A DNA stretch of 40,000 nucleotides. It comes from Phenylobacterium sp. (GTDB lineage: Bacteria > Pseudomonadota > Alphaproteobacteria > Caulobacterales > Caulobacteraceae). The notes beneath the pieces were generated by a model. The model worked only from the letters and a program-made list of their open reading frames with translations. It had not been told where the DNA came from and ran no database searches. This document shows positions 1-40,000 of the stretch, one piece after another. The translations under genes and the position numbers were made by a program. Within the stretch, counting starts at the first letter, position 1; each line of letters starts with the position of its first letter. The stretch lies in assembly GCF_041691455.1 (NCBI RefSeq), contig NZ_JBEPUO010000007.1, forward strand, positions 97,951 through 137,950. The letters run 5' to 3'.

Positions 1-593
1 GCTGGAGCGCGGCGCCAGGTTCGACCCCGTCAAACTCGCCGAGCGAGACGCGAGCCAATCCCGTTCGCGCAGCCGCTAGCCTAGAAGACTCGGAGGGCGT
101 GCAGGCCCCAGACGACGATCAGGGCTAGCGCCGCGCCGGCCGCCACGCCGCGCGCGAACGCTCCGTGTCGGCTCCACCACTGGCGGCGCGTGCGCAGGGT
201 CTGGGCGCGATCTGGACGGCGGCGGGGCATGGCGGGCGATGTGCCGAAGACAGCCGACAATTACAACGCCTTCCGGCACTAGAATGGGAAGCCGGACCGG
301 AGTGAGAGATGGCGCTACAGGCTCGACTATGGCCGATGGGGAGCGACCAAGGACCCGGATGGCTGCCCGGCGTGCAAAGCTCCATCCCCGCTCTCGCCGT
401 GGCGGGCAGCCCAGCTACGTGATGTCGCCGTCAAATACGGACGTAGTGCAGAGCATAGAATCGACATAGGAAAATATTTACTTCTGATTCTGGGCGAATC
501 ATTGGTCCTTAGTCCTGCAAGGACTGGGGTTCCGCGCACCGTGCGCGAGAAGCCTTTCCGCGAAGACTTCACTTGGATTGGGAGGGCGGGACT

Positions 594-875
594 ATGCCAG
601 CGTTTGACGTCGCGTATGTCCGCGAACAAGGCCAGAGCATGGTCATTGTTCCGCTGGACGGGCAGTTCGAACACAAGAGCGAAGCCACTCAGCGGAAGGT
701 CGCGGCTGAGCTCCAGGTGCGCGCTGCAGCCGCCGGGCTTGCCGGCAAGGTCGTGCTGATGTGGCGCGCCGGTAGTAGGACGAGGTTCATTGCCCCACCG
801 CAATGGCATGCCTTTTTCCGGAGCATCGACCTCTCCTGGGTGGCGATGAACATCAATAAGCGGCTGTCGTGGTGA
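594..875 (+). CDS. small hypothetical protein (93 aa) immediately upstream of the helicase-nuclease gene
   Basis: The ORF is in the track as 573..875. I prefer the internal ATG at 594 because a GGGAGG Shine-Dalgarno-like run lies about 8 nt upstream. Amino-acid composition is balanced (MPAFDVAYVREQGQSMVIVPLDG...). An AT-richer stretch precedes it. The stop is 29 nt before the helicase start. I recognise no family. Confidence 0.5.
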   Translation: MPAFDVAYVREQGQSMVIVPLDGQFEHKSEATQRKVAAELQVRAAAAGLAGKVVLMWRAGSRTRFIAPPQWHAFFRSIDLSWVAMNINKRLSW

Positions 876-904
876 GTTGGGCTTAGAGGCCTGGCGTCGG
901 CGAG

Positions 905-3900
905 ATGGCACAGCCTGGTCTGTTCGCCGACGAAGCGCCGGCTGTTGAGCTGAAGCTGCCGCAACTCACCTACGGACCCGTCAAGGCAGCCGCAGGCCAG
1001 ATCCGCGCGGTTCTGAGGAACGCCGAGACTGTATCGGCGATTTTGGTCGACGAAGTTCACGTCTCCGCCCGGGTCAAGGAGCCTCTCTACACGCTCCCCT
1101 CAGGCGAACGAGTGGTTGTGACAAGCCGCAGGGCGGCGCAGCGACCGAAAGATGCCGATGGCCTGCTCCTCAGGGATCTTGGCGGAGAGTTGACCTGGCT
1201 GAGCCACCGCGTGATTGACGAGTTGGAGGCGGACGCCGCGGCGCGCGGCTGGCCGAACGTGATCGAGGATCGTGCGCGGGAGTGGGACAATCAGTTCTCC
1301 TTTCGGACGGAGCAGCGAGAGGTCGATGGCGCGGTCGATCCCGCCAAGCGCGGCCTGCGCCCGCCGCAGATCGGCGCTCTACACGCGATCGGCGCGCATT
1401 GGAGTCTGAGCACCGCGACGGCCACTGTGGTCATGCCCACCGGCACCGGCAAGACGGAGACGATGCTCTCTGGGCTCGCGGCCTATGTCCGCAAGCCGAT
1501 GCTCGTCGTCGTGCCGTCCGATGCACTGCGCGGCCAGACAGCCGGGAAGTTCCTAACCTTCGGGCTGTTGCGTTTCCTCGGCGTGCTGGCCGCCGACGTC
1601 CCGAATCCCATTGTGGGGATCGTCACCAAAGTGCCGAAGAGCGTCGACGCGCTCGAGATTTTCGAGCGTTGCAACGTCGTCATCGGGACCATGGACTCCC
1701 TGGCCGACAGCGCCGCGGAACCGTTCTGGCCCGAAATCATCAACCGCATCGGCGTATTGGTTATCGACGAAGCGCACCACATCGGCGCCACGCGGTGGTC
1801 TCGCTTCCGAGAGGCGTTCGCTGGCAAGCCGATCCTGCAGTTTACGGCAACGCCGTTCCGGCGGGACGGCAACGTGGTCGATGGCCAGGTCATCTACAGC
1901 TACCCTCTGCGCACAGCGCAGGCGGATGGTTACTTCAAGCCGATCGCCTTTGAGCCGGTCTATGAAGCGGTCCCCGCCCGCGCCGACGAGGCGATTGCCG
2001 AGGCGGCGGTCGCCCGACTGCGGGCCGACCTCGCAGAGGGCCGTAACCATCTGATGATGGCGCGGTGCGTCAGCATCGATCGGGCGCGCGTCGTACAGGC
2101 AATCTACGCGCGGCTGGCGCCCGACCTGACTCCAATGCTGGTGCATTCGGACCTCACTGATGCGCCGCAACGCATCGCCGACCTGAGGGCCGGGAAGAGT
2201 CGTATCGTGGTCTGCGTCAACATGCTGGGGGAAGGGTTTGACCTGCCCCAACTTAAGATCGCGGCGATTCACGATCTGCACAAGAGCCTGGCGATCTTGT
2301 TGCAGTTCACCGGTCGCTTCACGCGAAGCGCGGCAGATGACATCGGCGACGCGACGGTGATTGCCAACGTGGCCGAGCCCAATGTGTCAATCGCGCTGGA
2401 GCGGCTCTACAGCGAGGACGCCGATTGGAACGAATTGCTCAGCGAGATGAGCTCTGAGGCGGCAAACGATCACGCCCGTCTGACAAAGTTTCTCAACGAG
2501 GCGAAGCGCCTGGATCACGGCGGCGACGACGAGGATGTGGCGGTCTCGCACAAGCTGCTTCGGCCCACACTGAGCACCCTGATCTATGAGGCCGACAAAT
2601 GGACGCCGCGGAAGTTCCACGAGGGTCTTCCGGCCGCATTGGTTCCCTATCGGGTGTGGCTGCATGAGCAATCCAGCAGCCTGTTCTTCGTCACACGGTC
2701 CGAGCCGACGGTGAAATGGAGCCGCTCGAAGGCCGTGAAAGATCGAACATGGACGCTCTTCATCCTGCACCATGATGCGCATCGAAAGCTGCTCTATCTG
2801 GCCTCAACCGATCACAAGATGAACTTTGATCGGTTGGCTCGAGAGGTTGGCGCCACGACGCAGTTGCGCGGGGATGTGGTCTTTCGCGCGATGGGCCGTA
2901 TCAACCGCCTGATCTTCCAGAATTTAGGTCTGAAGAAGCATGGCCGCCGGAACCTGTCCTATGCCTCCTACACCGGCGCCGAGGTAACCGAGGCGCTGAG
3001 CTTGGCCGAGAAGTCGGGCTCGGTGAAGGCGTTGCTGAGCGGCATCGGCTGGGAGAGCGGCAAGCAGGTCACCATCGGCTGCTCGGCAAAGGGGCGCGTC
3101 TGGTCGCGCGAGCAGGGCTCGGTGCCGCGGTTCAACGAGTGGTGCGAGGTGGTGGGAGACAAGCTCATCGACGTCGGCATCGACACCAGCAAGTTGATTG
3201 ACCACGTGCTGCTGCCGACGGTGGTGACGGACCTCCCTAGTGCGGAGCTTTTGAGCATCGAGTGGCCTGTAGAGATGCTCCGTCAGTCCGAAGAGCGGAT
3301 CGAGTTCTCGAACGGCTCGAATTCTGCCTCGCAGGCCACGTTTGAGCTTTCGATCATCGGGATGGATCGCTCCGCCAACGCAATCGACTTCGAACTGACC
3401 GAGGCGATGACGGGATCCTGGGGCCAGTTTCGGTTCTCCCTCGGCGGCCCAAACACCTTCGCCGTGGAACAGACCTCCGGCGATCGCGTGATGGCCCTGG
3501 TTGGCCGTATCGCGCAGGAGCTAGACGGATACTTCACGGAGTATCCGCCCCTCTTCCGGTTCGTCGACCTCTCCGAACTCGACGCCAACCTGCACATTGT
3601 TCCGCAGTCGCCGTACGATCTGAAGATCGAAGACGCCCGCTTCGAGGCCTGGGACTGGGCCGGCGTCGATATCACCAAGGAGTCGATGTGGAAGGCCGGC
3701 GTTCGTCGCGACGATTCCGTCCAATGGCACGTGGCGAAAGAATACATCGCGGCTGGGTTCGACGTCGTGTTTGACGACGACGCCAGCGGTGAGGCGGCCG
3801 ATCTTGTGTGCCTGAAGGTTGAGGACGAAGTCATTCGGTTGGCGCTGATCCACTGCAAGTTCTCAGGCGGCGCCACGGCCGGCGAACGGGTTAAGGATGT

Positions 3901-4219
3901 GGTCGAGGTGTCGTCGCAAGCGGTGCGTTCCGCCCGCTGGGTCGCAAAGCTCAGCCACCTTTGCCAGCATCTCAAATCGCGCGACGAAGCCCTGAAGGAA
4001 GGTGGTCGTCCCACGCGGTTTATGAAGGGAAGCGCTTCGGACCTGACCCGGATAATTAAGCTGAACCGGTTTCGACCGCTCCGGGCCGAAATTCTGATCG
4101 TCCAGCCTGGCCTTTCGGCCGAAACGCGCACGAACAGTCAGTCCGCTGTATTGGCGGCCGCACTGACATACCTAAAGGAGACGGTGGGGATCGATCTCCA
4201 CATCGTCTGTAGTGCCTAG
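905..4219 (+). CDS. SF2 DEAD/DEAH-box helicase (type III restriction Res-like core) with a long C-terminal extension ending in a PD-(D/E)xK-like nuclease module
   Basis: 1104-aa ORF. Helicase motifs read directly: VVMPTGTGKTETM (Walker A), VIDEAHHIG (DEAH), QFTATPFRRDG (III), VNMLGEGFDLP (V), QFTGRFTRS (VI). The C-terminus carries FDDDASGEAADLVCLKVEDEVIRLALIHCKFSGG, which resembles a D...(E/H)xK restriction-endonuclease-fold signature. The nuclease assignment is inference. Confidence 0.85.
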   Translation: MAQPGLFADEAPAVELKLPQLTYGPVKAAAGQIRAVLRNAETVSAILVDEVHVSARVKEPLYTLPSGERVVVTSRRAAQRPKDADGLLLRDLGGELTWLSHRVIDELEADAAARGWPNVIEDRAREWDNQFSFRTEQREVDGAVDPAKRGLRPPQIGALHAIGAHWSLSTATATVVMPTGTGKTETMLSGLAAYVRKPMLVVVPSDALRGQTAGKFLTFGLLRFLGVLAADVPNPIVGIVTKVPKSVDALEIFERCNVVIGTMDSLADSAAEPFWPEIINRIGVLVIDEAHHIGATRWSRFREAFAGKPILQFTATPFRRDGNVVDGQVIYSYPLRTAQADGYFKPIAFEPVYEAVPARADEAIAEAAVARLRADLAEGRNHLMMARCVSIDRARVVQAIYARLAPDLTPMLVHSDLTDAPQRIADLRAGKSRIVVCVNMLGEGFDLPQLKIAAIHDLHKSLAILLQFTGRFTRSAADDIGDATVIANVAEPNVSIALERLYSEDADWNELLSEMSSEAANDHARLTKFLNEAKRLDHGGDDEDVAVSHKLLRPTLSTLIYEADKWTPRKFHEGLPAALVPYRVWLHEQSSSLFFVTRSEPTVKWSRSKAVKDRTWTLFILHHDAHRKLLYLASTDHKMNFDRLAREVGATTQLRGDVVFRAMGRINRLIFQNLGLKKHGRRNLSYASYTGAEVTEALSLAEKSGSVKALLSGIGWESGKQVTIGCSAKGRVWSREQGSVPRFNEWCEVVGDKLIDVGIDTSKLIDHVLLPTVVTDLPSAELLSIEWPVEMLRQSEERIEFSNGSNSASQATFELSIIGMDRSANAIDFELTEAMTGSWGQFRFSLGGPNTFAVEQTSGDRVMALVGRIAQELDGYFTEYPPLFRFVDLSELDANLHIVPQSPYDLKIEDARFEAWDWAGVDITKESMWKAGVRRDDSVQWHVAKEYIAAGFDVVFDDDASGEAADLVCLKVEDEVIRLALIHCKFSGGATAGERVKDVVEVSSQAVRSARWVAKLSHLCQHLKSRDEALKEGGRPTRFMKGSASDLTRIIKLNRFRPLRAEILIVQPGLSAETRTNSQSAVLAAALTYLKETVGIDLHIVCSA

Positions 4220-4324
4220 GCCCGAGGACCTGGCGCACGCCGTGTTGCCGTCAGGCATTACGACGACCACGAAGGCCTTCGCCATCCCACCGGGCAGGCG
4301 GCGATAGTCCGCACCCCAAAATGA

Positions 4325-5350
4325 TCAACGTGATCGCTCCTTGCCACCTCCGTCCTCCGACCGTTCCGGCGCCAGCGCCCGATTGGAGGCTCGAAGGTCA
4401 CGCGCCAATGCCAACCGCTGGCTGTCCGGCGCCGGCATGTCGCGGACGAAGCGTTCCACGGCCTGCCCCAAGGCCCTGTCAGCGGAGTCGGCGGACATTT
4501 TCAGAAGACCCGCTTGCGCCAGGTAAAGGGCGCGAACCTGCGCCTGCCGGCGCAGCATCTGCGCCTCCCACGGCGTCGGCGCGGTCTCACCTTGAAATGC
4601 CGCCCGCGCCGCGTCGCGATAGGCGCCTCGGCGAACCTCGGCGATCGGCCCGTGGCCGGCTGCGTACCGCTCGCCGATCTTGCGCACCGGGGCCCGCTCG
4701 GACTTCCGGGTCACGCCCCGCGCGCGCCGCGGCGTGGCTTCGGCTTCAACTCCTCGATCACGCAACGCCCGCGCGAACCCCTCCCGCCATTCTGTGAGGT
4801 CGGCCTTCTTTGGATTGAGCCGGCGCCCGTCGTCGCCCAGCGCCCGCACCGCCAGATGCACGTGCGGATGGCCGGTGTCGGTGTGTAGCACAAAGGCGTA
4901 GTCGAACCGCTCGCCGAAGGTCTCTCGGGCAAAGCTGCGCGCTGCGTCGCGCATCGCCACTGCATCGGTCGCTGCCGGCATCGAGAGCACGATCGACAGG
5001 CTGACCGGCGAATTGGCGCGCCACCTCGGGTCGCTCATGGCCGCCGCGCTCCAATCCAGCGCCAGCGCCCGCACGTCGTCCCGACCTGAGAGCATGACGC
5101 CATCGCGATCTTCGGCCTCAAGGTCCCCGTGTCGGGTGATGTAGTCCAGGTGAGCCAGCAGTTGGCCGGGATCCCGCGTCCGCCCGGTCACTTTCACCAT
5201 CACTTCCGGCGTGCGGTTGACCAGCCGCACAAGCCGAGCCCGCACTGCGGATTCCCCGCTGCCGAGCACTTCTTCAGGGGTCCGTCGGCGCGGACGGACC
5301 GGCGGACGCCACACATCCTCGAAGCCCGCGACGGTCTGGAAGTCGCTCAC
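4325..5350 (-). CDS. relaxase / mobilisation nuclease (MobA/VirD2-type)
   Basis: 341 aa. It has the histidine triad HTDTGHPHVHLAV (HxDx..HPHxH) and an N-terminal LDYITRHG tyrosine motif, both typical of the Relaxase family. The GTG start overlaps the upstream mobC stop (GTGA). Confidence 0.85.
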   Translation of the reverse strand: MSDFQTVAGFEDVWRPPVRPRRRTPEEVLGSGESAVRARLVRLVNRTPEVMVKVTGRTRDPGQLLAHLDYITRHGDLEAEDRDGVMLSGRDDVRALALDWSAAAMSDPRWRANSPVSLSIVLSMPAATDAVAMRDAARSFARETFGERFDYAFVLHTDTGHPHVHLAVRALGDDGRRLNPKKADLTEWREGFARALRDRGVEAEATPRRARGVTRKSERAPVRKIGERYAAGHGPIAEVRRGAYRDAARAAFQGETAPTPWEAQMLRRQAQVRALYLAQAGLLKMSADSADRALGQAVERFVRDMPAPDSQRLALARDLRASNRALAPERSEDGGGKERSR

Positions 5351-5868
5351 GGCTCACCCGCCCAATAGGCCAGATTGCCAGCGAAGGCTGACTGCAGCCC
5401 ACGGAGGTGGCCGCGCATCTCGCGCCGCAAATCGTCTAGCGCCCCCAACTCCAGATCCAGCACACGGCCCTCCATCACCGCCGTATTCAAGGCACGGGCG
5501 ATCTGGTTCACGTTGACGCCAATCCGGCGCAACTCGGTCTGGATGGCTATCAGCGACACGGCGTCCGAACCTGCAAACGTCGGCCGGTCCCGAAGCCGCC
5601 GCCGCAGCACGGCGGCGGCCCAGGCGTTGCGGGTAAGCCCGGTCTCAGCCGCCGCGACGTCCAACCCGATGACATCCGCGGCGCTCAGTCGAACGGTGAG
5701 TTTCACGGGAAAGGGGGCGTGCGCGGCGTGCGAAGCCATCTCTCGACTCGCGCCCACCGCACCCACCATCAATTGCCGCAAGGCCACTGAGCGACCGCCG
5801 CGCGCCGAAGCCCAAGCGTCGAAACGGGCCGCCAGGTCGTCGTCCAGCCGCACGTTGAAGATCGCCAA
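5347..5868 (-). CDS. mobC: MobC-type relaxosome accessory protein (RHH-like N-terminus)
   Basis: 173 aa. GVNVNQIARALN matches the MobC signature (G.N.NQ.AR..N). The N-terminus, FNVRLDDDLAARFDAWA, looks like a ribbon-helix-helix. The TTG start has GAGAGGG 5 nt upstream. The gene is translationally coupled to the relaxase. Confidence 0.8.
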   Translation of the reverse strand: MAIFNVRLDDDLAARFDAWASARGGRSVALRQLMVGAVGASREMASHAAHAPFPVKLTVRLSAADVIGLDVAAAETGLTRNAWAAAVLRRRLRDRPTFAGSDAVSLIAIQTELRRIGVNVNQIARALNTAVMEGRVLDLELGALDDLRREMRGHLRGLQSAFAGNLAYWAGEP

Positions 5869-5950
5869 ACCGCCCTCTCGCGTAAGACACCGCCGCCGCC
5901 AAGGCTATCCTGCCCTCAACCGCTGCCGCTGACTTTGGCCCCTCCCCTCG

Positions 5951-5986
5951 GCCCGGGCGACGCGCAACCCTACGCGTCGCCCGGGC
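5951..5986. repeat. perfect 14-bp inverted repeat with an 8-nt spacer; candidate oriT
   Basis: GCCCGGGCGACGCG (5951-5964), caacccta, CGCGTCGCCCGGGC (5973-5986). It lies 83 nt upstream of mobC in the mobC/SRAP intergenic region. The repeat is seen directly. The oriT function is inferred from position. Confidence 0.5.
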
Positions 5987-6106
5987 TACCCGCCGCCCCT
6001 GGCGGGACGCCCCAGCCGGGCCTAGTCACAGACACAACCGTGGTGGCGTCGACAGCCAGGTCTGGGCTTGTCATATGCCTCGGTCGACAACGGAGAGACC
6101 GCCCGC

Positions 6107-6841
6107 ATGTGCAACCTCTACGCCATGATGCGCAGCCGAGCGGAGGCCGCGCAGTTGGCCCGCGCCTTCTCCGACGTGAACAACAATCAGCCGCCGATGT
6201 CGGGGGTCTTCCCCGACTATCCCGCCCCGATCATCGCCAAGACGCCGGGCGGCGAACGGCAGATGCGCGACGTCCGCTGGGGGATGCCGTCCTCCAAGAA
6301 CGCCATGTTCGAAGCCGCCAAGAAGCGCGCGGGCAAGCTTCGGGAAAAGGGTCAGGAGGTCGATTTCAATGAGTTGCTGCGGATGGAGCCCGACAAGGGC
6401 ACGACCAACATCCGCAACACCGCCAGCAAGCACTGGCAGCCCTGGCTTGGCCCGAGCAGCCGCTGCCTCGTGCCGTTCACCTCCTTCAGCGAGCCCGACC
6501 AGGTCGGCGGCACTCTGCAGCCCATCTGGTACGCGCTGGACGAGGCGCGACCGCTGGCCTTCTTCGCCGGCGTCTGGACGCCCTGGACCTGCGTTCGGAA
6601 GATCAAGGAGGGCGAGGTGAGCTGCGACCTTTTCGGCTTCCTCACCACCGAGGCCAACGCCGAGGTCGCCCGGCACCATGACAAGGCCATGCCGGTGATC
6701 CTCACCGAGCCCGCCGACTGGGACCTTTGGATGGGCGACGCCCCCTGGACCGAGGTGCAGCACCTGCAGCGCCCCCTTTCCGATGGGGCTCTGAAGATCG
6801 TCGCGCAGGGTCCACGGGAGGATGAGACCGCTCCCACGTGA
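6107..6841 (+). CDS. SOS-response-associated peptidase (SRAP / YedK-HMCES family)
   Basis: The track ORF starts at a TTG at 6068. The internal ATG at 6107 gives the family-defining N-terminus MCNLY with catalytic Cys2. The length (244 aa) is typical of the family. Confidence 0.85.
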   Translation: MCNLYAMMRSRAEAAQLARAFSDVNNNQPPMSGVFPDYPAPIIAKTPGGERQMRDVRWGMPSSKNAMFEAAKKRAGKLREKGQEVDFNELLRMEPDKGTTNIRNTASKHWQPWLGPSSRCLVPFTSFSEPDQVGGTLQPIWYALDEARPLAFFAGVWTPWTCVRKIKEGEVSCDLFGFLTTEANAEVARHHDKAMPVILTEPADWDLWMGDAPWTEVQHLQRPLSDGALKIVAQGPREDETAPT

Positions 6842-6866
6842 ACGGGGCGCGTGAGATGCGCGGCGG

Positions 6867-7202
6867 CTAGACGTCGCCGCTCGGCGGCGACCACCGCCAC
6901 GGCAGATCATAGAGATGCGGGAACACCGCCACGTCCTTCGCGCCGCATCCGCCGGCGCCGGCGCACGACAGTCGCTCGGCGAGATCGGCGATCCGCAGGT
7001 CGAGGCGGTCGCCGAAGCGGCGCTCCAACTCCGGCGGCGTCCACTCGATCAAGCGTGGACAATCTCGGCAGCAGATCGCCAGCGAAAAACCCCGCCGCAG
7101 ATAGGTGCGCACGGTGTCGTTGCCGATCTGCGCGATCTTGAAGGTCTTCAGGAGCCGGTCTGGCGGCCGCTCCAAGGTCGAGGTGGGGTTCAACGACGCC
7201 AC
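6867..7202 (-). CDS. small Cys-rich (zinc-ribbon-like) hypothetical protein, tandem paralogue B
   Basis: This is the C-terminal part of track ORF 6867..7451. A GTG at 7202 lies just after the upstream gene's stop, with the two codons adjacent (TGATCGTG) rather than overlapping. The sequence ...RGFSLAICCRDCPRLIEWTPPELERRFG...LSCAGAGGCG shares the C-x2-C ... C-x2-4-CG layout with 7205-7402 and 38682-38990. The start is uncertain. Confidence 0.45.
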   Translation of the reverse strand: MASLNPTSTLERPPDRLLKTFKIAQIGNDTVRTYLRRGFSLAICCRDCPRLIEWTPPELERRFGDRLDLRIADLAERLSCAGAGGCGAKDVAVFPHLYDLPWRWSPPSGDV

Positions 7203-7204
7203 GA

Positions 7205-7402
7205 TCAGATCCAGGCCCGCGCGAAGCCGACGCGACCGCACGCGGTGCAACTCAGCCGCCGCCGGATGTCGAACGGCATGGCGTCGGGCCCCAGGCGCGC
7301 GAAGGCCTGCCCGCAGGTCCACGTGACCTGGTGTCCGCAGGCGCAGATGATCTTCAAGGTCGCGGCGCCCCTCATCATTCGGCGAAGGTTCTGGAACATC
7401 AT
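7205..7402 (-). CDS. small Cys-rich (zinc-ribbon-like) hypothetical protein, tandem paralogue A
   Basis: 65 aa from the ATGATG at 7402: MMFQNLRRMMRGAATLKIICACGHQVTWTCGQ...LSCTACGRVGF. The N-terminal part of track ORF 7205..7495 overlaps the ardC 3' end and the hairpin, so I excluded it. Confidence 0.5.
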   Translation of the reverse strand: MMFQNLRRMMRGAATLKIICACGHQVTWTCGQAFARLGPDAMPFDIRRRLSCTACGRVGFARAWI

Positions 7403-7435
7403 GCCGTAAGAACAAATACAGAACTTCTGCGCTAT

Positions 7436-7465
7436 GGCGAGTCCTGGCCACCGCCAGGACTCGCC
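7436..7465 (-). terminator. perfect 12-bp stem / 6-nt loop hairpin directly after ardC
   Basis: GGCGAGTCCTGG ccaccg CCAGGACTCGCC. It begins 10 nt after the ardC stop on the minus strand. A moderately T-rich stretch (TTCTGTATTTGTTCTT) follows only after about 12 nt, so its function as an intrinsic terminator is uncertain. Confidence 0.3.
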
Positions 7466-7475
7466 ACCACGTCGG

Positions 7476-8375
7476 CTAGGGCTCGGCCGTTGCAACCCCC
7501 GACAGCAGGTCGCAGGCCCGCTGGGCGTGCGCCGCCGCAGCGAAGATCGACCGGTGATCGGCCTTCATCACCTTGAGCCAACCGGCGAGGTAGCTGGCGT
7601 GGTCCTCACGTGGCCGCAGCGAGACCCCTAGGTCGGCGCACAGAAAGGCCGCGCCCAGCTCGGCCACCAGTTCCTCCCGAGCATAGCGGTTGTCACCGGT
7701 TCGCGGCGCGCCGAACTCGCGGTCGAGGCGGGAAGCGTGGCCCGTCCAATGGGTCAGCTCGTGCAGCAAGGTGGCGTAGTAGTCCTCCAACTCCGGGAAG
7801 GCCGCGAGCTTCGGCATCTGCACGTAGTCGGGGCCGGGCGCATAGTAGGCGCGATCACCGCCGTGCCGGACCGCCGCGCCGGTCGAGGCGACGAACGCCT
7901 CCACCGCCGCAATCCGCCGCTCGGCCGAAACCGCCAGCGCGGGAGCGGGCGCATAGACCGCGGGCAGGCTGTCGATCTGCCCGACGTTGAAGACCGTGTA
8001 GGCCTTGAGGAAGGGGATGCTGCGGAGCCCGTCGTCACCCGCGGGCGCATCGGGGTCCTCGCGGACGATGCGATTGGCGTAGACCACCGTCGCGCCATGC
8101 TCGCCTTTGCGGACGTGGCCGCCCAGCGCCAAGGCCTGGCGGAAGGTCATCCAGGTGGGTGCGGCGTACCCGCGCTCGAAAGCCTCGGCCCACAGCAGCA
8201 GGACATTGATCCCGCGGTAGGGTTCGCCGGAATGGCGCAGCGGCCGACCGACGGGCCCCCCGGCGCCGCTGGCCCAAGGCTTCGTCCAGGGCCGGACGCC
8301 GCGTTCGAGATCGGCAACGATGGCGTCGGTGACGCGGGTGTAGAGGGGACGTGTTTCCGTAACGGGGCGCGCCAT
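7476..8375 (-). CDS. ardC: ArdC-type antirestriction protein (ssDNA-binding N-domain plus zincin metalloprotease domain)
   Basis: 299 aa. The N-terminal pattern VRPWTKPW...PYRGINVLLLW matches ArdC-N (DUF1738). The C-terminal LLHELTHWTGH is an HExxH-type metalloprotease motif. Confidence 0.85.
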   Translation of the reverse strand: MARPVTETRPLYTRVTDAIVADLERGVRPWTKPWASGAGGPVGRPLRHSGEPYRGINVLLLWAEAFERGYAAPTWMTFRQALALGGHVRKGEHGATVVYANRIVREDPDAPAGDDGLRSIPFLKAYTVFNVGQIDSLPAVYAPAPALAVSAERRIAAVEAFVASTGAAVRHGGDRAYYAPGPDYVQMPKLAAFPELEDYYATLLHELTHWTGHASRLDREFGAPRTGDNRYAREELVAELGAAFLCADLGVSLRPREDHASYLAGWLKVMKADHRSIFAAAAHAQRACDLLSGVATAEP

Positions 8376-8449
8376 GGCGGCCTCCTGTCATCCAGATTTC
8401 TGAGAGGAAGAGGTCGCCCCGTCGGTGACGGGGCGCCTCAGGTTCGGGC

Positions 8450-8761
8450 TCAGCGGGCGGAGCGGCTGCGGGACCAGATGAGGTTGTAACCCTCGTCGGC
8501 ATCCATCAGGGACGCGTAGATCTCCCGCGGGAAGCTGGGGTCGTCGAGCTTGACCGAGAGGTAGGCCCGTTGCTCGGCGGAGGTCTTCTTCCACGCCGCT
8601 CCCAGCTCGACCTTGCCGGCGAAGATGCGGTAGTCGGGGGCTTCGGGGCTGGTCTTGTCGTTGGGCCGGAAGGCCACGGACTTGACGTTGAGGCTGAGCG
8701 TGTTGATCGCGCCGGTGTAGGCGCCGTCGGCGGTTTGGGTGAAGGTTCCGATGGTCGACAT
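8450..8761 (-). CDS. DUF736-family protein (common ICE/plasmid backbone gene)
   Basis: 103 aa from the ATG at 8761, with AAGGAGA 7 nt upstream. [27 protein letters not shown]...[19 protein letters not shown]...YNLIWSR matches the DUF736 consensus as I remember it. The rest of track ORF 8450..9007 is an unsupported 5' extension. Confidence 0.8.
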
Positions 8762-9123
8762 GGTGAAGTCTCCTTGCTCAAGCGAGGCCGCCCGTTGCGG
8801 CCGCGATGGCGATCGAGAGACCCGGCCGGACAGCGCCGGCGCAGACGAAGTCCCGCAGCGGAGCGGAGGACGGTGACGGCGGGCTTTCTTGCCTCGCGAG
8901 GAATGGGGCCGAAGGGCCCAGGGGAGGAAAGCCGGCCAAGCCGTTGCGGCGACGCCCGGCCAGGTCCAGATCACGTCAGAGCGGCTGCCACGGCGCGTCC
9001 CGCTCAAAGGAAGACGCCGCTCCCCGACTCAGAGAGACTCAAGCAAACCGTGGATGTCGCGCCGGCCCGAACCAGAGCAGACTGCCCTCCCCCACGGCGA
9101 AGGCCAACCGGACCCACGACCAG

Positions 9124-10029
9124 GTGAAGACCAGCCTCGACCAACTGCCGGACGCCAAGCGACGCGAACTCACCCGCGTCGTGGAGATCCTGTTCGCCGA
9201 GTTCGAGGACGCCCTCAAGGGCCGCAACGCCCCTCACCGCAAAGCCGGGCGGATCCTCAAGATCATCCTGTTCGGAAGCTACGCGCGTGGCGACTGGGTC
9301 GACGATCCCAAGGGGGGCTACAAGTCCGACTACGACCTGCTGGTGGTGACCAACCACGAGGAACTCGCCGACCTCCAGGAATACTGGGGCAAGGCCGACG
9401 ACCATCTTCTGCGGGCCTACCAGATCGGCCACGAGCTCACCGCGCCGGCGCACTTCATCGTCCACGACCTCATCGACGTGAACAAACAGCTGAAGCGGGG
9501 CCGGCCGTTCTTCGTCGATATCGTCCGCGACGGCATCGCGCTCTACGAAGCGCCGGACCACCCGTTCGAACATGCCGAGCCGCTCTCGGCCGAAGAGGCA
9601 CTAACGGAAGCGCAGGGTTATTTTGAGGACTGGAATGCCAAGGCTCCGAGCGCGCTCAAACTCGCTCGGTTCGCTATCAGCGAGAATGAGTTCAAGGACG
9701 CCGCCTTCCTGCTCCACCAAGCAACGGAGCGCCTCTATCACTGCGCCCTGTTGGTCCTGACCCTCTACAGCCCGAAGTCCCACAAGCTGAACTTCCTGCG
9801 CTCTCAGGCTGAGCGACTGGTCCCGCTCCTCATCGCTGCGTGGCCGCGCGACACGCGGTTCGAACAGCGCGCCTGGGAGCTCCTACGCCGAGCCTACGTC
9901 GATGCCCGCTACTCGAAGCACTACAAGATCTCCGCCGAGGAACTGGCCTGGCTCGCCGAGCGAGTCGCCATTCTTCAAGAGACGGTTCGCCTGGTCTGCG
10001 AGGAGCATCTCGCAAAGGGACAGCCCTGA
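9124..10029 (+). CDS. fused minimal nucleotidyltransferase (MNT) plus HEPN domain protein
   Basis: Start is the GTG at 9124 (VKTSLDQLPD...). The upstream 106 codons of track ORF 8806..10029 are Arg/Gly/Pro-rich junk. NTase motif: LFGSYARGDW...SDYDLLVV (GS...DxD). The C-terminal helical domain carries SPKSHKLNFL and YVDARYSKHY, resembling HEPN (PF05168-type) signatures. Confidence 0.8.
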   Translation: MKTSLDQLPDAKRRELTRVVEILFAEFEDALKGRNAPHRKAGRILKIILFGSYARGDWVDDPKGGYKSDYDLLVVTNHEELADLQEYWGKADDHLLRAYQIGHELTAPAHFIVHDLIDVNKQLKRGRPFFVDIVRDGIALYEAPDHPFEHAEPLSAEEALTEAQGYFEDWNAKAPSALKLARFAISENEFKDAAFLLHQATERLYHCALLVLTLYSPKSHKLNFLRSQAERLVPLLIAAWPRDTRFEQRAWELLRRAYVDARYSKHYKISAEELAWLAERVAILQETVRLVCEEHLAKGQP

Positions 10030-10243
10030 CGGACGTCGGCAGCCCACGGTAACCGGGCTTCTTCCGCCGTGCGTCAGCCCGTATGCTGGCAACGTCGGGC
10101 GCCGGGACATAGGCGCGGGTCTTGAGCCGGGATGCGTCGGAGACGCCGCATCGGCAGCGGCCCAAGCTGAAGCACCGGGCCGCCATAGCTGGACGGTTTC
10201 CAACGCCCGACCCCTTATCTCTCCGACGGAACCGGAGGCGGCG

Positions 10244-10873
10244 CTAGGGACGTCCGCCAGCCCAGATCAGGAAATCGAGCTTCTTGACCGGGTGGATACT
10301 CGAGGCGCCGGCCACAGCCGCGAACTGCGCGTCGAACTGGTCGCACCACGCGCGCGCCGCCGTGGTCTGGCTCAGCGCAGTCATCACCTCCTGCAGCCAG
10401 TCGTAGTAAGTCACCGCCTCTTCGGACCCGGCCCCGAACCGTGGGGCTGGCATCCGAGCGGCCAGAAACTCGCGGATGACACTGTCGAGCACTGGGGCCT
10501 CTGGGCGAAGTGTCGCCACGAGCTTGCTCACGAACGAGGCCTCAACCCGCCCGGTCTCCCTCTCGACCGCCGCCAAAGCCCAGCGGAACAGGGCGGCCGG
10601 GTCGGGGCCCCGCTGCTTGGCCGCCTCGAAGGTCGCGTAGAAGACAGACCGCCAAGCGGCGTTCCGCCGAACGCCATAGAAGCCGTTGAACTTTCGTTGG
10701 AAGTCGGCCGCGGCTGGACTGGCGAGATCAAGCCTTGAGCCGCTGTCGGCCAGGTCCAGGTAGAGCTCGATGGGCCCGGGACGACGGCGGGCCAGCAGAT
10801 CGCTGGCCGCCGGCATCAGCACCGGCAGCGCCCCGGCCAGGTCGGCCACATTGTCCGCGATCGCTCCGCCCAT
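10244..10873 (-). CDS. hypothetical protein, divergent from the dpd modification operon
   Basis: The track ORF is 10244..10921. The ATG at 10873 has GGGAGGG 6 nt upstream and is preferred (209 aa). Composition is balanced (FQRKFNGFYGVRRNAAWRSVFYATFEAAK...). I recognise no family. Confidence 0.5.
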   Translation of the reverse strand: MGGAIADNVADLAGALPVLMPAASDLLARRRPGPIELYLDLADSGSRLDLASPAAADFQRKFNGFYGVRRNAAWRSVFYATFEAAKQRGPDPAALFRWALAAVERETGRVEASFVSKLVATLRPEAPVLDSVIREFLAARMPAPRFGAGSEEAVTYYDWLQEVMTALSQTTAARAWCDQFDAQFAAVAGASSIHPVKKLDFLIWAGGRP

Positions 10874-11115
10874 GGCCGCCCTCCCGCAGTTCGATGTCGC
10901 CGGTTCATTGGATCGGCGCAAGCCGTGCCGGGTGGACCCCTTGCCCCGGCGGTGTAGAAGACCCGCCCGCTGTCGAATCGCGGCAGAATTTCTGAAGCAC
11001 GCGGCAATAACTGTGCGCTCTTCCGCGAATCAAATGCGTGGGAAACTGCAGAGGATCGAGGGCTTCGGAACAGATATAACTGTCGGCCCCTATCGACGGA
11101 GACAACGCAGAGATC

Positions 11116-12030
11116 ATGACGGCGACCGTCATCACCATGTGCAGCAACCGCAAGCGAGGCGACCCCGCCGCCGACCTGTCGGCCGCAGGGCTTGCCCGAG
11201 GAACCGCGGACGCCGTGGCGGCGGTCTGGGGGCGACGACTGGTCCAAGCCCCCTGCGCGCTGACCGCCCGCCAACTGTATGGCGGCCGTGGCTTTCGGGA
11301 AGCGGAAGCCGCCGCCGAGGCTCAGGGCGGGGCGTTTTTGGTGGTGTCGGCCGGCCTCGGCCTGGTCGCTGCGGATGCGGCGGTCCCGGCCTACGGCCTG
11401 ACCCTGCTGGCCAGCCACGCGGATGGCATCTTGGGAAAGATCGACGACGACGAGGCCTCGGCCTGGTGGCGCGCCCTGACGTCCGTATCCCCCTTCCACA
11501 GCCCCGACATTCCGGGACGCGGGCTCATTTTGGCGGCGCTCTCGGCCCCCTACATGGCGATGGTGGCCGACGACTGGGCGGGGTGGCCCGCGGAGCGGTT
11601 CGCGCGGCTGCGAGTATTCAGTAAGTCCCCGCCGGTCGGCGCGGCGGCCGCGCTCGCGCCGGCGTGGATGCCTTACGACGACCGACTGGACGCCATCGGT
11701 CCGGGACACGCGGGGACGCAGGCCGACTTCGCCCAGCGCGCACTCCGGCACTTTGCGGTCACGTTCACGACGTCCAGCCGCGGCGCACCATCCGACGCCG
11801 CGGCCGTGCGGGCCGGGCTGCAGGGCCTGACCGAGCGCGAACGCCCGGAACGGAAGCGCCTTGACGATGCTGACCTGCTCGCGCTGATTTCCGCGGAGTG
11901 GGACGCAGCCGGGGGGCGGTCGGGGGCCATGCTGCGACGGCTGCGCGACGACCTGCACATCGCCTGTGAACAGTCCCGGCTGAAGACACTGTTCAAGACG
12001 GTGGCCGCGTCCAGAGGGTCAGCGTCATGA
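11116..12030 (+). CDS. dpdC: DpdC-like protein (YaaA/DUF328-like); predicted preQ0-DNA to amido-deazaguanine (ADG) conversion
   Basis: 304 aa. The pattern VITMCSNRK / ARQLYGGRGF / LVVSAGLGLVAADAAVPAYGLTL parallels the YaaA motifs ISPAK / Y.G / LSGLYGVLRPLD..PYRLEM. It is the first gene of the operon, and its stop overlaps the dpdB start (ATGA). The assignment rests on pattern plus context. Confidence 0.55.
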   Translation: MTATVITMCSNRKRGDPAADLSAAGLARGTADAVAAVWGRRLVQAPCALTARQLYGGRGFREAEAAAEAQGGAFLVVSAGLGLVAADAAVPAYGLTLLASHADGILGKIDDDEASAWWRALTSVSPFHSPDIPGRGLILAALSAPYMAMVADDWAGWPAERFARLRVFSKSPPVGAAAALAPAWMPYDDRLDAIGPGHAGTQADFAQRALRHFAVTFTTSSRGAPSDAAAVRAGLQGLTERERPERKRLDDADLLALISAEWDAAGGRSGAMLRRLRDDLHIACEQSRLKTLFKTVAASRGSAS

Positions 12031-13130
12031 CCCGGGGTGAGCAGGTCATCGTGCGGGCGCTTCGAACGCGCCAGGCCACGTCGATCGACGTCTATGAATT
12101 CTTCATCCGCGGCGCCCAGGTCGCGCAGATCGCCGACATCTCGCGGCTGCGGCGCGGCGACGGCGAGCTCGAAGGGTTCCAGCGGCGGGAGATCAAGTCC
12201 CACGTGGCGGAGATCGCCGAGTTCCTCGCCCAGGGGCCCGTGCTGTTCCCCAACGCGATCATCCTGGCCCTGTCGCCCGAGGTCCGCTTCGAGCAGTCCC
12301 GCGGCCCCAAGATCGGCGACGACGCGGTGATCGCCGGTAAACTCTCTCTGCCACTGCGGCCGGAAGGCCAACGCGCCGCCTGGATTGTCGACGGCCAGCA
12401 GCGCTCGCTGGCGCTCGCCAAGGCGAAGGACTGCGACCTCCTGGTGCCGGTGGTGGCGTTCGTTTCCGCCGATGTGGCGGTGCAGCGGGAGCAGTTCATT
12501 CTGGTGAACAAGGCGCGGCCGTTGCCTCCGCGCCTGATCGACGAGCTCCTGCCGGAGATGACCCTGGCCCTCCCCCGGGACTTGAAGGCCCGGCAGGTGC
12601 CGAGCGCCCTGTGCAGCGCCCTGCACGACGATCCGAAGTCGCCATTCCATGGCCTGATCAAACGCGGCTCCGAACCGGGCGCGCCCACCGCCGTCGTCAC
12701 CGACCGGGTGCTGATCGACACGCTGGTGGGCAATCTGCGCGCCGGTGGCGCACTGGGGGCCTACCGCGCCGGCGACGGACTTGAGCCGCTGCACGAAGCG
12801 CTCTGCACCTACTGGCAGGCGGTTCGCGAGGCCTTCCCGGACGCTTGGGGGCGGCCTGCGGGCGACAGCCGGCTGATGCACTCCGCCGGGATCCGCGCCA
12901 TGGGCGCGCTGATGGACCCGGTCTGGACCCGCGCCGACGCTACCGCCGATCCGGCGTCGCATGTGCGGGAGTCCCTGGCGCGCCTGGCCCCCTATTGTCG
13001 CTGGACCGAGGGGGTCTGGGGCGACTTGGGGTGGGGCTGGAACGACCTTCAGGCGACCTCAAGACACATCAAGGGCCTCACCGAATATCTGTTGCAGCTC
13101 GACCGCAGCCTCGCGCGGCCTTCGCGATGA
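12027..13130 (+). CDS. dpdB: DGQHR-domain (DndB/ParB-like) protein, DpdB
   Basis: 367 aa. Motifs: WIVDGQQRSLAL (DGQHR motif), GFQRREIKSHVAEIAEFL, LFPNAIILAL, QFILVNKARPLP. ATGA overlaps occur with both neighbouring genes. Confidence 0.8.
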   Translation: MTRGEQVIVRALRTRQATSIDVYEFFIRGAQVAQIADISRLRRGDGELEGFQRREIKSHVAEIAEFLAQGPVLFPNAIILALSPEVRFEQSRGPKIGDDAVIAGKLSLPLRPEGQRAAWIVDGQQRSLALAKAKDCDLLVPVVAFVSADVAVQREQFILVNKARPLPPRLIDELLPEMTLALPRDLKARQVPSALCSALHDDPKSPFHGLIKRGSEPGAPTAVVTDRVLIDTLVGNLRAGGALGAYRAGDGLEPLHEALCTYWQAVREAFPDAWGRPAGDSRLMHSAGIRAMGALMDPVWTRADATADPASHVRESLARLAPYCRWTEGVWGDLGWGWNDLQATSRHIKGLTEYLLQLDRSLARPSR

Positions 13131-14416
13131 AGTTCGTGTTCGCCGACAGCCTCGACGTGGTCGATCCGGGATACGACTTCCTCAACGACCGGCATTCCCC
13201 GGGGCGCAAGCCCTACTGGGACGACGCCTATCCGCACGAGATCCTCGGCTACGCCCCCTACGACGGCATCCTGGTGTCCCGCGGCATCGTCGGCGACGGC
13301 CCGGTGAAGGGCAAATATTCCGACGCCCAGGCCATGCGCTTCAAGCGGGTGGGCGCCCGCACCTTCCTGCGGCTCGACAAGCCGGAGTTTGCGGGCCTCA
13401 GCCTGTTCGGCGACTGCGGCGCCTTCACCTACGTCAACGAGACCGTCCCGCCCTACACGCCGGCGGACACCGCCGAGTTCTACGACACTTGTGACTTCAC
13501 CCACGGCTGCTCCGTGGACCACATCATCTTCGACTTCCTTGAAGACGAACTGGGTCTGGCGGGCGCCACGCCGGAGGCGCAACGGCGCTTCGACCTGACG
13601 CTGGCCAACGCCGAAGCGTTCCTGACTGAGGCGCGCCAGTCCCATCGGTTCACGCCGCTCGGCGTGATCCAGGGCTGGTCGCCCGCCAGCATGGCTGAGG
13701 CCGCCCGCCGCTTGGTGGCCATGGGCTACGACTATCTAGCGATCGGCGGCATGGTGCCTCTTAAGATCAACCAGATCGCTCGGGCCCTCGCCGTCATCCG
13801 CGCGGCCATCCCCGCTGGGGTGCGCCTGCACATCCTGGGCTTCGGCAAGGCCAACGAGATGCTGGATGTCGCCGCCCATGACGTCACCAGCTTCGACACC
13901 ACCTCGCCGCTGATCCGCGCCTTCAAGGACGACAAACAGAACTACTGGGTTCCCCGCGCGGGCGGCGGGGTGGGCTACTACACGGCGATCCGGATCCCGC
14001 AGGCCATCGAGAACCCGCGGCTGCAACGTCTGGTGAAGCAAGGGGATTTCCGAGCGGAGGAACTGACTCGGCTTGAAGGTCTGTCCCTCGCGGCCCTGCG
14101 GGCGCACGACAAGGCGCCCCAGGACGTCGAGGCGGTGCTGGAGCCGATCCTGGAATACAACGCCATCCTGGCCACCGGCCGTCCGTTCGAAGACGTCCGG
14201 CAGCACCCCACGATGCAGAAACTAGCGGTTCGCTACCGCGAGACCCTCAGGGACCGGCCCTGGACAAAATGTCCTTGCCCCATTTGCCGTGACGCCGGCG
14301 TAGAGGTGATGATCTTCCGCGCCAGCAACCGCAACAAGCGGCGCGGCATCCACAATCTGGGGATCTTCAAGACCGTCCTTGACGGTTTGCCCGCAACTTC
14401 GGACGACGCTGCATGA
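13127..14416 (+). CDS. dpdA: DpdA, tRNA-guanine-transglycosylase-superfamily DNA 7-deazaguanine transglycosylase
   Basis: 429 aa from the ATG at 13127 (ATGA overlap). The track ORF 12845..14416 has an unsupported 5' extension that overlaps dpdB. The C-terminal WTKCPCPICRD...GIHNL gives the CxCxxC...H zinc site of the TGT superfamily. It is embedded between DGQHR proteins and queDC. Confidence 0.85.
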   Translation: MKFVFADSLDVVDPGYDFLNDRHSPGRKPYWDDAYPHEILGYAPYDGILVSRGIVGDGPVKGKYSDAQAMRFKRVGARTFLRLDKPEFAGLSLFGDCGAFTYVNETVPPYTPADTAEFYDTCDFTHGCSVDHIIFDFLEDELGLAGATPEAQRRFDLTLANAEAFLTEARQSHRFTPLGVIQGWSPASMAEAARRLVAMGYDYLAIGGMVPLKINQIARALAVIRAAIPAGVRLHILGFGKANEMLDVAAHDVTSFDTTSPLIRAFKDDKQNYWVPRAGGGVGYYTAIRIPQAIENPRLQRLVKQGDFRAEELTRLEGLSLAALRAHDKAPQDVEAVLEPILEYNAILATGRPFEDVRQHPTMQKLAVRYRETLRDRPWTKCPCPICRDAGVEVMIFRASNRNKRRGIHNLGIFKTVLDGLPATSDDAA

Positions 14417-15528
14417 GTTCCCTCACCTTCTTCGCCACGCGGGCCCGCCAGAGCGTCGAGCACGAGGTGCTGACCTTCGCCGCCACGGCCGAGCAGGTGT
14501 TGAGCTTCGCCCAGATCGACCGCATCGGCCGCGACGCGCAAGGCGAACTGCAAGGCTTCCAGCGACCGCAGATCGCCCACCACATCCGGGAGATCCGGGA
14601 TTATCTGGAAAAGCCGGACGCCGTGCTGCCCAACGCGATCGTGATCGCGTTCACGGAGGGCGTCGTCTTTAAGGAGACCCAGCCTGGCATCTGCAAGGTG
14701 ACCATCGACATAACCGATGGCCCCCGTGGCTTGGTGGTTGATGGCCAGCAGCGGCTCTCGGCGCTCAGCCAGGTAAACCGGCCCGACTTCCAACTGTTCG
14801 TCTCGTTGCTGATTTGTCGGGACGACATGGAATTGCGCCGCCAGTTTGTGCTGATCAACAACACCCGGCCCTTGCCTAAGTCGCTGATCTACGAGCTGCT
14901 GCCGACCGTGGACGGCCTTCCCGACCGCATGGAGAGCCGCTCGACGGCGGCGACCCTGACGGAACGTCTGAACCGAAGCGAGAGCTCGTCGCTGAAGGGC
15001 CAGATCAGCCAGCACACCAATCCGGACGGCGCGATCAAGGACACGGTTTTCCAGAGGGCCATGATGACCTCGCTGAGCGACGGGGTCCTTCGGGAGTTGA
15101 TCGATCTGCCCGGCGGAGAGGCCAAGTGCGTCAAGCTGGTGAGCGAGTTCTTCAAGGCGGTCCAGAACACCTTCCCCGAGGAATGGTGGGGTCAAACCGC
15201 GAGTTCCTCGCGTCTTCTCGGCGGCGCCGGCATCCAGTCCATGGCGTATGTGATGGACGACTTGGCCCACGGTGGCGCGCGGACTTGGCGGGAGTTCGCC
15301 GAGGGCCTGGAGTGCCTCAAGGGCAAGACCGCCTGGACCGCAGGCTCCTGGGACTTTGGCGGGGGCGATGTCCGCCACTGGCACGCGATCAACGTGGTCA
15401 ATCGCGACGTGGTGATGATCACCAACTATCTGCAGACCCTGGTGCGGCGCGACCAGCGCGCGCGCCGAAGCGGAGACCCCGCGCCGGCGCCGCTCATGGA
15501 GCGGCTGCTTTCACCGAACGACTCGTGA
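14413..15528 (+). CDS. second DGQHR-domain (DndB/DpdB-like) paralogue
   Basis: 371 aa. It is clearly paralogous to 12027-13130: GELQGFQRPQIAHHIREIRDYL, VLPNAIVIAF, LVVDGQQRLSAL, QFVLINNTRPLPKSLIYELLP. An ATGA overlap joins it to the dpdA stop. Confidence 0.8.
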   Translation: MSSLTFFATRARQSVEHEVLTFAATAEQVLSFAQIDRIGRDAQGELQGFQRPQIAHHIREIRDYLEKPDAVLPNAIVIAFTEGVVFKETQPGICKVTIDITDGPRGLVVDGQQRLSALSQVNRPDFQLFVSLLICRDDMELRRQFVLINNTRPLPKSLIYELLPTVDGLPDRMESRSTAATLTERLNRSESSSLKGQISQHTNPDGAIKDTVFQRAMMTSLSDGVLRELIDLPGGEAKCVKLVSEFFKAVQNTFPEEWWGQTASSSRLLGGAGIQSMAYVMDDLAHGGARTWREFAEGLECLKGKTAWTAGSWDFGGGDVRHWHAINVVNRDVVMITNYLQTLVRRDQRARRSGDPAPAPLMERLLSPNDS

Positions 15529-15547
15529 TCTTCTCCGCAGCGCAGCC

Positions 15548-15919
15548 ATGTATGAACTGACCAAGCAATTCCGCTTCGATGCGGCCCACACCCTCCTCCG
15601 CGACGTCGAAGCGGACGGGAGCCGGCGCATTCATGGGCATTCCTATCGCGCCGAGGTGACCCTGCGTGGGGCGCCCGACCCGGCCAGCGGCATGATCATC
15701 GATACGCGGATCCTGGCCGACAAGCTGGAAGAGACCCGCTGCGCCTTGGACCATCGCTTCCTGGACGAGATCAACGATCTCGGTCCCGGCACGATGGAAA
15801 ACCTCTGCAGCTTCATCTGGCGCCGCCTCGAGCCCGACATTCCCAGCCTGCACAGCGTCACCGTCCTGAGGGATTCCACCGCCGATCGCGTCACCTACTA
15901 CGGTGAGAGCCCGGCGTGA
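15548..15919 (+). CDS. queD: 6-carboxy-5,6,7,8-tetrahydropterin synthase QueD
   Basis: 123 aa. FRFDAAHTL...[12 protein letters not shown]...GMIIDTRIL is typical of the QueD/PTPS family. Confidence 0.9.
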
Positions 15920-16623
15920 GCGGCGCCCTAGTGCTGTTCTCCGGCGGCCAGGACTCCGCGACCTGCCTGGCCTGGGCCCTGACCCGCTTCGAGCGGGTCG
16001 AGACCATCGGCTTCGACTACCGCCAGCGGCATCGCGCGGAACTCACCGCTCGCAGCGAATTCCGGGCCGACCTGGCCCGCGCGTTTCCGGACTGGGGCGT
16101 CAAGCTGGGCGACGACCACATGCTGGACCTGGGCGTCCTCGCCGAGGTCAGCGATACGGCCCTGACCCGGGACATGGCGATCGCCACCGCCGCCTCCGGC
16201 CTGCCCAACACCTTCGTGCCCGGCCGCAACCTGCTGTTCCTGACCTTCGCCGGCGCCGTCGCCTACCGCCGCGACCTCAAGCACATCGTCACCGGCGTCT
16301 GCGAGACCGACTACTCGGGCTATCCGGACTGCCGGGACGACACCATCAAGGCCCTGCAGGTCGCCCTTAACCTCGGCATGGAGCGGCGCTTCGTCCTCGA
16401 GACCCCGCTCATGTGGATCGACAAGGCTGCCACCTGGGAGATGGCCCGCCAACTCGGCGGCCTGCGCCTCGTGGACCTGGTCCGCGACCGGACGCTCACC
16501 TGCTACGAGGGCGACACCACCCACGAGCACGCCTGGGGCCGCGGTTGCGGCGTCTGCCCGGCCTGCGATCTTCGCGCGAAAGGCTATGTCGCCTGGCGGC
16601 GTATGGAGTCGGTTCAGGCCTGA
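15916..16623 (+). CDS. queC: 7-cyano-7-deazaguanine (preQ0) synthase QueC
   Basis: 235 aa. It has the PP-loop [18 protein letters not shown] and the C-terminal Cys cluster CYEG...[11 protein letters not shown]. The GTG start overlaps the queD stop (GTGA). Confidence 0.92.
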
Positions 16624-16625
16624 AC
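16612..16625. repeat. perfect 14-bp palindrome GTTCAGGCCTGAAC containing the stop codons of both convergent genes (queC and the dpdD-like gene)
   Basis: Read directly. On each strand the palindrome reads GTT CAG GCC TGA, so both proteins end in V-Q-A-stop. The two coding regions overlap by 10 bp (16614-16623). Confidence 0.9.
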
Positions 16626-18695
16626 GGCGGCTAGGGCGGTTTCCGCCCATTCCTCCACGGCTCGGACGATACTGCTCGCCCCTTTGCCCGCCGCATAGAC
16701 CAGGGGCCGCTCGCCCCGCTTGCCCTTGAGAAATTCCGTGGCCGCGTGTTTAGCGGACGCCCAGACCACGACCACCAGGTCCGATCGCGACGCCATGGCC
16801 GCCAGCGCCGCGCTGCCGCCGCGGTCGTGATTGAGATCGACGCTGACGTTGGGCGCCGCCCGGGTCAGCAGAGCCTGAGCCTGCCGGGCGGCCGGCTCCG
16901 TGAGGGTATAGATTCCGACCGTCTTGCCGCCGAGTACCTGGGCGATGGCGGTAACGTCGGGAGCGGCCTGGGCGCCGCTCTCCGCGACCAGCCCCGCATC
17001 TTCGGCCAGTGCCGCCAGGGCCACGCGCTGGCCGTCCGAGAGGCGTGCGGCTAGGCCTTGCAGCACGGAGACGACATTGACGGTGAAGTTCTGGAGGCGC
17101 GCCGCATCGACGGGCGACACCGCGCGCGCCGTATCGACGACGTCCAGCACGTCGTAGGCGGACGCCCGGCTTACCGCCTCGACGCACACGGTTTCGGCGG
17201 CGTCGAGCGCATCGCGATAGTCGGCCGAACTCAGGCCGCTGCGCAGAGCGCCGTCCAGAAGCGCCGAGGTGGAGCGCAACAAGGCGTCGCCGCGGCGCGC
17301 CGCGAACGCCATCCGCACCAGCAGCGCGAGATAGACGGATCGATAGGCCTCGCGCGGCCATTGCGGATCGCCCTGAGCCCACTGCACGAGGAAGGGCATG
17401 GCCTCCCCCAGGCGCTCTTCGGCGAGCCCCTCCGGAATGTTAGCGATCTGGTCGGCCAGCCGGAAAGCCGCCGCCGGATCCGCAGCCCCCGCCGGCAGAC
17501 GCCAGGCCGTCGCACCCAGCCGCGCACTTTCGAGCGCATCGAAGGTCTCGTCTCCGAGCCGCGTCAGCCAGGCCGCCCAGTCCTGCGGCGGCGCGATGTC
17601 GCCCGCCCTGGCACGCACTTCCTCCCATAGAGCCCGGAACATCGGGCGTTCGAGGAGACGGCCCTGCGCCGGCAGGTCCAGGGCGCGCATGGCGTCCTGG
17701 AGGGCGGCATCGGCATCGGGGTCGCCCTCCGCCGGGCTGCTGGCCACCACGAGAAAGGCGGTCTGTGCACGTTGTAGCGGGTCCTGCGGCGCCGGCGCAG
17801 CGTCCGGCGCCCTCGCGGGCGCAACGTCGGCCTGAACGGCGGCCGGGGCCTCCGGGGCCGGCGCGGCGTTCGAAACCAGGACGCGCAGCCGTTCCACCGC
17901 GTCGGCGGCCGGGTTCGGCGCACGGGCCAGCAGCGACGCCACGAACGGAAAGGCCTCGTCGTCGGCGAGCTCGTCGGGGGTCCGCTCCCGCCCGTCTTCC
18001 GGATCGAAAGCGGCGCACCAGTAGATGGCTTCCAGCAACACCTCGGCCGTGGCGGGCGAAGGTCCCGAGAGCGCCAGGCTCTCGAAGCGGTCGTGCCAGC
18101 GGATCGCCGTCCAGTCCCCGGCGACTGCGAGGATCTGCATCTCCAGTTGGGTGAGGTTGATGGCGTCCAGGCGGAGTTCCGACCTCAGCCGCCCGTGAAT
18201 GCGCCAGGCGTCCGCTACGTCGCCGCCGTTCAGGGCGTCCTGCAGTCCCCCCAGGAGCCGCGACGTGGGTTCCGGACGCGACAAGGTGAGGACGGGGGCC
18301 GTCGCCAGAAGGGTCTGCAGCCGGCTCAGCGCCCGGATGACCGCCAGATCGGACTGAGGCTCCAGCCCCGGGCGGAGTCGGGCGACCGCGCTGGCGCCGC
18401 TCGCGAAAAGGATCTGCGCGAGCGGGTCGGCCGTGGGAACGCTCAACGGAACGCCGTGGAAATCCGTCAGGGTCGGACCGGAGAAAGCCAGCAACAGCGG
18501 CTGCAGCTTGCGCCACTCGGACGGAGAGCCCGCGACGGCATAGACGCAGAAGCCGCCATCGGCCTGGCGCGCCGGCAGCAGGCCGCCGGGGAAGCTCTCC
18601 TGGCTAAGCGTGGCCGCCAGGTCGCCGGCGCCGGCGGGCAGCGCGGCCCAGTCCGCCGCCGCGCCGAAAGCCGCAAGATCCAGGGTCAGCGCCAC
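16614..18695 (-). CDS. dpdD: DpdD-like protein (last gene of the restriction array), with a C-terminal DUF2325-like Rossmann-type module
   Basis: 693 aa. The GTG start overlaps the dpdK stop by 10 nt. Most of the protein has no motif I recognise. The C-terminus [11 protein letters not shown]...[22 protein letters not shown]...[14 protein letters not shown] resembles the DUF2325 pattern. The name is assigned by elimination, size and context. Confidence 0.5.
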
Positions 18696-19213
18696 GTGAG
18701 GTGACTCCCCCAGCGTTCGGTCAGGGCCAGCCGCCGCATCGCCGCCGCCTGCGGGTCGGCCCGCAGGAGCACGTGCTCGTCGCTCGTGGTGAGGCCGCTG
18801 AGCGTGAAGTTCATCGAACCGCCGAACACATAGTCCTCGCCGACCAGGGTCTTCTCGTGCGCGTCCGGCGAAATCGCCAGACCGAGCCGCCCGTCGGCGC
18901 GGGCCTGCGCCTCGCGCAGCGTCCGGAGGAAATAAGCGTTGTGGTCGACCTCGCGCACGACGACCGCCACCCGTGCGCCGCGTTGGGCGACGGCTTCGAG
19001 CATCTGGGTCAGCCGGATGGAGCCGGCGGGCCAGTCGGGCCGCACCGCGCTGAACGCCCGGGCGCCGTTGTCGACGATCTCCACGTCGCTGATCCAGGCC
19101 GAGAGCACCCAGAGCTCTGCGCTGGGCCGGAGAAGCTCCGTCAGAAAGAGGGTTTGCAGGGCGTCGCGGATGGCTCGGCTCTGCCAGGGGCCCGTGAAGT
19201 CGCGGCTCGTCAT
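18686..19213 (-). CDS. dpdK: single-HKD phospholipase-D-family nuclease, DpdK-like
   Basis: 175 aa from the ATG at 19213 (TGATG junction with the dpdJ stop). HKD motif: HEKTLVGEDYVFGGSMNFT (HxK...D...GSxN). Above 19213, the 940-aa track ORF 18686..21508 is an alternate-frame shadow of dpdJ. Confidence 0.8.
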   Translation of the reverse strand: MTSRDFTGPWQSRAIRDALQTLFLTELLRPSAELWVLSAWISDVEIVDNGARAFSAVRPDWPAGSIRLTQMLEAVAQRGARVAVVVREVDHNAYFLRTLREAQARADGRLGLAISPDAHEKTLVGEDYVFGGSMNFTLSGLTTSDEHVLLRADPQAAAMRRLALTERWGSHLTWR

Positions 19214-22200
19214 CAGATCTGTTCCCGCAAGACGAGCGTCGCGACGATCTGGGTCTCGTCCTTGGCGATCCGTTCGAGGACCGGGAACAACTGCAGGTGT
19301 CCCACGTGGATGGGCCGCACCAGGGTTGCGACCAGCGCCTCGCCCAGCCGATCGCGACGGGCCAAGGGCGCGCTGAGCCGCCCGACGCCCTCCTGTGCGA
19401 GCGTGGCGGCGAGGCGCTCCCACCAGTCGTCGTCGGTCACCGGAATGGCGGCGCCCCCGCCCTCGAGCAGCAGCGCCCGGACCAGCGCCGGGTCGGCCGG
19501 CAGGTCGCCGCGGAACGGATTCCAGTTGGACAGGGCCTGACGATGCAGGGCCAGCGTCCGCGGCCAGAGCAGGGCGCCGAAGGCGAGCGCCCGGTCGCCC
19601 GGCGGCGCCGCGGCCTCGAAGACGCCGGCCGCCAGCGCCAGATCGGCGGCGGTTTGATCTGCGGTCGCCAGCACCGCCGCCTCGCGGGGATCCAGTTCGA
19701 CGCCAAGCCGCGCTTCCGTCTCTTCCCAGAAGGCCAAGAGACGTCGGACGAGATCGTCGTGACGCGGCCCGATGCCGGGGGTCAGCATCCGGGCGCTCAA
19801 GGTCACCACGAAGGCGCGGGTCGTTTCCACGCCGTGGCGATCGAGTTCCAGCAGAAGGTCGGCGCGCGCCGCCGCCCGGGCCACATGGCCCAACTCGGCC
19901 CGGACGCGGGCGATCGCCTCCGCCACGGCCGGCTCCCGGGCCGCGAGCCCATAGGTCCTGGCCAGCGCCCCGGAGGCGACCTCGAGGTCGCTGGGTTCGA
20001 GCGCCGCCTCGATGCCCCGGTACAGAGCGCGGGGTTCGCCGGCGAAGCGATCGGCGATGGACTGCAGGACGCCGGCGCCGCCCAAGGTGGTTTCGGTAAG
20101 CCAGAGCGTCGCCCGGCGCGGATCGGCCGGGTCGGTTTCCAGATCGGCCAGGATCGCATCGGCGGCTGCCTGGCGCGGCGTTGCGGCGACCGCCGCCGTC
20201 AGCAAACCCTCCGCGAGCGTGCCCACCAGGGTGACGCGCAGATAGCGCGCCCGCTCCGGCCCCGCAGCGTCCAGGGCGGCGAGCAGGTTGGCGTGCAACC
20301 GGGCGCGCACGCTGCCGTCCCGGAGCGCTTCTTGCAGCCGCCCCTTCAGGCGTTCGAGCCGGTCCCGCAGCGGGCGCGTTGGGCCCGCATGGTCGGGCGC
20401 CGGGTCGTCGTCGTCGTCCTCCGCACCGAGAACGTCGGCCCGCTGAACGCCGAGCAGGATGTTCATGACGTCGTCGTAGTCCGCGAGCGAGCCGGCCTGA
20501 TCCACGGCGTCGGCGGCGCGCTGTAGCGTCTCGCCCCGGTCGAGCGCGCGCCTCGCGCAACACAGCAGATGGACCTGCCGCAGCCAGGTCTTCAGGAAGC
20601 CGTTGGTCTCGCGCGGGAACTGCCGGTCCTCCGCCGTCAGCCACCGATGCAGCGACGTGTGGAGCGTGCGTTGCAGGTGCGGTTCGAGCGGCGCCTCGGC
20701 CAGCGCCTCGGCCGGCGGAAGCCGAAGCCGCAAGGCCAGGCCGTCGGTCTCGAAATCGAAGCCCACCGCCGCCAGGGCGCCATCGCCGTCCCGGAAGGTG
20801 ATGTCGACGATCTGGTCGACGCCGCCCGGACGGCGCAGTTCGGCGCGGGCCTCGCTGGCGAAGCGGCTGACGCCGACGCTCGCCCGAAAGCGGTGCAGGT
20901 AGATGTCGGCGCCTTCGACGAAGCCCTGCCATGCGGTCCGGGCCGGCGGCGCGACCTGCACCGGTTCCCCGTGCGGCTGGAAGGCGCTGGACCACGAGAG
21001 GCGCGAATTGGAAGTGACGCCGACGACGCCGCGCGTCGCCTTGTCCAGCCGCAGGCGCCAGGGCCGGAACACCTGCGCCTCGATCCAGCCTCCGGCGCCC
21101 TCGCCGCGATGGGGGCCCAGAGGTTCGGAGGTCTCCGCGTAGGCGGCGACGTCCAGATCCCACTGGGTGATCCCCGCGGGGACCGGCGACCAGTGGGCCA
21201 GACCCCCGTAGGCGTCGCCGAACCGGCGTGTGACCCGCCCCGGCGCCAACTGCGCCAGTCCCTGCTGCAGCGCCAGGGTCTCGGTGACATCGGGATCGCC
21301 CTGCCGGTCGCCCGCGTGGACGATCTCGAGTTCGGGAAGGTTGAGGTCGGCGAACAGAGCGCTTGGCGCGAAGTCCGGCAGGGGGTGGTCGCGGATCCAG
21401 AGATCGTCCCGGGCCGCGCCGTTCGGCCAGGCCAGTCGCCAGTTGCGGTACATCCGCCGGCTCAGCGTCGGGATCACCTCCAGAAGCAGGGAGCGGGGCG
21501 GTTCCCACAGCAGGCTGGCCACCGCGGTGTCGTCCAGGCGCAGCGACGCCTTCAGATGGTCGGCGAGCGAGCGGCGCAGAGGACCGTCGGCGCGCAGCAC
21601 CTCCGACAGCAGGCGCGCGATGTGATCGCGCCAGGCGGCATCGTCCCAGGCCGGGCGGCTGGGCTGCGCCACAGTCTGCCAGGCGCTGCTGGTCGGTGTG
21701 CCGGGCGGGCGCGGCTGATCGGCAATCCAGTCCAGCAAGGCGAACGCGGCCTGCATGCGCAGCACATATTCGTTGCGGATCGGCAGGGACTGGGGCGGCA
21801 AGGTCGGTTCGAAAAGGTGCTCGGCCGCCTGGAACAACTGCCGGTCCCGGCCGTAGTCGGACAGGACCGTCAGCGTCAGCGGCCGCATCCGGCGGTCCCG
21901 CCCGGCGCGGCCGCGGCGCTGCAGGAAGGACGCGAAGTCCCGCGGCGCCTTGTGCTGCAGAACCGCGCCGACGCGACGGTCGTTGAAACCGACCTCCAGA
22001 GCCGATGTAGCGACGATGATATTGGCGGCGGCGTCGACGCCGGGGTCACGGGAGGTGGTGCGCGCGACGGTCAAGCGGTCGGACAGCGCGCGCCCTATCA
22101 CTTCGGGTAGTCTCCAGCGCTGGCCGTCCGCATCGCGGGCCCGGCGATCGGCATCGGTTTCCACGAGGCCGGGGGGCGCCTGACCGCGCATGGCCGCGAG

Positions 22201-23739
22201 CGGCAGACGCGCCGGATCGGGGTTGCCGAAGCGATCGAAGGCTTCCGCGTCCCGCAGGTCGTCGAACAGGCGATGCGTCACGTCCAGGTCGTCGGTGAAG
22301 GCGAACATCCGTTCGCCGAAGCGGAACTGCGACGGTCCGCCGGGCGGATCGAGAATGCGGCCGGCGAGCATGGCGGTCTGAATGGACGTCGAGAGCAGCG
22401 AGGTCCCGGCGGCGGGATCGCCCCGCAGCGCGATCTGATACTCGCGGCCCTCCTCGACATATTCGTCGTCTTGCGGCGTCACCTCCGCGACCGCGCCGGG
22501 CGGCAGGCCCGTCAGTTCGGCGAAGAAAGTCGCAGCGTCCTGCAGGGTGGCCGAAAGTCCGACCCAGGCGATGGGACCGCCCGCCAGCCGCCGCCACCGC
22601 CGCAAGGTCAGGGCCGCCTGGGCCCCGGCGACGCCGGTGTAGGTGTGCGCCTCGTCCAGCAGCAGGAACTCTGGCCGTCGGTTCGCAGCGGTCCGCACGC
22701 CGAACAGTCCGCGGCGGCGCTGGTCCGACAGGGACCGGTTGAGCATCTCGGTCGTCGTGAACAGCAGGTCGGGCGGCTCGCGGCGCAGGCGGTCGCGCGT
22801 CAGGACGAGCACCTCCGGGTCCGTGACCGACCCGCAGGACCGCGCGCATTGCAGGCGCTCGACGCCCTGAGCGATGTCTTCCGAACTCCACACCATGTCC
22901 CCGCCGCATCCGCAGCGCAGGTAGGGACAGACATAGGCCGTGCGCCGTCGCCGCCAGACCCGGGCGACCGCTTCCTCCCGGCCGGCGGTGGGCGTGTCGC
23001 CATAGAACGCGCCGAGCCGGATCGGCCGGCGGCCGGCCGCGGCCAGGGTGTCCACCAGGGCCACGGCGTTGCCGTAGGCCTCGCTCAGTTGATCCTTCAG
23101 CAACTCGTTGCGCGGATAGATGGCGATGGCTTTGGTCCAGAAGTCTCCCGTACGGACCCGTTCGGCGAGGCGCGTGAACACCGGCAGATAGAAGGCCAGG
23201 GTCTTGCCCGACCCGGTGCCGGCGCCGACGATCACCCCGACGTCCTGGCCCGGCGTCGGGAGCAGGCGATCCGCCGCCCGCAACTGAAAGGCCGCCAGCG
23301 CACCCGGGGCGATCGCCCGCCACACCGCCCGCTGAAGCGCTGTCAGATCCGCGGCGTCGGCTGCGGCGCCAGAGTCCTGGTCCCATCGCGGATAACGCCG
23401 CGCCCGCACGTCGAGACGGTAGTCGGCGACCAGCGGCGGCGCGCCGCGCCAGGATTCGCCGGCGAACGTCTGCCGCATCCGGGCCAGCAACCGAACCGTC
23501 TCGCCAAACCGGCTTCGGTAGCGGGGACCCCGCCCCGGGACGTCGAACTCCACGACGAGCGCGGCTTCGACCAGCGCTTCGAGACCGTCCTCGGCCTCTC
23601 CGGGGAAATGCGCTTCGGCGATCTCCAACGCTTCGTCGCGTCCCAGCGAAGCGCTGACGTCGCCCCACCGCAGCGAAAGCAGTTCGACGTCCTCGATCGC
23701 GTTCAGCAAGGCATCGTGCGCGGCGCCGAGAGCGGCCAT
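19213..23739 (-). CDS. dpdJ: very large DEAH-box SF2 helicase, DpdJ-like
   Basis: 1508 aa from the ATG at 23739 (TGATG junction with the upstream stop). Motifs: GAGTGSGKTLAFYLP (I), LLDEAHTY (II), LSATL (III), ATSALEVGFND...LQRRGRAGR (V/VI). A Cys cluster, CPYLRCGCGG...CARSCG, sits between motifs I and II. The roughly 750-aa C-terminal region has no motif I recognise. Confidence 0.8.
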   Translation of the reverse strand: MAALGAAHDALLNAIEDVELLSLRWGDVSASLGRDEALEIAEAHFPGEAEDGLEALVEAALVVEFDVPGRGPRYRSRFGETVRLLARMRQTFAGESWRGAPPLVADYRLDVRARRYPRWDQDSGAAADAADLTALQRAVWRAIAPGALAAFQLRAADRLLPTPGQDVGVIVGAGTGSGKTLAFYLPVFTRLAERVRTGDFWTKAIAIYPRNELLKDQLSEAYGNAVALVDTLAAAGRRPIRLGAFYGDTPTAGREEAVARVWRRRRTAYVCPYLRCGCGGDMVWSSEDIAQGVERLQCARSCGSVTDPEVLVLTRDRLRREPPDLLFTTTEMLNRSLSDQRRRGLFGVRTAANRRPEFLLLDEAHTYTGVAGAQAALTLRRWRRLAGGPIAWVGLSATLQDAATFFAELTGLPPGAVAEVTPQDDEYVEEGREYQIALRGDPAAGTSLLSTSIQTAMLAGRILDPPGGPSQFRFGERMFAFTDDLDVTHRLFDDLRDAEAFDRFGNPDPARLPLAAMRGQAPPGLVETDADRRARDADGQRWRLPEVIGRALSDRLTVARTTSRDPGVDAAANIIVATSALEVGFNDRRVGAVLQHKAPRDFASFLQRRGRAGRDRRMRPLTLTVLSDYGRDRQLFQAAEHLFEPTLPPQSLPIRNEYVLRMQAAFALLDWIADQPRPPGTPTSSAWQTVAQPSRPAWDDAAWRDHIARLLSEVLRADGPLRRSLADHLKASLRLDDTAVASLLWEPPRSLLLEVIPTLSRRMYRNWRLAWPNGAARDDLWIRDHPLPDFAPSALFADLNLPELEIVHAGDRQGDPDVTETLALQQGLAQLAPGRVTRRFGDAYGGLAHWSPVPAGITQWDLDVAAYAETSEPLGPHRGEGAGGWIEAQVFRPWRLRLDKATRGVVGVTSNSRLSWSSAFQPHGEPVQVAPPARTAWQGFVEGADIYLHRFRASVGVSRFASEARAELRRPGGVDQIVDITFRDGDGALAAVGFDFETDGLALRLRLPPAEALAEAPLEPHLQRTLHTSLHRWLTAEDRQFPRETNGFLKTWLRQVHLLCCARRALDRGETLQRAADAVDQAGSLADYDDVMNILLGVQRADVLGAEDDDDDPAPDHAGPTRPLRDRLERLKGRLQEALRDGSVRARLHANLLAALDAAGPERARYLRVTLVGTLAEGLLTAAVAATPRQAAADAILADLETDPADPRRATLWLTETTLGGAGVLQSIADRFAGEPRALYRGIEAALEPSDLEVASGALARTYGLAAREPAVAEAIARVRAELGHVARAAARADLLLELDRHGVETTRAFVVTLSARMLTPGIGPRHDDLVRRLLAFWEETEARLGVELDPREAAVLATADQTAADLALAAGVFEAAAPPGDRALAFGALLWPRTLALHRQALSNWNPFRGDLPADPALVRALLLEGGGAAIPVTDDDWWERLAATLAQEGVGRLSAPLARRDRLGEALVATLVRPIHVGHLQLFPVLERIAKDETQIVATLVLREQI

Positions 23740-24449
23740 CAGCGGGTCCGGATTCCGAACGCGCCGCCGAGCCCGTTCGCCGTGAGCCACGTCTGCACCG
23801 GCTCGTCCAGCCGCGCCAGATCTGCGCCGCCGTCGCTGCTGGCGTCGCGCAGGAACCGCGCCACGGACGGCGGCAGGCTCTCGGCGTCGAGCGTTCGCCA
23901 AGCGGTGGCGCAAGCCTCCGCAAGGTCGTCTAGCGTCTTGAAGATGGCCGGATCGATGGGAAGTTGGTCCGCCAGCGCGAGGGCGTCCCGCCTCAGTCGA
24001 CGCACCCGTTCCACGCGGGCCTGGAGCGCCGAGATCTGCGACAGGTGCTGCAGAAGATCTTCCCCGACGCTCGGGACTTTGCTGCGGACATGGGCCGACC
24101 AGGCCGCCGCCGACGCGGCTTCGACGGCCGCCGACAGGAGGTTGAGGGGGCCGATCGTTTTCGGAGACAGTTCGTTTGACGCCGCTGCGGCCGGATCGCT
24201 CGCGAGATCGGCCTTGAACGTCCTGAGGTAGAACGCAATGCCACCGGCCGACTTCGTGTCGAGGGCGACGGTCAGGCCTTCCGAGACGAGCAGGGTCCGG
24301 CGACCGAGTGCCAGCCGCAGCTTGGCGAGCGCCGCCTCCAACTGACCGGTCCGGGTCTCGACGGCCTGAACCTGGTGGGCGGAACTGCGCAGGGCGCCGA
24401 GTTCCGTGGTGTCCGATACGAAGCTGGCGGACCGCTCGAGCAGGCTCAC
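23739..24449 (-). CDS. dpdI: DpdI-like hypothetical protein
   Basis: 236 aa from the GTG at 24449 (GTGA overlap with the dpdH stop). Composition changes from Arg/Gly/Pro-rich, in the overlapping 5' part of track ORF 23739..24998, to balanced and Leu/Ala/Ser-rich. No motif recognised. The name comes from position and size only. Confidence 0.5.
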   Translation of the reverse strand: MSLLERSASFVSDTTELGALRSSAHQVQAVETRTGQLEAALAKLRLALGRRTLLVSEGLTVALDTKSAGGIAFYLRTFKADLASDPAAAASNELSPKTIGPLNLLSAAVEAASAAAWSAHVRSKVPSVGEDLLQHLSQISALQARVERVRRLRRDALALADQLPIDPAIFKTLDDLAEACATAWRTLDAESLPPSVARFLRDASSDGGADLARLDEPVQTWLTANGLGGAFGIRTR

Positions 24450-27400
24450 GCTTCGGTCTCCAGCGGCTCGAGTTCGCTCACGAGATCGTCGACCACCTGG
24501 CTCAGGCGGCCGATCTTTTCGCTGATCTGATCGACGCCGGCGTCCGTCCGTTTCTGGGCGATCTCCGTCTCGGCCGCGTCGAGGAACGCGGTCCAGGCCG
24601 TCACCAGCCTGGACGCCGCCTCGACGGCCTCCCGACGCCCGCGGGCATAAGTGGGCAGTTCGGCCTCCGGCGGATCGGCGGTGGCCACCACGCGGGCCGA
24701 GCGCACCGCGGCGTCGAACTGAACCTGCGCGAGCTCGGCGCAACTGCGCTCCAGCGCCGGAGCCGGCGCATGGACGCCCTCGGCGATGGCCGCCGCCGCC
24801 GCGGCTCTCGCGGCCTGCAGAATGTCCTGACGGCCGGTTTCGGGGCCGAACGCCGCATCGATCTCCGCAAGCCACGCCACCCGCGCGTCGCGCTCCGCCG
24901 CAAGGGCGGGCGGCAGGTCTCTCAGGACCAGAGCGTAGAGGTCGCCGATCTCCGCATAGAGATCCGGCAGCGGAGCGGGCGTCCGGGACAGGGCCCACTT
25001 CTGCCGGCGCAGTCGACGCGCCGCGTCGCGAACCGGCCGCGGATCGATCGGACGGCCCTGGCGTCCGCCCTTGGAGGCGGAGACGTGCGCCCTGAGCAGG
25101 GATTGCAGGTTCGCGCGCTTCGTCCGGAGGCGCGTGTAGACCGCGCTCAACTTGCCATCGGCGAACGGACTCTCGTCGGGCATCGGCCGGAAGATCGCCT
25201 CGATCATCTTTTCGTCGGTGATCGGTCCCGTCGCCAGACCCCCGGCCAGGGCGGACCCGACCAACAACAGGTCTACGGCGCCGGCGACCGGATCCCAGGT
25301 CTTCGGATTTCCGGCCAGGCCCTTGAGTTGACGGGAAACTTCATTTGCGCAGGCCGTCGCCAGCTCGCTGAGCGCCGCCAGGCCTTCCAGCCCGAAGGCC
25401 TGGTTCCAATCGCCCGTCTTCTGGTGTTTCAGCAGCACCTCGAGCGCCAGGGCCGTGGCGGTGAAGCCGGCGGCGTCCCTCCGGAGCGGCAGCTCGAGCC
25501 GGATGGCGCCGCCGACGCCCCCGGTGGTGGCCTGGTTGGCGAACTGGATGCTCTGGTTCCGGAACGGTCGATTGCCGGTGCTCGCGGTCGCGCTGGCGAA
25601 GGTGGTCGGCAGCAGTCCCAGTTCGTCCCAGTCGATGGAGCGCTCGATCAACGGGAACAGCCCGTTGCGCAGCGTCTGGGCGAGACTCTGATCGAGACGT
25701 CCGCCATCGATCCAGGCTCCGAGCTGCACGGCCACGGGATCGCGAGCCGCGACTTTCGGACCGGCGCTGGAAGACGTCCCGTCATCCGATGCAGCGGCTT
25801 CCGCCGACGAAATGTCGTCTTCGATCGGTTCGGGTCCGGATTCGGCGAACCCGCTGAGCGGCGGGAGGCCAAACGCCTGCAGCGCCGGATCCGCCGCACC
25901 GTTCAACCGGCCGGCGTTCCAGAGTTGGTAGAAGGCCAGATACTGATCGAAGCGAGGGCCGGCTTTTTCCTGCAGGCGTCCGCGCTCGAAGCTGAGGATG
26001 TCCGCGCCCCCCAACTGGTTGAGCAGGGCGAGAGACGGAAAGCTTCCCGTCTTGAGATTGGCCGCCTCTTCCATCAGGACCGGTTTCAGGACGCGGCGCT
26101 GGAAACGCCGCGGGTTGAACCGCTCGCCATCGTCGGCCCCCGCCCGACGCGCGAAATCCGGCAGGGCGGCGGCGGTGAACGGATAGAGCCCCATACCCTC
26201 GCGGCTGGCGCCGAACGCGGCGAAGCAGTCCGGCCGCCATTCGCAGCCCTCGCAAGCATTGGGAAGCTCGCGGGCCGACAGCCCGAAGGCTTGGTCCAGG
26301 CCGGTCTTGCCGACCCGGACGGCGTTGAGGTAGCGGGCCGTGAACGCCGCGAGATCCGGACGCGGAGGGGCGTCCTCCAGATCGACGATGGCGTCCATGC
26401 GCGTGCGCACGGTGTCGGGCAGGTCGCGGAAGCGGCCGCTGGTGCAGGCCAGCGCCCACCGCACATTGCAGAGATTCTCGCCGCCCTGGACCAGCAGGGC
26501 CGACAGCATCGCCAGGTCGTAGCCCTGCAAGCGCGCGAACTCTTCGAACAGAATGACCAGTTCGCGGCCTTCCGCCTTCAGGCGGGTGCGGATCCGGCCC
26601 ATGAGCTCGCCGAGCAGGTCGCCGGAAAAGTTGAGCGCCCGCGCGATCGCGCGGTTGAGGTTGCGGTTGATCACCGTCAGCACCGAGGGGATCGTCCGGT
26701 CGGCGTCGTAAAGATAGATCTCGATCGCGTCGCGCGCCGGCTTCGAGCACTTTAGCAGATCGAGGCCGCTGAGCGGCAGGCTGTCCTTGTCGAACAGGAT
26801 CTGCTCGTCCAGCCGCTTGCCCTCGCGCGCGGAAAACAGGCGATCCACCAGCTGGGACACGACCTCGCCGTCGGCCAGAAACTTGGTCGGCCGCAGATGC
26901 GGATCGCGGAGGAGATCGGGGAGCGCGGCAAGGAGCACCTGCTCCAGTTCCGGGTCCATCCCCGGCTGCGGCTGCGGCGTATCCTCTTCGATAGCCTGCG
27001 CCAGGCTGTCGAGCAGGACGGATTTCTGGGCCTCCGGGGTCGCGAGCGTGGTGCCCGCCCGCTGCAGATCCTCCAGGTAACGGGCGCGCTCTTCGGGCGG
27101 CAGGCGCTGGATCAGCTTTTCGAGGACCGCGCGGAGATTGGTCTCCAGTCGCCGGATGGCCAGCACCTCGAAGCCCGACCGCAGTTCGACCAGCTGGCGC
27201 ATGCGGTGAATGACATGCGACTTGCCGGCGCCGGACGGGCCGAGCACCGCCAGCTGATAGTGTCCGCGAACCGGATCGAGGAACTGCTCGACCAGCTGCT
27301 CCGTGGACATCTCCCGGGCCGGCCCGGCATAGGGGTCGGTGACCCGCAGGGGCGTGGCGGTGTCCACCGCCCAGAACACCGGATCGGGAACGAAGTCCGC

Positions 27401-27457
27401 GTCGATATTGATGACGTCCGTGACGCGCTCGGGATCCCAGCAGACGACCTGTTTCAT
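24446..27457 (-). CDS. dpdH: large P-loop NTPase, DpdH-like
   Basis: 1003 aa. Walker A is AVLGPSGAGKSHVIHRM. A candidate Walker B, ELVILFEEFARLQG, lies about 240 aa downstream. ATGA overlap with the dpdG stop. Confidence 0.7.
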   Translation of the reverse strand: MKQVVCWDPERVTDVINIDADFVPDPVFWAVDTATPLRVTDPYAGPAREMSTEQLVEQFLDPVRGHYQLAVLGPSGAGKSHVIHRMRQLVELRSGFEVLAIRRLETNLRAVLEKLIQRLPPEERARYLEDLQRAGTTLATPEAQKSVLLDSLAQAIEEDTPQPQPGMDPELEQVLLAALPDLLRDPHLRPTKFLADGEVVSQLVDRLFSAREGKRLDEQILFDKDSLPLSGLDLLKCSKPARDAIEIYLYDADRTIPSVLTVINRNLNRAIARALNFSGDLLGELMGRIRTRLKAEGRELVILFEEFARLQGYDLAMLSALLVQGGENLCNVRWALACTSGRFRDLPDTVRTRMDAIVDLEDAPPRPDLAAFTARYLNAVRVGKTGLDQAFGLSARELPNACEGCEWRPDCFAAFGASREGMGLYPFTAAALPDFARRAGADDGERFNPRRFQRRVLKPVLMEEAANLKTGSFPSLALLNQLGGADILSFERGRLQEKAGPRFDQYLAFYQLWNAGRLNGAADPALQAFGLPPLSGFAESGPEPIEDDISSAEAAASDDGTSSSAGPKVAARDPVAVQLGAWIDGGRLDQSLAQTLRNGLFPLIERSIDWDELGLLPTTFASATASTGNRPFRNQSIQFANQATTGGVGGAIRLELPLRRDAAGFTATALALEVLLKHQKTGDWNQAFGLEGLAALSELATACANEVSRQLKGLAGNPKTWDPVAGAVDLLLVGSALAGGLATGPITDEKMIEAIFRPMPDESPFADGKLSAVYTRLRTKRANLQSLLRAHVSASKGGRQGRPIDPRPVRDAARRLRRQKWALSRTPAPLPDLYAEIGDLYALVLRDLPPALAAERDARVAWLAEIDAAFGPETGRQDILQAARAAAAAAIAEGVHAPAPALERSCAELAQVQFDAAVRSARVVATADPPEAELPTYARGRREAVEAASRLVTAWTAFLDAAETEIAQKRTDAGVDQISEKIGRLSQVVDDLVSELEPLETEA

Positions 27458-28317
27458 GCGGCCAGCCCCGGCCGCGCGACATGGCTCACCCGGCCGGCGT
27501 CCAGCAGACCTGGTACGAAGACCACCTCGGCGTCGTTGAGCATGTCGAAGGTCAGGACGCCCCGCTGTTTGGCGCGCTGCAGGGCCAGGGCCAGGGCCGG
27601 AGACGCCGCCCGGTCGGCGGATTCCAGACCGATCCGGTCCGCCACTTCGCGTCGTACGGCCCCGCCGTCGAACACAGGGCAGACCTTCGCCAGGTCGCTC
27701 ATGAACTTCCCGAGCGTGGCCTCGGCCCCCGGCGCCAGGACGCGATCAAGGCGCGCGAGCAGCGCCGCCGTCGGATCGGGCACGACGATCTCGTCCTTCA
27801 GGTTGAAGCGGGTGACGAACCCCAGGGTCCGGGCCCAGTAGACGGCCTGCTGAAAGCGGCTGTCGTTCGACATTCCGTAAGTGTCGCTCTGCCCGAGCTG
27901 ACGGAAGATCCGGGTGGTGGCGCCCGAGCCGCCCCACGGCAGGGCCTCCAGCGGATCCTGGCACAGGAACCAGGCGATGGCCCCCGCCATCCATCCCGAC
28001 GAAGGGCCGGCGCTATCGACCTGATCGACCATCCGGGAGGCGGCCACGTCCAGGAACGTCAGGCCCGGCTGGCGCACGGCTTCGGCCAGCCGCACCCGGT
28101 CCTCCTGCGCCTCGAATACGCCGAGATCCACACCGAGCCCGAGGCAGTCGCCCAAGGCGTTGTCTTCCCCGGGTTCGTCGCCCCGCGCCAGGGACGGCGG
28201 TCCCACCAGGGCCGCAAGCTTCTCGCGCTCCTCGCCCGGCTCTCCGGCCTCCGCCAGGATATCGAACAGGATCGTCATCCGGTGAGGGGTCGCGCCGACG
28301 GCGGTGATGGCCTTCAT
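27454..28317 (-). CDS. dpdG: DpdG-like hypothetical protein
   Basis: 287 aa. ATGA overlaps on both sides. Composition is balanced. No motif recognised. The name comes from position and size only. Confidence 0.5.
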   Translation of the reverse strand: MKAITAVGATPHRMTILFDILAEAGEPGEEREKLAALVGPPSLARGDEPGEDNALGDCLGLGVDLGVFEAQEDRVRLAEAVRQPGLTFLDVAASRMVDQVDSAGPSSGWMAGAIAWFLCQDPLEALPWGGSGATTRIFRQLGQSDTYGMSNDSRFQQAVYWARTLGFVTRFNLKDEIVVPDPTAALLARLDRVLAPGAEATLGKFMSDLAKVCPVFDGGAVRREVADRIGLESADRAASPALALALQRAKQRGVLTFDMLNDAEVVFVPGLLDAGRVSHVARPGLAA

Positions 28318-30794
28318 GTGCCCAGCCTCTCCAGCAATGCGTCCAAGGAGATCACCCGGCCGTTGTAGCGCTCCAGCAGGGCTTCGCCAGGCCGGTCCGG
28401 ATCCGGAAAATCCTCCGGCAGCAGGACGACGCGGGCATCGCGCCGTGGTTCCCCGAGCCGAACGGACCCGCCGGGCGCCACAAGCAGCACTTCGGCGCCC
28501 CGGGGAAGCCTCGACGTGGCGCGGCTCGCCGCAACGCTCGTGAAGATCGGCAAGGTCTCCAGGGCCTCAAGCGCCCGCGAGAACAGAGGCTGGGGCTCGC
28601 CGGGCATGCGGAGCATGCGCACGCCGCCGCCCCAGATCTCCGCCAGGGCCGAGGCCGCGCGGCGAAGGCTGTAGCCGCCGGACGCGCCCGGCGCATAGGT
28701 CACCACGAGTTCGCCGTCCTCGATCAGGTCGGCCAGCGGCGGCCAGCAGGGCGGCGCGTCCCAGGGGGACGCCGGTTCCCGCCGCAGGGGATCGGGACGC
28801 GCGGCGTGGGGGTCGACCCGGCAGAGACGACAGGAACTGCAGCCGGCGAGAAGGCGATCGGCGCCATAGAGCGACTCGAGCAGCGCCGAGGGGCAGATGT
28901 TCCCGCGCAGGTGTTGCAGCATCAGGTTCAGGTTGCGGGTTCGGGCCGCGGCGATCGCCGCGCGCACCGGCTCCACGAACCGCGTCCAGATCTCGGCCTT
29001 CAGGTGTCCCGGCTCGAGCACCTCGATCGTCTCGTAGACCCCCGGTTCGTCTGGGCCGGAGGCCACGTCGCCGACCAGCCGCACCAGGCCGGCGCGGCTC
29101 ATCAGGGTCAGGATGCGCGCATTCCACTGCAGACTGCGTTCGCCCACCAGATCGATATCGGCCTCGTCCGGGCCCGGCGCGACGTCGAGGCGGACCCGCA
29201 CGCGCTGGCCGCCCAGATGGCGGCTGTCGGGGTGATGGAACATCGCGCTCCAGCGCTGCAGACCGCGCACGACGGTGATCACCCGCTCGCGGTTGAGCCC
29301 ACGGGCGACCCGCACGTCCGCCACGGTCGGGGCGATCAACGATAGGCACGCCCCGCCGTCCCGGCCGCCCCGGCCGACCTCCTGATAGAACCGGTCGAAG
29401 GTCTCGGGCACACAGGCGTGGATCACGCTGCGGACGTGCGGATAGTCGATCCCCAGGCCGAACGCCGAGGTGGCCACGACCAGGTCCAGTTCACCGCCGC
29501 GCCAGGCCGCCAGGGTCTTTTCGCGTTCGGCGTCGGGCGATTTTCCGTGAAAGGCGGCGCACCGGCGGAAGCCCATTTCGCGGATCCGGGCCGCCCACCG
29601 CACGGCGTCCGCGACCTTGGTGACATAGAGCACGGCCGGCCGCGGCGCATGCAGCAGGGCCGCCTCCACCGTCGCCTCCCGGGTGGGCTCGTCGGCGACG
29701 GGCGCGACGTAGTAGGCCGGCTCGGGGCGCGTCTGCGCCGCCGACAGCAGGCGCAACCGGTCGGGGGCCGCGAACAGGGTTTCGAGCGTGTCCAGGGTCT
29801 CGGGCGTCAGCGTCGCCGACAGCAGGATGGTGCGCAGCGCGAGGTCCGGGGGCGCCGCCGCCATCAGTTCGTGGCGCAGCCCCGACAGGCTCTGGAATTC
29901 CGGCCGGAAGCCGGTGCCCCAGGCGTCGACCAGGTGCGCTTCGTCCAGCACCAGTGCTTTCAGCCGGCCCGCCTGGGCGAGATCCACCAGGTCCGATCGC
30001 AGGCTGCCGCAGGCCGCCTCCGGCGCCGCAAAGACCAGGCCCGACTTCAGGACGGTCAGCCGCTCCCGGATCGCGGCCCGCCGGGCGGCGTCCTGTCCGA
30101 CGTAGGCCAGGATCTCATCCGGATCGCGGCGACAGGCGTTCTCGTGGTCGTAGCCGAGCGCCACCGTGGGCACCACGACCAAGGTCACGCCCTCGCCGCC
30201 CGAGGTGCGGCCTGACGCGAAGCCCACCCGGTCGATGGCGCGGAAGACCAGGCTCTTGCCTTCGCCGGTGGGCAGATCGATCGCCAGGGCGCCGCCGGCG
30301 GGCGTCAGCAAGGCGGCGCGCACCGCCGCCCGTTGGCCGACCGAACGATAGCGCGCGTAGCCGAGCGGCCGAACGAAGGGATCGGGCGACGGACCCTGGT
30401 CTGCCGCCCCAAACCGTCGGCGGGCCGCCGCGGCCGCGACGGCGTCTGGCTCGGGCTCCGGGTCGGCGAGCCAGGGCGGCCGCCAGGGGGCCGCCCAGAG
30501 ATGCGACCCGTCGGGAGACTCCAGGCCGGCCGCGCGCAGGGACGCCGGGTCGAGGATCCGGACAGTCGGACGCCGGCATCGCGCAGGCCGCTCCAGGGGA
30601 CTTCGGCTGGTTTCCAGCAGCAGCAGCTGGCGCAGGAGGACGGCGAGATCCAGAGCGCTGGCCGACGGGTCCGCGAGCGCCTGACGCAGACGTTCGCCCG
30701 CAGGATCCGCGACGGTGAAATCGTCGAGACCCCGCTCGCCGACCAGGGCCGCGCGGAGCGCTGCGAACGCCGGGCCGTCGCTGACGACCGTCAT
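28314..30794 (-). CDS. dpdF: RecQ-like DEAD/DEAH helicase, DpdF-like
   Basis: 826 aa. Motifs: AIDLPTGEGKSLVF (I), LVLDEAHLVDAWGTGFRPEF (II, RecQ-style), LLSATLTPE (III), ATSAFGLGIDYPHVRSVIH (V), YQEVGRGGRDG (VI). Confidence 0.85.
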   Translation of the reverse strand: MTVVSDGPAFAALRAALVGERGLDDFTVADPAGERLRQALADPSASALDLAVLLRQLLLLETSRSPLERPARCRRPTVRILDPASLRAAGLESPDGSHLWAAPWRPPWLADPEPEPDAVAAAAARRRFGAADQGPSPDPFVRPLGYARYRSVGQRAAVRAALLTPAGGALAIDLPTGEGKSLVFRAIDRVGFASGRTSGGEGVTLVVVPTVALGYDHENACRRDPDEILAYVGQDAARRAAIRERLTVLKSGLVFAAPEAACGSLRSDLVDLAQAGRLKALVLDEAHLVDAWGTGFRPEFQSLSGLRHELMAAAPPDLALRTILLSATLTPETLDTLETLFAAPDRLRLLSAAQTRPEPAYYVAPVADEPTREATVEAALLHAPRPAVLYVTKVADAVRWAARIREMGFRRCAAFHGKSPDAEREKTLAAWRGGELDLVVATSAFGLGIDYPHVRSVIHACVPETFDRFYQEVGRGGRDGGACLSLIAPTVADVRVARGLNRERVITVVRGLQRWSAMFHHPDSRHLGGQRVRVRLDVAPGPDEADIDLVGERSLQWNARILTLMSRAGLVRLVGDVASGPDEPGVYETIEVLEPGHLKAEIWTRFVEPVRAAIAAARTRNLNLMLQHLRGNICPSALLESLYGADRLLAGCSSCRLCRVDPHAARPDPLRREPASPWDAPPCWPPLADLIEDGELVVTYAPGASGGYSLRRAASALAEIWGGGVRMLRMPGEPQPLFSRALEALETLPIFTSVAASRATSRLPRGAEVLLVAPGGSVRLGEPRRDARVVLLPEDFPDPDRPGEALLERYNGRVISLDALLERLGT

Positions 30795-33700
30795 CGGCGC
30801 GCAGCCTGCGGAATGTGGCCCGCGGCGACGATGGCCCCGACGCAGTCCAGCCGGGCGGCGGGTCGGGCGATCGCGTCAGCCACCATGGCGTCGAGCTCGG
30901 CCTCCCGCGCCAGCGTCGGCGACGGCCGGATCTGGCGGCGCACGCTCCGGCGCGCCGCGCGGCGGTCCAGTTCGGCGCTCGCCATCCCGCGCCCCTTCTG
31001 CGTCCAGGCTTCATAGTCGGGCGAAGCCACGAGGCGCGCCAGAGCCACGTCGCGCGCCGCGAAACACAGGCTCGCGAAGGCCTTGGGCTGCAGGACGCGC
31101 GCGAGCCAGTCTGGGCGGCTGCCGAGGTTGAAGTCGCGCCCACCCTCCTCCAGGGCCTCCGGCGCAAACGGCCGCTCCAGGATCTTCAGCCAGGCCGGGT
31201 CGTCGATGGTCTCCAGGTCCGGGCCGATATGCTGGGTCAGGGTCCAGGTGGGCATCAGCGACTGGGCGAACCGCTCCAGCGCCTCCACCGACTCGCCGCC
31301 TTCCAGTCGGGCCGCGTCGATGCGGCCCGGACCCACCACCCAGCAAAGGCGGAAAGCCAGCCGCTCTTCGCCCCATCCGCCGCCGCCCGGCTCGAAGCGC
31401 CAAGTGGCGAACGCCGATCCACGGTCGTCCCAGTCGAGGAGCTGCTGCAGCGGCTCGGTCAGAGCCGATCCCGGACGGATCAACCGGACGTCCTTGCGCG
31501 CGACGGCGACGCGACGCTTCCAGGTGAGCGGAACCTGCAGCGCCGGCGCAAAGCGCCGGCCCCACGGCGGGTCCGGCAACTGGGTGTCGGGCGCCCAGGC
31601 CAGCGTGAAGGCGTCGGCATCCAGCGCCCGCACCTTCAACTGCAGCATGCCGCGAACCAGACCGTCGACGTCGCGGCCAAGGGCGGACTCGTCCACTTCC
31701 GCCGCCTCGATCGACTCCACCAGGCTGCGCGCCGAGTCGCGCGACATCGCCAGCTGATCCAGGGCGTATTGCTCGTCGAGCGCGGTACGCTGGGCGCTGA
31801 GCTGCGCCCTGAGGCCGGGCTCGAATTCGGCAAGCGCCTCCGGACCCTGAAGCAGCCGCTCTTCGATCTCCGCATCGATCGCGGCGAGCGCAAACTGAAT
31901 GTCGCTGGTCGGCTTGTCGAAGATTTCGAATCCGGTCCGCAGGAGCTGCAGCCAGGCCGTCCACAGCGTGTCGTCGTCCAAGGCGGGCGTCAGGACGATA
32001 TGCCGGATCGGACCCTTGGTTCGACCAAAGCGATCGAGGCGCCCGATCCGCTGTTCGAGCCGCCCCACGGCGAAGGGCAGGTCGGCGTGCAGGATGGCGT
32101 CCGCGAAATGCAGATTCAGCCCCTCCTCTCCCGCTTCGCTCAGCACCGCGAGCGCCGGCCCGGGATGCCCTTCGAAAGCCTGCGCCAGATCGGCCTGGCC
32201 AGCGGCGGCGAAGACGGCGGTGTCCGCCGTCGCGCCCGCACACTCGGCGACTGCCGCGGCCATGTCGGCCTCCGAGCAGAAGACGACGAGTTTTGGCGCC
32301 GACGCGCCCGCGGACCGCAGGAACCGCAACTGGCGCGTCGCGATCTCGGCGACGAGGGGCGCCCGGCGCACAACGCGATCCGGGCCGAGGCTTTCGGCCA
32401 TGGCGCGCACGAGGTCGGCCTCGCCGGCGAAGAACTCGGTGGGCTCCGATGGAAGGTCCCGACCCGTCGTCACGGCCTCCAGCAAGGCCACGTGTCGCCG
32501 TTGCAGACGCTTCGCCGCCTCGGGTTTCGCCTCTTGCGCCAGCAAGGCCGCTGTCCGCCAGTCTTCCAGAGCCGCCAGAGCGCCGGCCAGCCCCGGGTCG
32601 TCGTCCTCTTCCTCGCGGACCGGCGCCGGACCCCTTGGCTGAAACTCCCATCCTTCGAGATCCGAGCGGCGGGCGCGGATGATCCTGTGATGGATGCGAT
32701 AGGTGTCGGCGATATGATCGCGCAGTCTGTCCGTCACGCCCGCGCGGGTTTCAGGGTCTTCGCTCTGGAGAAACCGCGCCGTGAGATCCTGGACGATCGG
32801 ATCCTCCGGGAAAGTCGACCGGGCTGCGGACATACGCTGCTTAAGGACGAAGGGACTGGCGTCCGCGCGCAACCCCAACAGGAGGCGACCATAGGTCTGC
32901 GCTTCGGCCACGTGCGTTCGAAAGTCCACGAGCGGCTCGTCGCCCCAGCGGTCGCGATCCAGAAGCTTGAGGAGCCCCAGCAGCGTCGCCTCATGGCCGA
33001 TGGGCGGAGTCGCCGACAGCAGCAGCAATTTCTCCGCCACCGCCGAGAGGCGCAGCAAGGGCGCGGGCAGCACGTCCCCGCCCGCGAGCCGGTGCGCCTC
33101 GTCCACCACAAGGATCGTGGCTGGGCTCAGGCCGTCCGAGAGATCCGAATGCGGCCGGACCCGGGTGCGGTCCGCGCCAAGTCCGGAGAGCCCAAACCTT
33201 TCCTCCAGTTCGTGGGTCCATTGCCCCGTCAAGGTCTCGGGCGCCAGCACCAACGCGGTGGCGGACGGATCGTCGAGGAGCGTCTGGCGAACCACGGCCC
33301 CGGCTTCGATCGTCTTGCCGAGCCCGACCTCGTCGGCGAGCAGGTAACGCTGCAGGGGATCGTGCAGAATGCGCCGAACGGCATCGGCCTGGTGCGGCAC
33401 CAACTCCACGGAGGCCGACACCAAGCCGGTAAGGCCCTGCGCCGCTGCCCGAAGATTGGTCAGGGCGCGTCGCGCCGGCCAGCGCGCGTCCGCCCAGCGT
33501 TGGGTCTCCGCCGCGCCGAAGGCCAGCACCTCCGCCGGGTCCCCGTCGTTGCTAAAGCAGCGGACGCGGAGCGCCGATTCCGGGATGTCGCTGACGTCCT
33601 GGTTCGGCGCCCGGACCTCGTAGGTCACCGCTCCGCCGTCCTCGAGCAGGAAATCGCGAACTCGTCCCATGCGCCAGCGATCGTCGCTGCGGCGGAAGTA

Positions 33701-33994
33701 AACTCGGGTCTGGCGGGGCAGATAGGTGCGCCTCACCGTCTGGAGTGGCAGCCGGACGCGTTCCTGCCGCGTCGTCGAGTGAAAGAACTCCACGTCCGCA
33801 TGCTGATCGTCACGTCCCAGAAGCAGGCCGACGCCCCTAGGGTCGTCGACCTCCACAAAGTATGGCTGTTGCAAACTGACCAGCCCCCCGACCGAAGCAT
33901 GGACGTGAACCGCCATGTTCGGCAACCGCGAGTTGCTGGTCGGACGTGGGTGATCGCGACGAGACGTAGGCCTTAGCCCGCCGCCGTTGGCCAC
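30791..33994 (-). CDS. dpdE: SNF2/RapA-like helicase, DpdE-like
   Basis: Up to 1067 aa. Motifs: LLADEVGLGKTIEAG (I), VVDEAHRL (II), LLLSATPP (III), EEGLNLHFADAILHADLP (V), QRIGRLDRFGR (VI). The start is uncertain: GTG at 33994 or ATG at 33916 (MAVHVHASVGG), and neither has a clear SD. Confidence 0.85.
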   Translation of the reverse strand: MANGGGLRPTSRRDHPRPTSNSRLPNMAVHVHASVGGLVSLQQPYFVEVDDPRGVGLLLGRDDQHADVEFFHSTTRQERVRLPLQTVRRTYLPRQTRVYFRRSDDRWRMGRVRDFLLEDGGAVTYEVRAPNQDVSDIPESALRVRCFSNDGDPAEVLAFGAAETQRWADARWPARRALTNLRAAAQGLTGLVSASVELVPHQADAVRRILHDPLQRYLLADEVGLGKTIEAGAVVRQTLLDDPSATALVLAPETLTGQWTHELEERFGLSGLGADRTRVRPHSDLSDGLSPATILVVDEAHRLAGGDVLPAPLLRLSAVAEKLLLLSATPPIGHEATLLGLLKLLDRDRWGDEPLVDFRTHVAEAQTYGRLLLGLRADASPFVLKQRMSAARSTFPEDPIVQDLTARFLQSEDPETRAGVTDRLRDHIADTYRIHHRIIRARRSDLEGWEFQPRGPAPVREEEDDDPGLAGALAALEDWRTAALLAQEAKPEAAKRLQRRHVALLEAVTTGRDLPSEPTEFFAGEADLVRAMAESLGPDRVVRRAPLVAEIATRQLRFLRSAGASAPKLVVFCSEADMAAAVAECAGATADTAVFAAAGQADLAQAFEGHPGPALAVLSEAGEEGLNLHFADAILHADLPFAVGRLEQRIGRLDRFGRTKGPIRHIVLTPALDDDTLWTAWLQLLRTGFEIFDKPTSDIQFALAAIDAEIEERLLQGPEALAEFEPGLRAQLSAQRTALDEQYALDQLAMSRDSARSLVESIEAAEVDESALGRDVDGLVRGMLQLKVRALDADAFTLAWAPDTQLPDPPWGRRFAPALQVPLTWKRRVAVARKDVRLIRPGSALTEPLQQLLDWDDRGSAFATWRFEPGGGGWGEERLAFRLCWVVGPGRIDAARLEGGESVEALERFAQSLMPTWTLTQHIGPDLETIDDPAWLKILERPFAPEALEEGGRDFNLGSRPDWLARVLQPKAFASLCFAARDVALARLVASPDYEAWTQKGRGMASAELDRRAARRSVRRQIRPSPTLAREAELDAMVADAIARPAARLDCVGAIVAAGHIPQAARR

Positions 33995-34035
33995 CGGCCG
34001 CGTCGCGACCGCCGCAACCGGCGCCCGATTGCAAT

Positions 34036-34965
34036 CTAGTCCGGAGATTCGGCGGATGGCTCCACGGGAAGGCTCGCAAGCTCAGCGATCTGCTGGAACT
34101 CACTCAGATATTCCGGTCGATGCTGGGCCAACCACTTCACCACCGAGGCGCTGGCGAGAAGCTTGGTGACATAGGCCTTGGCGACCGTCAGGTGGAGATT
34201 GTCGAGGCCGTAGGTCTCCTCCACAGACTTGATCTGCACTTGAAGGCCGGCGAGTTCCCGCTCCAGCCGTGCCACCTGCTCACGGGTGACAGCGCTCGTG
34301 TCGGCGGTTTTTCGGCTGCGCTTTCCGGCCGCCAGTTGCCCGTCTGGCGTGGCCGCCAGCAAGGCCATGGCGAAGGGACGTCCGAAGTTGTTGTGGCCCA
34401 GCATGAGTTCGGCGGCTTCGCGCTGGCGGAGCGGCCCCATTTTTCGCAAAACATCGAACACCGCGAATGAACAGGGCGCGTCCCGTAGCAGCTCCGCCAC
34501 ATCGTCGCTGATCCCGTCCATCAACCGGGCGCGACGCTGGATGGCGCTGACATTGATCCCCAGAGCCTCGGCCAGCCGTTCCTCCGGAACGCCGCGTTCG
34601 ATCGCCCGAACGATCATTCTGTGCTCTTGCGGCGGCGACAGCCGATTGACGCGCTTATTGTAGGTGAAGGCCTCGTCGTCGGTGGACACGAGGCAGTCGA
34701 CGGAACTCATCCCGAGGTCGCGCAGCGCCTCCACGCGCAGATGCCCGTCGACGATGAAGTAGGTCCCGGGGTTGGCGGTGTCGGGGGTCACCACCGGTGG
34801 CTCCACCAAGCCCACCGCGCGGATCGAGGTGACAATCTGCCGGTATTTGGCGCTGAGCTTGATGTCATCCTGCAGGGGCTTGAGCGGCAGCAAAGCGTCG
34901 AGATCCACCTGGATGCTCCTCGCCTCGAAGCCCCAGGCCACCCGCGATGGCGGCTCGGTCATCAA
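34036..34965 (-). CDS. ParB N-terminal (ParB/Srx-like) domain protein
   Basis: About 308 aa. IQVDLDALLPLKP...SIRAVGLVEPPVV...YFIVDGHLRVEALRDLG is the ParB-N pattern. An HTH-like segment follows (ERLAEALGINVSAIQRR). The start is TTG at 34965 or ATG at 34962, overlapping the upstream stop. Confidence 0.75.
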   Translation of the reverse strand: MMTEPPSRVAWGFEARSIQVDLDALLPLKPLQDDIKLSAKYRQIVTSIRAVGLVEPPVVTPDTANPGTYFIVDGHLRVEALRDLGMSSVDCLVSTDDEAFTYNKRVNRLSPPQEHRMIVRAIERGVPEERLAEALGINVSAIQRRARLMDGISDDVAELLRDAPCSFAVFDVLRKMGPLRQREAAELMLGHNNFGRPFAMALLAATPDGQLAAGKRSRKTADTSAVTREQVARLERELAGLQVQIKSVEETYGLDNLHLTVAKAYVTKLLASASVVKWLAQHRPEYLSEFQQIAELASLPVEPSAESPD

Positions 34966-35852
34966 CCGCGCTCGCCGGCCAGCCGCGCATCCAACGCGCG
35001 CGGCATGGTGTCGAGCTGTTCGGATCGCAGCAGGTTGGCAAAGGTCCGATCTTGGCGGAGTTCTTTGAGCGCTTGGACGATGAACAGCAGGCGGCTTTGG
35101 ACAAAGTCCGCCTTCTTAGCGATCAGCCTCTGCCGGTCCGCCTCCTTGCGAAAAATCTGCACCAACTGCTCGGCGGTCGGCCGCTGCCGAACGGTGGAGC
35201 GTCCAAACCGCTGAGGTCCCACGCCGCCGCGCCGCTGACGGCGCTCCAACAGACGACGCACCGTCTCCACGTTGCGGCCCTTGATGCGTCCGTCGGCATA
35301 GGCGTCGGCGAGGGCCTGCTGGATGCCGCCATCATCACTGCGCGCGATGGTCACCGCCAAGGTCAGAGGAATCAGCCCGCTTTCCACGGCGCCGATCAGT
35401 CGTTCCTCGCCCTTCTCAAGCAGACCAACGATCAGGCTGACCCAAGACGCAGTGACCCCGATCTTCTGGGCGACCTCGGCGTCGGAATAGCCGCGCTTTC
35501 GAAGCGCGCCCACCTCGCGCATCAGATCGATACCGCGATGCTGCGGCCGGGCGACGTTTTCCACCAGACTGCGGACCAAGCAGTCCTCCTCCGCCAGATC
35601 CACGACGATGGCGGGGATCCTCGTCTCTCCCAGCGCCTGAAAGGCCTCGAGCCGGCCCTGCCCGCAGATTAGGTCGAAGCGATCCTCGCCGTCTGCGCCA
35701 CGCCGGCGGCTCACGGTGATCGGCCGCTTCAGCCCCACGGCCTCGATGTTGTCGATGATCTCGCGATGGACCCGCCGGCCGCGGCCGCGAGGGTTCAGCA
35801 CGGTGATGCGGTCGATCGGCACCACCTCGATCTGGATGTCCGACTCCGACAT
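34962..35852 (-). CDS. ParB/RepB-like protein (ParB-N domain plus HTH plus RepB-type C-terminus)
   Basis: 296 aa. IEVVPIDRITVLNPRGR...NIEAVGLKRPITV...LICGQGRLEAFQALG is ParB-N. AEVAQKIGVTASWVSLIV is an HTH. The ATG shares one nucleotide with the recombinase stop (TGATG). Confidence 0.8.
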   Translation of the reverse strand: MSESDIQIEVVPIDRITVLNPRGRGRRVHREIIDNIEAVGLKRPITVSRRRGADGEDRFDLICGQGRLEAFQALGETRIPAIVVDLAEEDCLVRSLVENVARPQHRGIDLMREVGALRKRGYSDAEVAQKIGVTASWVSLIVGLLEKGEERLIGAVESGLIPLTLAVTIARSDDGGIQQALADAYADGRIKGRNVETVRRLLERRQRRGGVGPQRFGRSTVRQRPTAEQLVQIFRKEADRQRLIAKKADFVQSRLLFIVQALKELRQDRTFANLLRSEQLDTMPRALDARLAGERG

Positions 35853-37453
35853 CAGGCGGCCTGCGTGAACGGCACGCGCATCGACAGGGCGAACAGTTCT
35901 TCCAAGTCATCGAACCGGTAGGCGTCGATTGAGAGGCCGTTATCCTCCGCCAGACGAAGTCGACCTGCAGCCAAGTCGAGGCTTGGAAACAGGAAGTAGT
36001 CCATGGGCGTGTCGTTGCCGCCGGCCATCCGCACCGCGACCGTCACGTCCGGCGCTAGGCCGGTGTCGAACCCGAACCGCCATCGGTAGCCGCCAGAGCC
36101 GGTCTCCTGACACCGCGCGATGGCGATCGAGAGGCTCAATTCGCCGTTGACCCGCATCAGGCCGTCGGGGCCCAAGCCGACGTCCCCGCCGACCCGTTCG
36201 ATGCCGGCGCGCACGTTGGCAAGAACCTGGGGATGCAGGTCACGAAGCCGGCGGTTGATATCCAGGTAGCGGTAGTCGCGGGCCGGCCGATAGCCCACCA
36301 GTTGGTAGGCGCGCAGCAAACTGCCGAACCGGCTGCGGTAGGCGCTGCTGGAGGGCATGCCGGGCCGCTCGTCGATCACCAGGCCTGAGATCGCCCGTCG
36401 CTCGGCGACCAGCAGTCGGAGACGATCGAGCAAGTCCTCGTCGCTAAGCCGCTGCGAGCGGGCGAGGATGATCTCGCGAGCCTTGTGAAAAGCGTCCTGC
36501 GAGACGATGCCATCGAAGGCGCCCTCCGCCCGAATCCAACTCTCTACCGGATTGCGGACCCGCCGCTGCTTCAGCTTGAAGGACACTCGATTGTAGACGT
36601 TGTTGCCGATGTATTTCTCATTGGTCAGCACCTGGTGGACCACCGAGCGGGTCCAGGATCGTTCGCGATCGGTGACCAAGCCTTCGCGGTTCAATTGCTG
36701 CGCGATGGCCCCTTCGGTCATCCCGGTCGACAGGAACAGCTTGTAGATGCGTCGGACCAAGGCCTGCTCTTCCGGCGGCCCTGGCACGAGGATCACTCGG
36801 TCGGTCTGTAGGCTCTTGTGCTCGCCACGTCGAAGTTCGCCCTTGGGGTCGCCCCGTTCGTCCACCAGCAGGCGCCGCAGGCCGATGCCAGCCGGACCGC
36901 CCTGCCGATAGCCGAGCTCGATGAGGCGGCATTGACCGGCGAAGACCTTCGATGAGAGTTCGCGACTGTACTCCCCGGCCATCGCCCGCTTGACGCTCTT
37001 GACGATGGTGGAGACGGGCGTCCCGTCGTTCTCGAAGGGCTCCGCGCAGTAGATGACCTTCACGCCGCCCTTGCGGCAGAGGTACTCATAGTAAGCGCTT
37101 TCGTCGGCGTCCTGGAAGCGCCCCCAGCGCGAGACGTCATAGACCAGCAGCGCTTGGAAGGCGGTTTGACCGGCCTCGATCTCGTCAATCAACTGCCGCA
37201 GTGACTCCCGGCCTTCGATGTTCAACCCGCTGCGGCCTTCGTCGGCGAAGGTGCGGACGATCTCCATGTGATGCCGGGCAGCATAGTCGGCGATGGCGTC
37301 AGCCTGGTTCTCGGTTGAATAGCGCTGGTGATCCGTCGACATCCGCACGTACTGCGCCGCCTTCGTGAACGGTGTTTGCGCCTCAGAAATTTCAACGGCG
37401 GGCACGGTTGCGCTCCTCTGCTCCTGCAATCCGACCGCGCGAGTTTCCAACAT
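35852..37453 (-). CDS. large serine recombinase (resolvase/invertase catalytic domain plus recombinase domain)
   Basis: 533 aa. AAQYVRMSTDHQ carries the catalytic Ser. ...EGRSGLNIEGRESLRQLIDEI...LLVYDVSRWGR is the resolvase N-domain, followed by a recombinase domain (VRRIYKLF...IAQQLN..G). The long C-terminal region is unassigned. Confidence 0.9.
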   Translation of the reverse strand: MLETRAVGLQEQRSATVPAVEISEAQTPFTKAAQYVRMSTDHQRYSTENQADAIADYAARHHMEIVRTFADEGRSGLNIEGRESLRQLIDEIEAGQTAFQALLVYDVSRWGRFQDADESAYYEYLCRKGGVKVIYCAEPFENDGTPVSTIVKSVKRAMAGEYSRELSSKVFAGQCRLIELGYRQGGPAGIGLRRLLVDERGDPKGELRRGEHKSLQTDRVILVPGPPEEQALVRRIYKLFLSTGMTEGAIAQQLNREGLVTDRERSWTRSVVHQVLTNEKYIGNNVYNRVSFKLKQRRVRNPVESWIRAEGAFDGIVSQDAFHKAREIILARSQRLSDEDLLDRLRLLVAERRAISGLVIDERPGMPSSSAYRSRFGSLLRAYQLVGYRPARDYRYLDINRRLRDLHPQVLANVRAGIERVGGDVGLGPDGLMRVNGELSLSIAIARCQETGSGGYRWRFGFDTGLAPDVTVAVRMAGGNDTPMDYFLFPSLDLAAGRLRLAEDNGLSIDAYRFDDLEELFALSMRVPFTQAA

Positions 37454-37539
37454 ATTGTTTGAAGTCGCGCAAGCCCACGTCAGCTTGGATTCGCATCAAT
37501 TTGGACGGAGGCCGCGGATCGAGCGGTGTGCGGGCGCGT

Positions 37540-37737
37540 CTACTCGGGCTCGCGCCGGCCAGCCGACACCGTCAGGCTGGCCGGACTATCGTCTTCAACG
37601 ACCGCCCAGGGATGGCAACCAAACGCCACGCCAAGCCGACGGAGCCAATCGACCGTGAGTTGGCGCTTTCCCAACTCCAGATGGCTGATCTGCTGATTGG
37701 TGGTTCCCACGCGCACGGCCAGGTCGGCGAGGGTCAT
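37540..37737 (-). CDS. XRE-family helix-turn-helix regulator (5' end uncertain)
   Basis: MTLADLAVRVGTTNQQISHLELGKRQLTVDWLRRLGVAFG is a classic HTH_3 core. The same frame stays open upstream and encodes ...SNRIRELREARG, the usual helix 1. That upstream stretch has no in-frame ATG, GTG or TTG before the in-frame stop at 37840-37842, so the real start may be non-canonical (CTG or ATT). Confidence 0.7.
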   Translation of the reverse strand: MTLADLAVRVGTTNQQISHLELGKRQLTVDWLRRLGVAFGCHPWAVVEDDSPASLTVSAGRREPE

Positions 37738-37833
37738 GCCGCGGGCTTCGCGTAATTCTCGAATGCGGTTGGACAGAGTGGGCCTTCGGGCGGCGGCGTG
37801 CGAGCAAATCAGTCGGGCGCCAAGTGTCTCAAA

Positions 37834-37869
37834 CGTGACTCACCGTGACCAGCCCCGCGACACCGTGAT
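37834..37869. promoter_or_regulatory. phased CGTGA(C/T) repeats in the divergent XRE / excisionase-like intergenic region; candidate operator
   Basis: CGTGAC at 37834 and 37844, and CGTGAT at 37864, giving 10-bp and 20-bp spacing. The 8-mer CACCGTGA occurs at 37841 and 37861, exactly 20 bp apart. The function is inferred. Confidence 0.3.
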
Positions 37870-37966
37870 CGAACCGCGAGCCAACACCCGAAAACGTCCG
37901 CCCGCGTGAGGGTGTCCCGCCGCGCCGTGCGTCCATTCGAGTAACCGCAGGCATCACGGACGGCTC

Positions 37967-38281
37967 ATGACTCAAACACCTGTCTCCGCCGCCTTGGCCT
38001 TCCTCACGGAGGAAGAGGTCTCCAAACGATATCGCGGCGCCGTCAGCTCCGGCACCTTGCGCAATTGGCGGTCTAAGGGCGTGGGCCAGCCGCCTGCTTC
38101 CGGTGATTGGGCATGTGCGGCCAGACGGTCTGATCATCCTGCTGGCGGGCGAGCCGCCGCAATCCGAGCCGTCGGGCGTCATCGCCTTCCCCAACGATCC
38201 GCGGGAAGTCTGACGTGGTGGCGCGTGGATATTGCGGCTTGGGGTCCCATGACGCCGCCGTCGCGGCGTTCGATCGCCTGA
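37967..38281 (+). CDS. possible excisionase/AlpA-like HTH protein; the C-terminal half looks atypical and may be degraded
   Basis: The N-terminus, LAFLTEEEVSKRYRGAVSSGTLRNWRSKGVGQP, looks like HTH_17/excisionase. The expected F.K.G..V.Y segment is missing. What follows is Arg/Ala/Gly-rich, and a W..DIAAW-like motif appears about 20 aa later than usual. Confidence 0.35.
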   Translation: MTQTPVSAALAFLTEEEVSKRYRGAVSSGTLRNWRSKGVGQPPASGDWACAARRSDHPAGGRAAAIRAVGRHRLPQRSAGSLTWWRVDIAAWGPMTPPSRRSIA

Positions 38282-38328
38282 AACCCTATGTGTAAGAACT
38301 CCTCGATCTCCAGGGCGAGTGCGAGCCC

Positions 38329-38685
38329 ATGAAGGCCGACTATTCGGCGGTCGGCATCGCGCTCGATGGGCTGCAGACCGCCGCCTATCACTTCACCCGG
38401 CGGCGACATTTCTATCACGAATTGGAGTCCCAGCGCCCTCCCTACCGACCGGGCAACAATCGGCTCGGCGATCGCCAGGCGGCCATCGCGGCCTTCGAAG
38501 CGCTGACCCCTTACGCCAACGCGCTTGGGAAGATGCAGGGCGGTTGCCGGCCGTTCGGTCGAGATTACCTCGCCCTGACGATCGCCCAGCAGAGCCTGGG
38601 AACAGCGGCCTTCCATTTCACCCGCGTGGCCAGCTTCTACGGCGCCAAGTGCGATTCGGCCGGGCCGGTCCGGCCCGCCCAATGA
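38329..38685 (+). CDS. hypothetical protein with an internal 25-aa duplication
   Basis: 118 aa. YSAVGIALDGLQTAAYHFTRRRHFY (aa 5-29) aligns with YLALTIAQQSLGTAAFHFTRVASFY (aa 80-104), identical at 14 of 25 positions by eye, which supports this reading frame. The stop overlaps the next start (ATGA). Confidence 0.45.
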   Translation: MKADYSAVGIALDGLQTAAYHFTRRRHFYHELESQRPPYRPGNNRLGDRQAAIAAFEALTPYANALGKMQGGCRPFGRDYLALTIAQQSLGTAAFHFTRVASFYGAKCDSAGPVRPAQ

Positions 38686-38990
38686 CCTGGAGAGCGGTTC
38701 AGACGCATGAGACCTCAACCCTTGGCGACCACCGCCGGTATCCCGGTTGCCGCCTGGTGGTGACTTGTGTCCTGTGCGGTTGGTCGAAGGGCTATCGTCC
38801 CGAGCGGGTGATTGATCGCCTGCGGGAATTGCGAGCCGGCGGCCACGCGACCCAACTGGCGCATATCGCGCGGCGCGTGGCCTGGCCCTGCCCTGGCTGC
38901 GGTCGGGTGAAGTGGCGGTCCGGCTTTGCCTGGCCGCCGGGCCTGGACAAACGCGAGGTCAAGCGGCTGGCCAGCCTCTTCCGGAACTGA
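38682..38990 (+). CDS. small Cys-rich (zinc-ribbon-like) hypothetical protein, paralogue C
   Basis: 102 aa from the ATG at 38682: ...GCRLVVTCVLCGWSKGYRPERVIDRLRELR...VAWPCPGCGRVKW. It shares its layout with the two small proteins at 6867-7402. The 5' part of track ORF 38319..38990 overlaps the previous gene in another frame. Confidence 0.55.
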   Translation: MTWRAVQTHETSTLGDHRRYPGCRLVVTCVLCGWSKGYRPERVIDRLRELRAGGHATQLAHIARRVAWPCPGCGRVKWRSGFAWPPGLDKREVKRLASLFRN

Positions 38991-39026
38991 GGTGGCTCAG
39001 GACCAACGGCGCGGTACATTCTGGCT

Positions 39027-39716
39027 ATGCGCCTGCACAACGACTCAGAAGTGGCGATTCTGGCCCCGCCAACGGTCGAGGGTCGCGCCACCTATTCGGT
39101 GAAGGAGATCTTCCTCACCCTGCAAGGCGAAGGGGGCCAAACGGGGCGCGCCGCGGTCTTCTGCCGGTTCGCGGGCTGTAATCTGTGGTCCGGTCGCGAA
39201 TCCGATCGCGCCAGAGCGATCTGCCAGTTCTGCGACACCGACTTCGTCGGCCTCGATGGTCCGGGCGGTGGACGCTTCGCTTCGGCGGACGGTCTTGCCG
39301 AGGCCGTCGCCGCAGCTTGGCAAGGCGAGGACCACCGGCTGGTGGTCTGCACGGGCGGTGAGCCGTTGCTGCAGCTCGACGCAGCGCTGATCGCCGCCCT
39401 CCACGCGCGCGGCTTCGCCATCGCGGTGGAAACCAACGGAACTGTGCCCGCACCCACTGGGATCGACTGGCTCTGCGTCAGCCCCAAGGCCGGATCCCGC
39501 CTGGTTCAGACCTCTGGCACGGAGTTGAAGCTTGTCTATCCGCAGGCGGGTTTCGATCCGCAGCAGTTTGAGCACCTTGCGTTCGAACGGTTCTACCTCC
39601 AGCCGATGGATGGTCCCGAGCGCGCCGCCAACACGCAGGCCGCCATCGCCTATTGTTTGACCCACCCGCGCTGGCGGCTGAGCGTCCAAACCCACAAGGA
39701 CCTCGGCATTCCTTGA
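39027..39716 (+). CDS. queE: 7-carboxy-7-deazaguanine synthase QueE (radical SAM, Cx14CxxC type)
   Basis: VKEIFLTLQGEGGQTGRAAVFCRFAGCNLWSGRESDRARAICQFCDTDF contains C-x14-C-x2-C, counted directly. The C-terminus, FYLQPMDG...RLSVQTHK, is QueE-like. The start may be one of the in-frame GTGs downstream of 39027. Confidence 0.88.
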   Translation: MRLHNDSEVAILAPPTVEGRATYSVKEIFLTLQGEGGQTGRAAVFCRFAGCNLWSGRESDRARAICQFCDTDFVGLDGPGGGRFASADGLAEAVAAAWQGEDHRLVVCTGGEPLLQLDAALIAALHARGFAIAVETNGTVPAPTGIDWLCVSPKAGSRLVQTSGTELKLVYPQAGFDPQQFEHLAFERFYLQPMDGPERAANTQAAIAYCLTHPRWRLSVQTHKDLGIP

Positions 39717-40000
39717 GTGCGGAGCGGCTGGCGGCGGGCAAGATTTCACGGCGCTTGTCACAGAATCGCAAAGGCGCCAGCCTCAAGGTGTCGGCGTGAG
39801 AGCGTCGGCAGGGGCGTGGAAACCCCTGTGTCCAGCTATGAGTCGGGTGCCGTGAAATAGGCGTCCGCGGACCGATGCCGCCTGGTTTCCTCCAGGCGCG
39901 CTAAGTCTTCTGCGCTAACTAGCGGGCTCCACAACACAGGAGTTTCCAACACCCGGCTCGCCAGCCGGCCGCCTCGGAGCCTTGAGGTGGTCGTTGGTGC

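What the first reader, a model, noticed from the sequence alone, without database searches (positions are those of the whole stretch)
573..4219. Stand-alone helicase-nuclease fusion (1104 aa) with a small upstream partner ORF: candidate second defence system
Seen: a full SF2 helicase core (GTGKT, DEAH, QFTGRFTR) is followed by about 600 aa ending in GEAADLVCL...LALIHCKFSGG, a D...(E/H)xK-like nuclease pattern. A 93-aa ORF with a good SD sits 29 nt upstream, behind an AT-richer stretch that contains a small hairpin (AGTCCT gca AGGACT, 511-525). No methylase or specificity gene is adjacent.

Inference: the architecture, an N-terminal SF2 helicase with a C-terminal nuclease in one polypeptide, resembles single-gene abortive-infection or defence proteins such as Hna from Sinorhizobium. 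I cannot confirm homology. The small ORF could be a regulator, an antitoxin-like partner or a sensor.
Basis: partly seen in the sequence, partly recalled or inferred. Interest (0 to 1): 0.65.

Follow-up and report, generated by a model that had tools for sequence, protein, structure and literature searches.

The report
Orphan helicase–nuclease defence candidate, not Hna
A 1104-residue protein that joins a DNA-motor (helicase) to a probable DNA-cutting domain belongs to a large, unstudied family found alone in bacterial "immune islands" and mobile DNA. It is a credible new anti-phage or anti-plasmid gene, but it is unrelated to the known Hna protein, and the small gene upstream is not its partner.

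Summary
ORF 905-4219 encodes a 1104-aa protein with intact SF2 motifs (GTGKT, DEAH, TAT, QFTGRFTR), and a 93-aa ORF (594-875) ends 29 nt upstream.

The large protein belongs to a big uncharacterised family. The C-terminal 604 aa alone match 1375 clusters at 50% identity. The family has a fixed plan: N-terminal beta domain, XPB/RadD-like motor, a roughly 350-aa middle module with no credible fold match, and a C-terminal alpha/beta domain. In 95 independent relatives at 29-44% identity, E926, Q940, D958, D959, E963, D966, H983, K985 and Q1005 are all invariant. They sit on a PD-(D/E)xK-like beta2/beta3 core (D...HxK).

The gene is accessory (16 of 5426 E. coli genomes). It has no conserved neighbour and lies among integrases, relaxases, restriction-modification (R-M), Gabija, Septu, CBASS, DISARM-like and Azaca genes. 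In this window it sits on a mobile element beside a complete Dpd system.

It is not Hna: only the Walker-A region aligns, and Hna has a DinG/XPD-type second helicase domain. No Pfam, NCBIfam, PADLOC or PDB entry covers residues 500-1104.

The small ORF is a real gene with only two relatives. One lies in a helicase-free context. The other sits on a contig too short to tell. Even 82-84% identical helicase homologues lack it.

Verdict: a plausible new single-gene helicase-nuclease defence family. Its function is untested.

The parts
440..510 (.). AT-richer intergenic stretch, a possible promoter region for the small ORF and helicase
   Evidence: 40.8% GC against 68.4% for the window. No sigma-70 consensus was found.
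511..525 (+). Small perfect hairpin AGTCCTgcaAGGACT
   Evidence: Present. It is one of 37 such hairpins in the window, so it is not significant. A second one lies at 533-547.
594..875 (+). 93-aa ORF. It is a real gene but not a conserved partner of the helicase.
   Evidence: It has a good Shine-Dalgarno sequence (GGAGG). NCBI lists it as a hypothetical protein (P0270). Two relatives are 66% and 54% identical. Differences fall mainly at third codon positions (56 against 28 and 21), with 39 synonymous codon changes. It is absent next to every other helicase homologue examined.
905..4219 (+). Gene for the 1104-aa helicase-nuclease-like protein
   Evidence: A 100% identical NCBI protein is named 'DEAD/DEAH box helicase [Phenylobacterium sp.]'.
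941..1279 (+). N-terminal beta-rich domain plus two helices (aa 13-125). Function unknown; possibly a sensor or DNA-binding domain.
   Evidence: The AlphaFold2 model gives pLDDT of about 90 here. The domain is present across the family at low identity, with P19 and W98 invariant. It has no Pfam or PHROG match.
1352..2374 (+). SF2 motor core (aa 150-490): RecA1 with GTGKT, DEAH and TAT, and RecA2 with QFTGRFTR
   Evidence: Pfam ResIII 8.7e-21, DEAD and Helicase_C. The nearest solved relatives are XPB 3e-15, RadD 4.5e-14 and SauUSI 3e-10. All motif residues are invariant or nearly invariant (at least 94 of 96 sequences).
2567..3604 (+). Beta-rich middle module (aa 555-900) with no credible fold match. 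It includes the loop KHGRRNL at nt 2936-2956.
   Evidence: pLDDT is mostly 85-95. It has no Pfam, PHROG or PDB match by sequence or fold. It shows weak fold resemblance to phage RdgC-like proteins, which profile comparison does not confirm.
3641..4216 (+). C-terminal alpha/beta domain (aa 913-1104), a PD-(D/E)xK-like putative nuclease: D958-D959, E963, D966 (before beta2), H983-C-K985 (end of beta3), Q1005xxRSxxW1012 (next helix)
   Evidence: Secondary-structure order alpha939-949, beta954-957, beta967-972, beta977-984, alpha996-1012. Residues E926, Q940, D958, D959, E963, D966, H983, K985, Q1005, R1026 and Q1067-P1068 are invariant in 96 of 96 sequences.

Best explanation
The gene encodes a stand-alone, single-polypeptide ATP-driven DNA translocase fused to a PD-(D/E)xK-type nuclease. 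It belongs to a large, so far uncharacterised family that travels as cargo on plasmids, integrative elements and defence islands.

The most likely function is to restrict or degrade invading phage or plasmid DNA. In the proposed mechanism, the N-terminal and middle domains engage DNA. The XPB/RadD/HsdR-like motor uses ATP to track along it. The C-terminal domain (D966, H983, K985 with E963, D958 and D959) then cuts.

The protein has no methylase or other conserved partner, so self and non-self discrimination must be built in. The most plausible route is autoinhibition relieved by a foreign DNA structure or a phage protein, as shown for the unrelated helicase-nucleases Hna, DdmD and DruE.

Shown here: intact and invariant ATPase and C-terminal residues, a fixed four-part architecture, single-gene status, and an accessory, mobile, defence-island distribution.

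Inferred: nuclease activity, DNA as the substrate, the defence role and the mode of activation.

The upstream 93-aa gene is an unrelated small mobile-element gene.
For: Motor domain. The ATPase motifs are intact and are invariant or nearly invariant (at least 94 of 96) in the window protein plus 95 representatives at 29-44% identity, and in 42 diverse sequences. The helicase core is closest to the dsDNA translocases XPB, RadD, Mfd, HsdR and SauUSI.

C-terminal domain. It is modelled with high confidence (pLDDT 86, pTM 0.78) and has an alpha-beta-beta-beta-alpha core. An invariant D lies before beta2 and an invariant HxK in beta3. A non-significant hhalign alignment places H983-C-K985 on Hna E727-C-K729 and QxxRSxxW on Hna EQMNRSAAW. 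K729 is the catalytic lysine of Hna (PMC13381803). Foldseek gives a weak hit to the CdiA-CT EC869 toxin, a PD-(D/E)xK-type DNase from my own knowledge.

Fixed architecture. The C-terminal 604 aa match 1375 representative clusters, and the best 150 listed are full-length 1000-1100 aa proteins or shorter fragments aligning in the same C-terminal register, with no other architecture among them.

No conserved neighbour among 65 loci from more than 10 phyla.

Neighbouring genes include integrases (8 in total), TrwC relaxases, type IV secretion (T4SS) coupling proteins, Mrr, EcoRII and EcoRI methylase, type III Res, Gabija GajA/B, Septu PtuA, CBASS cyclase with a 2TM effector, DrmA/D, ZacB/C, AbiJ and HipA.

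Accessory distribution: 16 of 5426 E. coli genomes, in tRNA-Phe and tRNA-Leu integrase islands. In one of these the gene starts 7 nt after hsdS of a type I R-M system. Homologues occur in 71 plasmid records and in only 2 of 50,697 phage records.

In the window the gene lies beside relaxase, MobC, ArdC and a complete Dpd system.
Against: No experiment exists for any member of the family.

The nuclease assignment rests on topology and invariant residues only. No significant sequence or fold match to any nuclease was found in Pfam, PADLOC, PDB by profile or PDB by Foldseek. The canonical acidic residue of (D/E)xK is His.

No PADLOC v2 model covers more than the helicase core.

Some neighbours are ordinary housekeeping genes such as SecA and ArgJ. 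I computed no formal enrichment statistic against a background.

The self/non-self mechanism is pure inference by analogy.
Confidence: 0.6

Rival explanations
1. The protein is an ATP-dependent, modification-dependent (type IV-like) restriction enzyme. The N-terminal or middle domain reads modified bases on incoming DNA, the motor translocates and the C-terminal nuclease cuts. This would resemble SauUSI with the domain order reversed, or an orphan type III Res.
For: The helicase profile matches SauUSI over aa 90-474 at 3e-10, and PADLOC mREase_IV at 9e-9. There is no methylase partner. The gene often adjoins R-M genes: hsdS 7 nt upstream in E. coli CU42ET-1, an Mrr gene 2 nt downstream in L077, and type III Res in L028. 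One source names a homologue 'type III restriction endonuclease subunit R'.
Against: No known modified-base reader domain (SRA, EVE, YTH, PUA and similar) was detected by Pfam. The PLD nuclease of SauUSI and the RE_endonuc domain of Res are absent. The REase_III models do not hit. Fold search found no reader-like match.
Confidence: 0.2
2. It is a two-gene system in which the 93-aa upstream protein is a regulator, antitoxin or sensor for the helicase-nuclease.
For: The two genes are on the same strand with a 29-nt gap. They have similar GC (61.7% and 62.7%) and similar GC3, both lower than the rest of the window. The small ORF is a real gene under purifying selection.
Against: There is no small-ORF homologue upstream of any of 65 genome loci and no recurrent upstream ORF family. 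It is absent from the 84% and 82% identical relatives. It has only two relatives among 5.8 billion proteins. One lies in a helicase-free context; the other sits on an 855-nt contig too short to tell. E. coli and Klebsiella homologues are stand-alone.
Confidence: 0.05
3. It is not an immune gene. It would be a DNA repair, recombination or element-maintenance helicase, RadD-like or XPB-Bax1-like, carried by mobile elements to process their own DNA. Conserved surface or ligand-binding residues could then explain the invariant C-terminal positions without any nuclease activity.
For: The best structural and sequence relatives of the core are the repair proteins RadD, XPB, UvrB and Mfd. The middle module weakly resembles RdgC-like recombination-associated phage proteins. 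In the window the gene lies next to relaxase, MobC and SRAP. No nuclease family match is significant.
Against: Distribution is patchy, at 0.3% of E. coli genomes. The neighbours vary and there is no conserved repair or conjugation partner. Known defence systems are dense among the immediate neighbours. The gene is nearly absent from phages. The invariant D/E/H/K constellation on a restriction-endonuclease-like core is typical of a catalytic site.
Confidence: 0.15

Closest known systems
Hna (SMa2245, Sinorhizobium meliloti), a single-gene helicase-nuclease abortive-infection system
   Same: Both are single polypeptides with an N-terminal SF2 ATPase and a C-terminal PD-(D/E)xK-type domain. Both stand alone on a mobile replicon and are widespread. 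A non-significant alignment puts H983-C-K985 on Hna E727-C-K729 and QxxRSxxW on EQMNRSAAW.
   Different: Hna is 845 aa, with a DinG/XPD-like helicase carrying Helicase_C_2 (PMC13381803). The window protein is 1104 aa and XPB/RadD-like with a standard Helicase_C. It also has an extra N-terminal domain and a roughly 350-aa middle module. Only the Walker-A region aligns, at E 0.005. The window protein has HxK where Hna has ExK.
Type III restriction Res subunit and type ISP enzymes
   Same: They share the domain order ResIII-type SF2 translocase then C-terminal PD-(D/E)xK endonuclease, a similar size (about 1000 aa), and occasional R-M neighbourhoods. One homologue carries this name in a source record.
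   Different: There is no Mod methylase partner and no RE_endonuc (PF19778) or REase_III model match. The middle module is unrelated.
SauUSI (type IV ATP-dependent restriction enzyme, PDB 7CLG)
   Same: It is a single-protein ATP-dependent nuclease-helicase. Its helicase core is the longest sequence match in the PDB, aa 90-474 at 3e-10.
   Different: SauUSI has an N-terminal PLD nuclease and a C-terminal modified-cytosine reader. The window protein has a C-terminal PD-(D/E)xK-like domain and no recognised reader.
DdmD (DdmDE) and DruE (Druantia III) helicase-nuclease effectors
   Same: Both are SF2 helicases fused to a nuclease that act as DNA-degrading immune effectors. The published mechanism of an autoinhibited dimer activated on foreign DNA is the model borrowed here (bioRxiv 10.1101/2024.05.10.593530; 10.64898/2026.05.13.724313).
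   Different: These need partners (DdmE, DruH), and DruE is much larger. No PADLOC DruE match and no PDB sequence match was found. The window family has no conserved partner.
Archaeal XPB-Bax1 and bacterial RadD
   Same: These are the closest helicase cores by sequence and fold. XPB works together with a nuclease (Bax1).
   Different: They are repair factors, and the nuclease is a separate protein. No Bax1 (DUF790) similarity was detected by Pfam or Foldseek.

Membership tests
SF2 helicase/translocase (ResIII/DEAD + Helicase_C) | Walker A (GxGKT), DExH, motif III (TAT) and motif VI (QxxGRxxR) on two RecA-like domains | tested here: met
   Pfam ResIII 8.7e-21, DEAD 5e-12 and Helicase_C 5.5e-7. 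Motifs verified by translation. Motif residues are invariant or nearly invariant (at least 94 of 96 sequences). Two RecA folds appear in the model.
Hna | DinG/XPD-like SF2 helicase (Helicase_C_2 type second domain, reduced Arch) | tested here: not met
   Hna (L082:12345-14882, 845 aa) hits PF13307 Helicase_C_2. The window protein hits PF00271 Helicase_C, and its nearest relatives are XPB and RadD.
Hna | Sequence homology to SMa2245 over the whole length | tested here: not met
   BLASTP aligns only 98 aa around Walker A, at 27% and E 0.005. Neither family appears among the listed hits of the other's search.
Hna | C-terminal PD-(D/E)xK nuclease with a catalytic ExK lysine (K729) | tested here: inconclusive
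   hhalign aligns H983-C-K985 to E727-C-K729, but at E 0.023 (single sequence) and 0.25 (40-sequence profile), with probability below 3%.
Hna | Single gene sufficient for abortive-infection phage resistance | not testable with these tools
   Genomic single-gene status is met, with no conserved neighbour. The phenotype needs experiments.
PD-(D/E)xK nuclease superfamily | [quoted passage not shown] | tested here: inconclusive
   The topology is present in a high-confidence model, and D966 and K985 are invariant. The middle residue is His (H983), which is non-canonical.
PD-(D/E)xK nuclease superfamily | Significant profile or fold match to a known member | tested here: not met
   No match in Pfam, NCBIfam or PADLOC. 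The C-terminal profile against PDB gave nothing. The best relevant Foldseek PDB hit is CdiA-CT 4g6u at probability 0.57 and E 0.07. Only 1 of 24 members gave a weak HamA hit, at E 0.22.
Type III R-M Res subunit | Adjacent Mod methylase, a RE_endonuc C-terminal domain and a REase_III profile match | tested here: not met
   No methylase lies nearby. There is no PF19778 hit and no REase_III hit.
Dpd system component (DpdE/F/J helicases) | Full-length match to a Dpd helicase model and a position inside the dpd cluster | tested here: not met
   Only 23 residues hit DpdE, at E 7.7e-4. The real DpdE, F and J lie at 19-34 kb, separated from this gene by the relaxase, MobC and ArdC genes.
Hma (HmaA) and Hachiman (HamA/HamB) | Snf2 helicase plus NOV_C (HmaA); DUF1837 nuclease plus HamB helicase (Hachiman) | tested here: not met
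   There are no NOV_C, HmaA, HamA or HamB hits at E<=0.1. HmaA architecture is described in PMC11232893.
RdgC-like DNA-binding fold (middle module) | Fold and profile similarity to RdgC (PF04381) | tested here: inconclusive
   Foldseek against BFVD (predicted structures of viral proteins) hits several RdgC-like phage proteins at probability 0.9-1.0, but with TM 0.27-0.41 and E of 2.5e-3 or weaker. There is no Pfam hit. hhalign against an RdgC alignment gives E 0.04 over 25 columns. No RdgC structure is named among the top 50 PDB matches.

The most novel reading that the evidence does not exclude
This is the first look at a new, widespread single-gene immune family. It would combine an XPB/RadD-like dsDNA translocase, a previously undescribed (possibly RdgC-like, DNA-encircling) middle module, and an HxK-variant PD-(D/E)xK nuclease. 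On this reading it acts alone against phages or plasmids, with built-in self/non-self discrimination. The family spans more than 1300 clusters at 50% identity and more than 10 phyla, and includes E. coli and Klebsiella plasmid copies.
Probability: 0.45. Interest if true: 0.65.

Novelty: new variant of a known kind. Interest (0 to 1): 0.5.

Why it matters
If the family is a defence system, it adds a widespread single-protein helicase-nuclease that current annotation does not recognise. PADLOC v2, Pfam and NCBIfam see only a generic 'DEAD/DEAH box helicase'.

The family includes copies on clinical Klebsiella and E. coli plasmids and in E. coli restriction hotspots. It would therefore affect phage-therapy host range and plasmid transfer.

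About 600 residues have no credible match to solved structures, so the protein may show a new way of coupling DNA translocation to cleavage and of telling self from foreign DNA without a methylase.

The work also corrects two tempting mis-annotations. The protein is not an Hna homologue, and the upstream small ORF is not part of a system.

Tried and rejected
Hna homology. I fetched SMa2245 from pSymA and compared it directly and by profiles. Rejected as family membership.

Small ORF as partner. Tested by tblastn against 65 loci, ORF clustering, a homologue search and context look-ups. Rejected.

Known defence families. PADLOC, Pfam, NCBIfam and PHROGs gave hits to the helicase core only.

PDB sequence searches. 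I searched with the protein and with profiles of the full length, the middle module and the C-terminus. Nothing matched beyond residue 500.

Foldseek. The full-length model hit only helicase cores. The C-terminal 565 aa had no credible PDB match.

RdgC lead from the BFVD search. I followed it with an E. coli RdgC sequence and a 15-sequence RdgC alignment. It was not confirmed and is kept only as a hint.

PLD (HxK) reading of H983-x-K985. Rejected by eye: there is no D four residues after the Lys, no GSxN, and only one HxK.

Conserved 421-aa downstream gene seen in E. coli. It is absent from the other loci and from the window.

Other checks. The promoter and terminator scan found nothing. Literature searches by E. 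coli and Klebsiella accession numbers, 'helicase-nuclease' plus 'defense system', DefensePredictor and RdgC found no paper describing this family.

Full report
**Observation.** The window contains ORF 905..4219 (+), 1104 aa. A small ORF ends 29 nt upstream (ATG 594..875, 93 aa; an alternative TTG start lies at 573). It has a GGAGG Shine-Dalgarno sequence 8 nt before its ATG. Translation confirms GTGKT, DEAH, TAT, QFTGRFTR and the C-terminal strings DDASGEAAD, HCK and QAVRSARW. The stretch 440-510 has 40.8% GC against 68.4% for the window. The hairpin at 511-525 exists but is one of 37 equally good hairpins in the window, so it carries no weight. No consensus promoter or terminator stands out. 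No methylase or specificity gene is adjacent. The one qualification is that the 'nuclease pattern' is D...HxK, not D...(D/E)xK.

**What the large protein is.**
- Pfam, NCBIfam, PADLOC and PHROGs recognise only the SF2 core, aa 144-509.
- A 100% identical NCBI protein is annotated merely as 'DEAD/DEAH box helicase [Phenylobacterium sp.]'.
- The family is large and architecturally fixed. There are more than 4700 hits, and the 120 listed cover at least 91% of the query.
- The C-terminal 604 aa alone retrieve 1375 clusters at 50% identity. The best 150 listed are 1000-1100 aa proteins or shorter fragments, all aligning in the same C-terminal register.
- Genome loci come from Alpha-, Beta- and Gammaproteobacteria, Bacteroidota, Planctomycetota, Verrucomicrobiota, Acidobacteriota, Actinomycetota, Bacillota, Saccharibacteria and others.

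**Structure.** An AlphaFold2 model (pLDDT 81) shows four parts:
- a beta-rich N-terminal domain (aa 13-125);
- two RecA domains (aa 150-490);
- after a long helix, a beta-rich middle module (aa 555-900);
- a C-terminal alpha/beta domain (aa 913-1104).

A second model covers aa 540-1104 (pLDDT 86, pTM 0.78). By sequence profile and by fold, the motor is closest to XPB, RadD, Mfd, UvrB, HsdR and SauUSI. No solved structure matches anything beyond residue about 500, either by sequence or credibly by fold.

**Is the C-terminus a nuclease?**

*Evidence for.* The predicted element order is alpha939-949, beta954-957, beta967-972, beta977-984, alpha996-1012. This is the restriction-endonuclease-like core. 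D966 sits immediately before the second strand, H983-C-K985 at the end of the third, and Q1005 in the following helix. I aligned the window protein with 95 further full-length representatives at 29-44% identity. In all 96 sequences, E926, Q940, D958, D959, E963, D966, H983, K985, Q1005, R1026, Q1067 and P1068 are invariant. The ATPase residues K183, D288, E289, H291, T316, R471 and R474 are also invariant in all 96, and T184, T314 and Q467 in 94-95 of them.

*Evidence against.* No nuclease family is matched significantly, and His replaces the usual acidic residue.

*Hints.* A non-significant hhalign alignment places H-C-K on the E727-C-K729 motif of Hna, whose K729 is catalytic (PMC13381803). 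It also places QxxRSxxW on Hna EQMNRSAAW. Foldseek gives a probability-0.57 hit to CdiA-CT EC869.

I read the domain as a divergent PD-(D/E)xK nuclease. That is an inference, not a demonstration.

**The middle module.** Foldseek against predicted viral structures returns several RdgC-like 'recombination-associated' or 'exonuclease' phage proteins. Probabilities are 0.9-1.0, but TM-scores are low (0.27-0.41) and E-values are 2.5e-3 or weaker. Profile comparison with E. coli RdgC and with a 15-sequence RdgC alignment gives only a 25-column, non-significant match. No RdgC structure is named among the top 50 PDB Foldseek matches. The resemblance is therefore only a lead. The KHGRRNL loop, invariant among close relatives, is not conserved in distant ones.

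**The small ORF.** It is a genuine gene. NCBI annotates it, and two relatives are 66% and 54% identical. Differences concentrate at third codon positions (56 against 28 and 21), with 39 synonymous codon changes.

It is not a partner of the helicase family:
- tblastn finds it upstream of none of 65 loci.
- No upstream ORF family recurs.
- The 84% (Mesorhizobium) and 82% identical relatives lack it.
- One of its two relatives lies beside a divergent XRE-type repressor and an ImmA-like (HExxH) gene, with no helicase. The other lies on an 855-nt contig beside an ORF whose start looks SIR2-like by eye.

No conserved neighbour of any kind exists for the helicase. A 421-aa membrane protein that follows it in E. 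coli is not found elsewhere.

**Context.** In the window the gene is followed by a relaxase, MobC, SRAP, ArdC, DUF736 and a fused nucleotidyltransferase-HEPN protein. A complete Dpd 7-deazaguanine system then follows: DpdB, DpdA, DpdB, DpdD, DpdJ, DpdH, DpdG, DpdF and DpdE, at 12-34 kb. The gene is thus cargo on a mobilisable element. It is not a Dpd component, since only 23 residues match DpdE.

I scanned 127 immediate neighbours of 200 aa or more from 52 loci.
- Pfam shows eight integrases, TrwC relaxases, T4SS coupling proteins, resolvases, Mrr, EcoRII, EcoRI and other methylases, type III Res, MutH-like, AbiJ and HipA.
- PADLOC shows ZacB/C, DrmA/D, CBASS cyclase with a 2TM effector, TmtA, PDC-S28, BrxH, HmaA, PtuA (three), GajA/GajB (two to three), REase_III and PDC-M62A.
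- Housekeeping genes also flank some loci, as expected for small islands.

Distribution figures:
- Homologues occur in 71 of 72,556 plasmid records, including Klebsiella IncFIB/HI1B and E. coli IncF plasmids where the gene is flanked by IS (insertion sequence) elements.
- They occur in 16 of 5426 complete E. coli genomes, inside tRNA-Phe or tRNA-Leu integrase islands.
- In strain CU42ET-1 the gene starts 7 nt after hsdS of an intact type I R-M system. In EC556 and A19 the R-M genes have decayed but the helicase is intact.
- Only 2 of 50,697 phage records carry it.

This is the distribution of an accessory, horizontally moving gene associated with immunity. It is not that of a housekeeping helicase. 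I did not compute a formal enrichment statistic.

**Mechanism, with the level of support for each part.**

*Shown:* a conserved, presumably active SF2 ATPase of the dsDNA-translocase type; an invariant catalytic-looking constellation on a nuclease-like fold; single-gene status; and a mobile, defence-island context.

*Inferred:* the protein binds DNA through its N-terminal and/or middle domains, translocates with ATP and cleaves with the C-terminal domain. Because there is no methylase or partner, discrimination must be intrinsic. The most likely route is autoinhibition relieved by a foreign DNA structure or protein, as in Hna (ATP-stabilised inhibited dimer, opened by phage SSB; PMC13381803). 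DdmD and DruE are also autoinhibited dimers that are activated on target DNA (bioRxiv 10.1101/2024.05.10.593530; 10.64898/2026.05.13.724313).

A type IV-like, modification-dependent mode is the main mechanistic rival. A non-immune repair or maintenance role is less likely.

**Comparison with known systems.** The protein may well work like Hna, Res or SauUSI, but it is not a member of any of them.
- Hna is 845 aa with a DinG/XPD-type Helicase_C_2 domain, and only its Walker-A region aligns.
- Res needs Mod and has RE_endonuc.
- SauUSI has a PLD nuclease.
- HmaA has Snf2 plus NOV_C (PMC11232893).
- Hachiman, Druantia and Dpd models do not match.

Literature searches found no description of this family.

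**Verdict.** This is a real feature and was correctly noticed. Calling it a stand-alone helicase-nuclease defence candidate is reasonable and is now better supported. It is best classed as a new variant of a known kind, the single-protein helicase-nuclease immune effector. It has about 600 residues with no credible structural match. Interest is moderate, at 0.5. It is a solid, testable candidate family with E. coli representatives, but it has no functional data and is not surprising in kind.

Noticed in passing
window 12027-33994: A complete Dpd (7-deazaguanine DNA modification and restriction) cluster. It comprises DpdB (12027-13130), DpdA (about 13127-14416; the listed TTG start at 12845 is probably too early), a second DpdB (14413-15528), and on the minus strand DpdD, DpdJ, DpdH, DpdG, DpdF and DpdE. 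The two DpdB copies flank DpdA.
   Followed up: partly
window 4325-10029: A mobile-element backbone between the helicase and Dpd. It holds a MobA/VirD2-type relaxase (4325-5350, minus strand), MobC/NikA-like (5347-5868, minus), SRAP (6068-6841), ArdC anti-restriction (7476-8375, minus), DUF736 (8450-9007, minus) and a fused nucleotidyltransferase+HEPN protein (8806-10029). The Brevundimonas loci L004 and L011 share the relaxase and MobC downstream of their helicase homologue.
   Followed up: partly
L081 5702-16700 (E. coli CU42ET-1); L079, L080: In E. coli the helicase homologue starts 7 nt after hsdS of an intact type I R-M operon in a tRNA-Leu island, and a 421-aa membrane-like hypothetical gene follows it. 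In strains EC556 and A19 (tRNA-Phe island, next to symE and cdi remnants), hsdR and hsdM are pseudogenes while the helicase and the 421-aa gene remain intact.
   Followed up: partly
L077 8527-9735: In the 82% identical metagenomic relative, an Mrr_cat restriction-endonuclease gene starts 2 nt after the helicase stop codon. Mrr_cat also appears in two other neighbourhoods.
   Followed up: no
window 594-875; L066 3969-4253; L078 468-806: The 93-aa protein family has only three members among 5.8 billion proteins. One follows a divergent XRE repressor plus an ImmA-like (HExxH) pair, together with further tiny ORFs. Another lies opposite a gene whose start looks like a SIR2-type N-terminus. Its function is unknown. 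It may be a small early gene of mobile elements.
   Followed up: partly
window 1-4219 vs 16000-31000: The small ORF and the helicase gene have 62-63% GC, clearly below the window mean (68%) and the Dpd genes (70-75%). This suggests a separate, more recent acquisition of this end of the element.
   Followed up: no
window 533-547: A second perfect 6-bp/3-nt hairpin, CGCGCAccgTGCGCG, lies 8 nt after the first, just upstream of the small ORF. By count alone it is not significant (37 in the window).
   Followed up: no
window 9902-11624 and 35852-37453: ORFs 9902-10738 and 10770-11624 have no Pfam match. The 533-aa ORF at 35852-37453 (minus strand), just beyond DpdE, has no PADLOC match. All remain unexplained.
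   Followed up: no
phage records CAKLQH020000001.1 / CAKLQF020000001.1 (about 165.8-167.6 kb): The only phage-collection matches to the C-terminal 604 aa are two 330-380 kb 'Acinetobacter phage MD-2021a' records, where the gene is annotated as uvrB_1. These may be jumbo phage, phage-plasmid or mis-binned records.
   Followed up: no

Follow-up and report, generated by a model that had tools for sequence, protein, structure and literature searches.

Among the described systems, the Dpd (7-deazapurine-in-DNA) restriction-modification cluster of Salmonella enterica serovar Montevideo (dpdA-K; Thiaville 2016; Yuan 2018; Gedara 2023, PMC10164549) contains the same 11 protein families as the locus studied here. 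It has been shown that DpdA and DpdB insert preQ0, for which the ATPase of DpdB is required, that DpdC makes dADG, and that the restriction phenotype is carried by DpdD-K (PMC10164549; PMC5699537). DpdJ has been described as YprA-like, DpdE as BrxHII-like and DpdH/I as BrxC-like (bioRxiv 10.1101/2025.09.15.676423); published work contains no biochemistry of the restriction step. Tens of thousands of instances of the family have been catalogued (PMC12235509). Phage DpdA systems (9g, CAjan, iggy and others) also pair a transglycosylase of the DpdA family with genes for the preQ0 pathway (PMC6884629; PMC10516641); however, their modification affects a large share of G and serves as anti-restriction, and DpdB, DpdC and DpdD-K are missing.

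In this study, a window of 40,000 nucleotides (the whole stretch of DNA analyzed, ~68% GC) from Phenylobacterium sp. (Caulobacteraceae) was examined. Judging from its sequence, the segment 11116-33994 is, with a probability of roughly 0.87, a complete and intact Dpd island carried as cargo on a mobilisable/integrative element. The first-pass annotation had identified this cluster as Dpd, and the identification is supported. The island contains 14 intact, mostly translationally coupled genes (Table 1); all ORFs are uninterrupted, and their coding frames are backed by high GC3. The plus strand carries dpdC-dpdB-dpdA-dpdB-queD-queC, and the minus strand carries eight genes in the order dpdE-F-G-H-I-J-K-D with start/stop overlaps of 1-10 nt. 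Ten proteins (both DpdB copies and DpdA, D, E, F, G, H, J, and K) reached or exceeded the curated cut-offs of the NCBIfam equivalogs, and their alignments run nearly end to end. The PADLOC matches are concordant, and PADLOC alone recognized DpdC. No methyltransferase domain was detected in the 14 island proteins or in any GC3-supported flanking ORF, which bears out the earlier statement that a DNA methyltransferase is absent. Identical protein sequences are already present in RefSeq (Phenylobacterium sp., WP_372784816-828), where the product names DpdA, B, B, D, F, G, H, J, and K are used. With the exact proteins deposited, and Dpd names on most of them, the island adds a member to a known family and is not a discovery.

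Table 1. Genes and sequence features of the Dpd island and its neighbors (window coordinates).
Feature	Position	Strand	Assignment
DUF6308-like gene, 209 aa	10244..10873	-	divergent from dpdC; outside the first-pass coordinates
dpdC, 304 aa	11116..12030	+	presumed dPreQ0 -> dADG in DNA; PADLOC DpdC
dpdB copy 1, 367 aa	12027..13130	+	predicted DGQHR/ParB-like ATPase partner of DpdA; NCBIfam DpdB
DpdB copy 1 DGQQR motif	12390-12404	+	
dpdA, 429 aa	13127..14416	+	DNA-guanine transglycosylase, G -> preQ0; NCBIfam DpdA and PDB 7UI4
DpdA Asp96 codon	13412-13414	+	
DpdA Asp257 codon	13895-13897	+	
DpdA Zn site C382-x-C384-xx-C387...H409	14270-14353	+	
dpdB copy 2, 371 aa	14413..15528	+	second DGQHR/ParB-like protein; NCBIfam DpdB
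DpdB copy 2 DGQQR motif	14740-14754	+	
queD, 123 aa	15548..15919	+	6-carboxytetrahydropterin synthase, preQ0 synthesis step; Pfam PTPS 96 bits
queC, 235 aa	15916..16623	+	7-cyano-7-deazaguanine (preQ0) synthase; Pfam QueC 225 bits
dpdD, 693 aa	16614..18695	-	last gene of restriction operon; 3' end overlaps queC by 10 nt
dpdK, 175 aa	18686..19213	-	PLD-family protein, candidate nuclease effector
DpdK PLD motif HEKTLVGEDYVFGGSMN	18809-18859	-	
dpdJ, 1508 aa	19213..23739	-	YprA/DrmA-related SF2 helicase; NCBIfam DpdJ 1565 bits (cut-off 800)
DpdJ DEAH	22645-22656	-	
DpdJ Walker A	23200-23223	-	
divergent dpdI, 236 aa	23739..24449	-	sub-threshold NCBIfam DpdI and position
dpdH, 1003 aa	24446..27457	-	P-loop ATPase, BrxC-like together with DpdI
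DpdH Walker A, GPSGAGKS	27218-27241	-	
dpdG, 287 aa	27454..28317	-	NCBIfam DpdG 109 bits (cut-off 80); PADLOC DpdG 5e-12
dpdF, 826 aa	28314..30794	-	RecQ-like SF2 helicase; Pfam DEAD and Helicase_C
DpdF DEAH	29934-29945	-	
dpdE, 1021-1067 aa	30791..33994	-	SNF2/BrxHII-like helicase; NCBIfam DpdE, Pfam SNF2-rel_dom
DpdE DEAH	33092-33103	-	
queE	39027..39716	+	7-carboxy-7-deazaguanine synthase; Pfam Radical_SAM match

The gene content is that of a dpd island, as had been proposed, and PGAP-annotated dpd clusters show the same gene order. As in Salmonella, the modification genes are set apart from an eight-gene restriction operon and there is no methyltransferase. In contrast to Salmonella, which has one DpdB, two DpdB paralogues flank dpdA, the operon embeds queD and queC, DpdC and DpdI come from divergent subfamilies, and the host is an alphaproteobacterium with high GC; the neighbors of the island are relaxase, ArdC, and serine-recombinase genes, not leuX. 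As the canonical representative from gammaproteobacteria, the PGAP-annotated cluster of Enterobacter cloacae plasmid pPOL9A (NZ_CP086409.1) was used for comparison. Its genes dpdE-F-G-H-(I)-J-K-D follow the same order and converge with dpdC-A-B, protein sizes agree within about 5-15%, and its DpdI- and DpdC-position proteins are likewise "hypothetical" in PGAP. However, its proteins are only 23-40% identical to those of the island, its single DpdB is located downstream of dpdA, and it has neither que genes nor a DUF6308-like gene. The same E-F-G-H-I-J-K-D order, convergent with the modification genes, was observed in the PGAP-annotated dpd cluster of Agrobacterium vitis, whose proteins also agree in size with those of the island.

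Alphaproteobacterial islands with two DpdB copies were found in Acidisphaera rubrifaciens HS-AP3, Phenylobacterium koreense, a plasmid of Caulobacter sp. S6 (= P. montanum), and metagenome contigs (L008, L010, L013-L020). They share with the present island the operon dpdC-dpdB1-dpdA-dpdB2-(queE)-queD-queC, a DUF6308-like gene adjoining the module, and B1 and B2 proteins that are separately orthologous. Identity between the island's DpdE-D proteins and those of L001 and L002 is 41-74%. Restriction and modification operons converge here, but they are co-directional in P. koreense and L008, where the DUF6308-like gene lies between the two. On the S6 plasmid and in L010, L013, and L014, the same modification module is accompanied by a different, reduced restriction half, including a 2100-aa AAA/DEAD protein.

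A TGT-like protein with a CxCxxC...H site had been placed between two DGQHR-family proteins, and all of these were found at the positions in Table 1. Compared with DpdA and tRNA-TGT models, as had been suggested, the protein scored 531 bits against NCBIfam DpdA NF041059 (cut-off 200) and 17-28 bits against the tRNA-TGT models. Its sole PDB sequence match is the DNA-guanine transglycosylase DpdA of Salmonella Montevideo (7UI4, E 6e-92, 40% identity). The Salmonella residues Asp95, Asp130, Asp256, Phe99, Leu236, and Phe265 and the CxCx2C...H site, whose roles are taken from PMC10164549, are all matched (Asp96, Asp131, Asp257, Phe100, Leu237, and the Zn ligands among the conserved residues in island numbering); the catalytic Asp and the Zn site are identical. 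Gln182 stands at the position of Salmonella His181. This replacement is probably neutral, because all alphaproteobacterial and Paenibacillus relatives examined have Gln there too. In contrast to the phage systems, the island has a complete restriction operon next to its DpdA, which fits the bacterial DpdA equivalog.

The family assignment of the two DGQHR proteins held, but the motif in each reads DGQQR. Copy 1 scored 412 bits against NCBIfam DpdB NF041060 (cut-off 300; PADLOC 1.6e-122) and shares 51-67% identity with B1 orthologues in relatives, as against 28-34% with B2 proteins. Copy 2 (NCBIfam DpdB 366 bits, cut-off 300) is 50-61% identical to B2 orthologues and retains 57/57 positions invariant across both paralogue groups. 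By these comparisons DpdB1 and DpdB2 are old paralogues, each conserved separately. Both copies appear intact and are inferred to work jointly, perhaps as a heterodimer. No solved structure of DpdB, DpdD, or DpdH is present in the 2026 PDB copy.

The first protein of the modification operon had been called YaaA/DUF328-like. No DUF328/YaaA match was found in current Pfam; a weak match to DUF6884 (25 bits, below the cut-off of 30) was obtained instead. DUF328 is the older literature label (PMC5699537), and DUF6884 is the Pfam family given to DpdC in a survey (PMC12235509). PADLOC model PDLC02815 matched over the full length (E 5.8e-82), and seven further DpdC models matched more weakly. It could be argued that, since this DpdC belongs to a divergent subfamily, its activity is different or lost, leaving dPreQ0 or another 7-deazaguanine derivative in DNA in place of dADG. 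The protein has no NCBIfam match, shows no BLASTP similarity to the Enterobacter DpdC-position protein, and is labeled "hypothetical protein" in RefSeq, and some validated dpd islands do not make dADG (PMC12235509). A different end product nevertheless seems improbable in view of the full-length PADLOC match, the survey's use of DUF6884 for DpdC, and the conserved place of dpdC as first gene of the dpdC-B-A operon in every examined relative with two DpdB copies.

The genes queD and queC were found downstream of the second DGQHR-family protein, where they had been reported. QueD scored 71 bits against NCBIfam QueD, below the 89-bit equivalog cut-off, and is 66% identical to the QueD encoded by the dpd cluster on the Caulobacter sp. 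S6 plasmid; QueC scored 200 bits against TIGR00364 (cut-off 150). The usual queE slot between dpdB2 and queD is empty here, as it is in L008, the closest relative. A queE gene is located 5 kb past dpdE, outside 11116-33994; its product is 69% identical over 208 aa to QueE within the S6 plasmid dpd cluster, and it is a candidate island member. No folE is present in the 40,000-nt window. With queE outside the island and folE outside the window, precursor supply depends on genes elsewhere. These absences, and the failure to detect a sigma-70-like promoter, could be read as signs of a silent or decaying remnant, unexpressed or without precursor supply, in a host with unmodified DNA. We regard this as very improbable: none of the 14 ORFs is truncated, their GC3 is high and their starts and stops are coupled, a restriction half that was active in the absence of modification would be toxic to the cell itself, a queE copy does exist in the window, and L008 likewise has no queE in the slot. 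Moreover, the promoter scan used the E. coli consensus, which is little informative in a 68% GC alphaproteobacterium.

Eight overlapping minus-strand genes had been described, and they are present, including the SNF2-like, RecQ-like, P-loop, 1508-aa DEAH, and PLD proteins. Four further proteins had been listed as lacking a motif; five with and four without would make nine, so the correct number is three (DpdG, the DpdI-position protein, and DpdD). When the operon was compared with DpdD-K profiles, D, E, F, G, H, J, and K passed, but the DpdI-position protein reached only 29 bits (E 8e-7; cut-off 150). In relatives, 10/10 proteins at this position match the DpdI model (best E 9.5e-34) and essentially nothing else, and the island protein is 41-47% identical to its positional orthologues in L001 and L002. 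By sequence and position, it is a divergent, sub-threshold DpdI.

DpdE scored 899 bits against its NCBIfam model (cut-off 500). Because the alignment starts only at residue 46, the start at 33994 (longest ORF) is uncertain; 33916, 33874, and 33856 are further candidates. DpdF (734 bits, cut-off 550) also matched recQ_fam (123 bits). DpdH (504 bits, cut-off 450) matched Pfam AAA_22 at 27.6 bits (cut-off 27) and AAA_16 at 27.2 bits, below the 32.6 cut-off. DpdJ has only distant relatives in PDB (YprA, 6ZNP; Lhr, 5V9X; 9TU7). DpdK scored 183 bits (cut-off 100; Pfam PLDc_2 28 bits). It had been described as a single-HKD PLD protein; the PLD assignment stands, but the motif is H-x-K-x4-E-D...GGSMN (residues 119-135), with Glu at the canonical Asp. 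DpdK is likely the nuclease effector, as its family suggests. DpdD scored 464 bits (cut-off 300; PADLOC 3e-97). Its AF2 model (pLDDT 87) has a helical-repeat body and a C-terminal alpha/beta domain and gave no significant PDB match.

Helicase/ATPase families are common to Dpd and DISARM/BREX/Druantia: DpdJ shares one with DrmA, DruE, and YprA, DpdE with BrxHII and DrmD, and DpdH/I with BrxC (bioRxiv 10.1101/2025.09.15.676423). The PLD nuclease family occurs in Dpd as in DISARM DrmC. DpdE, DpdF, and DpdJ partly match BrxHI/HII, DrmD, DrmA, and DruE models, as would be seen if a BREX-, DISARM-, or Druantia-type helicase cluster merely lay beside queuosine tRNA-modification genes. Such matches, however, have 10- to 40-fold lower bit scores and cover helicase core motifs only, whereas the Dpd-specific equivalog models score far higher, pass their cut-offs, and align end to end. 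There is no PglX/DrmMI methyltransferase, PglZ, or DrmB/DUF1998 gene, and the TGT homologue is DpdA, not Tgt. The self-mark differs as well, being 7-deazaguanine base exchange and not methylation. The PADLOC and NCBIfam profile results effectively refute the BREX/DISARM/Druantia-type reading, leaving it an extremely small probability beside Dpd restriction.

One flank of the island carries relaxase, MobC, SRAP, and ArdC genes; the other carries two ParB/RepB-like genes and a large serine recombinase. No borders of the element were found, with neither a tRNA gene nor flanking repeats present, so it is not delimited. Relatives occur on plasmids or beside T4SS/relaxase genes, and the horizontal mobility of dpd islands has been stressed (PMC5699537). 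Together with the flanking genes, this would suit an intact system that serves the mobile element as an addiction/exclusion module stabilizing it, phage defense being a side effect. We consider this unlikely, though less so than the other alternatives; the element is not delimited, and the proposal concerns a different biological role with the same molecular mechanism. The DUF6308-like protein encoded beside dpdC scored 28 bits against Pfam DUF6308 (cut-off 27.3), and in 15 further loci a close homologue lies directly beside the dpd modification module, in three different arrangements. Its all-alpha AF2 model (pLDDT 96.7) matched no PDB fold significantly. It is possible, from this conserved neighborhood, that it is an accessory gene of this Dpd island lineage.

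For the preferred reading, an intact Dpd island, the following scheme can be proposed. By homology, preQ0 would be made from GTP by island QueD and QueC, QueE (39 kb), and a FolE encoded elsewhere. DpdA would excise guanine from double-stranded DNA and insert preQ0 by a TGT-type double displacement, with Asp257 as the putative nucleophile and Asp96 as the putative general acid/base, conserved residues with roles shown for the Salmonella enzymes. As for those enzymes, base exchange would need ATP hydrolysis by the ParB-like DpdB. DpdC would then hydrate the dPreQ0 nitrile in DNA to the amide dADG, and the dpdE-F-G-H-I-J-K-D operon would restrict DNA lacking the mark. Based on domain content, the helicases DpdE, DpdF, and DpdJ and the BrxC-like ATPase DpdH/I most likely scan DNA or translocate along it, cutting is most likely done by the small PLD protein DpdK, and DpdD and DpdG are most likely scaffold or sensor subunits.

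The island is an ordinary, textbook, auto-annotated member of the described Dpd defense family, in which the host's own DNA is marked with 7-deazaguanine bases and unmarked DNA is attacked.

Profile searches settle the assignment of the island at 11116-33994 to the Dpd family at the sequence level, as the first-pass annotation had proposed. With a GC content of about 68%, the window yields mechanical ORF lists full of spurious frames, and a gene model was chosen by third-position GC content and start codons. Under this model every listed gene of the island was recovered in place. NCBIfam equivalog models with curated cut-offs were used for the assignment, alongside PADLOC models. Near end-to-end alignment was observed for almost all of the proteins passing their cut-offs, and the PADLOC names were concordant with those of NCBIfam, adding DpdC for the first gene. 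Exact-sequence look-ups in RefSeq identified the proteins as WP_372784816 to WP_372784828 of Phenylobacterium sp. (taxid 1871053), on a contig of 154,346 bp, where they carry the names DpdB, DpdA, DpdB, DpdD, DpdK, DpdJ, DpdH, DpdG, and DpdF. The island has thus already been recognized by automatic annotation; no paper on this locus was found in a literature search. The original observation is confirmed and its interpretation supported.

Features of the island and its surroundings, with the outcome of NCBIfam model searches
Feature	Position	Strand	Score (bits)	Cut-off (bits)	Remark
ResIII/DEAD helicase	905-4219	+			1104 aa
MobA/VirD2 relaxase	4325-5350	-			
MobC/NikA-like protein	5347-5868	-			
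SRAP protein	6068-6841	+			
ArdC anti-restriction protein	7476-8375	-			
Nucleotidyltransferase-HEPN fusion	8806-10029	+			
DUF6308-like protein	10244-10873	-			209 aa; weak DUF6308 match; adjoins dpdC just left of 11116
Modification operon	11116-16623	+			six genes
DpdB, two copies (B1; B2)	12027-13130; 14413-15528	+	412 and 366	300	NF041060; both pass
DpdA	13127-14416	+	531	200	NF041059; passes
DpdA Gln182	13670-13672	+			
DpdA zinc motif	14270-14353	+			C382, C384, C387, H409
queC/dpdD 3' overlap	16614-16623				10 nt
Restriction operon	33994 down to 16614	-			eight genes
DpdD	16614-18695	-	464	300	passes
DpdD Walker-A-like stretch	16920-16943	-			residues 585-592
DpdK		-	183	100	passes
DpdK PLD motif	18809-18859	-			residues 119-135
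DpdJ		-	1565	800	passes
DpdI-position protein		-	29	150	NF041066; 236 aa; below cut-off
DpdH		-	504	450	passes
DpdG		-	109	80	passes
DpdF		-	734	550	passes
DpdE		-	899	500	passes
ParB/RepB-like proteins (two)	34036-34965; 34962-35852	-			
Large serine recombinase	35852-37453	-			
queE	39027-39716	+			radical-SAM

The expectation that the minus-strand proteins would match the DpdD-K profiles held for D, E, F, G, H, J, and K; the protein in the DpdI position matched its model below the cut-off. Four of these proteins had been described as free of recognizable motifs, in a tally that sums to nine for eight genes; five of the eight carry motifs and three do not. Membership in DISARM or BREX systems was considered and rejected: DrmMI/II, PglX, DrmB/DUF1998, and PglZ were absent from the 14 proteins and the flanking ORFs, and the matches to these systems were weak, partial, and confined to helicase cores. 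No methyltransferase domain of any kind was detected in the 14 proteins or in the GC3-supported flanking ORFs, which agrees with the earlier remark that no DNA methyltransferase is present.

Two members of the set are weakly modeled. DpdC matched the PADLOC model PDLC02815 over its full length (E 5.8e-82), and its operon position is conserved in relatives; no NCBIfam match was obtained. The protein had been called DUF328-like, which is the older label for DpdC (PMC5699537). Current Pfam gave no DUF328 match and instead a sub-threshold match to DUF6884 (25 bits, cut-off 30), the domain assigned to DpdC in a 2025 survey of dpd islands (PMC12235509). The protein encoded between dpdH and dpdJ showed no PADLOC or Pfam match and matched the DpdI model with E 8e-7. 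Its orthologs at the same position in relatives are 41-59% identical, and an alignment was built with the proteins so placed in Acidisphaera rubrifaciens, a Caulobacteraceae MAG, A. vitis, and Enterobacter cloacae. All of the position-equivalent proteins (10/10) match the DpdI model, the best with E 9.5e-34; one also showed a stray match (E 0.0025) to an unrelated model. Size and position fit as well, and the protein is most likely a divergent DpdI. In RefSeq both DpdC and DpdI are "hypothetical protein", as are the equivalent DpdI-position proteins under PGAP in the Enterobacter and A. vitis clusters; DpdI is the least well-modeled Dpd subunit.

The genes are arranged in two convergent operons. 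The five junctions of the plus-strand operon are 4-nt start/stop overlaps or short gaps, and on the minus strand successive genes share 1, 4, or 10 nt at each start/stop junction. Because the queC and dpdD 3' ends overlap and no terminator-like structure was seen between the operon ends, transcription from either side would run antisense into the other operon. Promoter and terminator scans gave no informative matches, and no family, the preQ1 riboswitch included, was matched in an Rfam scan.

The TGT-like protein of 429 aa, in which the zinc motif had been correctly recognized, was weighed as a tRNA-guanine transglycosylase of the queuosine pathway (Tgt). Models for tRNA TGTs gave about 17-28.5 bits, as against 531 bits for the DpdA model; TIGR00430 (24 bits, cut-off 307) and TIGR00449 (28.5 bits, cut-off 47.6) both remained below their cut-offs, and these scores rule out the Tgt identity in favor of DpdA. 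The sole PDB sequence match at E <= 0.001 was 7UI4, the DNA-guanine transglycosylase DpdA of Salmonella Montevideo (E 6e-92, 40% identity). Residues shown or proposed to be essential by Gedara et al. (PMC10164549) were mapped onto the protein. Counterparts of Salmonella Asp95, Asp130, Asp256, Phe99, Leu236, Phe265, and the four zinc ligands are conserved (among them D96, D131, D257, F100, and L237 in the window protein). The sole difference among the mapped residues is Gln182 in place of the base-recognition residue His181. The nine DpdAs examined from alphaproteobacteria and Paenibacillus all have Gln at this position, and His is present in the Enterobacter protein only, so we regard the substitution as ordinary family variation.

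A scan of a genome collection with DpdJ retrieved Acidisphaera rubrifaciens and the Caulobacteraceae MAG as relatives, with identities of 63-64%. The former has the same overall layout, both DpdB copies included, whereas the MAG has the E-to-D restriction operon with no modification genes in the 24.5 kb covered. The module dpdC-dpdB-dpdA-dpdB-queE-queD-queC is also found in the Caulobacter sp. S6 plasmid, where both copies are labeled DpdB by PGAP, in P. koreense, and in several metagenome contigs. The canonical gammaproteobacterial cluster, on Enterobacter cloacae pPOL9A, and that of an A. vitis plasmid share the order E-F-G-H-I-J-K-D and have a single DpdB after dpdA; the window proteins are 23-40% identical to their Enterobacter counterparts. 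In five loci (L003, the S6 plasmid; L010, L013, and L014, metagenome contigs; and L007) the same two-DpdB module and DUF6308-like gene were seen with a different, smaller restriction set, consisting of a DpdF-like helicase (~736 aa), DpdG-like and DpdH-like proteins (the latter ~1093 aa), a ~230-aa protein, and, on the opposite strand, an AAA/DEAD protein of ~2100 aa that is distantly DpdJ-like. No matches to DpdE, DpdK, or DpdD were detected in these five loci. As the same module accompanies differing restriction sets, it appears to have been exchanged between restriction halves.

Extra DpdB copies have been counted before: of all dpd genes, dpdB most frequently has additional copies, 801 of them over 2335 unique islands (PMC12235509). 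The identity between B1 and B2 is 28-34%, whereas each is 50-67% identical to its positional ortholog in seven other loci, which indicates that the duplication is old and that both copies have been maintained. Both retain the DGQQR motif and all 57 of the positions at which the two groups are jointly invariant (GFQR, PN, and VDGQQR among them); fixed differences between the groups were found at 17 sites. Nothing in these sequences suggests that either copy is degenerate. Neither could be named the original, since the Enterobacter DpdB is equidistant from the two (36% each) and the single DpdB of A. vitis is B2-like at 14 of the 17 fixed-difference sites.

Next to dpdC lies the DUF6308-like gene. 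Close homologs (at least ~45% identical) have dpd modification genes as immediate neighbors in every informative metagenome locus (8/8), as well as in the S6 plasmid, P. koreense, L008, and L010. More distant homologs (38-39% identity) in L070 and L087 also adjoin dpdC. Loci with a dpd-adjoining copy include L003, L006, L008, L010, L013-L020, L070, and L087. Three arrangements were observed: in most loci the gene converges with queC; in the window, L070, and L087 it diverges from dpdC; and in the metagenome loci L018 and L020 it heads a co-directional operon DUF6308-queE-dpdC-dpdB1 with a gap of ~25 nt. Exceptions are Brevundimonas nasdae, with no dpd genes nearby, and Caulobacter sp. BE254, where the neighbors of the gene are variant restriction genes. 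Distant DUF6308 homologs (30-41%), many of them gut-metagenomic, have no dpd neighbors, and their surroundings offered no clue to function, apart from a Y-family polymerase gene close by in four loci.

The AF2 model of the DUF6308-like protein is all-alpha (pLDDT 96.7), and in a Foldseek search of the PDB with it no match had an E-value under 0.45. Geometrically, an 8-oxoguanine glycosylase came closest, but not significantly so (TM 0.32, probability 0.18). An HhH-GPD-glycosylase reading of the invariant Lys117...Pro...Pro...Asp130 was considered and is not claimed. Apart from DUF6308 itself, no match came from a PDB-sequence profile search, from PHROGs, or, for 35 family members, from a lenient Pfam scan; no mention of DUF6308 was found in the literature searched. 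The gene is probably a lineage-specific accessory gene rather than an established part of the Dpd system.

Both DpdB paralogs are separately conserved and keep every family-invariant position, and the DUF6308-like gene stays with the modification genes through three rearrangements. On these grounds we tentatively propose, at odds of roughly one in three, that Caulobacterales and Acetobacteraceae carry a distinct Dpd variant, in which DpdA would work with a DpdB1/DpdB2 heteromer in place of a single DpdB, and the DUF6308-like protein would be a functional component of the modification module (e.g., in its regulation or in the handling of bases or DNA).

In Salmonella, DpdA exchanges guanine in DNA for preQ0, with ATP hydrolysis by DpdB required, DpdC independently converts dPreQ0 to dADG, and the restriction phenotype is carried by DpdD-K (Gedara et al., PMC10164549; PMC5699537). 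DpdJ has been described as a YprA/DrmA-like helicase, DpdE as BrxHII-like, DpdH/I as BrxC-like, and DpdK as a small PLD nuclease (bioRxiv 10.1101/2025.09.15.676423). The predicted domain content of the island fits these published comparative analyses. In the reading favored here the helicases and DpdH/I would scan DNA, DpdK would cut it, and DpdD and DpdG would act as scaffold or sensor. Searches of the PDB found no solved DpdB, DpdD, or DpdH, and for DpdJ distant helicases only.

The predicted model of DpdD (pLDDT 87) has a helical-repeat body and a C-terminal alpha/beta domain; the helical-repeat (TPR/PPR-like) matches and the receiver-like matches of the C-terminal part were not significant. 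A Walker-A-like stretch (AQVLGGKT) is located at the first strand of the C-terminal domain, whose predicted strands span residues 592-596, 618-622, 640-644, and 665-668. In a 30-sequence alignment the column of Lys590 is not invariant or near-invariant, unlike the following IYT/L...E stretch. In the PLD motif of DpdK (H-E-K-TLVG-E-D...GGSMN), Glu replaces the canonical HKD aspartate and is immediately followed by Asp.

Precursor synthesis is encoded in part by the island operon, which contains queD and queC. The queE gene is found 5 kb away from the island, on the far side of the two ParB/RepB-like genes and the recombinase gene; its product shares 69% identity with the QueE encoded in the S6-plasmid island. 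Most relatives carry queE between dpdB2 and queD, a slot that is vacant both here and in the closest relative, the metagenome contig L008. Among the window ORFs that were scanned, neither FolE nor a YhhQ/VUT preQ0 transporter was detected, so the supply would have to be drawn from other parts of the genome.

Judging by its surroundings, the island is cargo of a mobilizable or integrative element. To the left, the genes between 4325 and 10029 look like a mobilizable-element backbone; a similar backbone (SRAP, ArdC, MobC, relaxase) surrounds the DUF6308-like homolog in B. nasdae, and other relatives adjoin T4SS or coupling-protein genes. A nucleotidyltransferase-HEPN gene 60% identical to the one here adjoins dpdC in L008. 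To the right, the start/stop-coupled ParB/RepB-like and recombinase genes lie 41-180 nt upstream of dpdE in the same orientation, and the restriction operon might be co-transcribed with them. Such a setting agrees with the mobility known for dpd islands (PMC5699537). No tRNA gene and no convincing direct, inverted, or att-like repeats were found as element borders; the repeat matches were due to chance or to shared DEAH-box codons. A known plasmid was rejected as the source, with a near-identity DNA search against plasmids giving short 72-77% matches and one 56-bp match at 96%. At the left end of the window, the ResIII/DEAD helicase showed weak matches to PADLOC PbeA and to a dnd-associated restriction enzyme model, with no domain match in its C-terminal ~600 aa; it may be another defense or conjugation-related gene.

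The island is an ordinary, intact, and automatically annotated member of the Dpd family with a lineage-specific layout, namely two DpdB copies and a DUF6308-like neighbor. Little is added to what is known of Dpd islands: the family has been on record since 2016, the modification half has been reconstituted in vitro, and tens of thousands of islands have been catalogued. What the locus offers concerns the restriction mechanism of the family and two easily tested lineage features rather than a new kind of island. For work on how DpdD-K sense the absence of the rare 7-deazaguanine mark and cut DNA, the compact, fully coupled, high-GC operon of this non-pathogenic alphaproteobacterium is a reasonable alternative source of proteins. 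Models of how the mark is written could be sharpened by the conserved pair of DpdB proteins around dpdA and by the closely linked DUF6308-like gene.

Follow-up and report, generated by a model that had tools for sequence, protein, structure and literature searches.

Two DpdB paralogues flank dpdA in a Phenylobacterium Dpd island: a widespread layout that may reflect joint action on DpdA

It is a puzzle of the Dpd system that its transglycosylase, DpdA, should depend on a ParB-family ATPase, and mechanistic work has all been done on its Enterobacterial version, which has one DpdB. In Salmonella enterica serovar Montevideo, DpdB is a homodimeric ATPase that is required by DpdA and whose activity is stimulated by DpdA-DNA; it uses ATP, carries a DGQQR motif, described as the counterpart of the ParB nucleotide-binding motif GxxRxxA, and is missing the SspE nuclease motif (PMC10164549). 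In the stretch of DNA analysed here (the window, 40,000 nt from Phenylobacterium sp.), dpdA lies between two DpdB-family genes, dpdB1 upstream (B1) and dpdB2 downstream (B2). A previous, sequence-only reading had set this pair against the single DpdB of the described system, which is indeed what is found in S. Montevideo, and had taken a duplicated DpdB to be uncharacterised; none of the papers that we searched characterises a two-DpdB system.

Judged by its gene content, the window carries a complete 7-deazaguanine DNA-modification and restriction (Dpd) island with a two-DpdB architecture, in which dpdC-dpdB1-dpdA-dpdB2-queD-queC faces dpdE-F-G-H-I-J-K-D. The modification operon runs on the plus strand. 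It starts with a dpdC-like gene (11116–12030, 304 aa), continues with dpdB1 (12027–13130, 367 aa), dpdA for the DNA preQ0 transglycosylase (13127–14416, 429 aa; NF041059 DpdA, 531.4 bits) and dpdB2 (14413–15528, 371 aa), and ends with two genes for preQ0 supply: queD (6-carboxytetrahydropterin synthase, 15548–15919; PF01242, 95.8 bits; TIGR03367, 71 bits) and queC (7-cyano-7-deazaguanine synthase, 15916–16623; TIGR00364, 200.4 bits; PF06508, 225.5 bits). The opposing genes, all on the minus strand, are dpdE (SNF2-like, 30791–33994; NF041062, 899.4 bits), dpdF (RecQ-like helicase, 28314–30794; NF041063, 734.4 bits), dpdG (27454–28317; NF041064, 108.8 bits), dpdH (24446–27457; NF041065, 503.7 bits), a dpdI-like gene (23739–24449), dpdJ (helicase, 19213–23913; NF041067, 1564.6 bits), dpdK (PLD-like, 18686–19213, with its start taken from the translation; NF041068, 182.6 bits against a cut-off of 100) and dpdD (16614–18695; NF041061, 464.1 bits). 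The profile match of dpdJ begins at residue 70, and the real start is probably internal to this reading frame.

DpdA, B, D, E, F, G, H, J and K of the window each score above their own profile cut-off. The dpdI-like gene reaches 29 bits with NF041066 (cut-off 150) and was assigned by position, since its place, with dpdH on one side and dpdJ on the other, is that of dpdI in E. coli; it begins with a GTG that overlaps the stop codon of dpdH (GTGA). The DpdC call stands on weaker evidence, a DUF6884 match of 25.3 bits that is below the gathering threshold of 30. The E. coli protein in the DpdC position scores a similar 23.5 bits, and a profile of window-type DpdC aligns with it at 98.6% probability (hhalign, E = 5e-16, 254 columns). 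The large ORFs of the window that were scanned include no dnd gene. A promoter and terminator scan of positions 10600–16900 gave no promoter-like site and no plus-strand terminator inside the operon, a result that is uninformative at 65–70% GC.

The two genes that bracket dpdA encode clear paralogues, as had been read from the sequence. B1 and B2 are 33% identical over their full length (BLASTP, E = 1e-44), their profiles align with 100% probability (hhalign, E = 9e-54, 344 columns), and the pairwise alignment contains all of the blocks quoted earlier, namely GEL(E/Q)GFQR, PNAI(I/V)(L/I)A, VDGQQR and QF(I/V)L(V/I)N..RPLP..LI.ELLP. Both exceed the curated cut-off (300 bits) of NF041060, the NCBIfam DpdB equivalog: B1 scores 411.9 bits, with residues 8–355 on profile positions 2–352, and B2 365.8 bits, with residues 5–340 on the same span. 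Identities of 31–36% between the two copies imply that they split long ago and have both been retained since.

Which of the two copies, if either, corresponds to the characterised DpdB? In E. coli and Enterobacter, the only DpdB is encoded at the place that B2 holds in the window. The downstream copies are 39% identical between the window and E. coli, 40% between metagenome and window and 52% between metagenome and E. coli, and the corresponding values for DpdA are 43%, 45% and 52%. Because these identities track the divergence of DpdA and the position is shared with E. coli DpdB, sequence and synteny identify B2 as the canonical copy, orthologous to the DpdB ATPase that has been characterised. 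B1, upstream of dpdA and in a clade of its own, falls outside canonical DpdB; on the same kind of evidence it belongs to an older, separate clade and is a separately conserved paralogue, found only alongside canonical DpdB. In a neighbour-joining tree of 121 sequences of the DpdB family (200 bootstraps), for which 2549 representatives were found at E < 1e-3, support for the B1 and B2 clades was weak (50% and 58%, respectively), and an exclusive sister grouping of the two received 9%. Given this support, we argue the deep order from synteny and from the parallel DpdA and DpdB identities, not from the tree. E. coli DpdB shares the clade-specific conserved residues evenly with both copies (22/46 with B1 and 23/47 with B2).

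We found that the two-DpdB layout is common and standard for a large part of the dpd diversity sampled, so the earlier impression of an unusual duplication does not hold. The order C-B1-A-B2 recurs in ~75 of 80 related genome loci, and B1 has orthologues on the upstream side of dpdA in ~78 genome loci, as it does in metagenome loci. When metagenomes were scanned with a five-sequence alignment of deep B1 proteins, a second DpdA family (~45% identical to window DpdA) appeared, with B1-A-DpdB in 41/41 loci that had room downstream. The carriers are most of the sampled Alphaproteobacteria and, apart from these, a clade from soil metagenomes. The same order, hypothetical (dpdC)-dpdB-dpdA-dpdB-que, is present on plasmids of Caulobacter sp. 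S6, Sinorhizobium americanum CCGM7 (plasmid B) and Bradyrhizobium sp. 41S5, where PGAP names both dpdA-flanking genes DpdB. In the 2025 GATOR-GC survey no other dpd gene has as many extra copies as dpdB, with 801 across 2335 unique islands (PMC12235509). These plasmid records and the survey only name or count the genes, with no separation into clades, orthology or test of function. Thus, the sequence-only reading's worry that two DGQHR genes might prove a common, already described arrangement is borne out as to annotation and counting and not as to study: biochemistry (ATPase, homodimer) exists only for the one-DpdB type of S. Montevideo.

Across the genome and metagenome loci examined, a B1 lacking a DpdB downstream never turned up, a dependence that is observed directly. 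The reverse does occur: a downstream-type DpdB stands without B1 in 161 E. coli genomes and in two of the related loci, one with B1 cut down to a 119-aa remnant (L033) and one with B1 absent (L060), dpdA-B2 being kept in both. Hence loss of B1 is possible, regardless of whether such systems are still functional. Such losses, together with frameshifts that split B2 in two MAG loci (L001 and L047) and the single copy of the Enterobacterial type, could be taken to mean that one of the two genes is a dispensable duplicate on its way out. We consider this extremely improbable and reject it. Both copies are intact in ~75 of the 80 genome loci, the two-copy layout extends to the second cluster family with its distant DpdA, and the divergence between B1 and B2 implies an old split with long retention. 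Both copies are under strong purifying selection, B1 the strongest: dN/dS (our own NG86 implementation) is 0.059 for B1 and 0.096 for B2, in the range of dpdA (0.071). About 120 positions per copy are at least 95% conserved, every motif included. These conservation and dN/dS data effectively refute decay, and with it the suggestion that a decaying copy might lack the catalytic residues.

Indeed, the proposed alignment check for ATPase residues showed that the NTPase motifs are complete in B1 and B2. GFQR, DGQQR and QF.L.N..RPL are present in both alike, and VDGQQR, in the N-terminal domain (B1 121–126, B2 109–114), reaches at least 95% conservation among 80 orthologues per copy. In 56 alignment columns the same residue is at least 95% conserved in both clades, among them GFQR, PN, VDGQQR, QF.L.N and L..LI.ELLP. 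The conservation profile also bears on the idea that B1 or B2 is a targeting subunit choosing guanines for DpdA, as specificity subunits do in restriction-modification systems. Target recognition was once suggested for the DpdB family (PMC5699537), and B1 has the higher pI throughout when set against the downstream copy (8.4 versus 7.5 and 9.4 versus 6.4). However, no hypervariable segment shows up in either paralogue (column entropy averages 1.10 for each, with windowed values up to about 1.9 bits), and purifying selection on B1 is strong where a diversifying pattern would be expected of such subunits. For these two reasons we rejected this improbable idea as the leading explanation; the earlier suggestion of a specificity role finds no support in either copy.

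The junctions of the operon tell more about possible partners. Three consecutive ATGA overlaps, all present as had been read, join dpdC to B1 (12027–12030), B1 to dpdA (13127–13130) and dpdA to B2 (14413–14416). Among related loci, the 4-nt overlap of the B1 stop with the dpdA start is kept in 77/78 genome and 48/53 metagenome loci, and that of dpdC and B1 in 64/75, while dpdA and B2 overlap in only 11/78, a far looser coupling than that of B1 and dpdA. Natural DpdA-DpdB fusion proteins form at least six clusters at 50% identity, supporting a physical association of A and B. A DpdC-B1 fusion (P0124, on two contigs) and a B1-DpdA fusion (P0256) were also seen; both are singletons, and artefactual frameshifts at the ATGA overlaps could have produced them.

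One possibility, which we regard as doubtful, is that the paralogues work as two separate homodimers, B2 alone being the ATPase partner of DpdA and B1 having another role in the operon: loading or targeting of DpdC for the conversion of dPreQ0 to dADG, coupling of modification to restriction, or a DndB-like control of operon transcription. It would fit the complete NTPase motifs of both copies and the homodimeric state of known DpdB, the position of B1 next to dpdC with its frequent overlap and the DpdC-B1 fusion, and the fact that E. coli/Salmonella-type systems function without B1. A DNA-modification locus with two proteins of the DGQHR family has a precedent in the dnd clusters, since they contain DndB and a second DGQHR protein, TIGR04172, of the same DGQHR/ParB-like superfamily as B1 and B2 (PMC3226654), and DndB is a regulator and not an obligatory enzyme partner (PMC5699537). 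The window differs from these clusters in having no dndA, dndC, dndD or dndE among its scanned large ORFs. Its two proteins match PF14072 (Pfam DndB) at 47.4 and 51.5 bits (cut-off 29.1), which indicates a superfamily relationship to DndB, and TIGR04172 at 35.6 and 50.5 bits, far under the cut-off of 450. Against separate roles, B1 is coupled most tightly to dpdA and not to dpdC, the B1-DpdA fusion exists as well as the possibly artefactual DpdC-B1 singleton, DpdC of S. Montevideo is independent of DpdA and DpdB in vitro (PMC10164549), and pure independence would not predict that B1 never occurs without canonical DpdB.

The reading that we prefer, at a probability of about 45%, is that B1 and B2 jointly power the ATP-dependent insertion of preQ0 by DpdA, plausibly in the form of a heterodimer of the ParB type. 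Overlap-coupled translation would yield B1, B2 and DpdA in fixed proportion. The two paralogues would together provide the ParB-like ATP-dependent activity that DpdA needs for the exchange of guanine for preQ0 in DNA, most likely as a B1/B2 heterodimeric clamp in place of the Salmonella DpdB homodimer, and the more basic B1 may add a further DNA contact; DpdC would afterwards convert dPreQ0 to dADG. Both the physical association of B1 with B2 and their joint action on DpdA are what we infer here. The known DpdB homodimer counts in favour of a heterodimer, being the usual starting point of a paralogous one. Other observations count against it: with NTPase motifs kept in both copies, each may equally work as its own homodimer, and the DpdC-B1 fusion hints that B1 serves DpdC instead. 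The rarity of the dpdA-B2 overlap counts against the joint mechanism as such.

In the AF2 models of B1 (pLDDT 82) and B2 (pLDDT 90.5), a beta/alpha N-domain is followed by a C-domain made of helices. For both models, the PDB entries that match best are ParB, PadC, Noc and KorB proteins and SspE (among 6sdk, 6ryk, 7ol9, 8qa8, 6jiv and 5k5d), and Srx is also named with them; these matches are weak (E about 1e-2, TM 0.2–0.5) and confined to the N-terminal domain. A sequence search of the PDB with B1 gave no match, and no DpdB structure was found there. The NTP-gated dimerisation of ParB-type clamps is the model borrowed for DpdB; the ParB, PadC, Noc and KorB CTPase clamps and SspE are homodimers.

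How does the window relate to the Enterobacterial model? The dpdC-dpdA-dpdB module of S. Montevideo and E. coli (Gedara et al. 2023, PMC10164549) has the DpdA, DpdB, DpdC-like and DpdD–K families in common with it, as well as the DGQQR motif, an overlap coupling dpdA to the DpdB gene, and preQ0 genes nearby. It differs from the window, where B1 is inserted between dpdC and dpdA (with 36–40% identity to both B2 and E. coli DpdB) and queD and queC are incorporated in the modification operon. The two-DpdB state may be ancestral, and the Enterobacterial model system has probably lost B1. A stronger version, which we offer only tentatively and think unlikely as a whole, is that the two-DpdB module is both ancestral and the most widespread, with B1 and B2 joined in an obligate heteromer, a ParB-like ATPase that clamps around DNA for DpdA, and that the Salmonella/E. 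coli system is a reduced derivative without B1.

If the two-DpdB reading is true, models built on the DpdB homodimer may not transfer to such systems. The B1/B2 pair would then be naturally asymmetric, and genetics could perhaps tease apart the binding of nucleotide, the clamping of DNA and the activation of DpdA. Annotation pipelines currently hide the distinction, giving one name to two distinct orthologue groups: B1 is 100% identical to an NCBI protein of Phenylobacterium sp. named DpdB, and B1 and B2 of the source genome are both called 'DGQHR domain-containing protein DpdB'.

The plus strand of the window carries six tightly packed genes between 11116 and 16623: a dpdC-like gene (11116-12030), the upstream dpdB paralogue B1 (12027-13130), dpdA (13127-14416; NCBIfam NF041059, 531 bits), the downstream dpdB paralogue B2 (14413-15528), queD (15548-15919) and queC (15916-16623). 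B1 and B2 match the DGQHR/DpdB model NCBIfam NF041060 with 411.9 and 365.8 bits (cut-off 300), and each is 100% identical to one NCBI entry named 'DGQHR domain-containing protein DpdB [Phenylobacterium sp.]'. As the sequence-only reading had proposed, they are paralogues: they show 33% identity in a full-length alignment (E 1e-44; profile-profile probability 100%), and every shared block it had quoted is found in the alignment. The three ATGA stop/start overlaps (dpdC/B1, B1/dpdA, dpdA/B2) were likewise read in the window sequence. The dpdC label has a weaker basis. The DpdC domain is DUF6884 (GATOR-GC paper, PMC12235509), and the Pfam match reaches 25.3 bits, under threshold; the E. coli gene in this position likewise scores 23.5 bits, and a profile of 77 window-type DpdC proteins aligns with the E. 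coli protein over 254 columns (98.6% probability, E 5e-16). Since dpdD, K, J, I, H, G, F and E lie on the opposite, minus strand, the island is a complete Dpd restriction-modification system, and its two-DpdB form is a variant of what is known, not a new kind of system.

In the reconstituted system of S. Montevideo, DpdA depends on a single DpdB, a homodimeric ATPase that carries a DGQQR motif (Gedara et al. 2023, PMC10164549). Our literature search found no paper treating two DpdBs functionally; the functional gap pointed out by the earlier reading is real. The dnd clusters, which carry DndB and another DGQHR protein, provide a precedent for two family members (PMC3226654).

The distribution of the two-DpdB layout was surveyed with DpdA as a neutral anchor. 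The 80 genome loci fetched (DpdA 59-74% identical to that of the window) come mostly from Alphaproteobacteria, and also from Massilia, Methylococcaceae, Verrucomicrobiaceae and Gemmatimonadaceae. The intact order dpdC-B1-dpdA-B2 is present in about 75 of the 80, usually with queD-queC next and often with queE-sized room. Contig ends truncate three loci (L051, L062, L080), and B2 is frameshifted in two (L001, L047). In Novacetimonas maltaceti (L033, 9645-10001) B1, at its place between dpdC and dpdA, is reduced to a 119-aa C-terminal remnant and B2 is intact; in Azospirillum oryzae (L060) dpdA-B2 is present and both dpdC and B1 are missing. A metagenome scan seeded with deep-branching B1-type proteins gave 80 further loci forming a second cluster family, with DpdA only ~45% identical to that of the window; all 41 with enough downstream sequence have the order (queC-queD-)dpdC-B1-dpdA-dpdB. 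Two DpdB genes around dpdA are already annotated on RefSeq plasmids of Caulobacter, Sinorhizobium and Bradyrhizobium, and extra dpdB copies have been counted, without analysis, in a published survey (PMC12235509). The duplication is thus common and conserved, not the rarity it had been taken for. A third DGQHR/DpdB-like gene was seen near the metagenome-type cluster in L102 (3940-5145) and L163 (3672-4784), on the opposite (minus) strand in both, and in L165 (94-1239, plus strand).

A single DpdB, downstream of dpdA, characterizes the E. coli type dpdC-dpdA-dpdB; of 5426 complete genomes, 161 have this type, and its order recurs on an Enterobacter plasmid. No DpdB gene was present within ±6 kb of dpdC-dpdA on two alphaproteobacterial plasmids, one from Acetobacter pasteurianus (L085) and the Methylorubrum extorquens AM1 megaplasmid (L087); their DpdA proteins (54% and 47% identical to that of the window) nest inside the two-DpdB clade in the neighbour-joining tree. 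Loci of Paenibacillus and cyanobacterial plasmids (L083:5158-7227, L088:1074-3149, L089:5077-7221) encode a ~690-aa 'DpdA' fusing an N-terminal DUF6884 (DpdC-like) domain to a TGT domain; another short TGT-like gene and DEAD/DEAH helicase genes follow. No DpdB gene was found there within the ±6 kb examined, and these clusters look like a DpdB-independent variant of the Dpd system.

An exhaustive profile search assigned its best 150 representatives (50% clustering) to a B1 type (52), a B2 type (19) and an unspecialised DpdB type (79), to which E. coli DpdB belongs. In the metagenome family the upstream copies share 48% identity with window B1, against 35% with B2 and 41% with E. coli DpdB; the downstream copies share 52% with E. 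coli DpdB and 40% with either paralogue of the window. The values for the downstream gene (39% between window and E. coli, 40% between metagenome and window, 52% between metagenome and E. coli) follow those of DpdA for the same pairs (43%, 45% and 52%), which, with synteny, suggests that the downstream DpdB, B2 included, has diverged in step with dpdA and is orthologous to the characterized DpdB. B1 appears to form a clade of its own, found to either side of the deepest split among the DpdA proteins sampled. This points to an old duplication, and in the simplest scenario B1 was probably lost in the Enterobacterial lineage of the model system. Neighbour-joining trees agree with the B1/B2 assignment; since bootstrap at the deep nodes is weak, their deep order is drawn from synteny and distances. 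Among the loci surveyed no case of B1 lacking a downstream DpdB was found, whereas the downstream type is also found by itself. The new element is a picture, based on sequence comparison, of two distinct orthologue groups in which B2 would be canonical and B1 would depend on it.

Both copies are maintained. With 80 orthologues of each aligned, 56 columns carry the same residue in both at 95% conservation or more (among them GFQR, PN, VDGQQR, QF.L.N and L..LI.ELLP), and a further 46 columns are conserved in B1 only and 47 in B2 only. B1 has a median dN/dS of 0.059 over 91 locus pairs, as against 0.071 for dpdA, 0.096 for B2 and 0.21 for dpdC. Neither copy is decaying, and B1 is the more constrained one; a decaying duplicate is highly improbable, being excluded in practice by these ratios and by the motifs kept in both copies. 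Mean column entropy is 1.10 in each, and no hypervariable segment was revealed by entropy in either. The earlier proposal of a sequence-specificity subunit is disfavoured by such strong and uniform purifying selection, and we consider it unlikely.

Our preferred reading, to which we give a probability of about 0.45, is that B1, B2 and DpdA jointly perform ATP-dependent preQ0 insertion, with a putative B1/B2 heterodimeric ParB-like clamp plausibly joining DpdA. Clade-specific residues are shared with E. coli DpdB almost equally by B1 (22 of 46) and B2 (23 of 47), a symmetry expected from reciprocal divergence of one ancestral homodimer. AlphaFold2 models (pLDDT 82 for B1, 90.5 for B2) have a beta/alpha N-domain that may be ParB-like, as expected, and a helical C-domain; the best PDB matches of both, all weak, are ParB-CDP, PadC, Noc, KorB, SspE and sulfiredoxin, and a PDB sequence search with B1 found no solved DpdB structure. 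B1 is the copy more tightly coupled to dpdA: their junction is a 4-nt overlap in 77 of 78 genome and 48 of 53 metagenome loci, compared with 11 of 78 for dpdA/B2, where short gaps or longer overlaps make up the remainder. In both cluster families B1 is also more basic than its downstream counterpart. DpdA-DpdB fusions occur in at least six clusters at 50% identity (P0140, P0155, P0159, P0166, P0188, P0247), always with an unspecialised DpdB part. The main rival, two homodimers with separate jobs, B2 serving DpdA and B1 serving DpdC, regulation or restriction coupling, is possible but less probable; dpdC and B1 overlap by 4 nt in 64 of 75 loci. Singleton DpdC-B1 (P0124) and B1-DpdA (P0256) fusions may be frameshift artefacts at ATGA overlaps.

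The 3′-ends of queC (plus) and dpdD (minus) converge with a 10-nt overlap (16614-16623), leaving no terminator room between the modification and restriction operons. DpdI is far more diverged in the window than the other Dpd proteins: the gene at 23739-24449 (minus), whose GTG start overlaps the dpdH stop, was named by position because it reaches only 29 bits with the DpdI model (cut-off 150). The window queE (39027-39716, plus; TIGR04508, 360 bits) lies ~23 kb from queD-queC, past the restriction genes; in most related loci the space separating B2 from queD would fit a queE gene, and this is where the two annotated plasmid relatives have theirs. The island is flanked by a relaxase of the MobP1 family, two ParB/RepB-like genes in tandem and a large serine recombinase (4325-5350, 34036-35852 and 35852-37453, minus strand), which suggests that it is carried by an integrative/mobilisable element or one derived from a plasmid. 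Upstream of the operon, a 407-aa ORF (8806-10029, plus) has a faint MntA-like nucleotidyltransferase match of only 20 bits, and an 1104-aa helicase-like ORF (905-4219, plus), weakly matching TIGR04095 (dnd-associated type III restriction res-subunit, 35 bits), UvrB and RadD, may be a further defence gene.

Follow-up and report, generated by a model that had tools for sequence, protein, structure and literature searches.

Eight overlapping genes in a Phenylobacterium genome very probably form the restriction operon of a canonical Dpd 7-deazaguanine system

What is an array of eight consecutive minus-strand genes in which every gene overlaps the next, and does the unbroken overlap mean that the eight products work as one machine? 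The array lies in a 40,000-nt stretch of a Phenylobacterium sp. genome (the window) and runs from 33916 to 16614 in the order dpdE-F-G-H-I-J-K-D. It is very probably the restriction operon of a complete, canonical Dpd 7-deazaguanine restriction-modification system on a mobile element, and no evidence contradicting the Dpd identity of the operon was found. The Dpd system is already named and annotated, and the finding is an already known, ordinary one. Every protein but DpdI, seven in all (DpdE, F, G, H, J, K, and D), passed the Dpd equivalog cut-offs of NCBIfam, the PADLOC names for the array proteins agree with the NCBIfam names, and the NCBI annotation of Phenylobacterium sp. already holds these exact proteins under Dpd names, with the exception of DpdI. 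The gene identities from dpdE to dpdD proposed in an earlier note on this DNA are borne out.

The overlaps listed in that note were confirmed at all seven junctions when they were re-read on the minus strand. The E/F, F/G, and G/H junctions each have an ATGA common to both genes, the H/I junction is a GTGA overlap, the I/J and J/K junctions are 1-nt overlaps (TGATG), and the K/D junction is a 10-nt overlap (GTGGCGCTGA). GC3 was 0.84 to 0.90 in all eight frames. The array had been given as 17.4 kb; the overlaps are indeed unbroken, but the extent is 17.3 kb, as the NCBI dpdE starts at the ATG at 33916 and not at 33994. The resulting 1,041-aa DpdE is identical to NCBI WP_372784829 ("protein DpdE"); the 1,067-aa version that starts at the GTG at 33994 was absent from the NCBI collection in an exact-sequence look-up.

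Three of the products are SF2 helicases, each with a DEAH motif. The first, DpdE (30791..33916), is of the SNF2/RapA type and is BrxHII/DrmD-like; it scored 899 bits against an NCBIfam cut-off of 500 and has the motif as VVDEAH at residue 297 in the 1,067-aa numbering. The second, DpdF (28314..30794; 826 aa), is RecQ-like, scoring 734 bits against its cut-off of 550 and 123 bits with recQ_fam, which is under that model's cut-off, and is identical to the NCBI "protein DpdF." The third, DpdJ (19213..23739; 1,508 aa), is of the YprA/DrmA type (1,565 bits against 800), is identical to the NCBI "protein DpdJ," and has PADLOC cross-matches to DruE, DrmA, and SngC. It has a five-Cys Zn-binding motif (C271-C302) within RecA1, and the four-Cys DUF1998 cluster is not present. 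In a preprint, canonical Dpd YprA helicases are described as carrying the Zn motif within RecA1 and lacking the DUF1998 Cys cluster, and the Cys positions of DpdJ match that description (10.1101/2025.09.15.676423). The three helicases had been called unrelated; the SNF2, RecQ, and YprA assignments hold, but all three lie within SF2, so they are not unrelated. The fourth enzyme, DpdK (18686..19213; 175 aa), is a single-HKD phospholipase D-family nuclease (183 bits against 100; Pfam PLDc_2) with one HEKTLVGED motif plus GSMN; it has a weak PADLOC cross-match to DrmC and is identical to the NCBI DpdK. Motif reading supports both this assignment and that of DpdH as a P-loop ATPase, as proposed earlier.

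DpdH (24446..27457; 1,003 aa) is a P-loop AAA+ ATPase that scored 504 bits against an NCBIfam cut-off of 450. Its Walker A motif is GPSGAGKS (G73-K79-S80), and its Walker B strand is LVILFEE (residues 300 to 306). In a 23-sequence alignment, E305 of this strand is invariant, and so is a cluster of cysteines, C402-x2-C405-x5-C411. Both Walker motifs are present as had been claimed, but the spacing from K79 to E305 is 226 aa and not about 240. In the predicted structure (pLDDT 84.4), strand 2 and the Walker B strand are separated by helices that fill residues 108 to 295, and the C-terminal helical tail is made up of long helices at residues 832 to 1002. The label "BrxC/PglY-style," given to DpdH in the earlier note, agrees with opinion published in a 2025 preprint (10.1101/2025.09.15.676423), but profile and solved-structure searches did not confirm it. 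First, BrxC and PglY models gave no match to DpdH even at an E value of ≤10. Second, in a profile comparison with two BrxC-type proteins, the P-loop aligned and nothing further. Third, the Walker A-B spacing is about twice that in two BrxC-type proteins (about 105 aa). Finally, Foldseek against solved structures gave only weak fold matches to ORC/Cdc6-type AAA+ proteins, RuvB, and VCP.

DpdG, DpdI, DpdD, and most of DpdH had been described as having no recognizable domains. This holds for functional domains, none of which were matched in the Pfam copy used, but newer Pfam releases have family entries for DpdG (PF28110) and DpdD (PF28109). DpdG (27454..28317; 287 aa), which scored 109 bits against a cut-off of 80 and is 100% identical to the NCBI "protein DpdG," is confidently modeled by AlphaFold2 (pLDDT 90.4, pTM 0.89) as about three tandem winged-helix domains. 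Its top Foldseek matches, weak and none of them significant, were the SelB C terminus and the recognition domains of FokI and Nt.BspD6I, which are tandem winged-helix arrays. DpdI (23739..24449; 236 aa), with a GTG start, is the one protein below its cut-off (29 bits against 150; E value of 8e-7, in the C-terminal half), and NCBI labels it "hypothetical protein." However, in eight other loci the product of the gene lying between dpdH and dpdJ aligns with it over the whole length, and the family to which it belongs comprises 565 clusters, nearly all of them stand-alone proteins of 233 to 258 aa. DpdI is a conserved positional family, always found between dpdH and dpdJ. DpdD (16614..18695; 693 aa; GTG start) scored 464 bits against 300 and is identical to the NCBI "protein DpdD"; its sole domain hint is a nonsignificant match to DUF2325 at residues 620 to 682 (E value of 0.11). 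The 3′ end of dpdD overlaps the 3′ end of the convergent queC by 10 nt.

The modification module (11116..16623, plus strand) converges on dpdD. It consists of dpdC (11116-12030; PADLOC DpdC, 274 bits), dpdB (12027-13130), dpdA (13127-14416; ATG at 13127; NCBIfam DpdA, 530 bits against 200), a second dpdB (14413-15528), a queD-like gene (15548-15919) with a QueD/PTPS match under the NCBIfam cut-off, and queC (15916-16623; 200 bits against 150). The two DpdB copies, which flank dpdA, scored 412 and 366 bits, above the DpdB cut-off of 300; the second is divergent, with 36% identity to the first, and extra dpdB copies are reported to be common among dpd clusters. The preQ0 gene set is completed by queE, the 7-carboxy-7-deazaguanine synthase gene (39027..39716, plus strand; TIGR04508 queE_Cx14CxxC, 360 bits against 240), and recombinase and ParB-like genes stand between it and the other genes of the system.

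By homology, QueC, QueD, and QueE would make preQ0, DpdA, driven by the DpdB ATPase, would exchange specific guanines of host DNA for preQ0, and DpdC would turn the preQ0 in DNA into the amide form, dADG, leaving DpdD-K to restrict unmarked DNA. The DpdA, DpdB, and DpdC reactions are known in vitro from the Salmonella proteins, and restriction was assigned genetically to DpdD-K in Salmonella (PMC10164549). A division of labor among the restriction proteins can be drawn tentatively from family resemblance, with a little less than even confidence. DpdH, as an ORC/Cdc6-type AAA+ protein with a long helical tail, might act together with the winged-helix DpdG, and perhaps with DpdI, to load on DNA and read its modification state. 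The SF2 motors DpdE, DpdF, and DpdJ might then translocate on or unwind unmarked DNA, which DpdK would cut; with its single HKD motif, DpdK must pair to build one active site.

All eleven gene families of the Dpd system of Salmonella enterica serovar Montevideo (dpdA-dpdK) and its annotated relatives are present here. Also in common are the eight-gene order converging on the modification genes, as in an Enterobacter plasmid, the linked preQ0 synthesis genes, the mobile-element context, and scores above the NCBI equivalog cut-offs for DpdA and DpdB as well as the seven restriction proteins. The locus differs in its second dpdB beside dpdA, in a DpdI too divergent for the curated model, in the very high GC content of the genome, and in the displacement of queE by the recombinase and ParB-like insertion. 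The order E-F-G-H-I-J-K-D is also found in Agrobacterium, Nostoc, Enterobacter, Mesorhizobium, Acidisphaera, Brevundimonas-type, and three metagenomic loci, and the Acidisphaera operon, like that of Enterobacter, converges on modification genes. The closest sequenced relatives are the operons of Mesorhizobium sp. GCA_004021705.1 (DpdH identity, 69%), Acidisphaera rubrifaciens (59%), and Brevundimonas-type contigs (47%). These have an identical gene order and a near-identical set of junctions, the 10-nt K/D overlap among them, but their flanking genes are unlike those here, and in the Brevundimonas-type contigs the modification genes lie upstream in the same direction instead of convergent.

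Likenesses to two other defense systems bear on how the operon may be built. On the BREX side, DpdE has strong partial matches to BrxHII models in PADLOC, DpdH resembles a BREX-3 PglY-position protein in its P-loop (GxGKSHL) and in the hhhh-[D/E]-E-F context of its Walker B, its general plan, in which an ORC/Cdc6-type AAA+ head is combined with a long helical tail, is like that of BrxC/PglY, and DpdH and DpdI together are 1,239 aa, the size of BrxC. In contrast, PglZ and the PglX methyltransferase are absent from the window, DpdH departs from BrxC in its profile past the P-loop, its Walker spacing, and its invariant Cys cluster, and self-marking in Dpd is by base exchange and not by methylation. 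On the DISARM side, a YprA-family DEAH helicase (DpdJ), a SNF2 helicase (DpdE), and a small PLD nuclease (DpdK) co-occur likewise, with PADLOC cross-matches to DrmA, DrmD, and DrmC, and DpdJ has been placed in a DISARM-like clade (10.1101/2025.09.15.676423). However, the DrmA/DrmB helicase split is absent in Dpd, DpdJ is without the DUF1998 cluster, there is no DISARM methyltransferase here, and every Drm score is far under the curated cut-offs.

The operon might accordingly be read as a mosaic of a BREX-like sensor/scaffold module (DpdE, G, and H) and a DISARM-like effector module (DpdI, J, and K) that are semi-independent, with DpdF and DpdD as accessories, a reading we consider somewhat unlikely. 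The cross-matches of E to BrxHII and DrmD, of J to DrmA and DruE, and of K to DrmC point this way, as does the preprint's description of a BREX-like DpdE and DpdHI beside a PLD nuclease and a YprA helicase of the DISARM clade (10.1101/2025.09.15.676423). So do the junctions beside J, which are the least conserved (6 of 10 loci with an overlap, both at I/J and at J/K), the six genes inserted between dpdJ and dpdK in Nostoc, the Deinococcus locus, where the J/K end is remodeled and the E-H part conserved, and the sole fusion seen, of DpdI to DpdJ. Yet all eight genes stand together in one order in most loci, the placing of DpdI on the J side rests on that one predicted protein, possibly an assembly or frameshift artifact, and the same preprint groups DpdI with DpdH instead.

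The opposite reading, that the overlap chain enforces translational coupling and fixed ratios and that all eight proteins form one large multi-motor restriction complex, is unlikely. The earlier note had reached such a complex by inference from the overlaps through strict coupling to fixed stoichiometry, which is not supported as argued. It is favored by a gene order and tight packing conserved across phyla, with overlaps at H/I in 10 of 10 loci and at E/F, F/G, and K/D in 9 of 10 each, by the repeated 10-nt K/D overlap, and by the I-J fusion. But overlaps are typical of the Dpd system (50 of 63 junctions in nine other Dpd loci) and equally frequent among unrelated same-strand genes of the window (7 of 8; Fisher p = 1.0, with flank starts that are mechanical ORF calls), so they are no special signal of the array. 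Overlap alone also does not set 1:1 output, and the Shine-Dalgarno-like pairing ahead of F, J, and K is weak. The junctions around J are variable, and Nostoc has its insertion between J and K. An earlier review found dpdE, F, J, and K variably distributed among dpd clusters, and the searched literature holds no biochemical evidence for a complex. The overlapping starts and stops reflect one compact transcription unit in which translation is probably coupled to some degree, and such a layout is usual both for the Dpd operon and for this genome.

The starts themselves appear sound. The F, I, J, K, and D proteins were identical to NCBI-annotated Phenylobacterium sp. proteins in the exact-sequence look-up, and G and H were 100% identical over their full length to NCBI entries, so the starts were chosen independently of the present ORF calls. 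That some overlaps are artifacts of mis-called starts hiding real spacers and internal promoters, a possibility raised in the earlier note, is highly improbable: high GC does give many alternative in-frame GTG/TTG codons and long spurious ORFs, the I, J, and K frames continue without a stop well upstream of their called starts, and the dpdE start was revised, but the NCBI pipeline picked the same starts for the other seven genes, profile alignments begin no more than a few residues from each start, homologue lengths match, DpdI N termini align across nine loci with no internal Met in DpdI, and neither promoter-like nor terminator-like sites are in excess. Terminator-like sites in the array numbered 5, below the shuffled expectation of 7.2, and a sigma-70-type scan, whose consensus may not suit this organism, found 0 promoter-like sites inside the array against 0.7 expected and no match in the stretch upstream of dpdE. 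Reading of that stretch (33917..34035, minus strand; about 117 nt) showed it to be non-coding. It is the sole gap on the same strand from the RepB/ParB-like upstream gene to the end of dpdD and is therefore likely to be where the promoter of the operon lies.

All seven junctions of the minus-strand array from dpdE to dpdD (window 33916 to 16614) overlap, as the earlier note had reported, and direct reading agreed with it exactly. The dpdE/F, F/G, and G/H junctions share 4 nt (ATGA), H/I shares 4 nt (GTGA), I/J and J/K share 1 nt (TGATG), and K/D shares 10 nt (GTGGCGCTGA). Because the genome is 70% GC and the I, J, and K frames are open a long way 5′ of the chosen starts, the starts required an independent check. 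First, an exact-sequence lookup showed that DpdF, DpdI, DpdJ, DpdK, and DpdD were identical from first to last residue to NCBI-annotated Phenylobacterium sp. proteins, and DpdG and DpdH were 100% identical over their full lengths to NCBI entries. Second, the curated profile alignments began a few residues from each array start. Third, GC3 was 0.84 to 0.90 across all eight array frames. Shine-Dalgarno-like pairing energies for G, I, and D were fair, at -6.4 to -8.4 kcal/mol; for F, J, and K, the pairing was weak. The start that had to be changed was that of dpdE. The GTG at 33994 proposed earlier gives a 1067-aa protein that was absent from the collection; NCBI uses the ATG at 33916, and the resulting 1041-aa form agrees with the lengths of the nearest DpdE homologues (1020 to 1042 aa). 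The Shine-Dalgarno-like sequence was poor at both candidates. With the start at 33916, the array is 17.3 kb long, and 117 nt of noncoding DNA lie 5′ of this ATG. Within the array, a sigma-70 scan (its consensus is perhaps unsuited to Phenylobacterium) found no promoter-like sites compared to 0.7 expected, and terminator-like sites showed no excess (5 compared to 7.2 in shuffled sequences). A megablast search of the 17.4-kb array against plasmids gave no match, and no tRNA genes or Rfam families were found within the window.

The overlap pattern is a genuine feature of gene organization, yet it is not specific to the array. Elsewhere in the window, overlaps of 1 or 4 nt are found at 7 of the 8 same-strand junctions (dpdC/B, dpdB/A, dpdA/B′, queD/C, recombinase/ParB, ParB/ParB, and MobC/relaxase), and only dpdB′/queD has a gap, of 19 nt. 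The array and the other junctions did not differ in overlap frequency (Fisher P = 1.0), the flanking starts being mechanical open reading frame (ORF) calls of lower certainty than those of the array. Compactness also extends to relatives. The order E-F-G-H-I-J-K-D is kept in nine other Dpd loci, annotated independently or gene called: the Agrobacterium vitis, Nostoc, and Enterobacter plasmids, loci from Mesorhizobium and Acidisphaera, a Brevundimonas-type contig, and three distant metagenomic contigs. Overlaps occur at 50 of the 63 junctions in these loci. When the window is included, H/I overlaps in 10 of 10 loci, E/F, F/G, and K/D in 9 each, G/H in 8, and I/J and J/K in 6 each. The A. vitis and Acidisphaera operons have overlaps at 7 of 7 junctions, the same as the window, and three relatives share the 10-nt overlap at K/D. 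Departures were found in Nostoc, where six genes lie between dpdJ and dpdK, and on a Deinococcus plasmid, where the J/K end is remodeled. Since order and overlaps are shared across loci, compact architecture characterizes the family and is strictest among the closer alphaproteobacterial relatives. The observation in the earlier note is thus confirmed, and its interpretation is partly supported. The one large complex of fixed stoichiometry that it proposes is a live but less likely alternative, which would fit the unbroken run of overlaps and has to accommodate their occurrence throughout the rest of the window.

Seven of the eight array proteins scored above the NCBI curated equivalog cutoffs, the exception being DpdI. 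The NCBIfam scores (cutoffs in parentheses) were 899 (500) bits for DpdE, 734 (550) for DpdF, 109 (80) for DpdG, 504 (450) for DpdH, 1565 (800) for DpdJ, 183 (100) for DpdK, and 464 (300) for DpdD, and PADLOC gave the same names to these seven. The array belongs to a Dpd system that is known and annotated already and has the usual architecture; the system was reportedly named in 2016, and the importance of the array is therefore limited. As a discovery it carries little weight: there are curated models for every gene, and the proteins carry Dpd names in NCBI.

The individual proteins were largely as described from the sequence. The three helicases belong to distinct SF2 families, as proposed, but "unrelated" goes too far, since all are SF2. 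DpdK is indeed a single-HKD PLD nuclease, with a lone HEKTLVGED motif (residue 119) followed by GSMN (residue 132) (Pfam PLDc_2 score 28.4, cutoff 27). Single-HKD PLD nucleases form a homodimeric active site, and the one HxK(x)4D...GSxN copy in DpdK predicts the same arrangement here. For DpdG, the predicted structure (pLDDT 90, pTM 0.89) contains about three winged-helix units, and its top Foldseek matches, none significant, were the SelB C terminus and the recognition domains of FokI and Nt.BspD6I, which are tandem winged-helix arrays. DpdD gave no significant Pfam domain match; a DUF2325-like C terminus, suspected by eye, gave a nonsignificant match (E value, 0.11). DpdJ has been assigned to the YprA helicase family, in a DISARM-like clade (10.1101/2025.09.15.676423). 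It has the published canonical features of a Dpd YprA helicase: five Cys residues (271 to 302) fall after Walker A (176) and before DEAH (362), and the four-Cys DUF1998 cluster was not found. The lack of this cluster also separates the system from DISARM, as does the absence of a methyltransferase. Cross-matches to DrmA, DrmC, and DrmD were weak and far under cutoffs, and the array does not hold the combination of DrmA with DrmB, DrmC, and a methyltransferase that marks DISARM.

DpdH had been called a BrxC/PglY-style ATPase. The same preprint agrees, designating "DpdHI" BrxC-like and DpdE BrxHII-like; its supplements make no mention of DpdG, DpdD, DpdI, DpdH, or DpdF. The profile match expected from this label was not found here. 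BrxC, PglY, and DUF499 models from PADLOC and Pfam gave no match to DpdH at an E value of ≤10, and a DpdH profile searched against PDB sequences returned helical-bundle noise and P-loops only. With hhalign, in which single-sequence templates limited the sensitivity, the BREX-3 protein at the PglY position (DUF6079) aligned over 32 P-loop columns at a probability of 33%, and nothing aligned to the DUF499 protein. A single-protein scan of genome contigs with DpdH gave no confirmed relative. The predicted DpdH structure (pLDDT 84) likewise had no significant Foldseek match in the PDB, with weak similarity to ORC/Cdc6, RuvB, and VCP. Its order is P-loop, strand 2, a helical insert (108 to 295), the Walker B strand, later domains, and C-terminal helices (832 to 1002), a modeled layout that would resemble the published description of BrxC, and DpdH plus DpdI (1239 aa) is BrxC sized. 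In contrast, the Walker A-to-B spacing is ∼105 aa in two BrxC-type proteins compared to 226 residues, about twice as many, in DpdH (K79 to the invariant E305), where the helical insert sets the two motifs apart; this value corrects the ∼240 aa first proposed. DpdH also carries an invariant cluster, C402-x2-C405-x5-C411, with C330 and C6-W7 likewise invariant; no mention of the Cys cluster or the enlarged insert was found in the literature searched. Whatever the ancestry of DpdH, the system is not BREX, since neither the PglZ phosphatase nor the PglX methyltransferase, which define BREX, was matched in the window ORFs scanned. A second live alternative is a two-module arrangement in which a BREX-like module is joined to a DISARM-like one; the published affiliations of DpdE, "DpdHI," and DpdJ are consistent with it.

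DpdI needed separate treatment. It scored 29.3 bits against the curated NCBIfam model (cutoff, 150), over its C-terminal half only, PADLOC gave no DpdI match for the protein at this position, and its NCBI name is "hypothetical protein." It does, however, align over its whole length, from the N terminus on, with the homologous genes of about 235 to 245 aa that separate dpdH from dpdJ in eight further loci. These loci represent four phyla, among them alphaproteobacteria, cyanobacteria, and Deinococcus, and the homologues share the C-terminal motif P-x2-V-x2-FL...GA-x-L...WL. An exhaustive profile search gathered a family of 565 clusters, nearly all stand-alone proteins of 233 to 258 aa. Judged by position and family, the I protein of the array is a genuine DpdI despite its sub-cutoff score. 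The published "DpdHI/BrxC" label implies that DpdI is a detached BrxC-like C terminus (10.1101/2025.09.15.676423). This origin is unsupported, as hhalign found nothing, and none of the best 150 family members was a large protein with the DpdI region as its C-terminal part. The only fusion among the matches listed was P0149, a predicted 951-aa protein that joins a full DpdI to the DpdJ N terminus and is 63% identical to the array DpdJ. This single case may be a true fusion or a stop codon loss in the 1-nt TGATG overlap. Because the sole fusion links I to J, and no DpdH-like fusion occurs in the best 150 members, DpdI may act specifically as the partner of DpdJ instead of being a detached BrxC-like C terminus. 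Two further observations concern this gene. The curated DpdI model missed dpdI in 5 of 5 annotated genomes from four phyla (Phenylobacterium, Agrobacterium, Nostoc, Deinococcus, and Enterobacter), and it is labeled "hypothetical protein" in all five (window 23739 to 24449 and the annotated Dpd loci L001, L002, L003, and L012). In addition, an IS element with a DDE transposase splits dpdI in a metagenomic Dpd operon (L008, 13065 to 14717) while the other seven dpd genes are intact, which makes this operon a natural dpdI knockout.

The field-level question is how DpdD to DpdK recognize and destroy unmodified DNA. In published work, preQ0 is introduced into DNA by DpdA, accompanied by DpdB-catalyzed ATP hydrolysis, and DpdC converts this preQ0 to ADG (NAR 2023, PMC10164549). 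By homology with systems where these steps have been shown, preQ0 would be synthesized here and placed in DNA by DpdA/B-dependent base exchange, DpdC would hydrolyze it to dADG, and unmarked DNA would be restricted by DpdD to DpdK. For the restriction step, we tentatively favor a scheme that we nevertheless rate somewhat below an even chance: an AAA+ assembly of DpdH, with DpdG and possibly DpdI, would engage DNA and read whether it is marked, the DpdE, DpdF, and DpdJ motors would act on unmarked DNA, and a DpdK dimer would cut it. It is rather unlikely, in our estimate, that DpdG reads the target sequence or the 7-deazaguanine mark for the DpdH ATPase while DpdI serves as the dedicated DpdJ partner; this joint reading may represent a division of labor not yet described. 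The mildly new leads on mechanism are confined to the tandem winged helices of DpdG, the invariant Cys cluster and enlarged insert of DpdH, and the affiliation of DpdI, a stand-alone family with one DpdJ fusion that its curated model misses. As an intact, compact, high-GC example, the locus could be used for structural work.

The modification module is also present in the window, convergent with dpdD. On the plus strand are dpdC (11116 to 12030; a PADLOC match and no NCBIfam match), dpdB (12027 to 13130), dpdA (13127 to 14416), a second dpdB, dpdB′ (14413 to 15528), a queD-like gene (15548 to 15919), queC (15916 to 16623), and, farther away, queE (39027 to 39716). Both dpdB products score above the DpdB equivalog cutoff, and these paralogues, on either side of dpdA, are 36% identical. 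In a 2025 survey of 37,198 dpd islands (2,335 unique), intact synthesis-plus-restriction operons outnumbered every other form, and additional copies of dpdB were frequent (n = 801). The 3′ ends of queC (plus strand) and dpdD (minus strand) overlap by 10 nt (16614 to 16623). With no space left to fit a terminator where the modification and restriction operons meet, transcripts of either one could read through antisense into the other.

The flanks hold genes typical of mobile elements. On the minus strand are a relaxase (4325 to 5350) and a MobC/NikA-like gene (5347 to 5868), both of conjugative or mobilizable elements, and an ArdC antirestriction metalloprotease (7476 to 8375), an antirestriction gene that lies a few kilobases away from a restriction system. 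Also on the minus strand (34036 to 37453), and thus on that of dpdE, genes for a large serine recombinase and two RepB/ParB-like proteins, with mutually overlapping junctions, come immediately 5′ of dpdE and part queE from the other Dpd genes. As Dpd components they were rejected, since they are absent 5′ of dpdE in all related loci; this absence suggests either a mobile-element insertion or maintenance genes of the element. Together, the ArdC, MobC-like, relaxase, RepB/ParB-like, and serine recombinase genes indicate that the Dpd system rides on a mobile element. A 1104-aa ResIII/DEAD helicase (905 to 4219, plus strand) has weak matches to PbeA and to the family of DNA phosphorothioation restriction enzymes and may be a second defense gene on the element. 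Beside dpdC, a 407-aa ORF (8806 to 10029, plus strand) has a weak MntA-like nucleotidyltransferase match and a PADLOC PDC-S09 match, with unassigned overlapping ORFs at 9902 to 11624, and may be a toxin-antitoxin-type or defense gene. Finally, the GC content of the restriction operon is 70 to 76% (16000 to 34000) compared to 61 to 69% in the flanking mobile-element genes, which suggests that parts of the element differ in origin.
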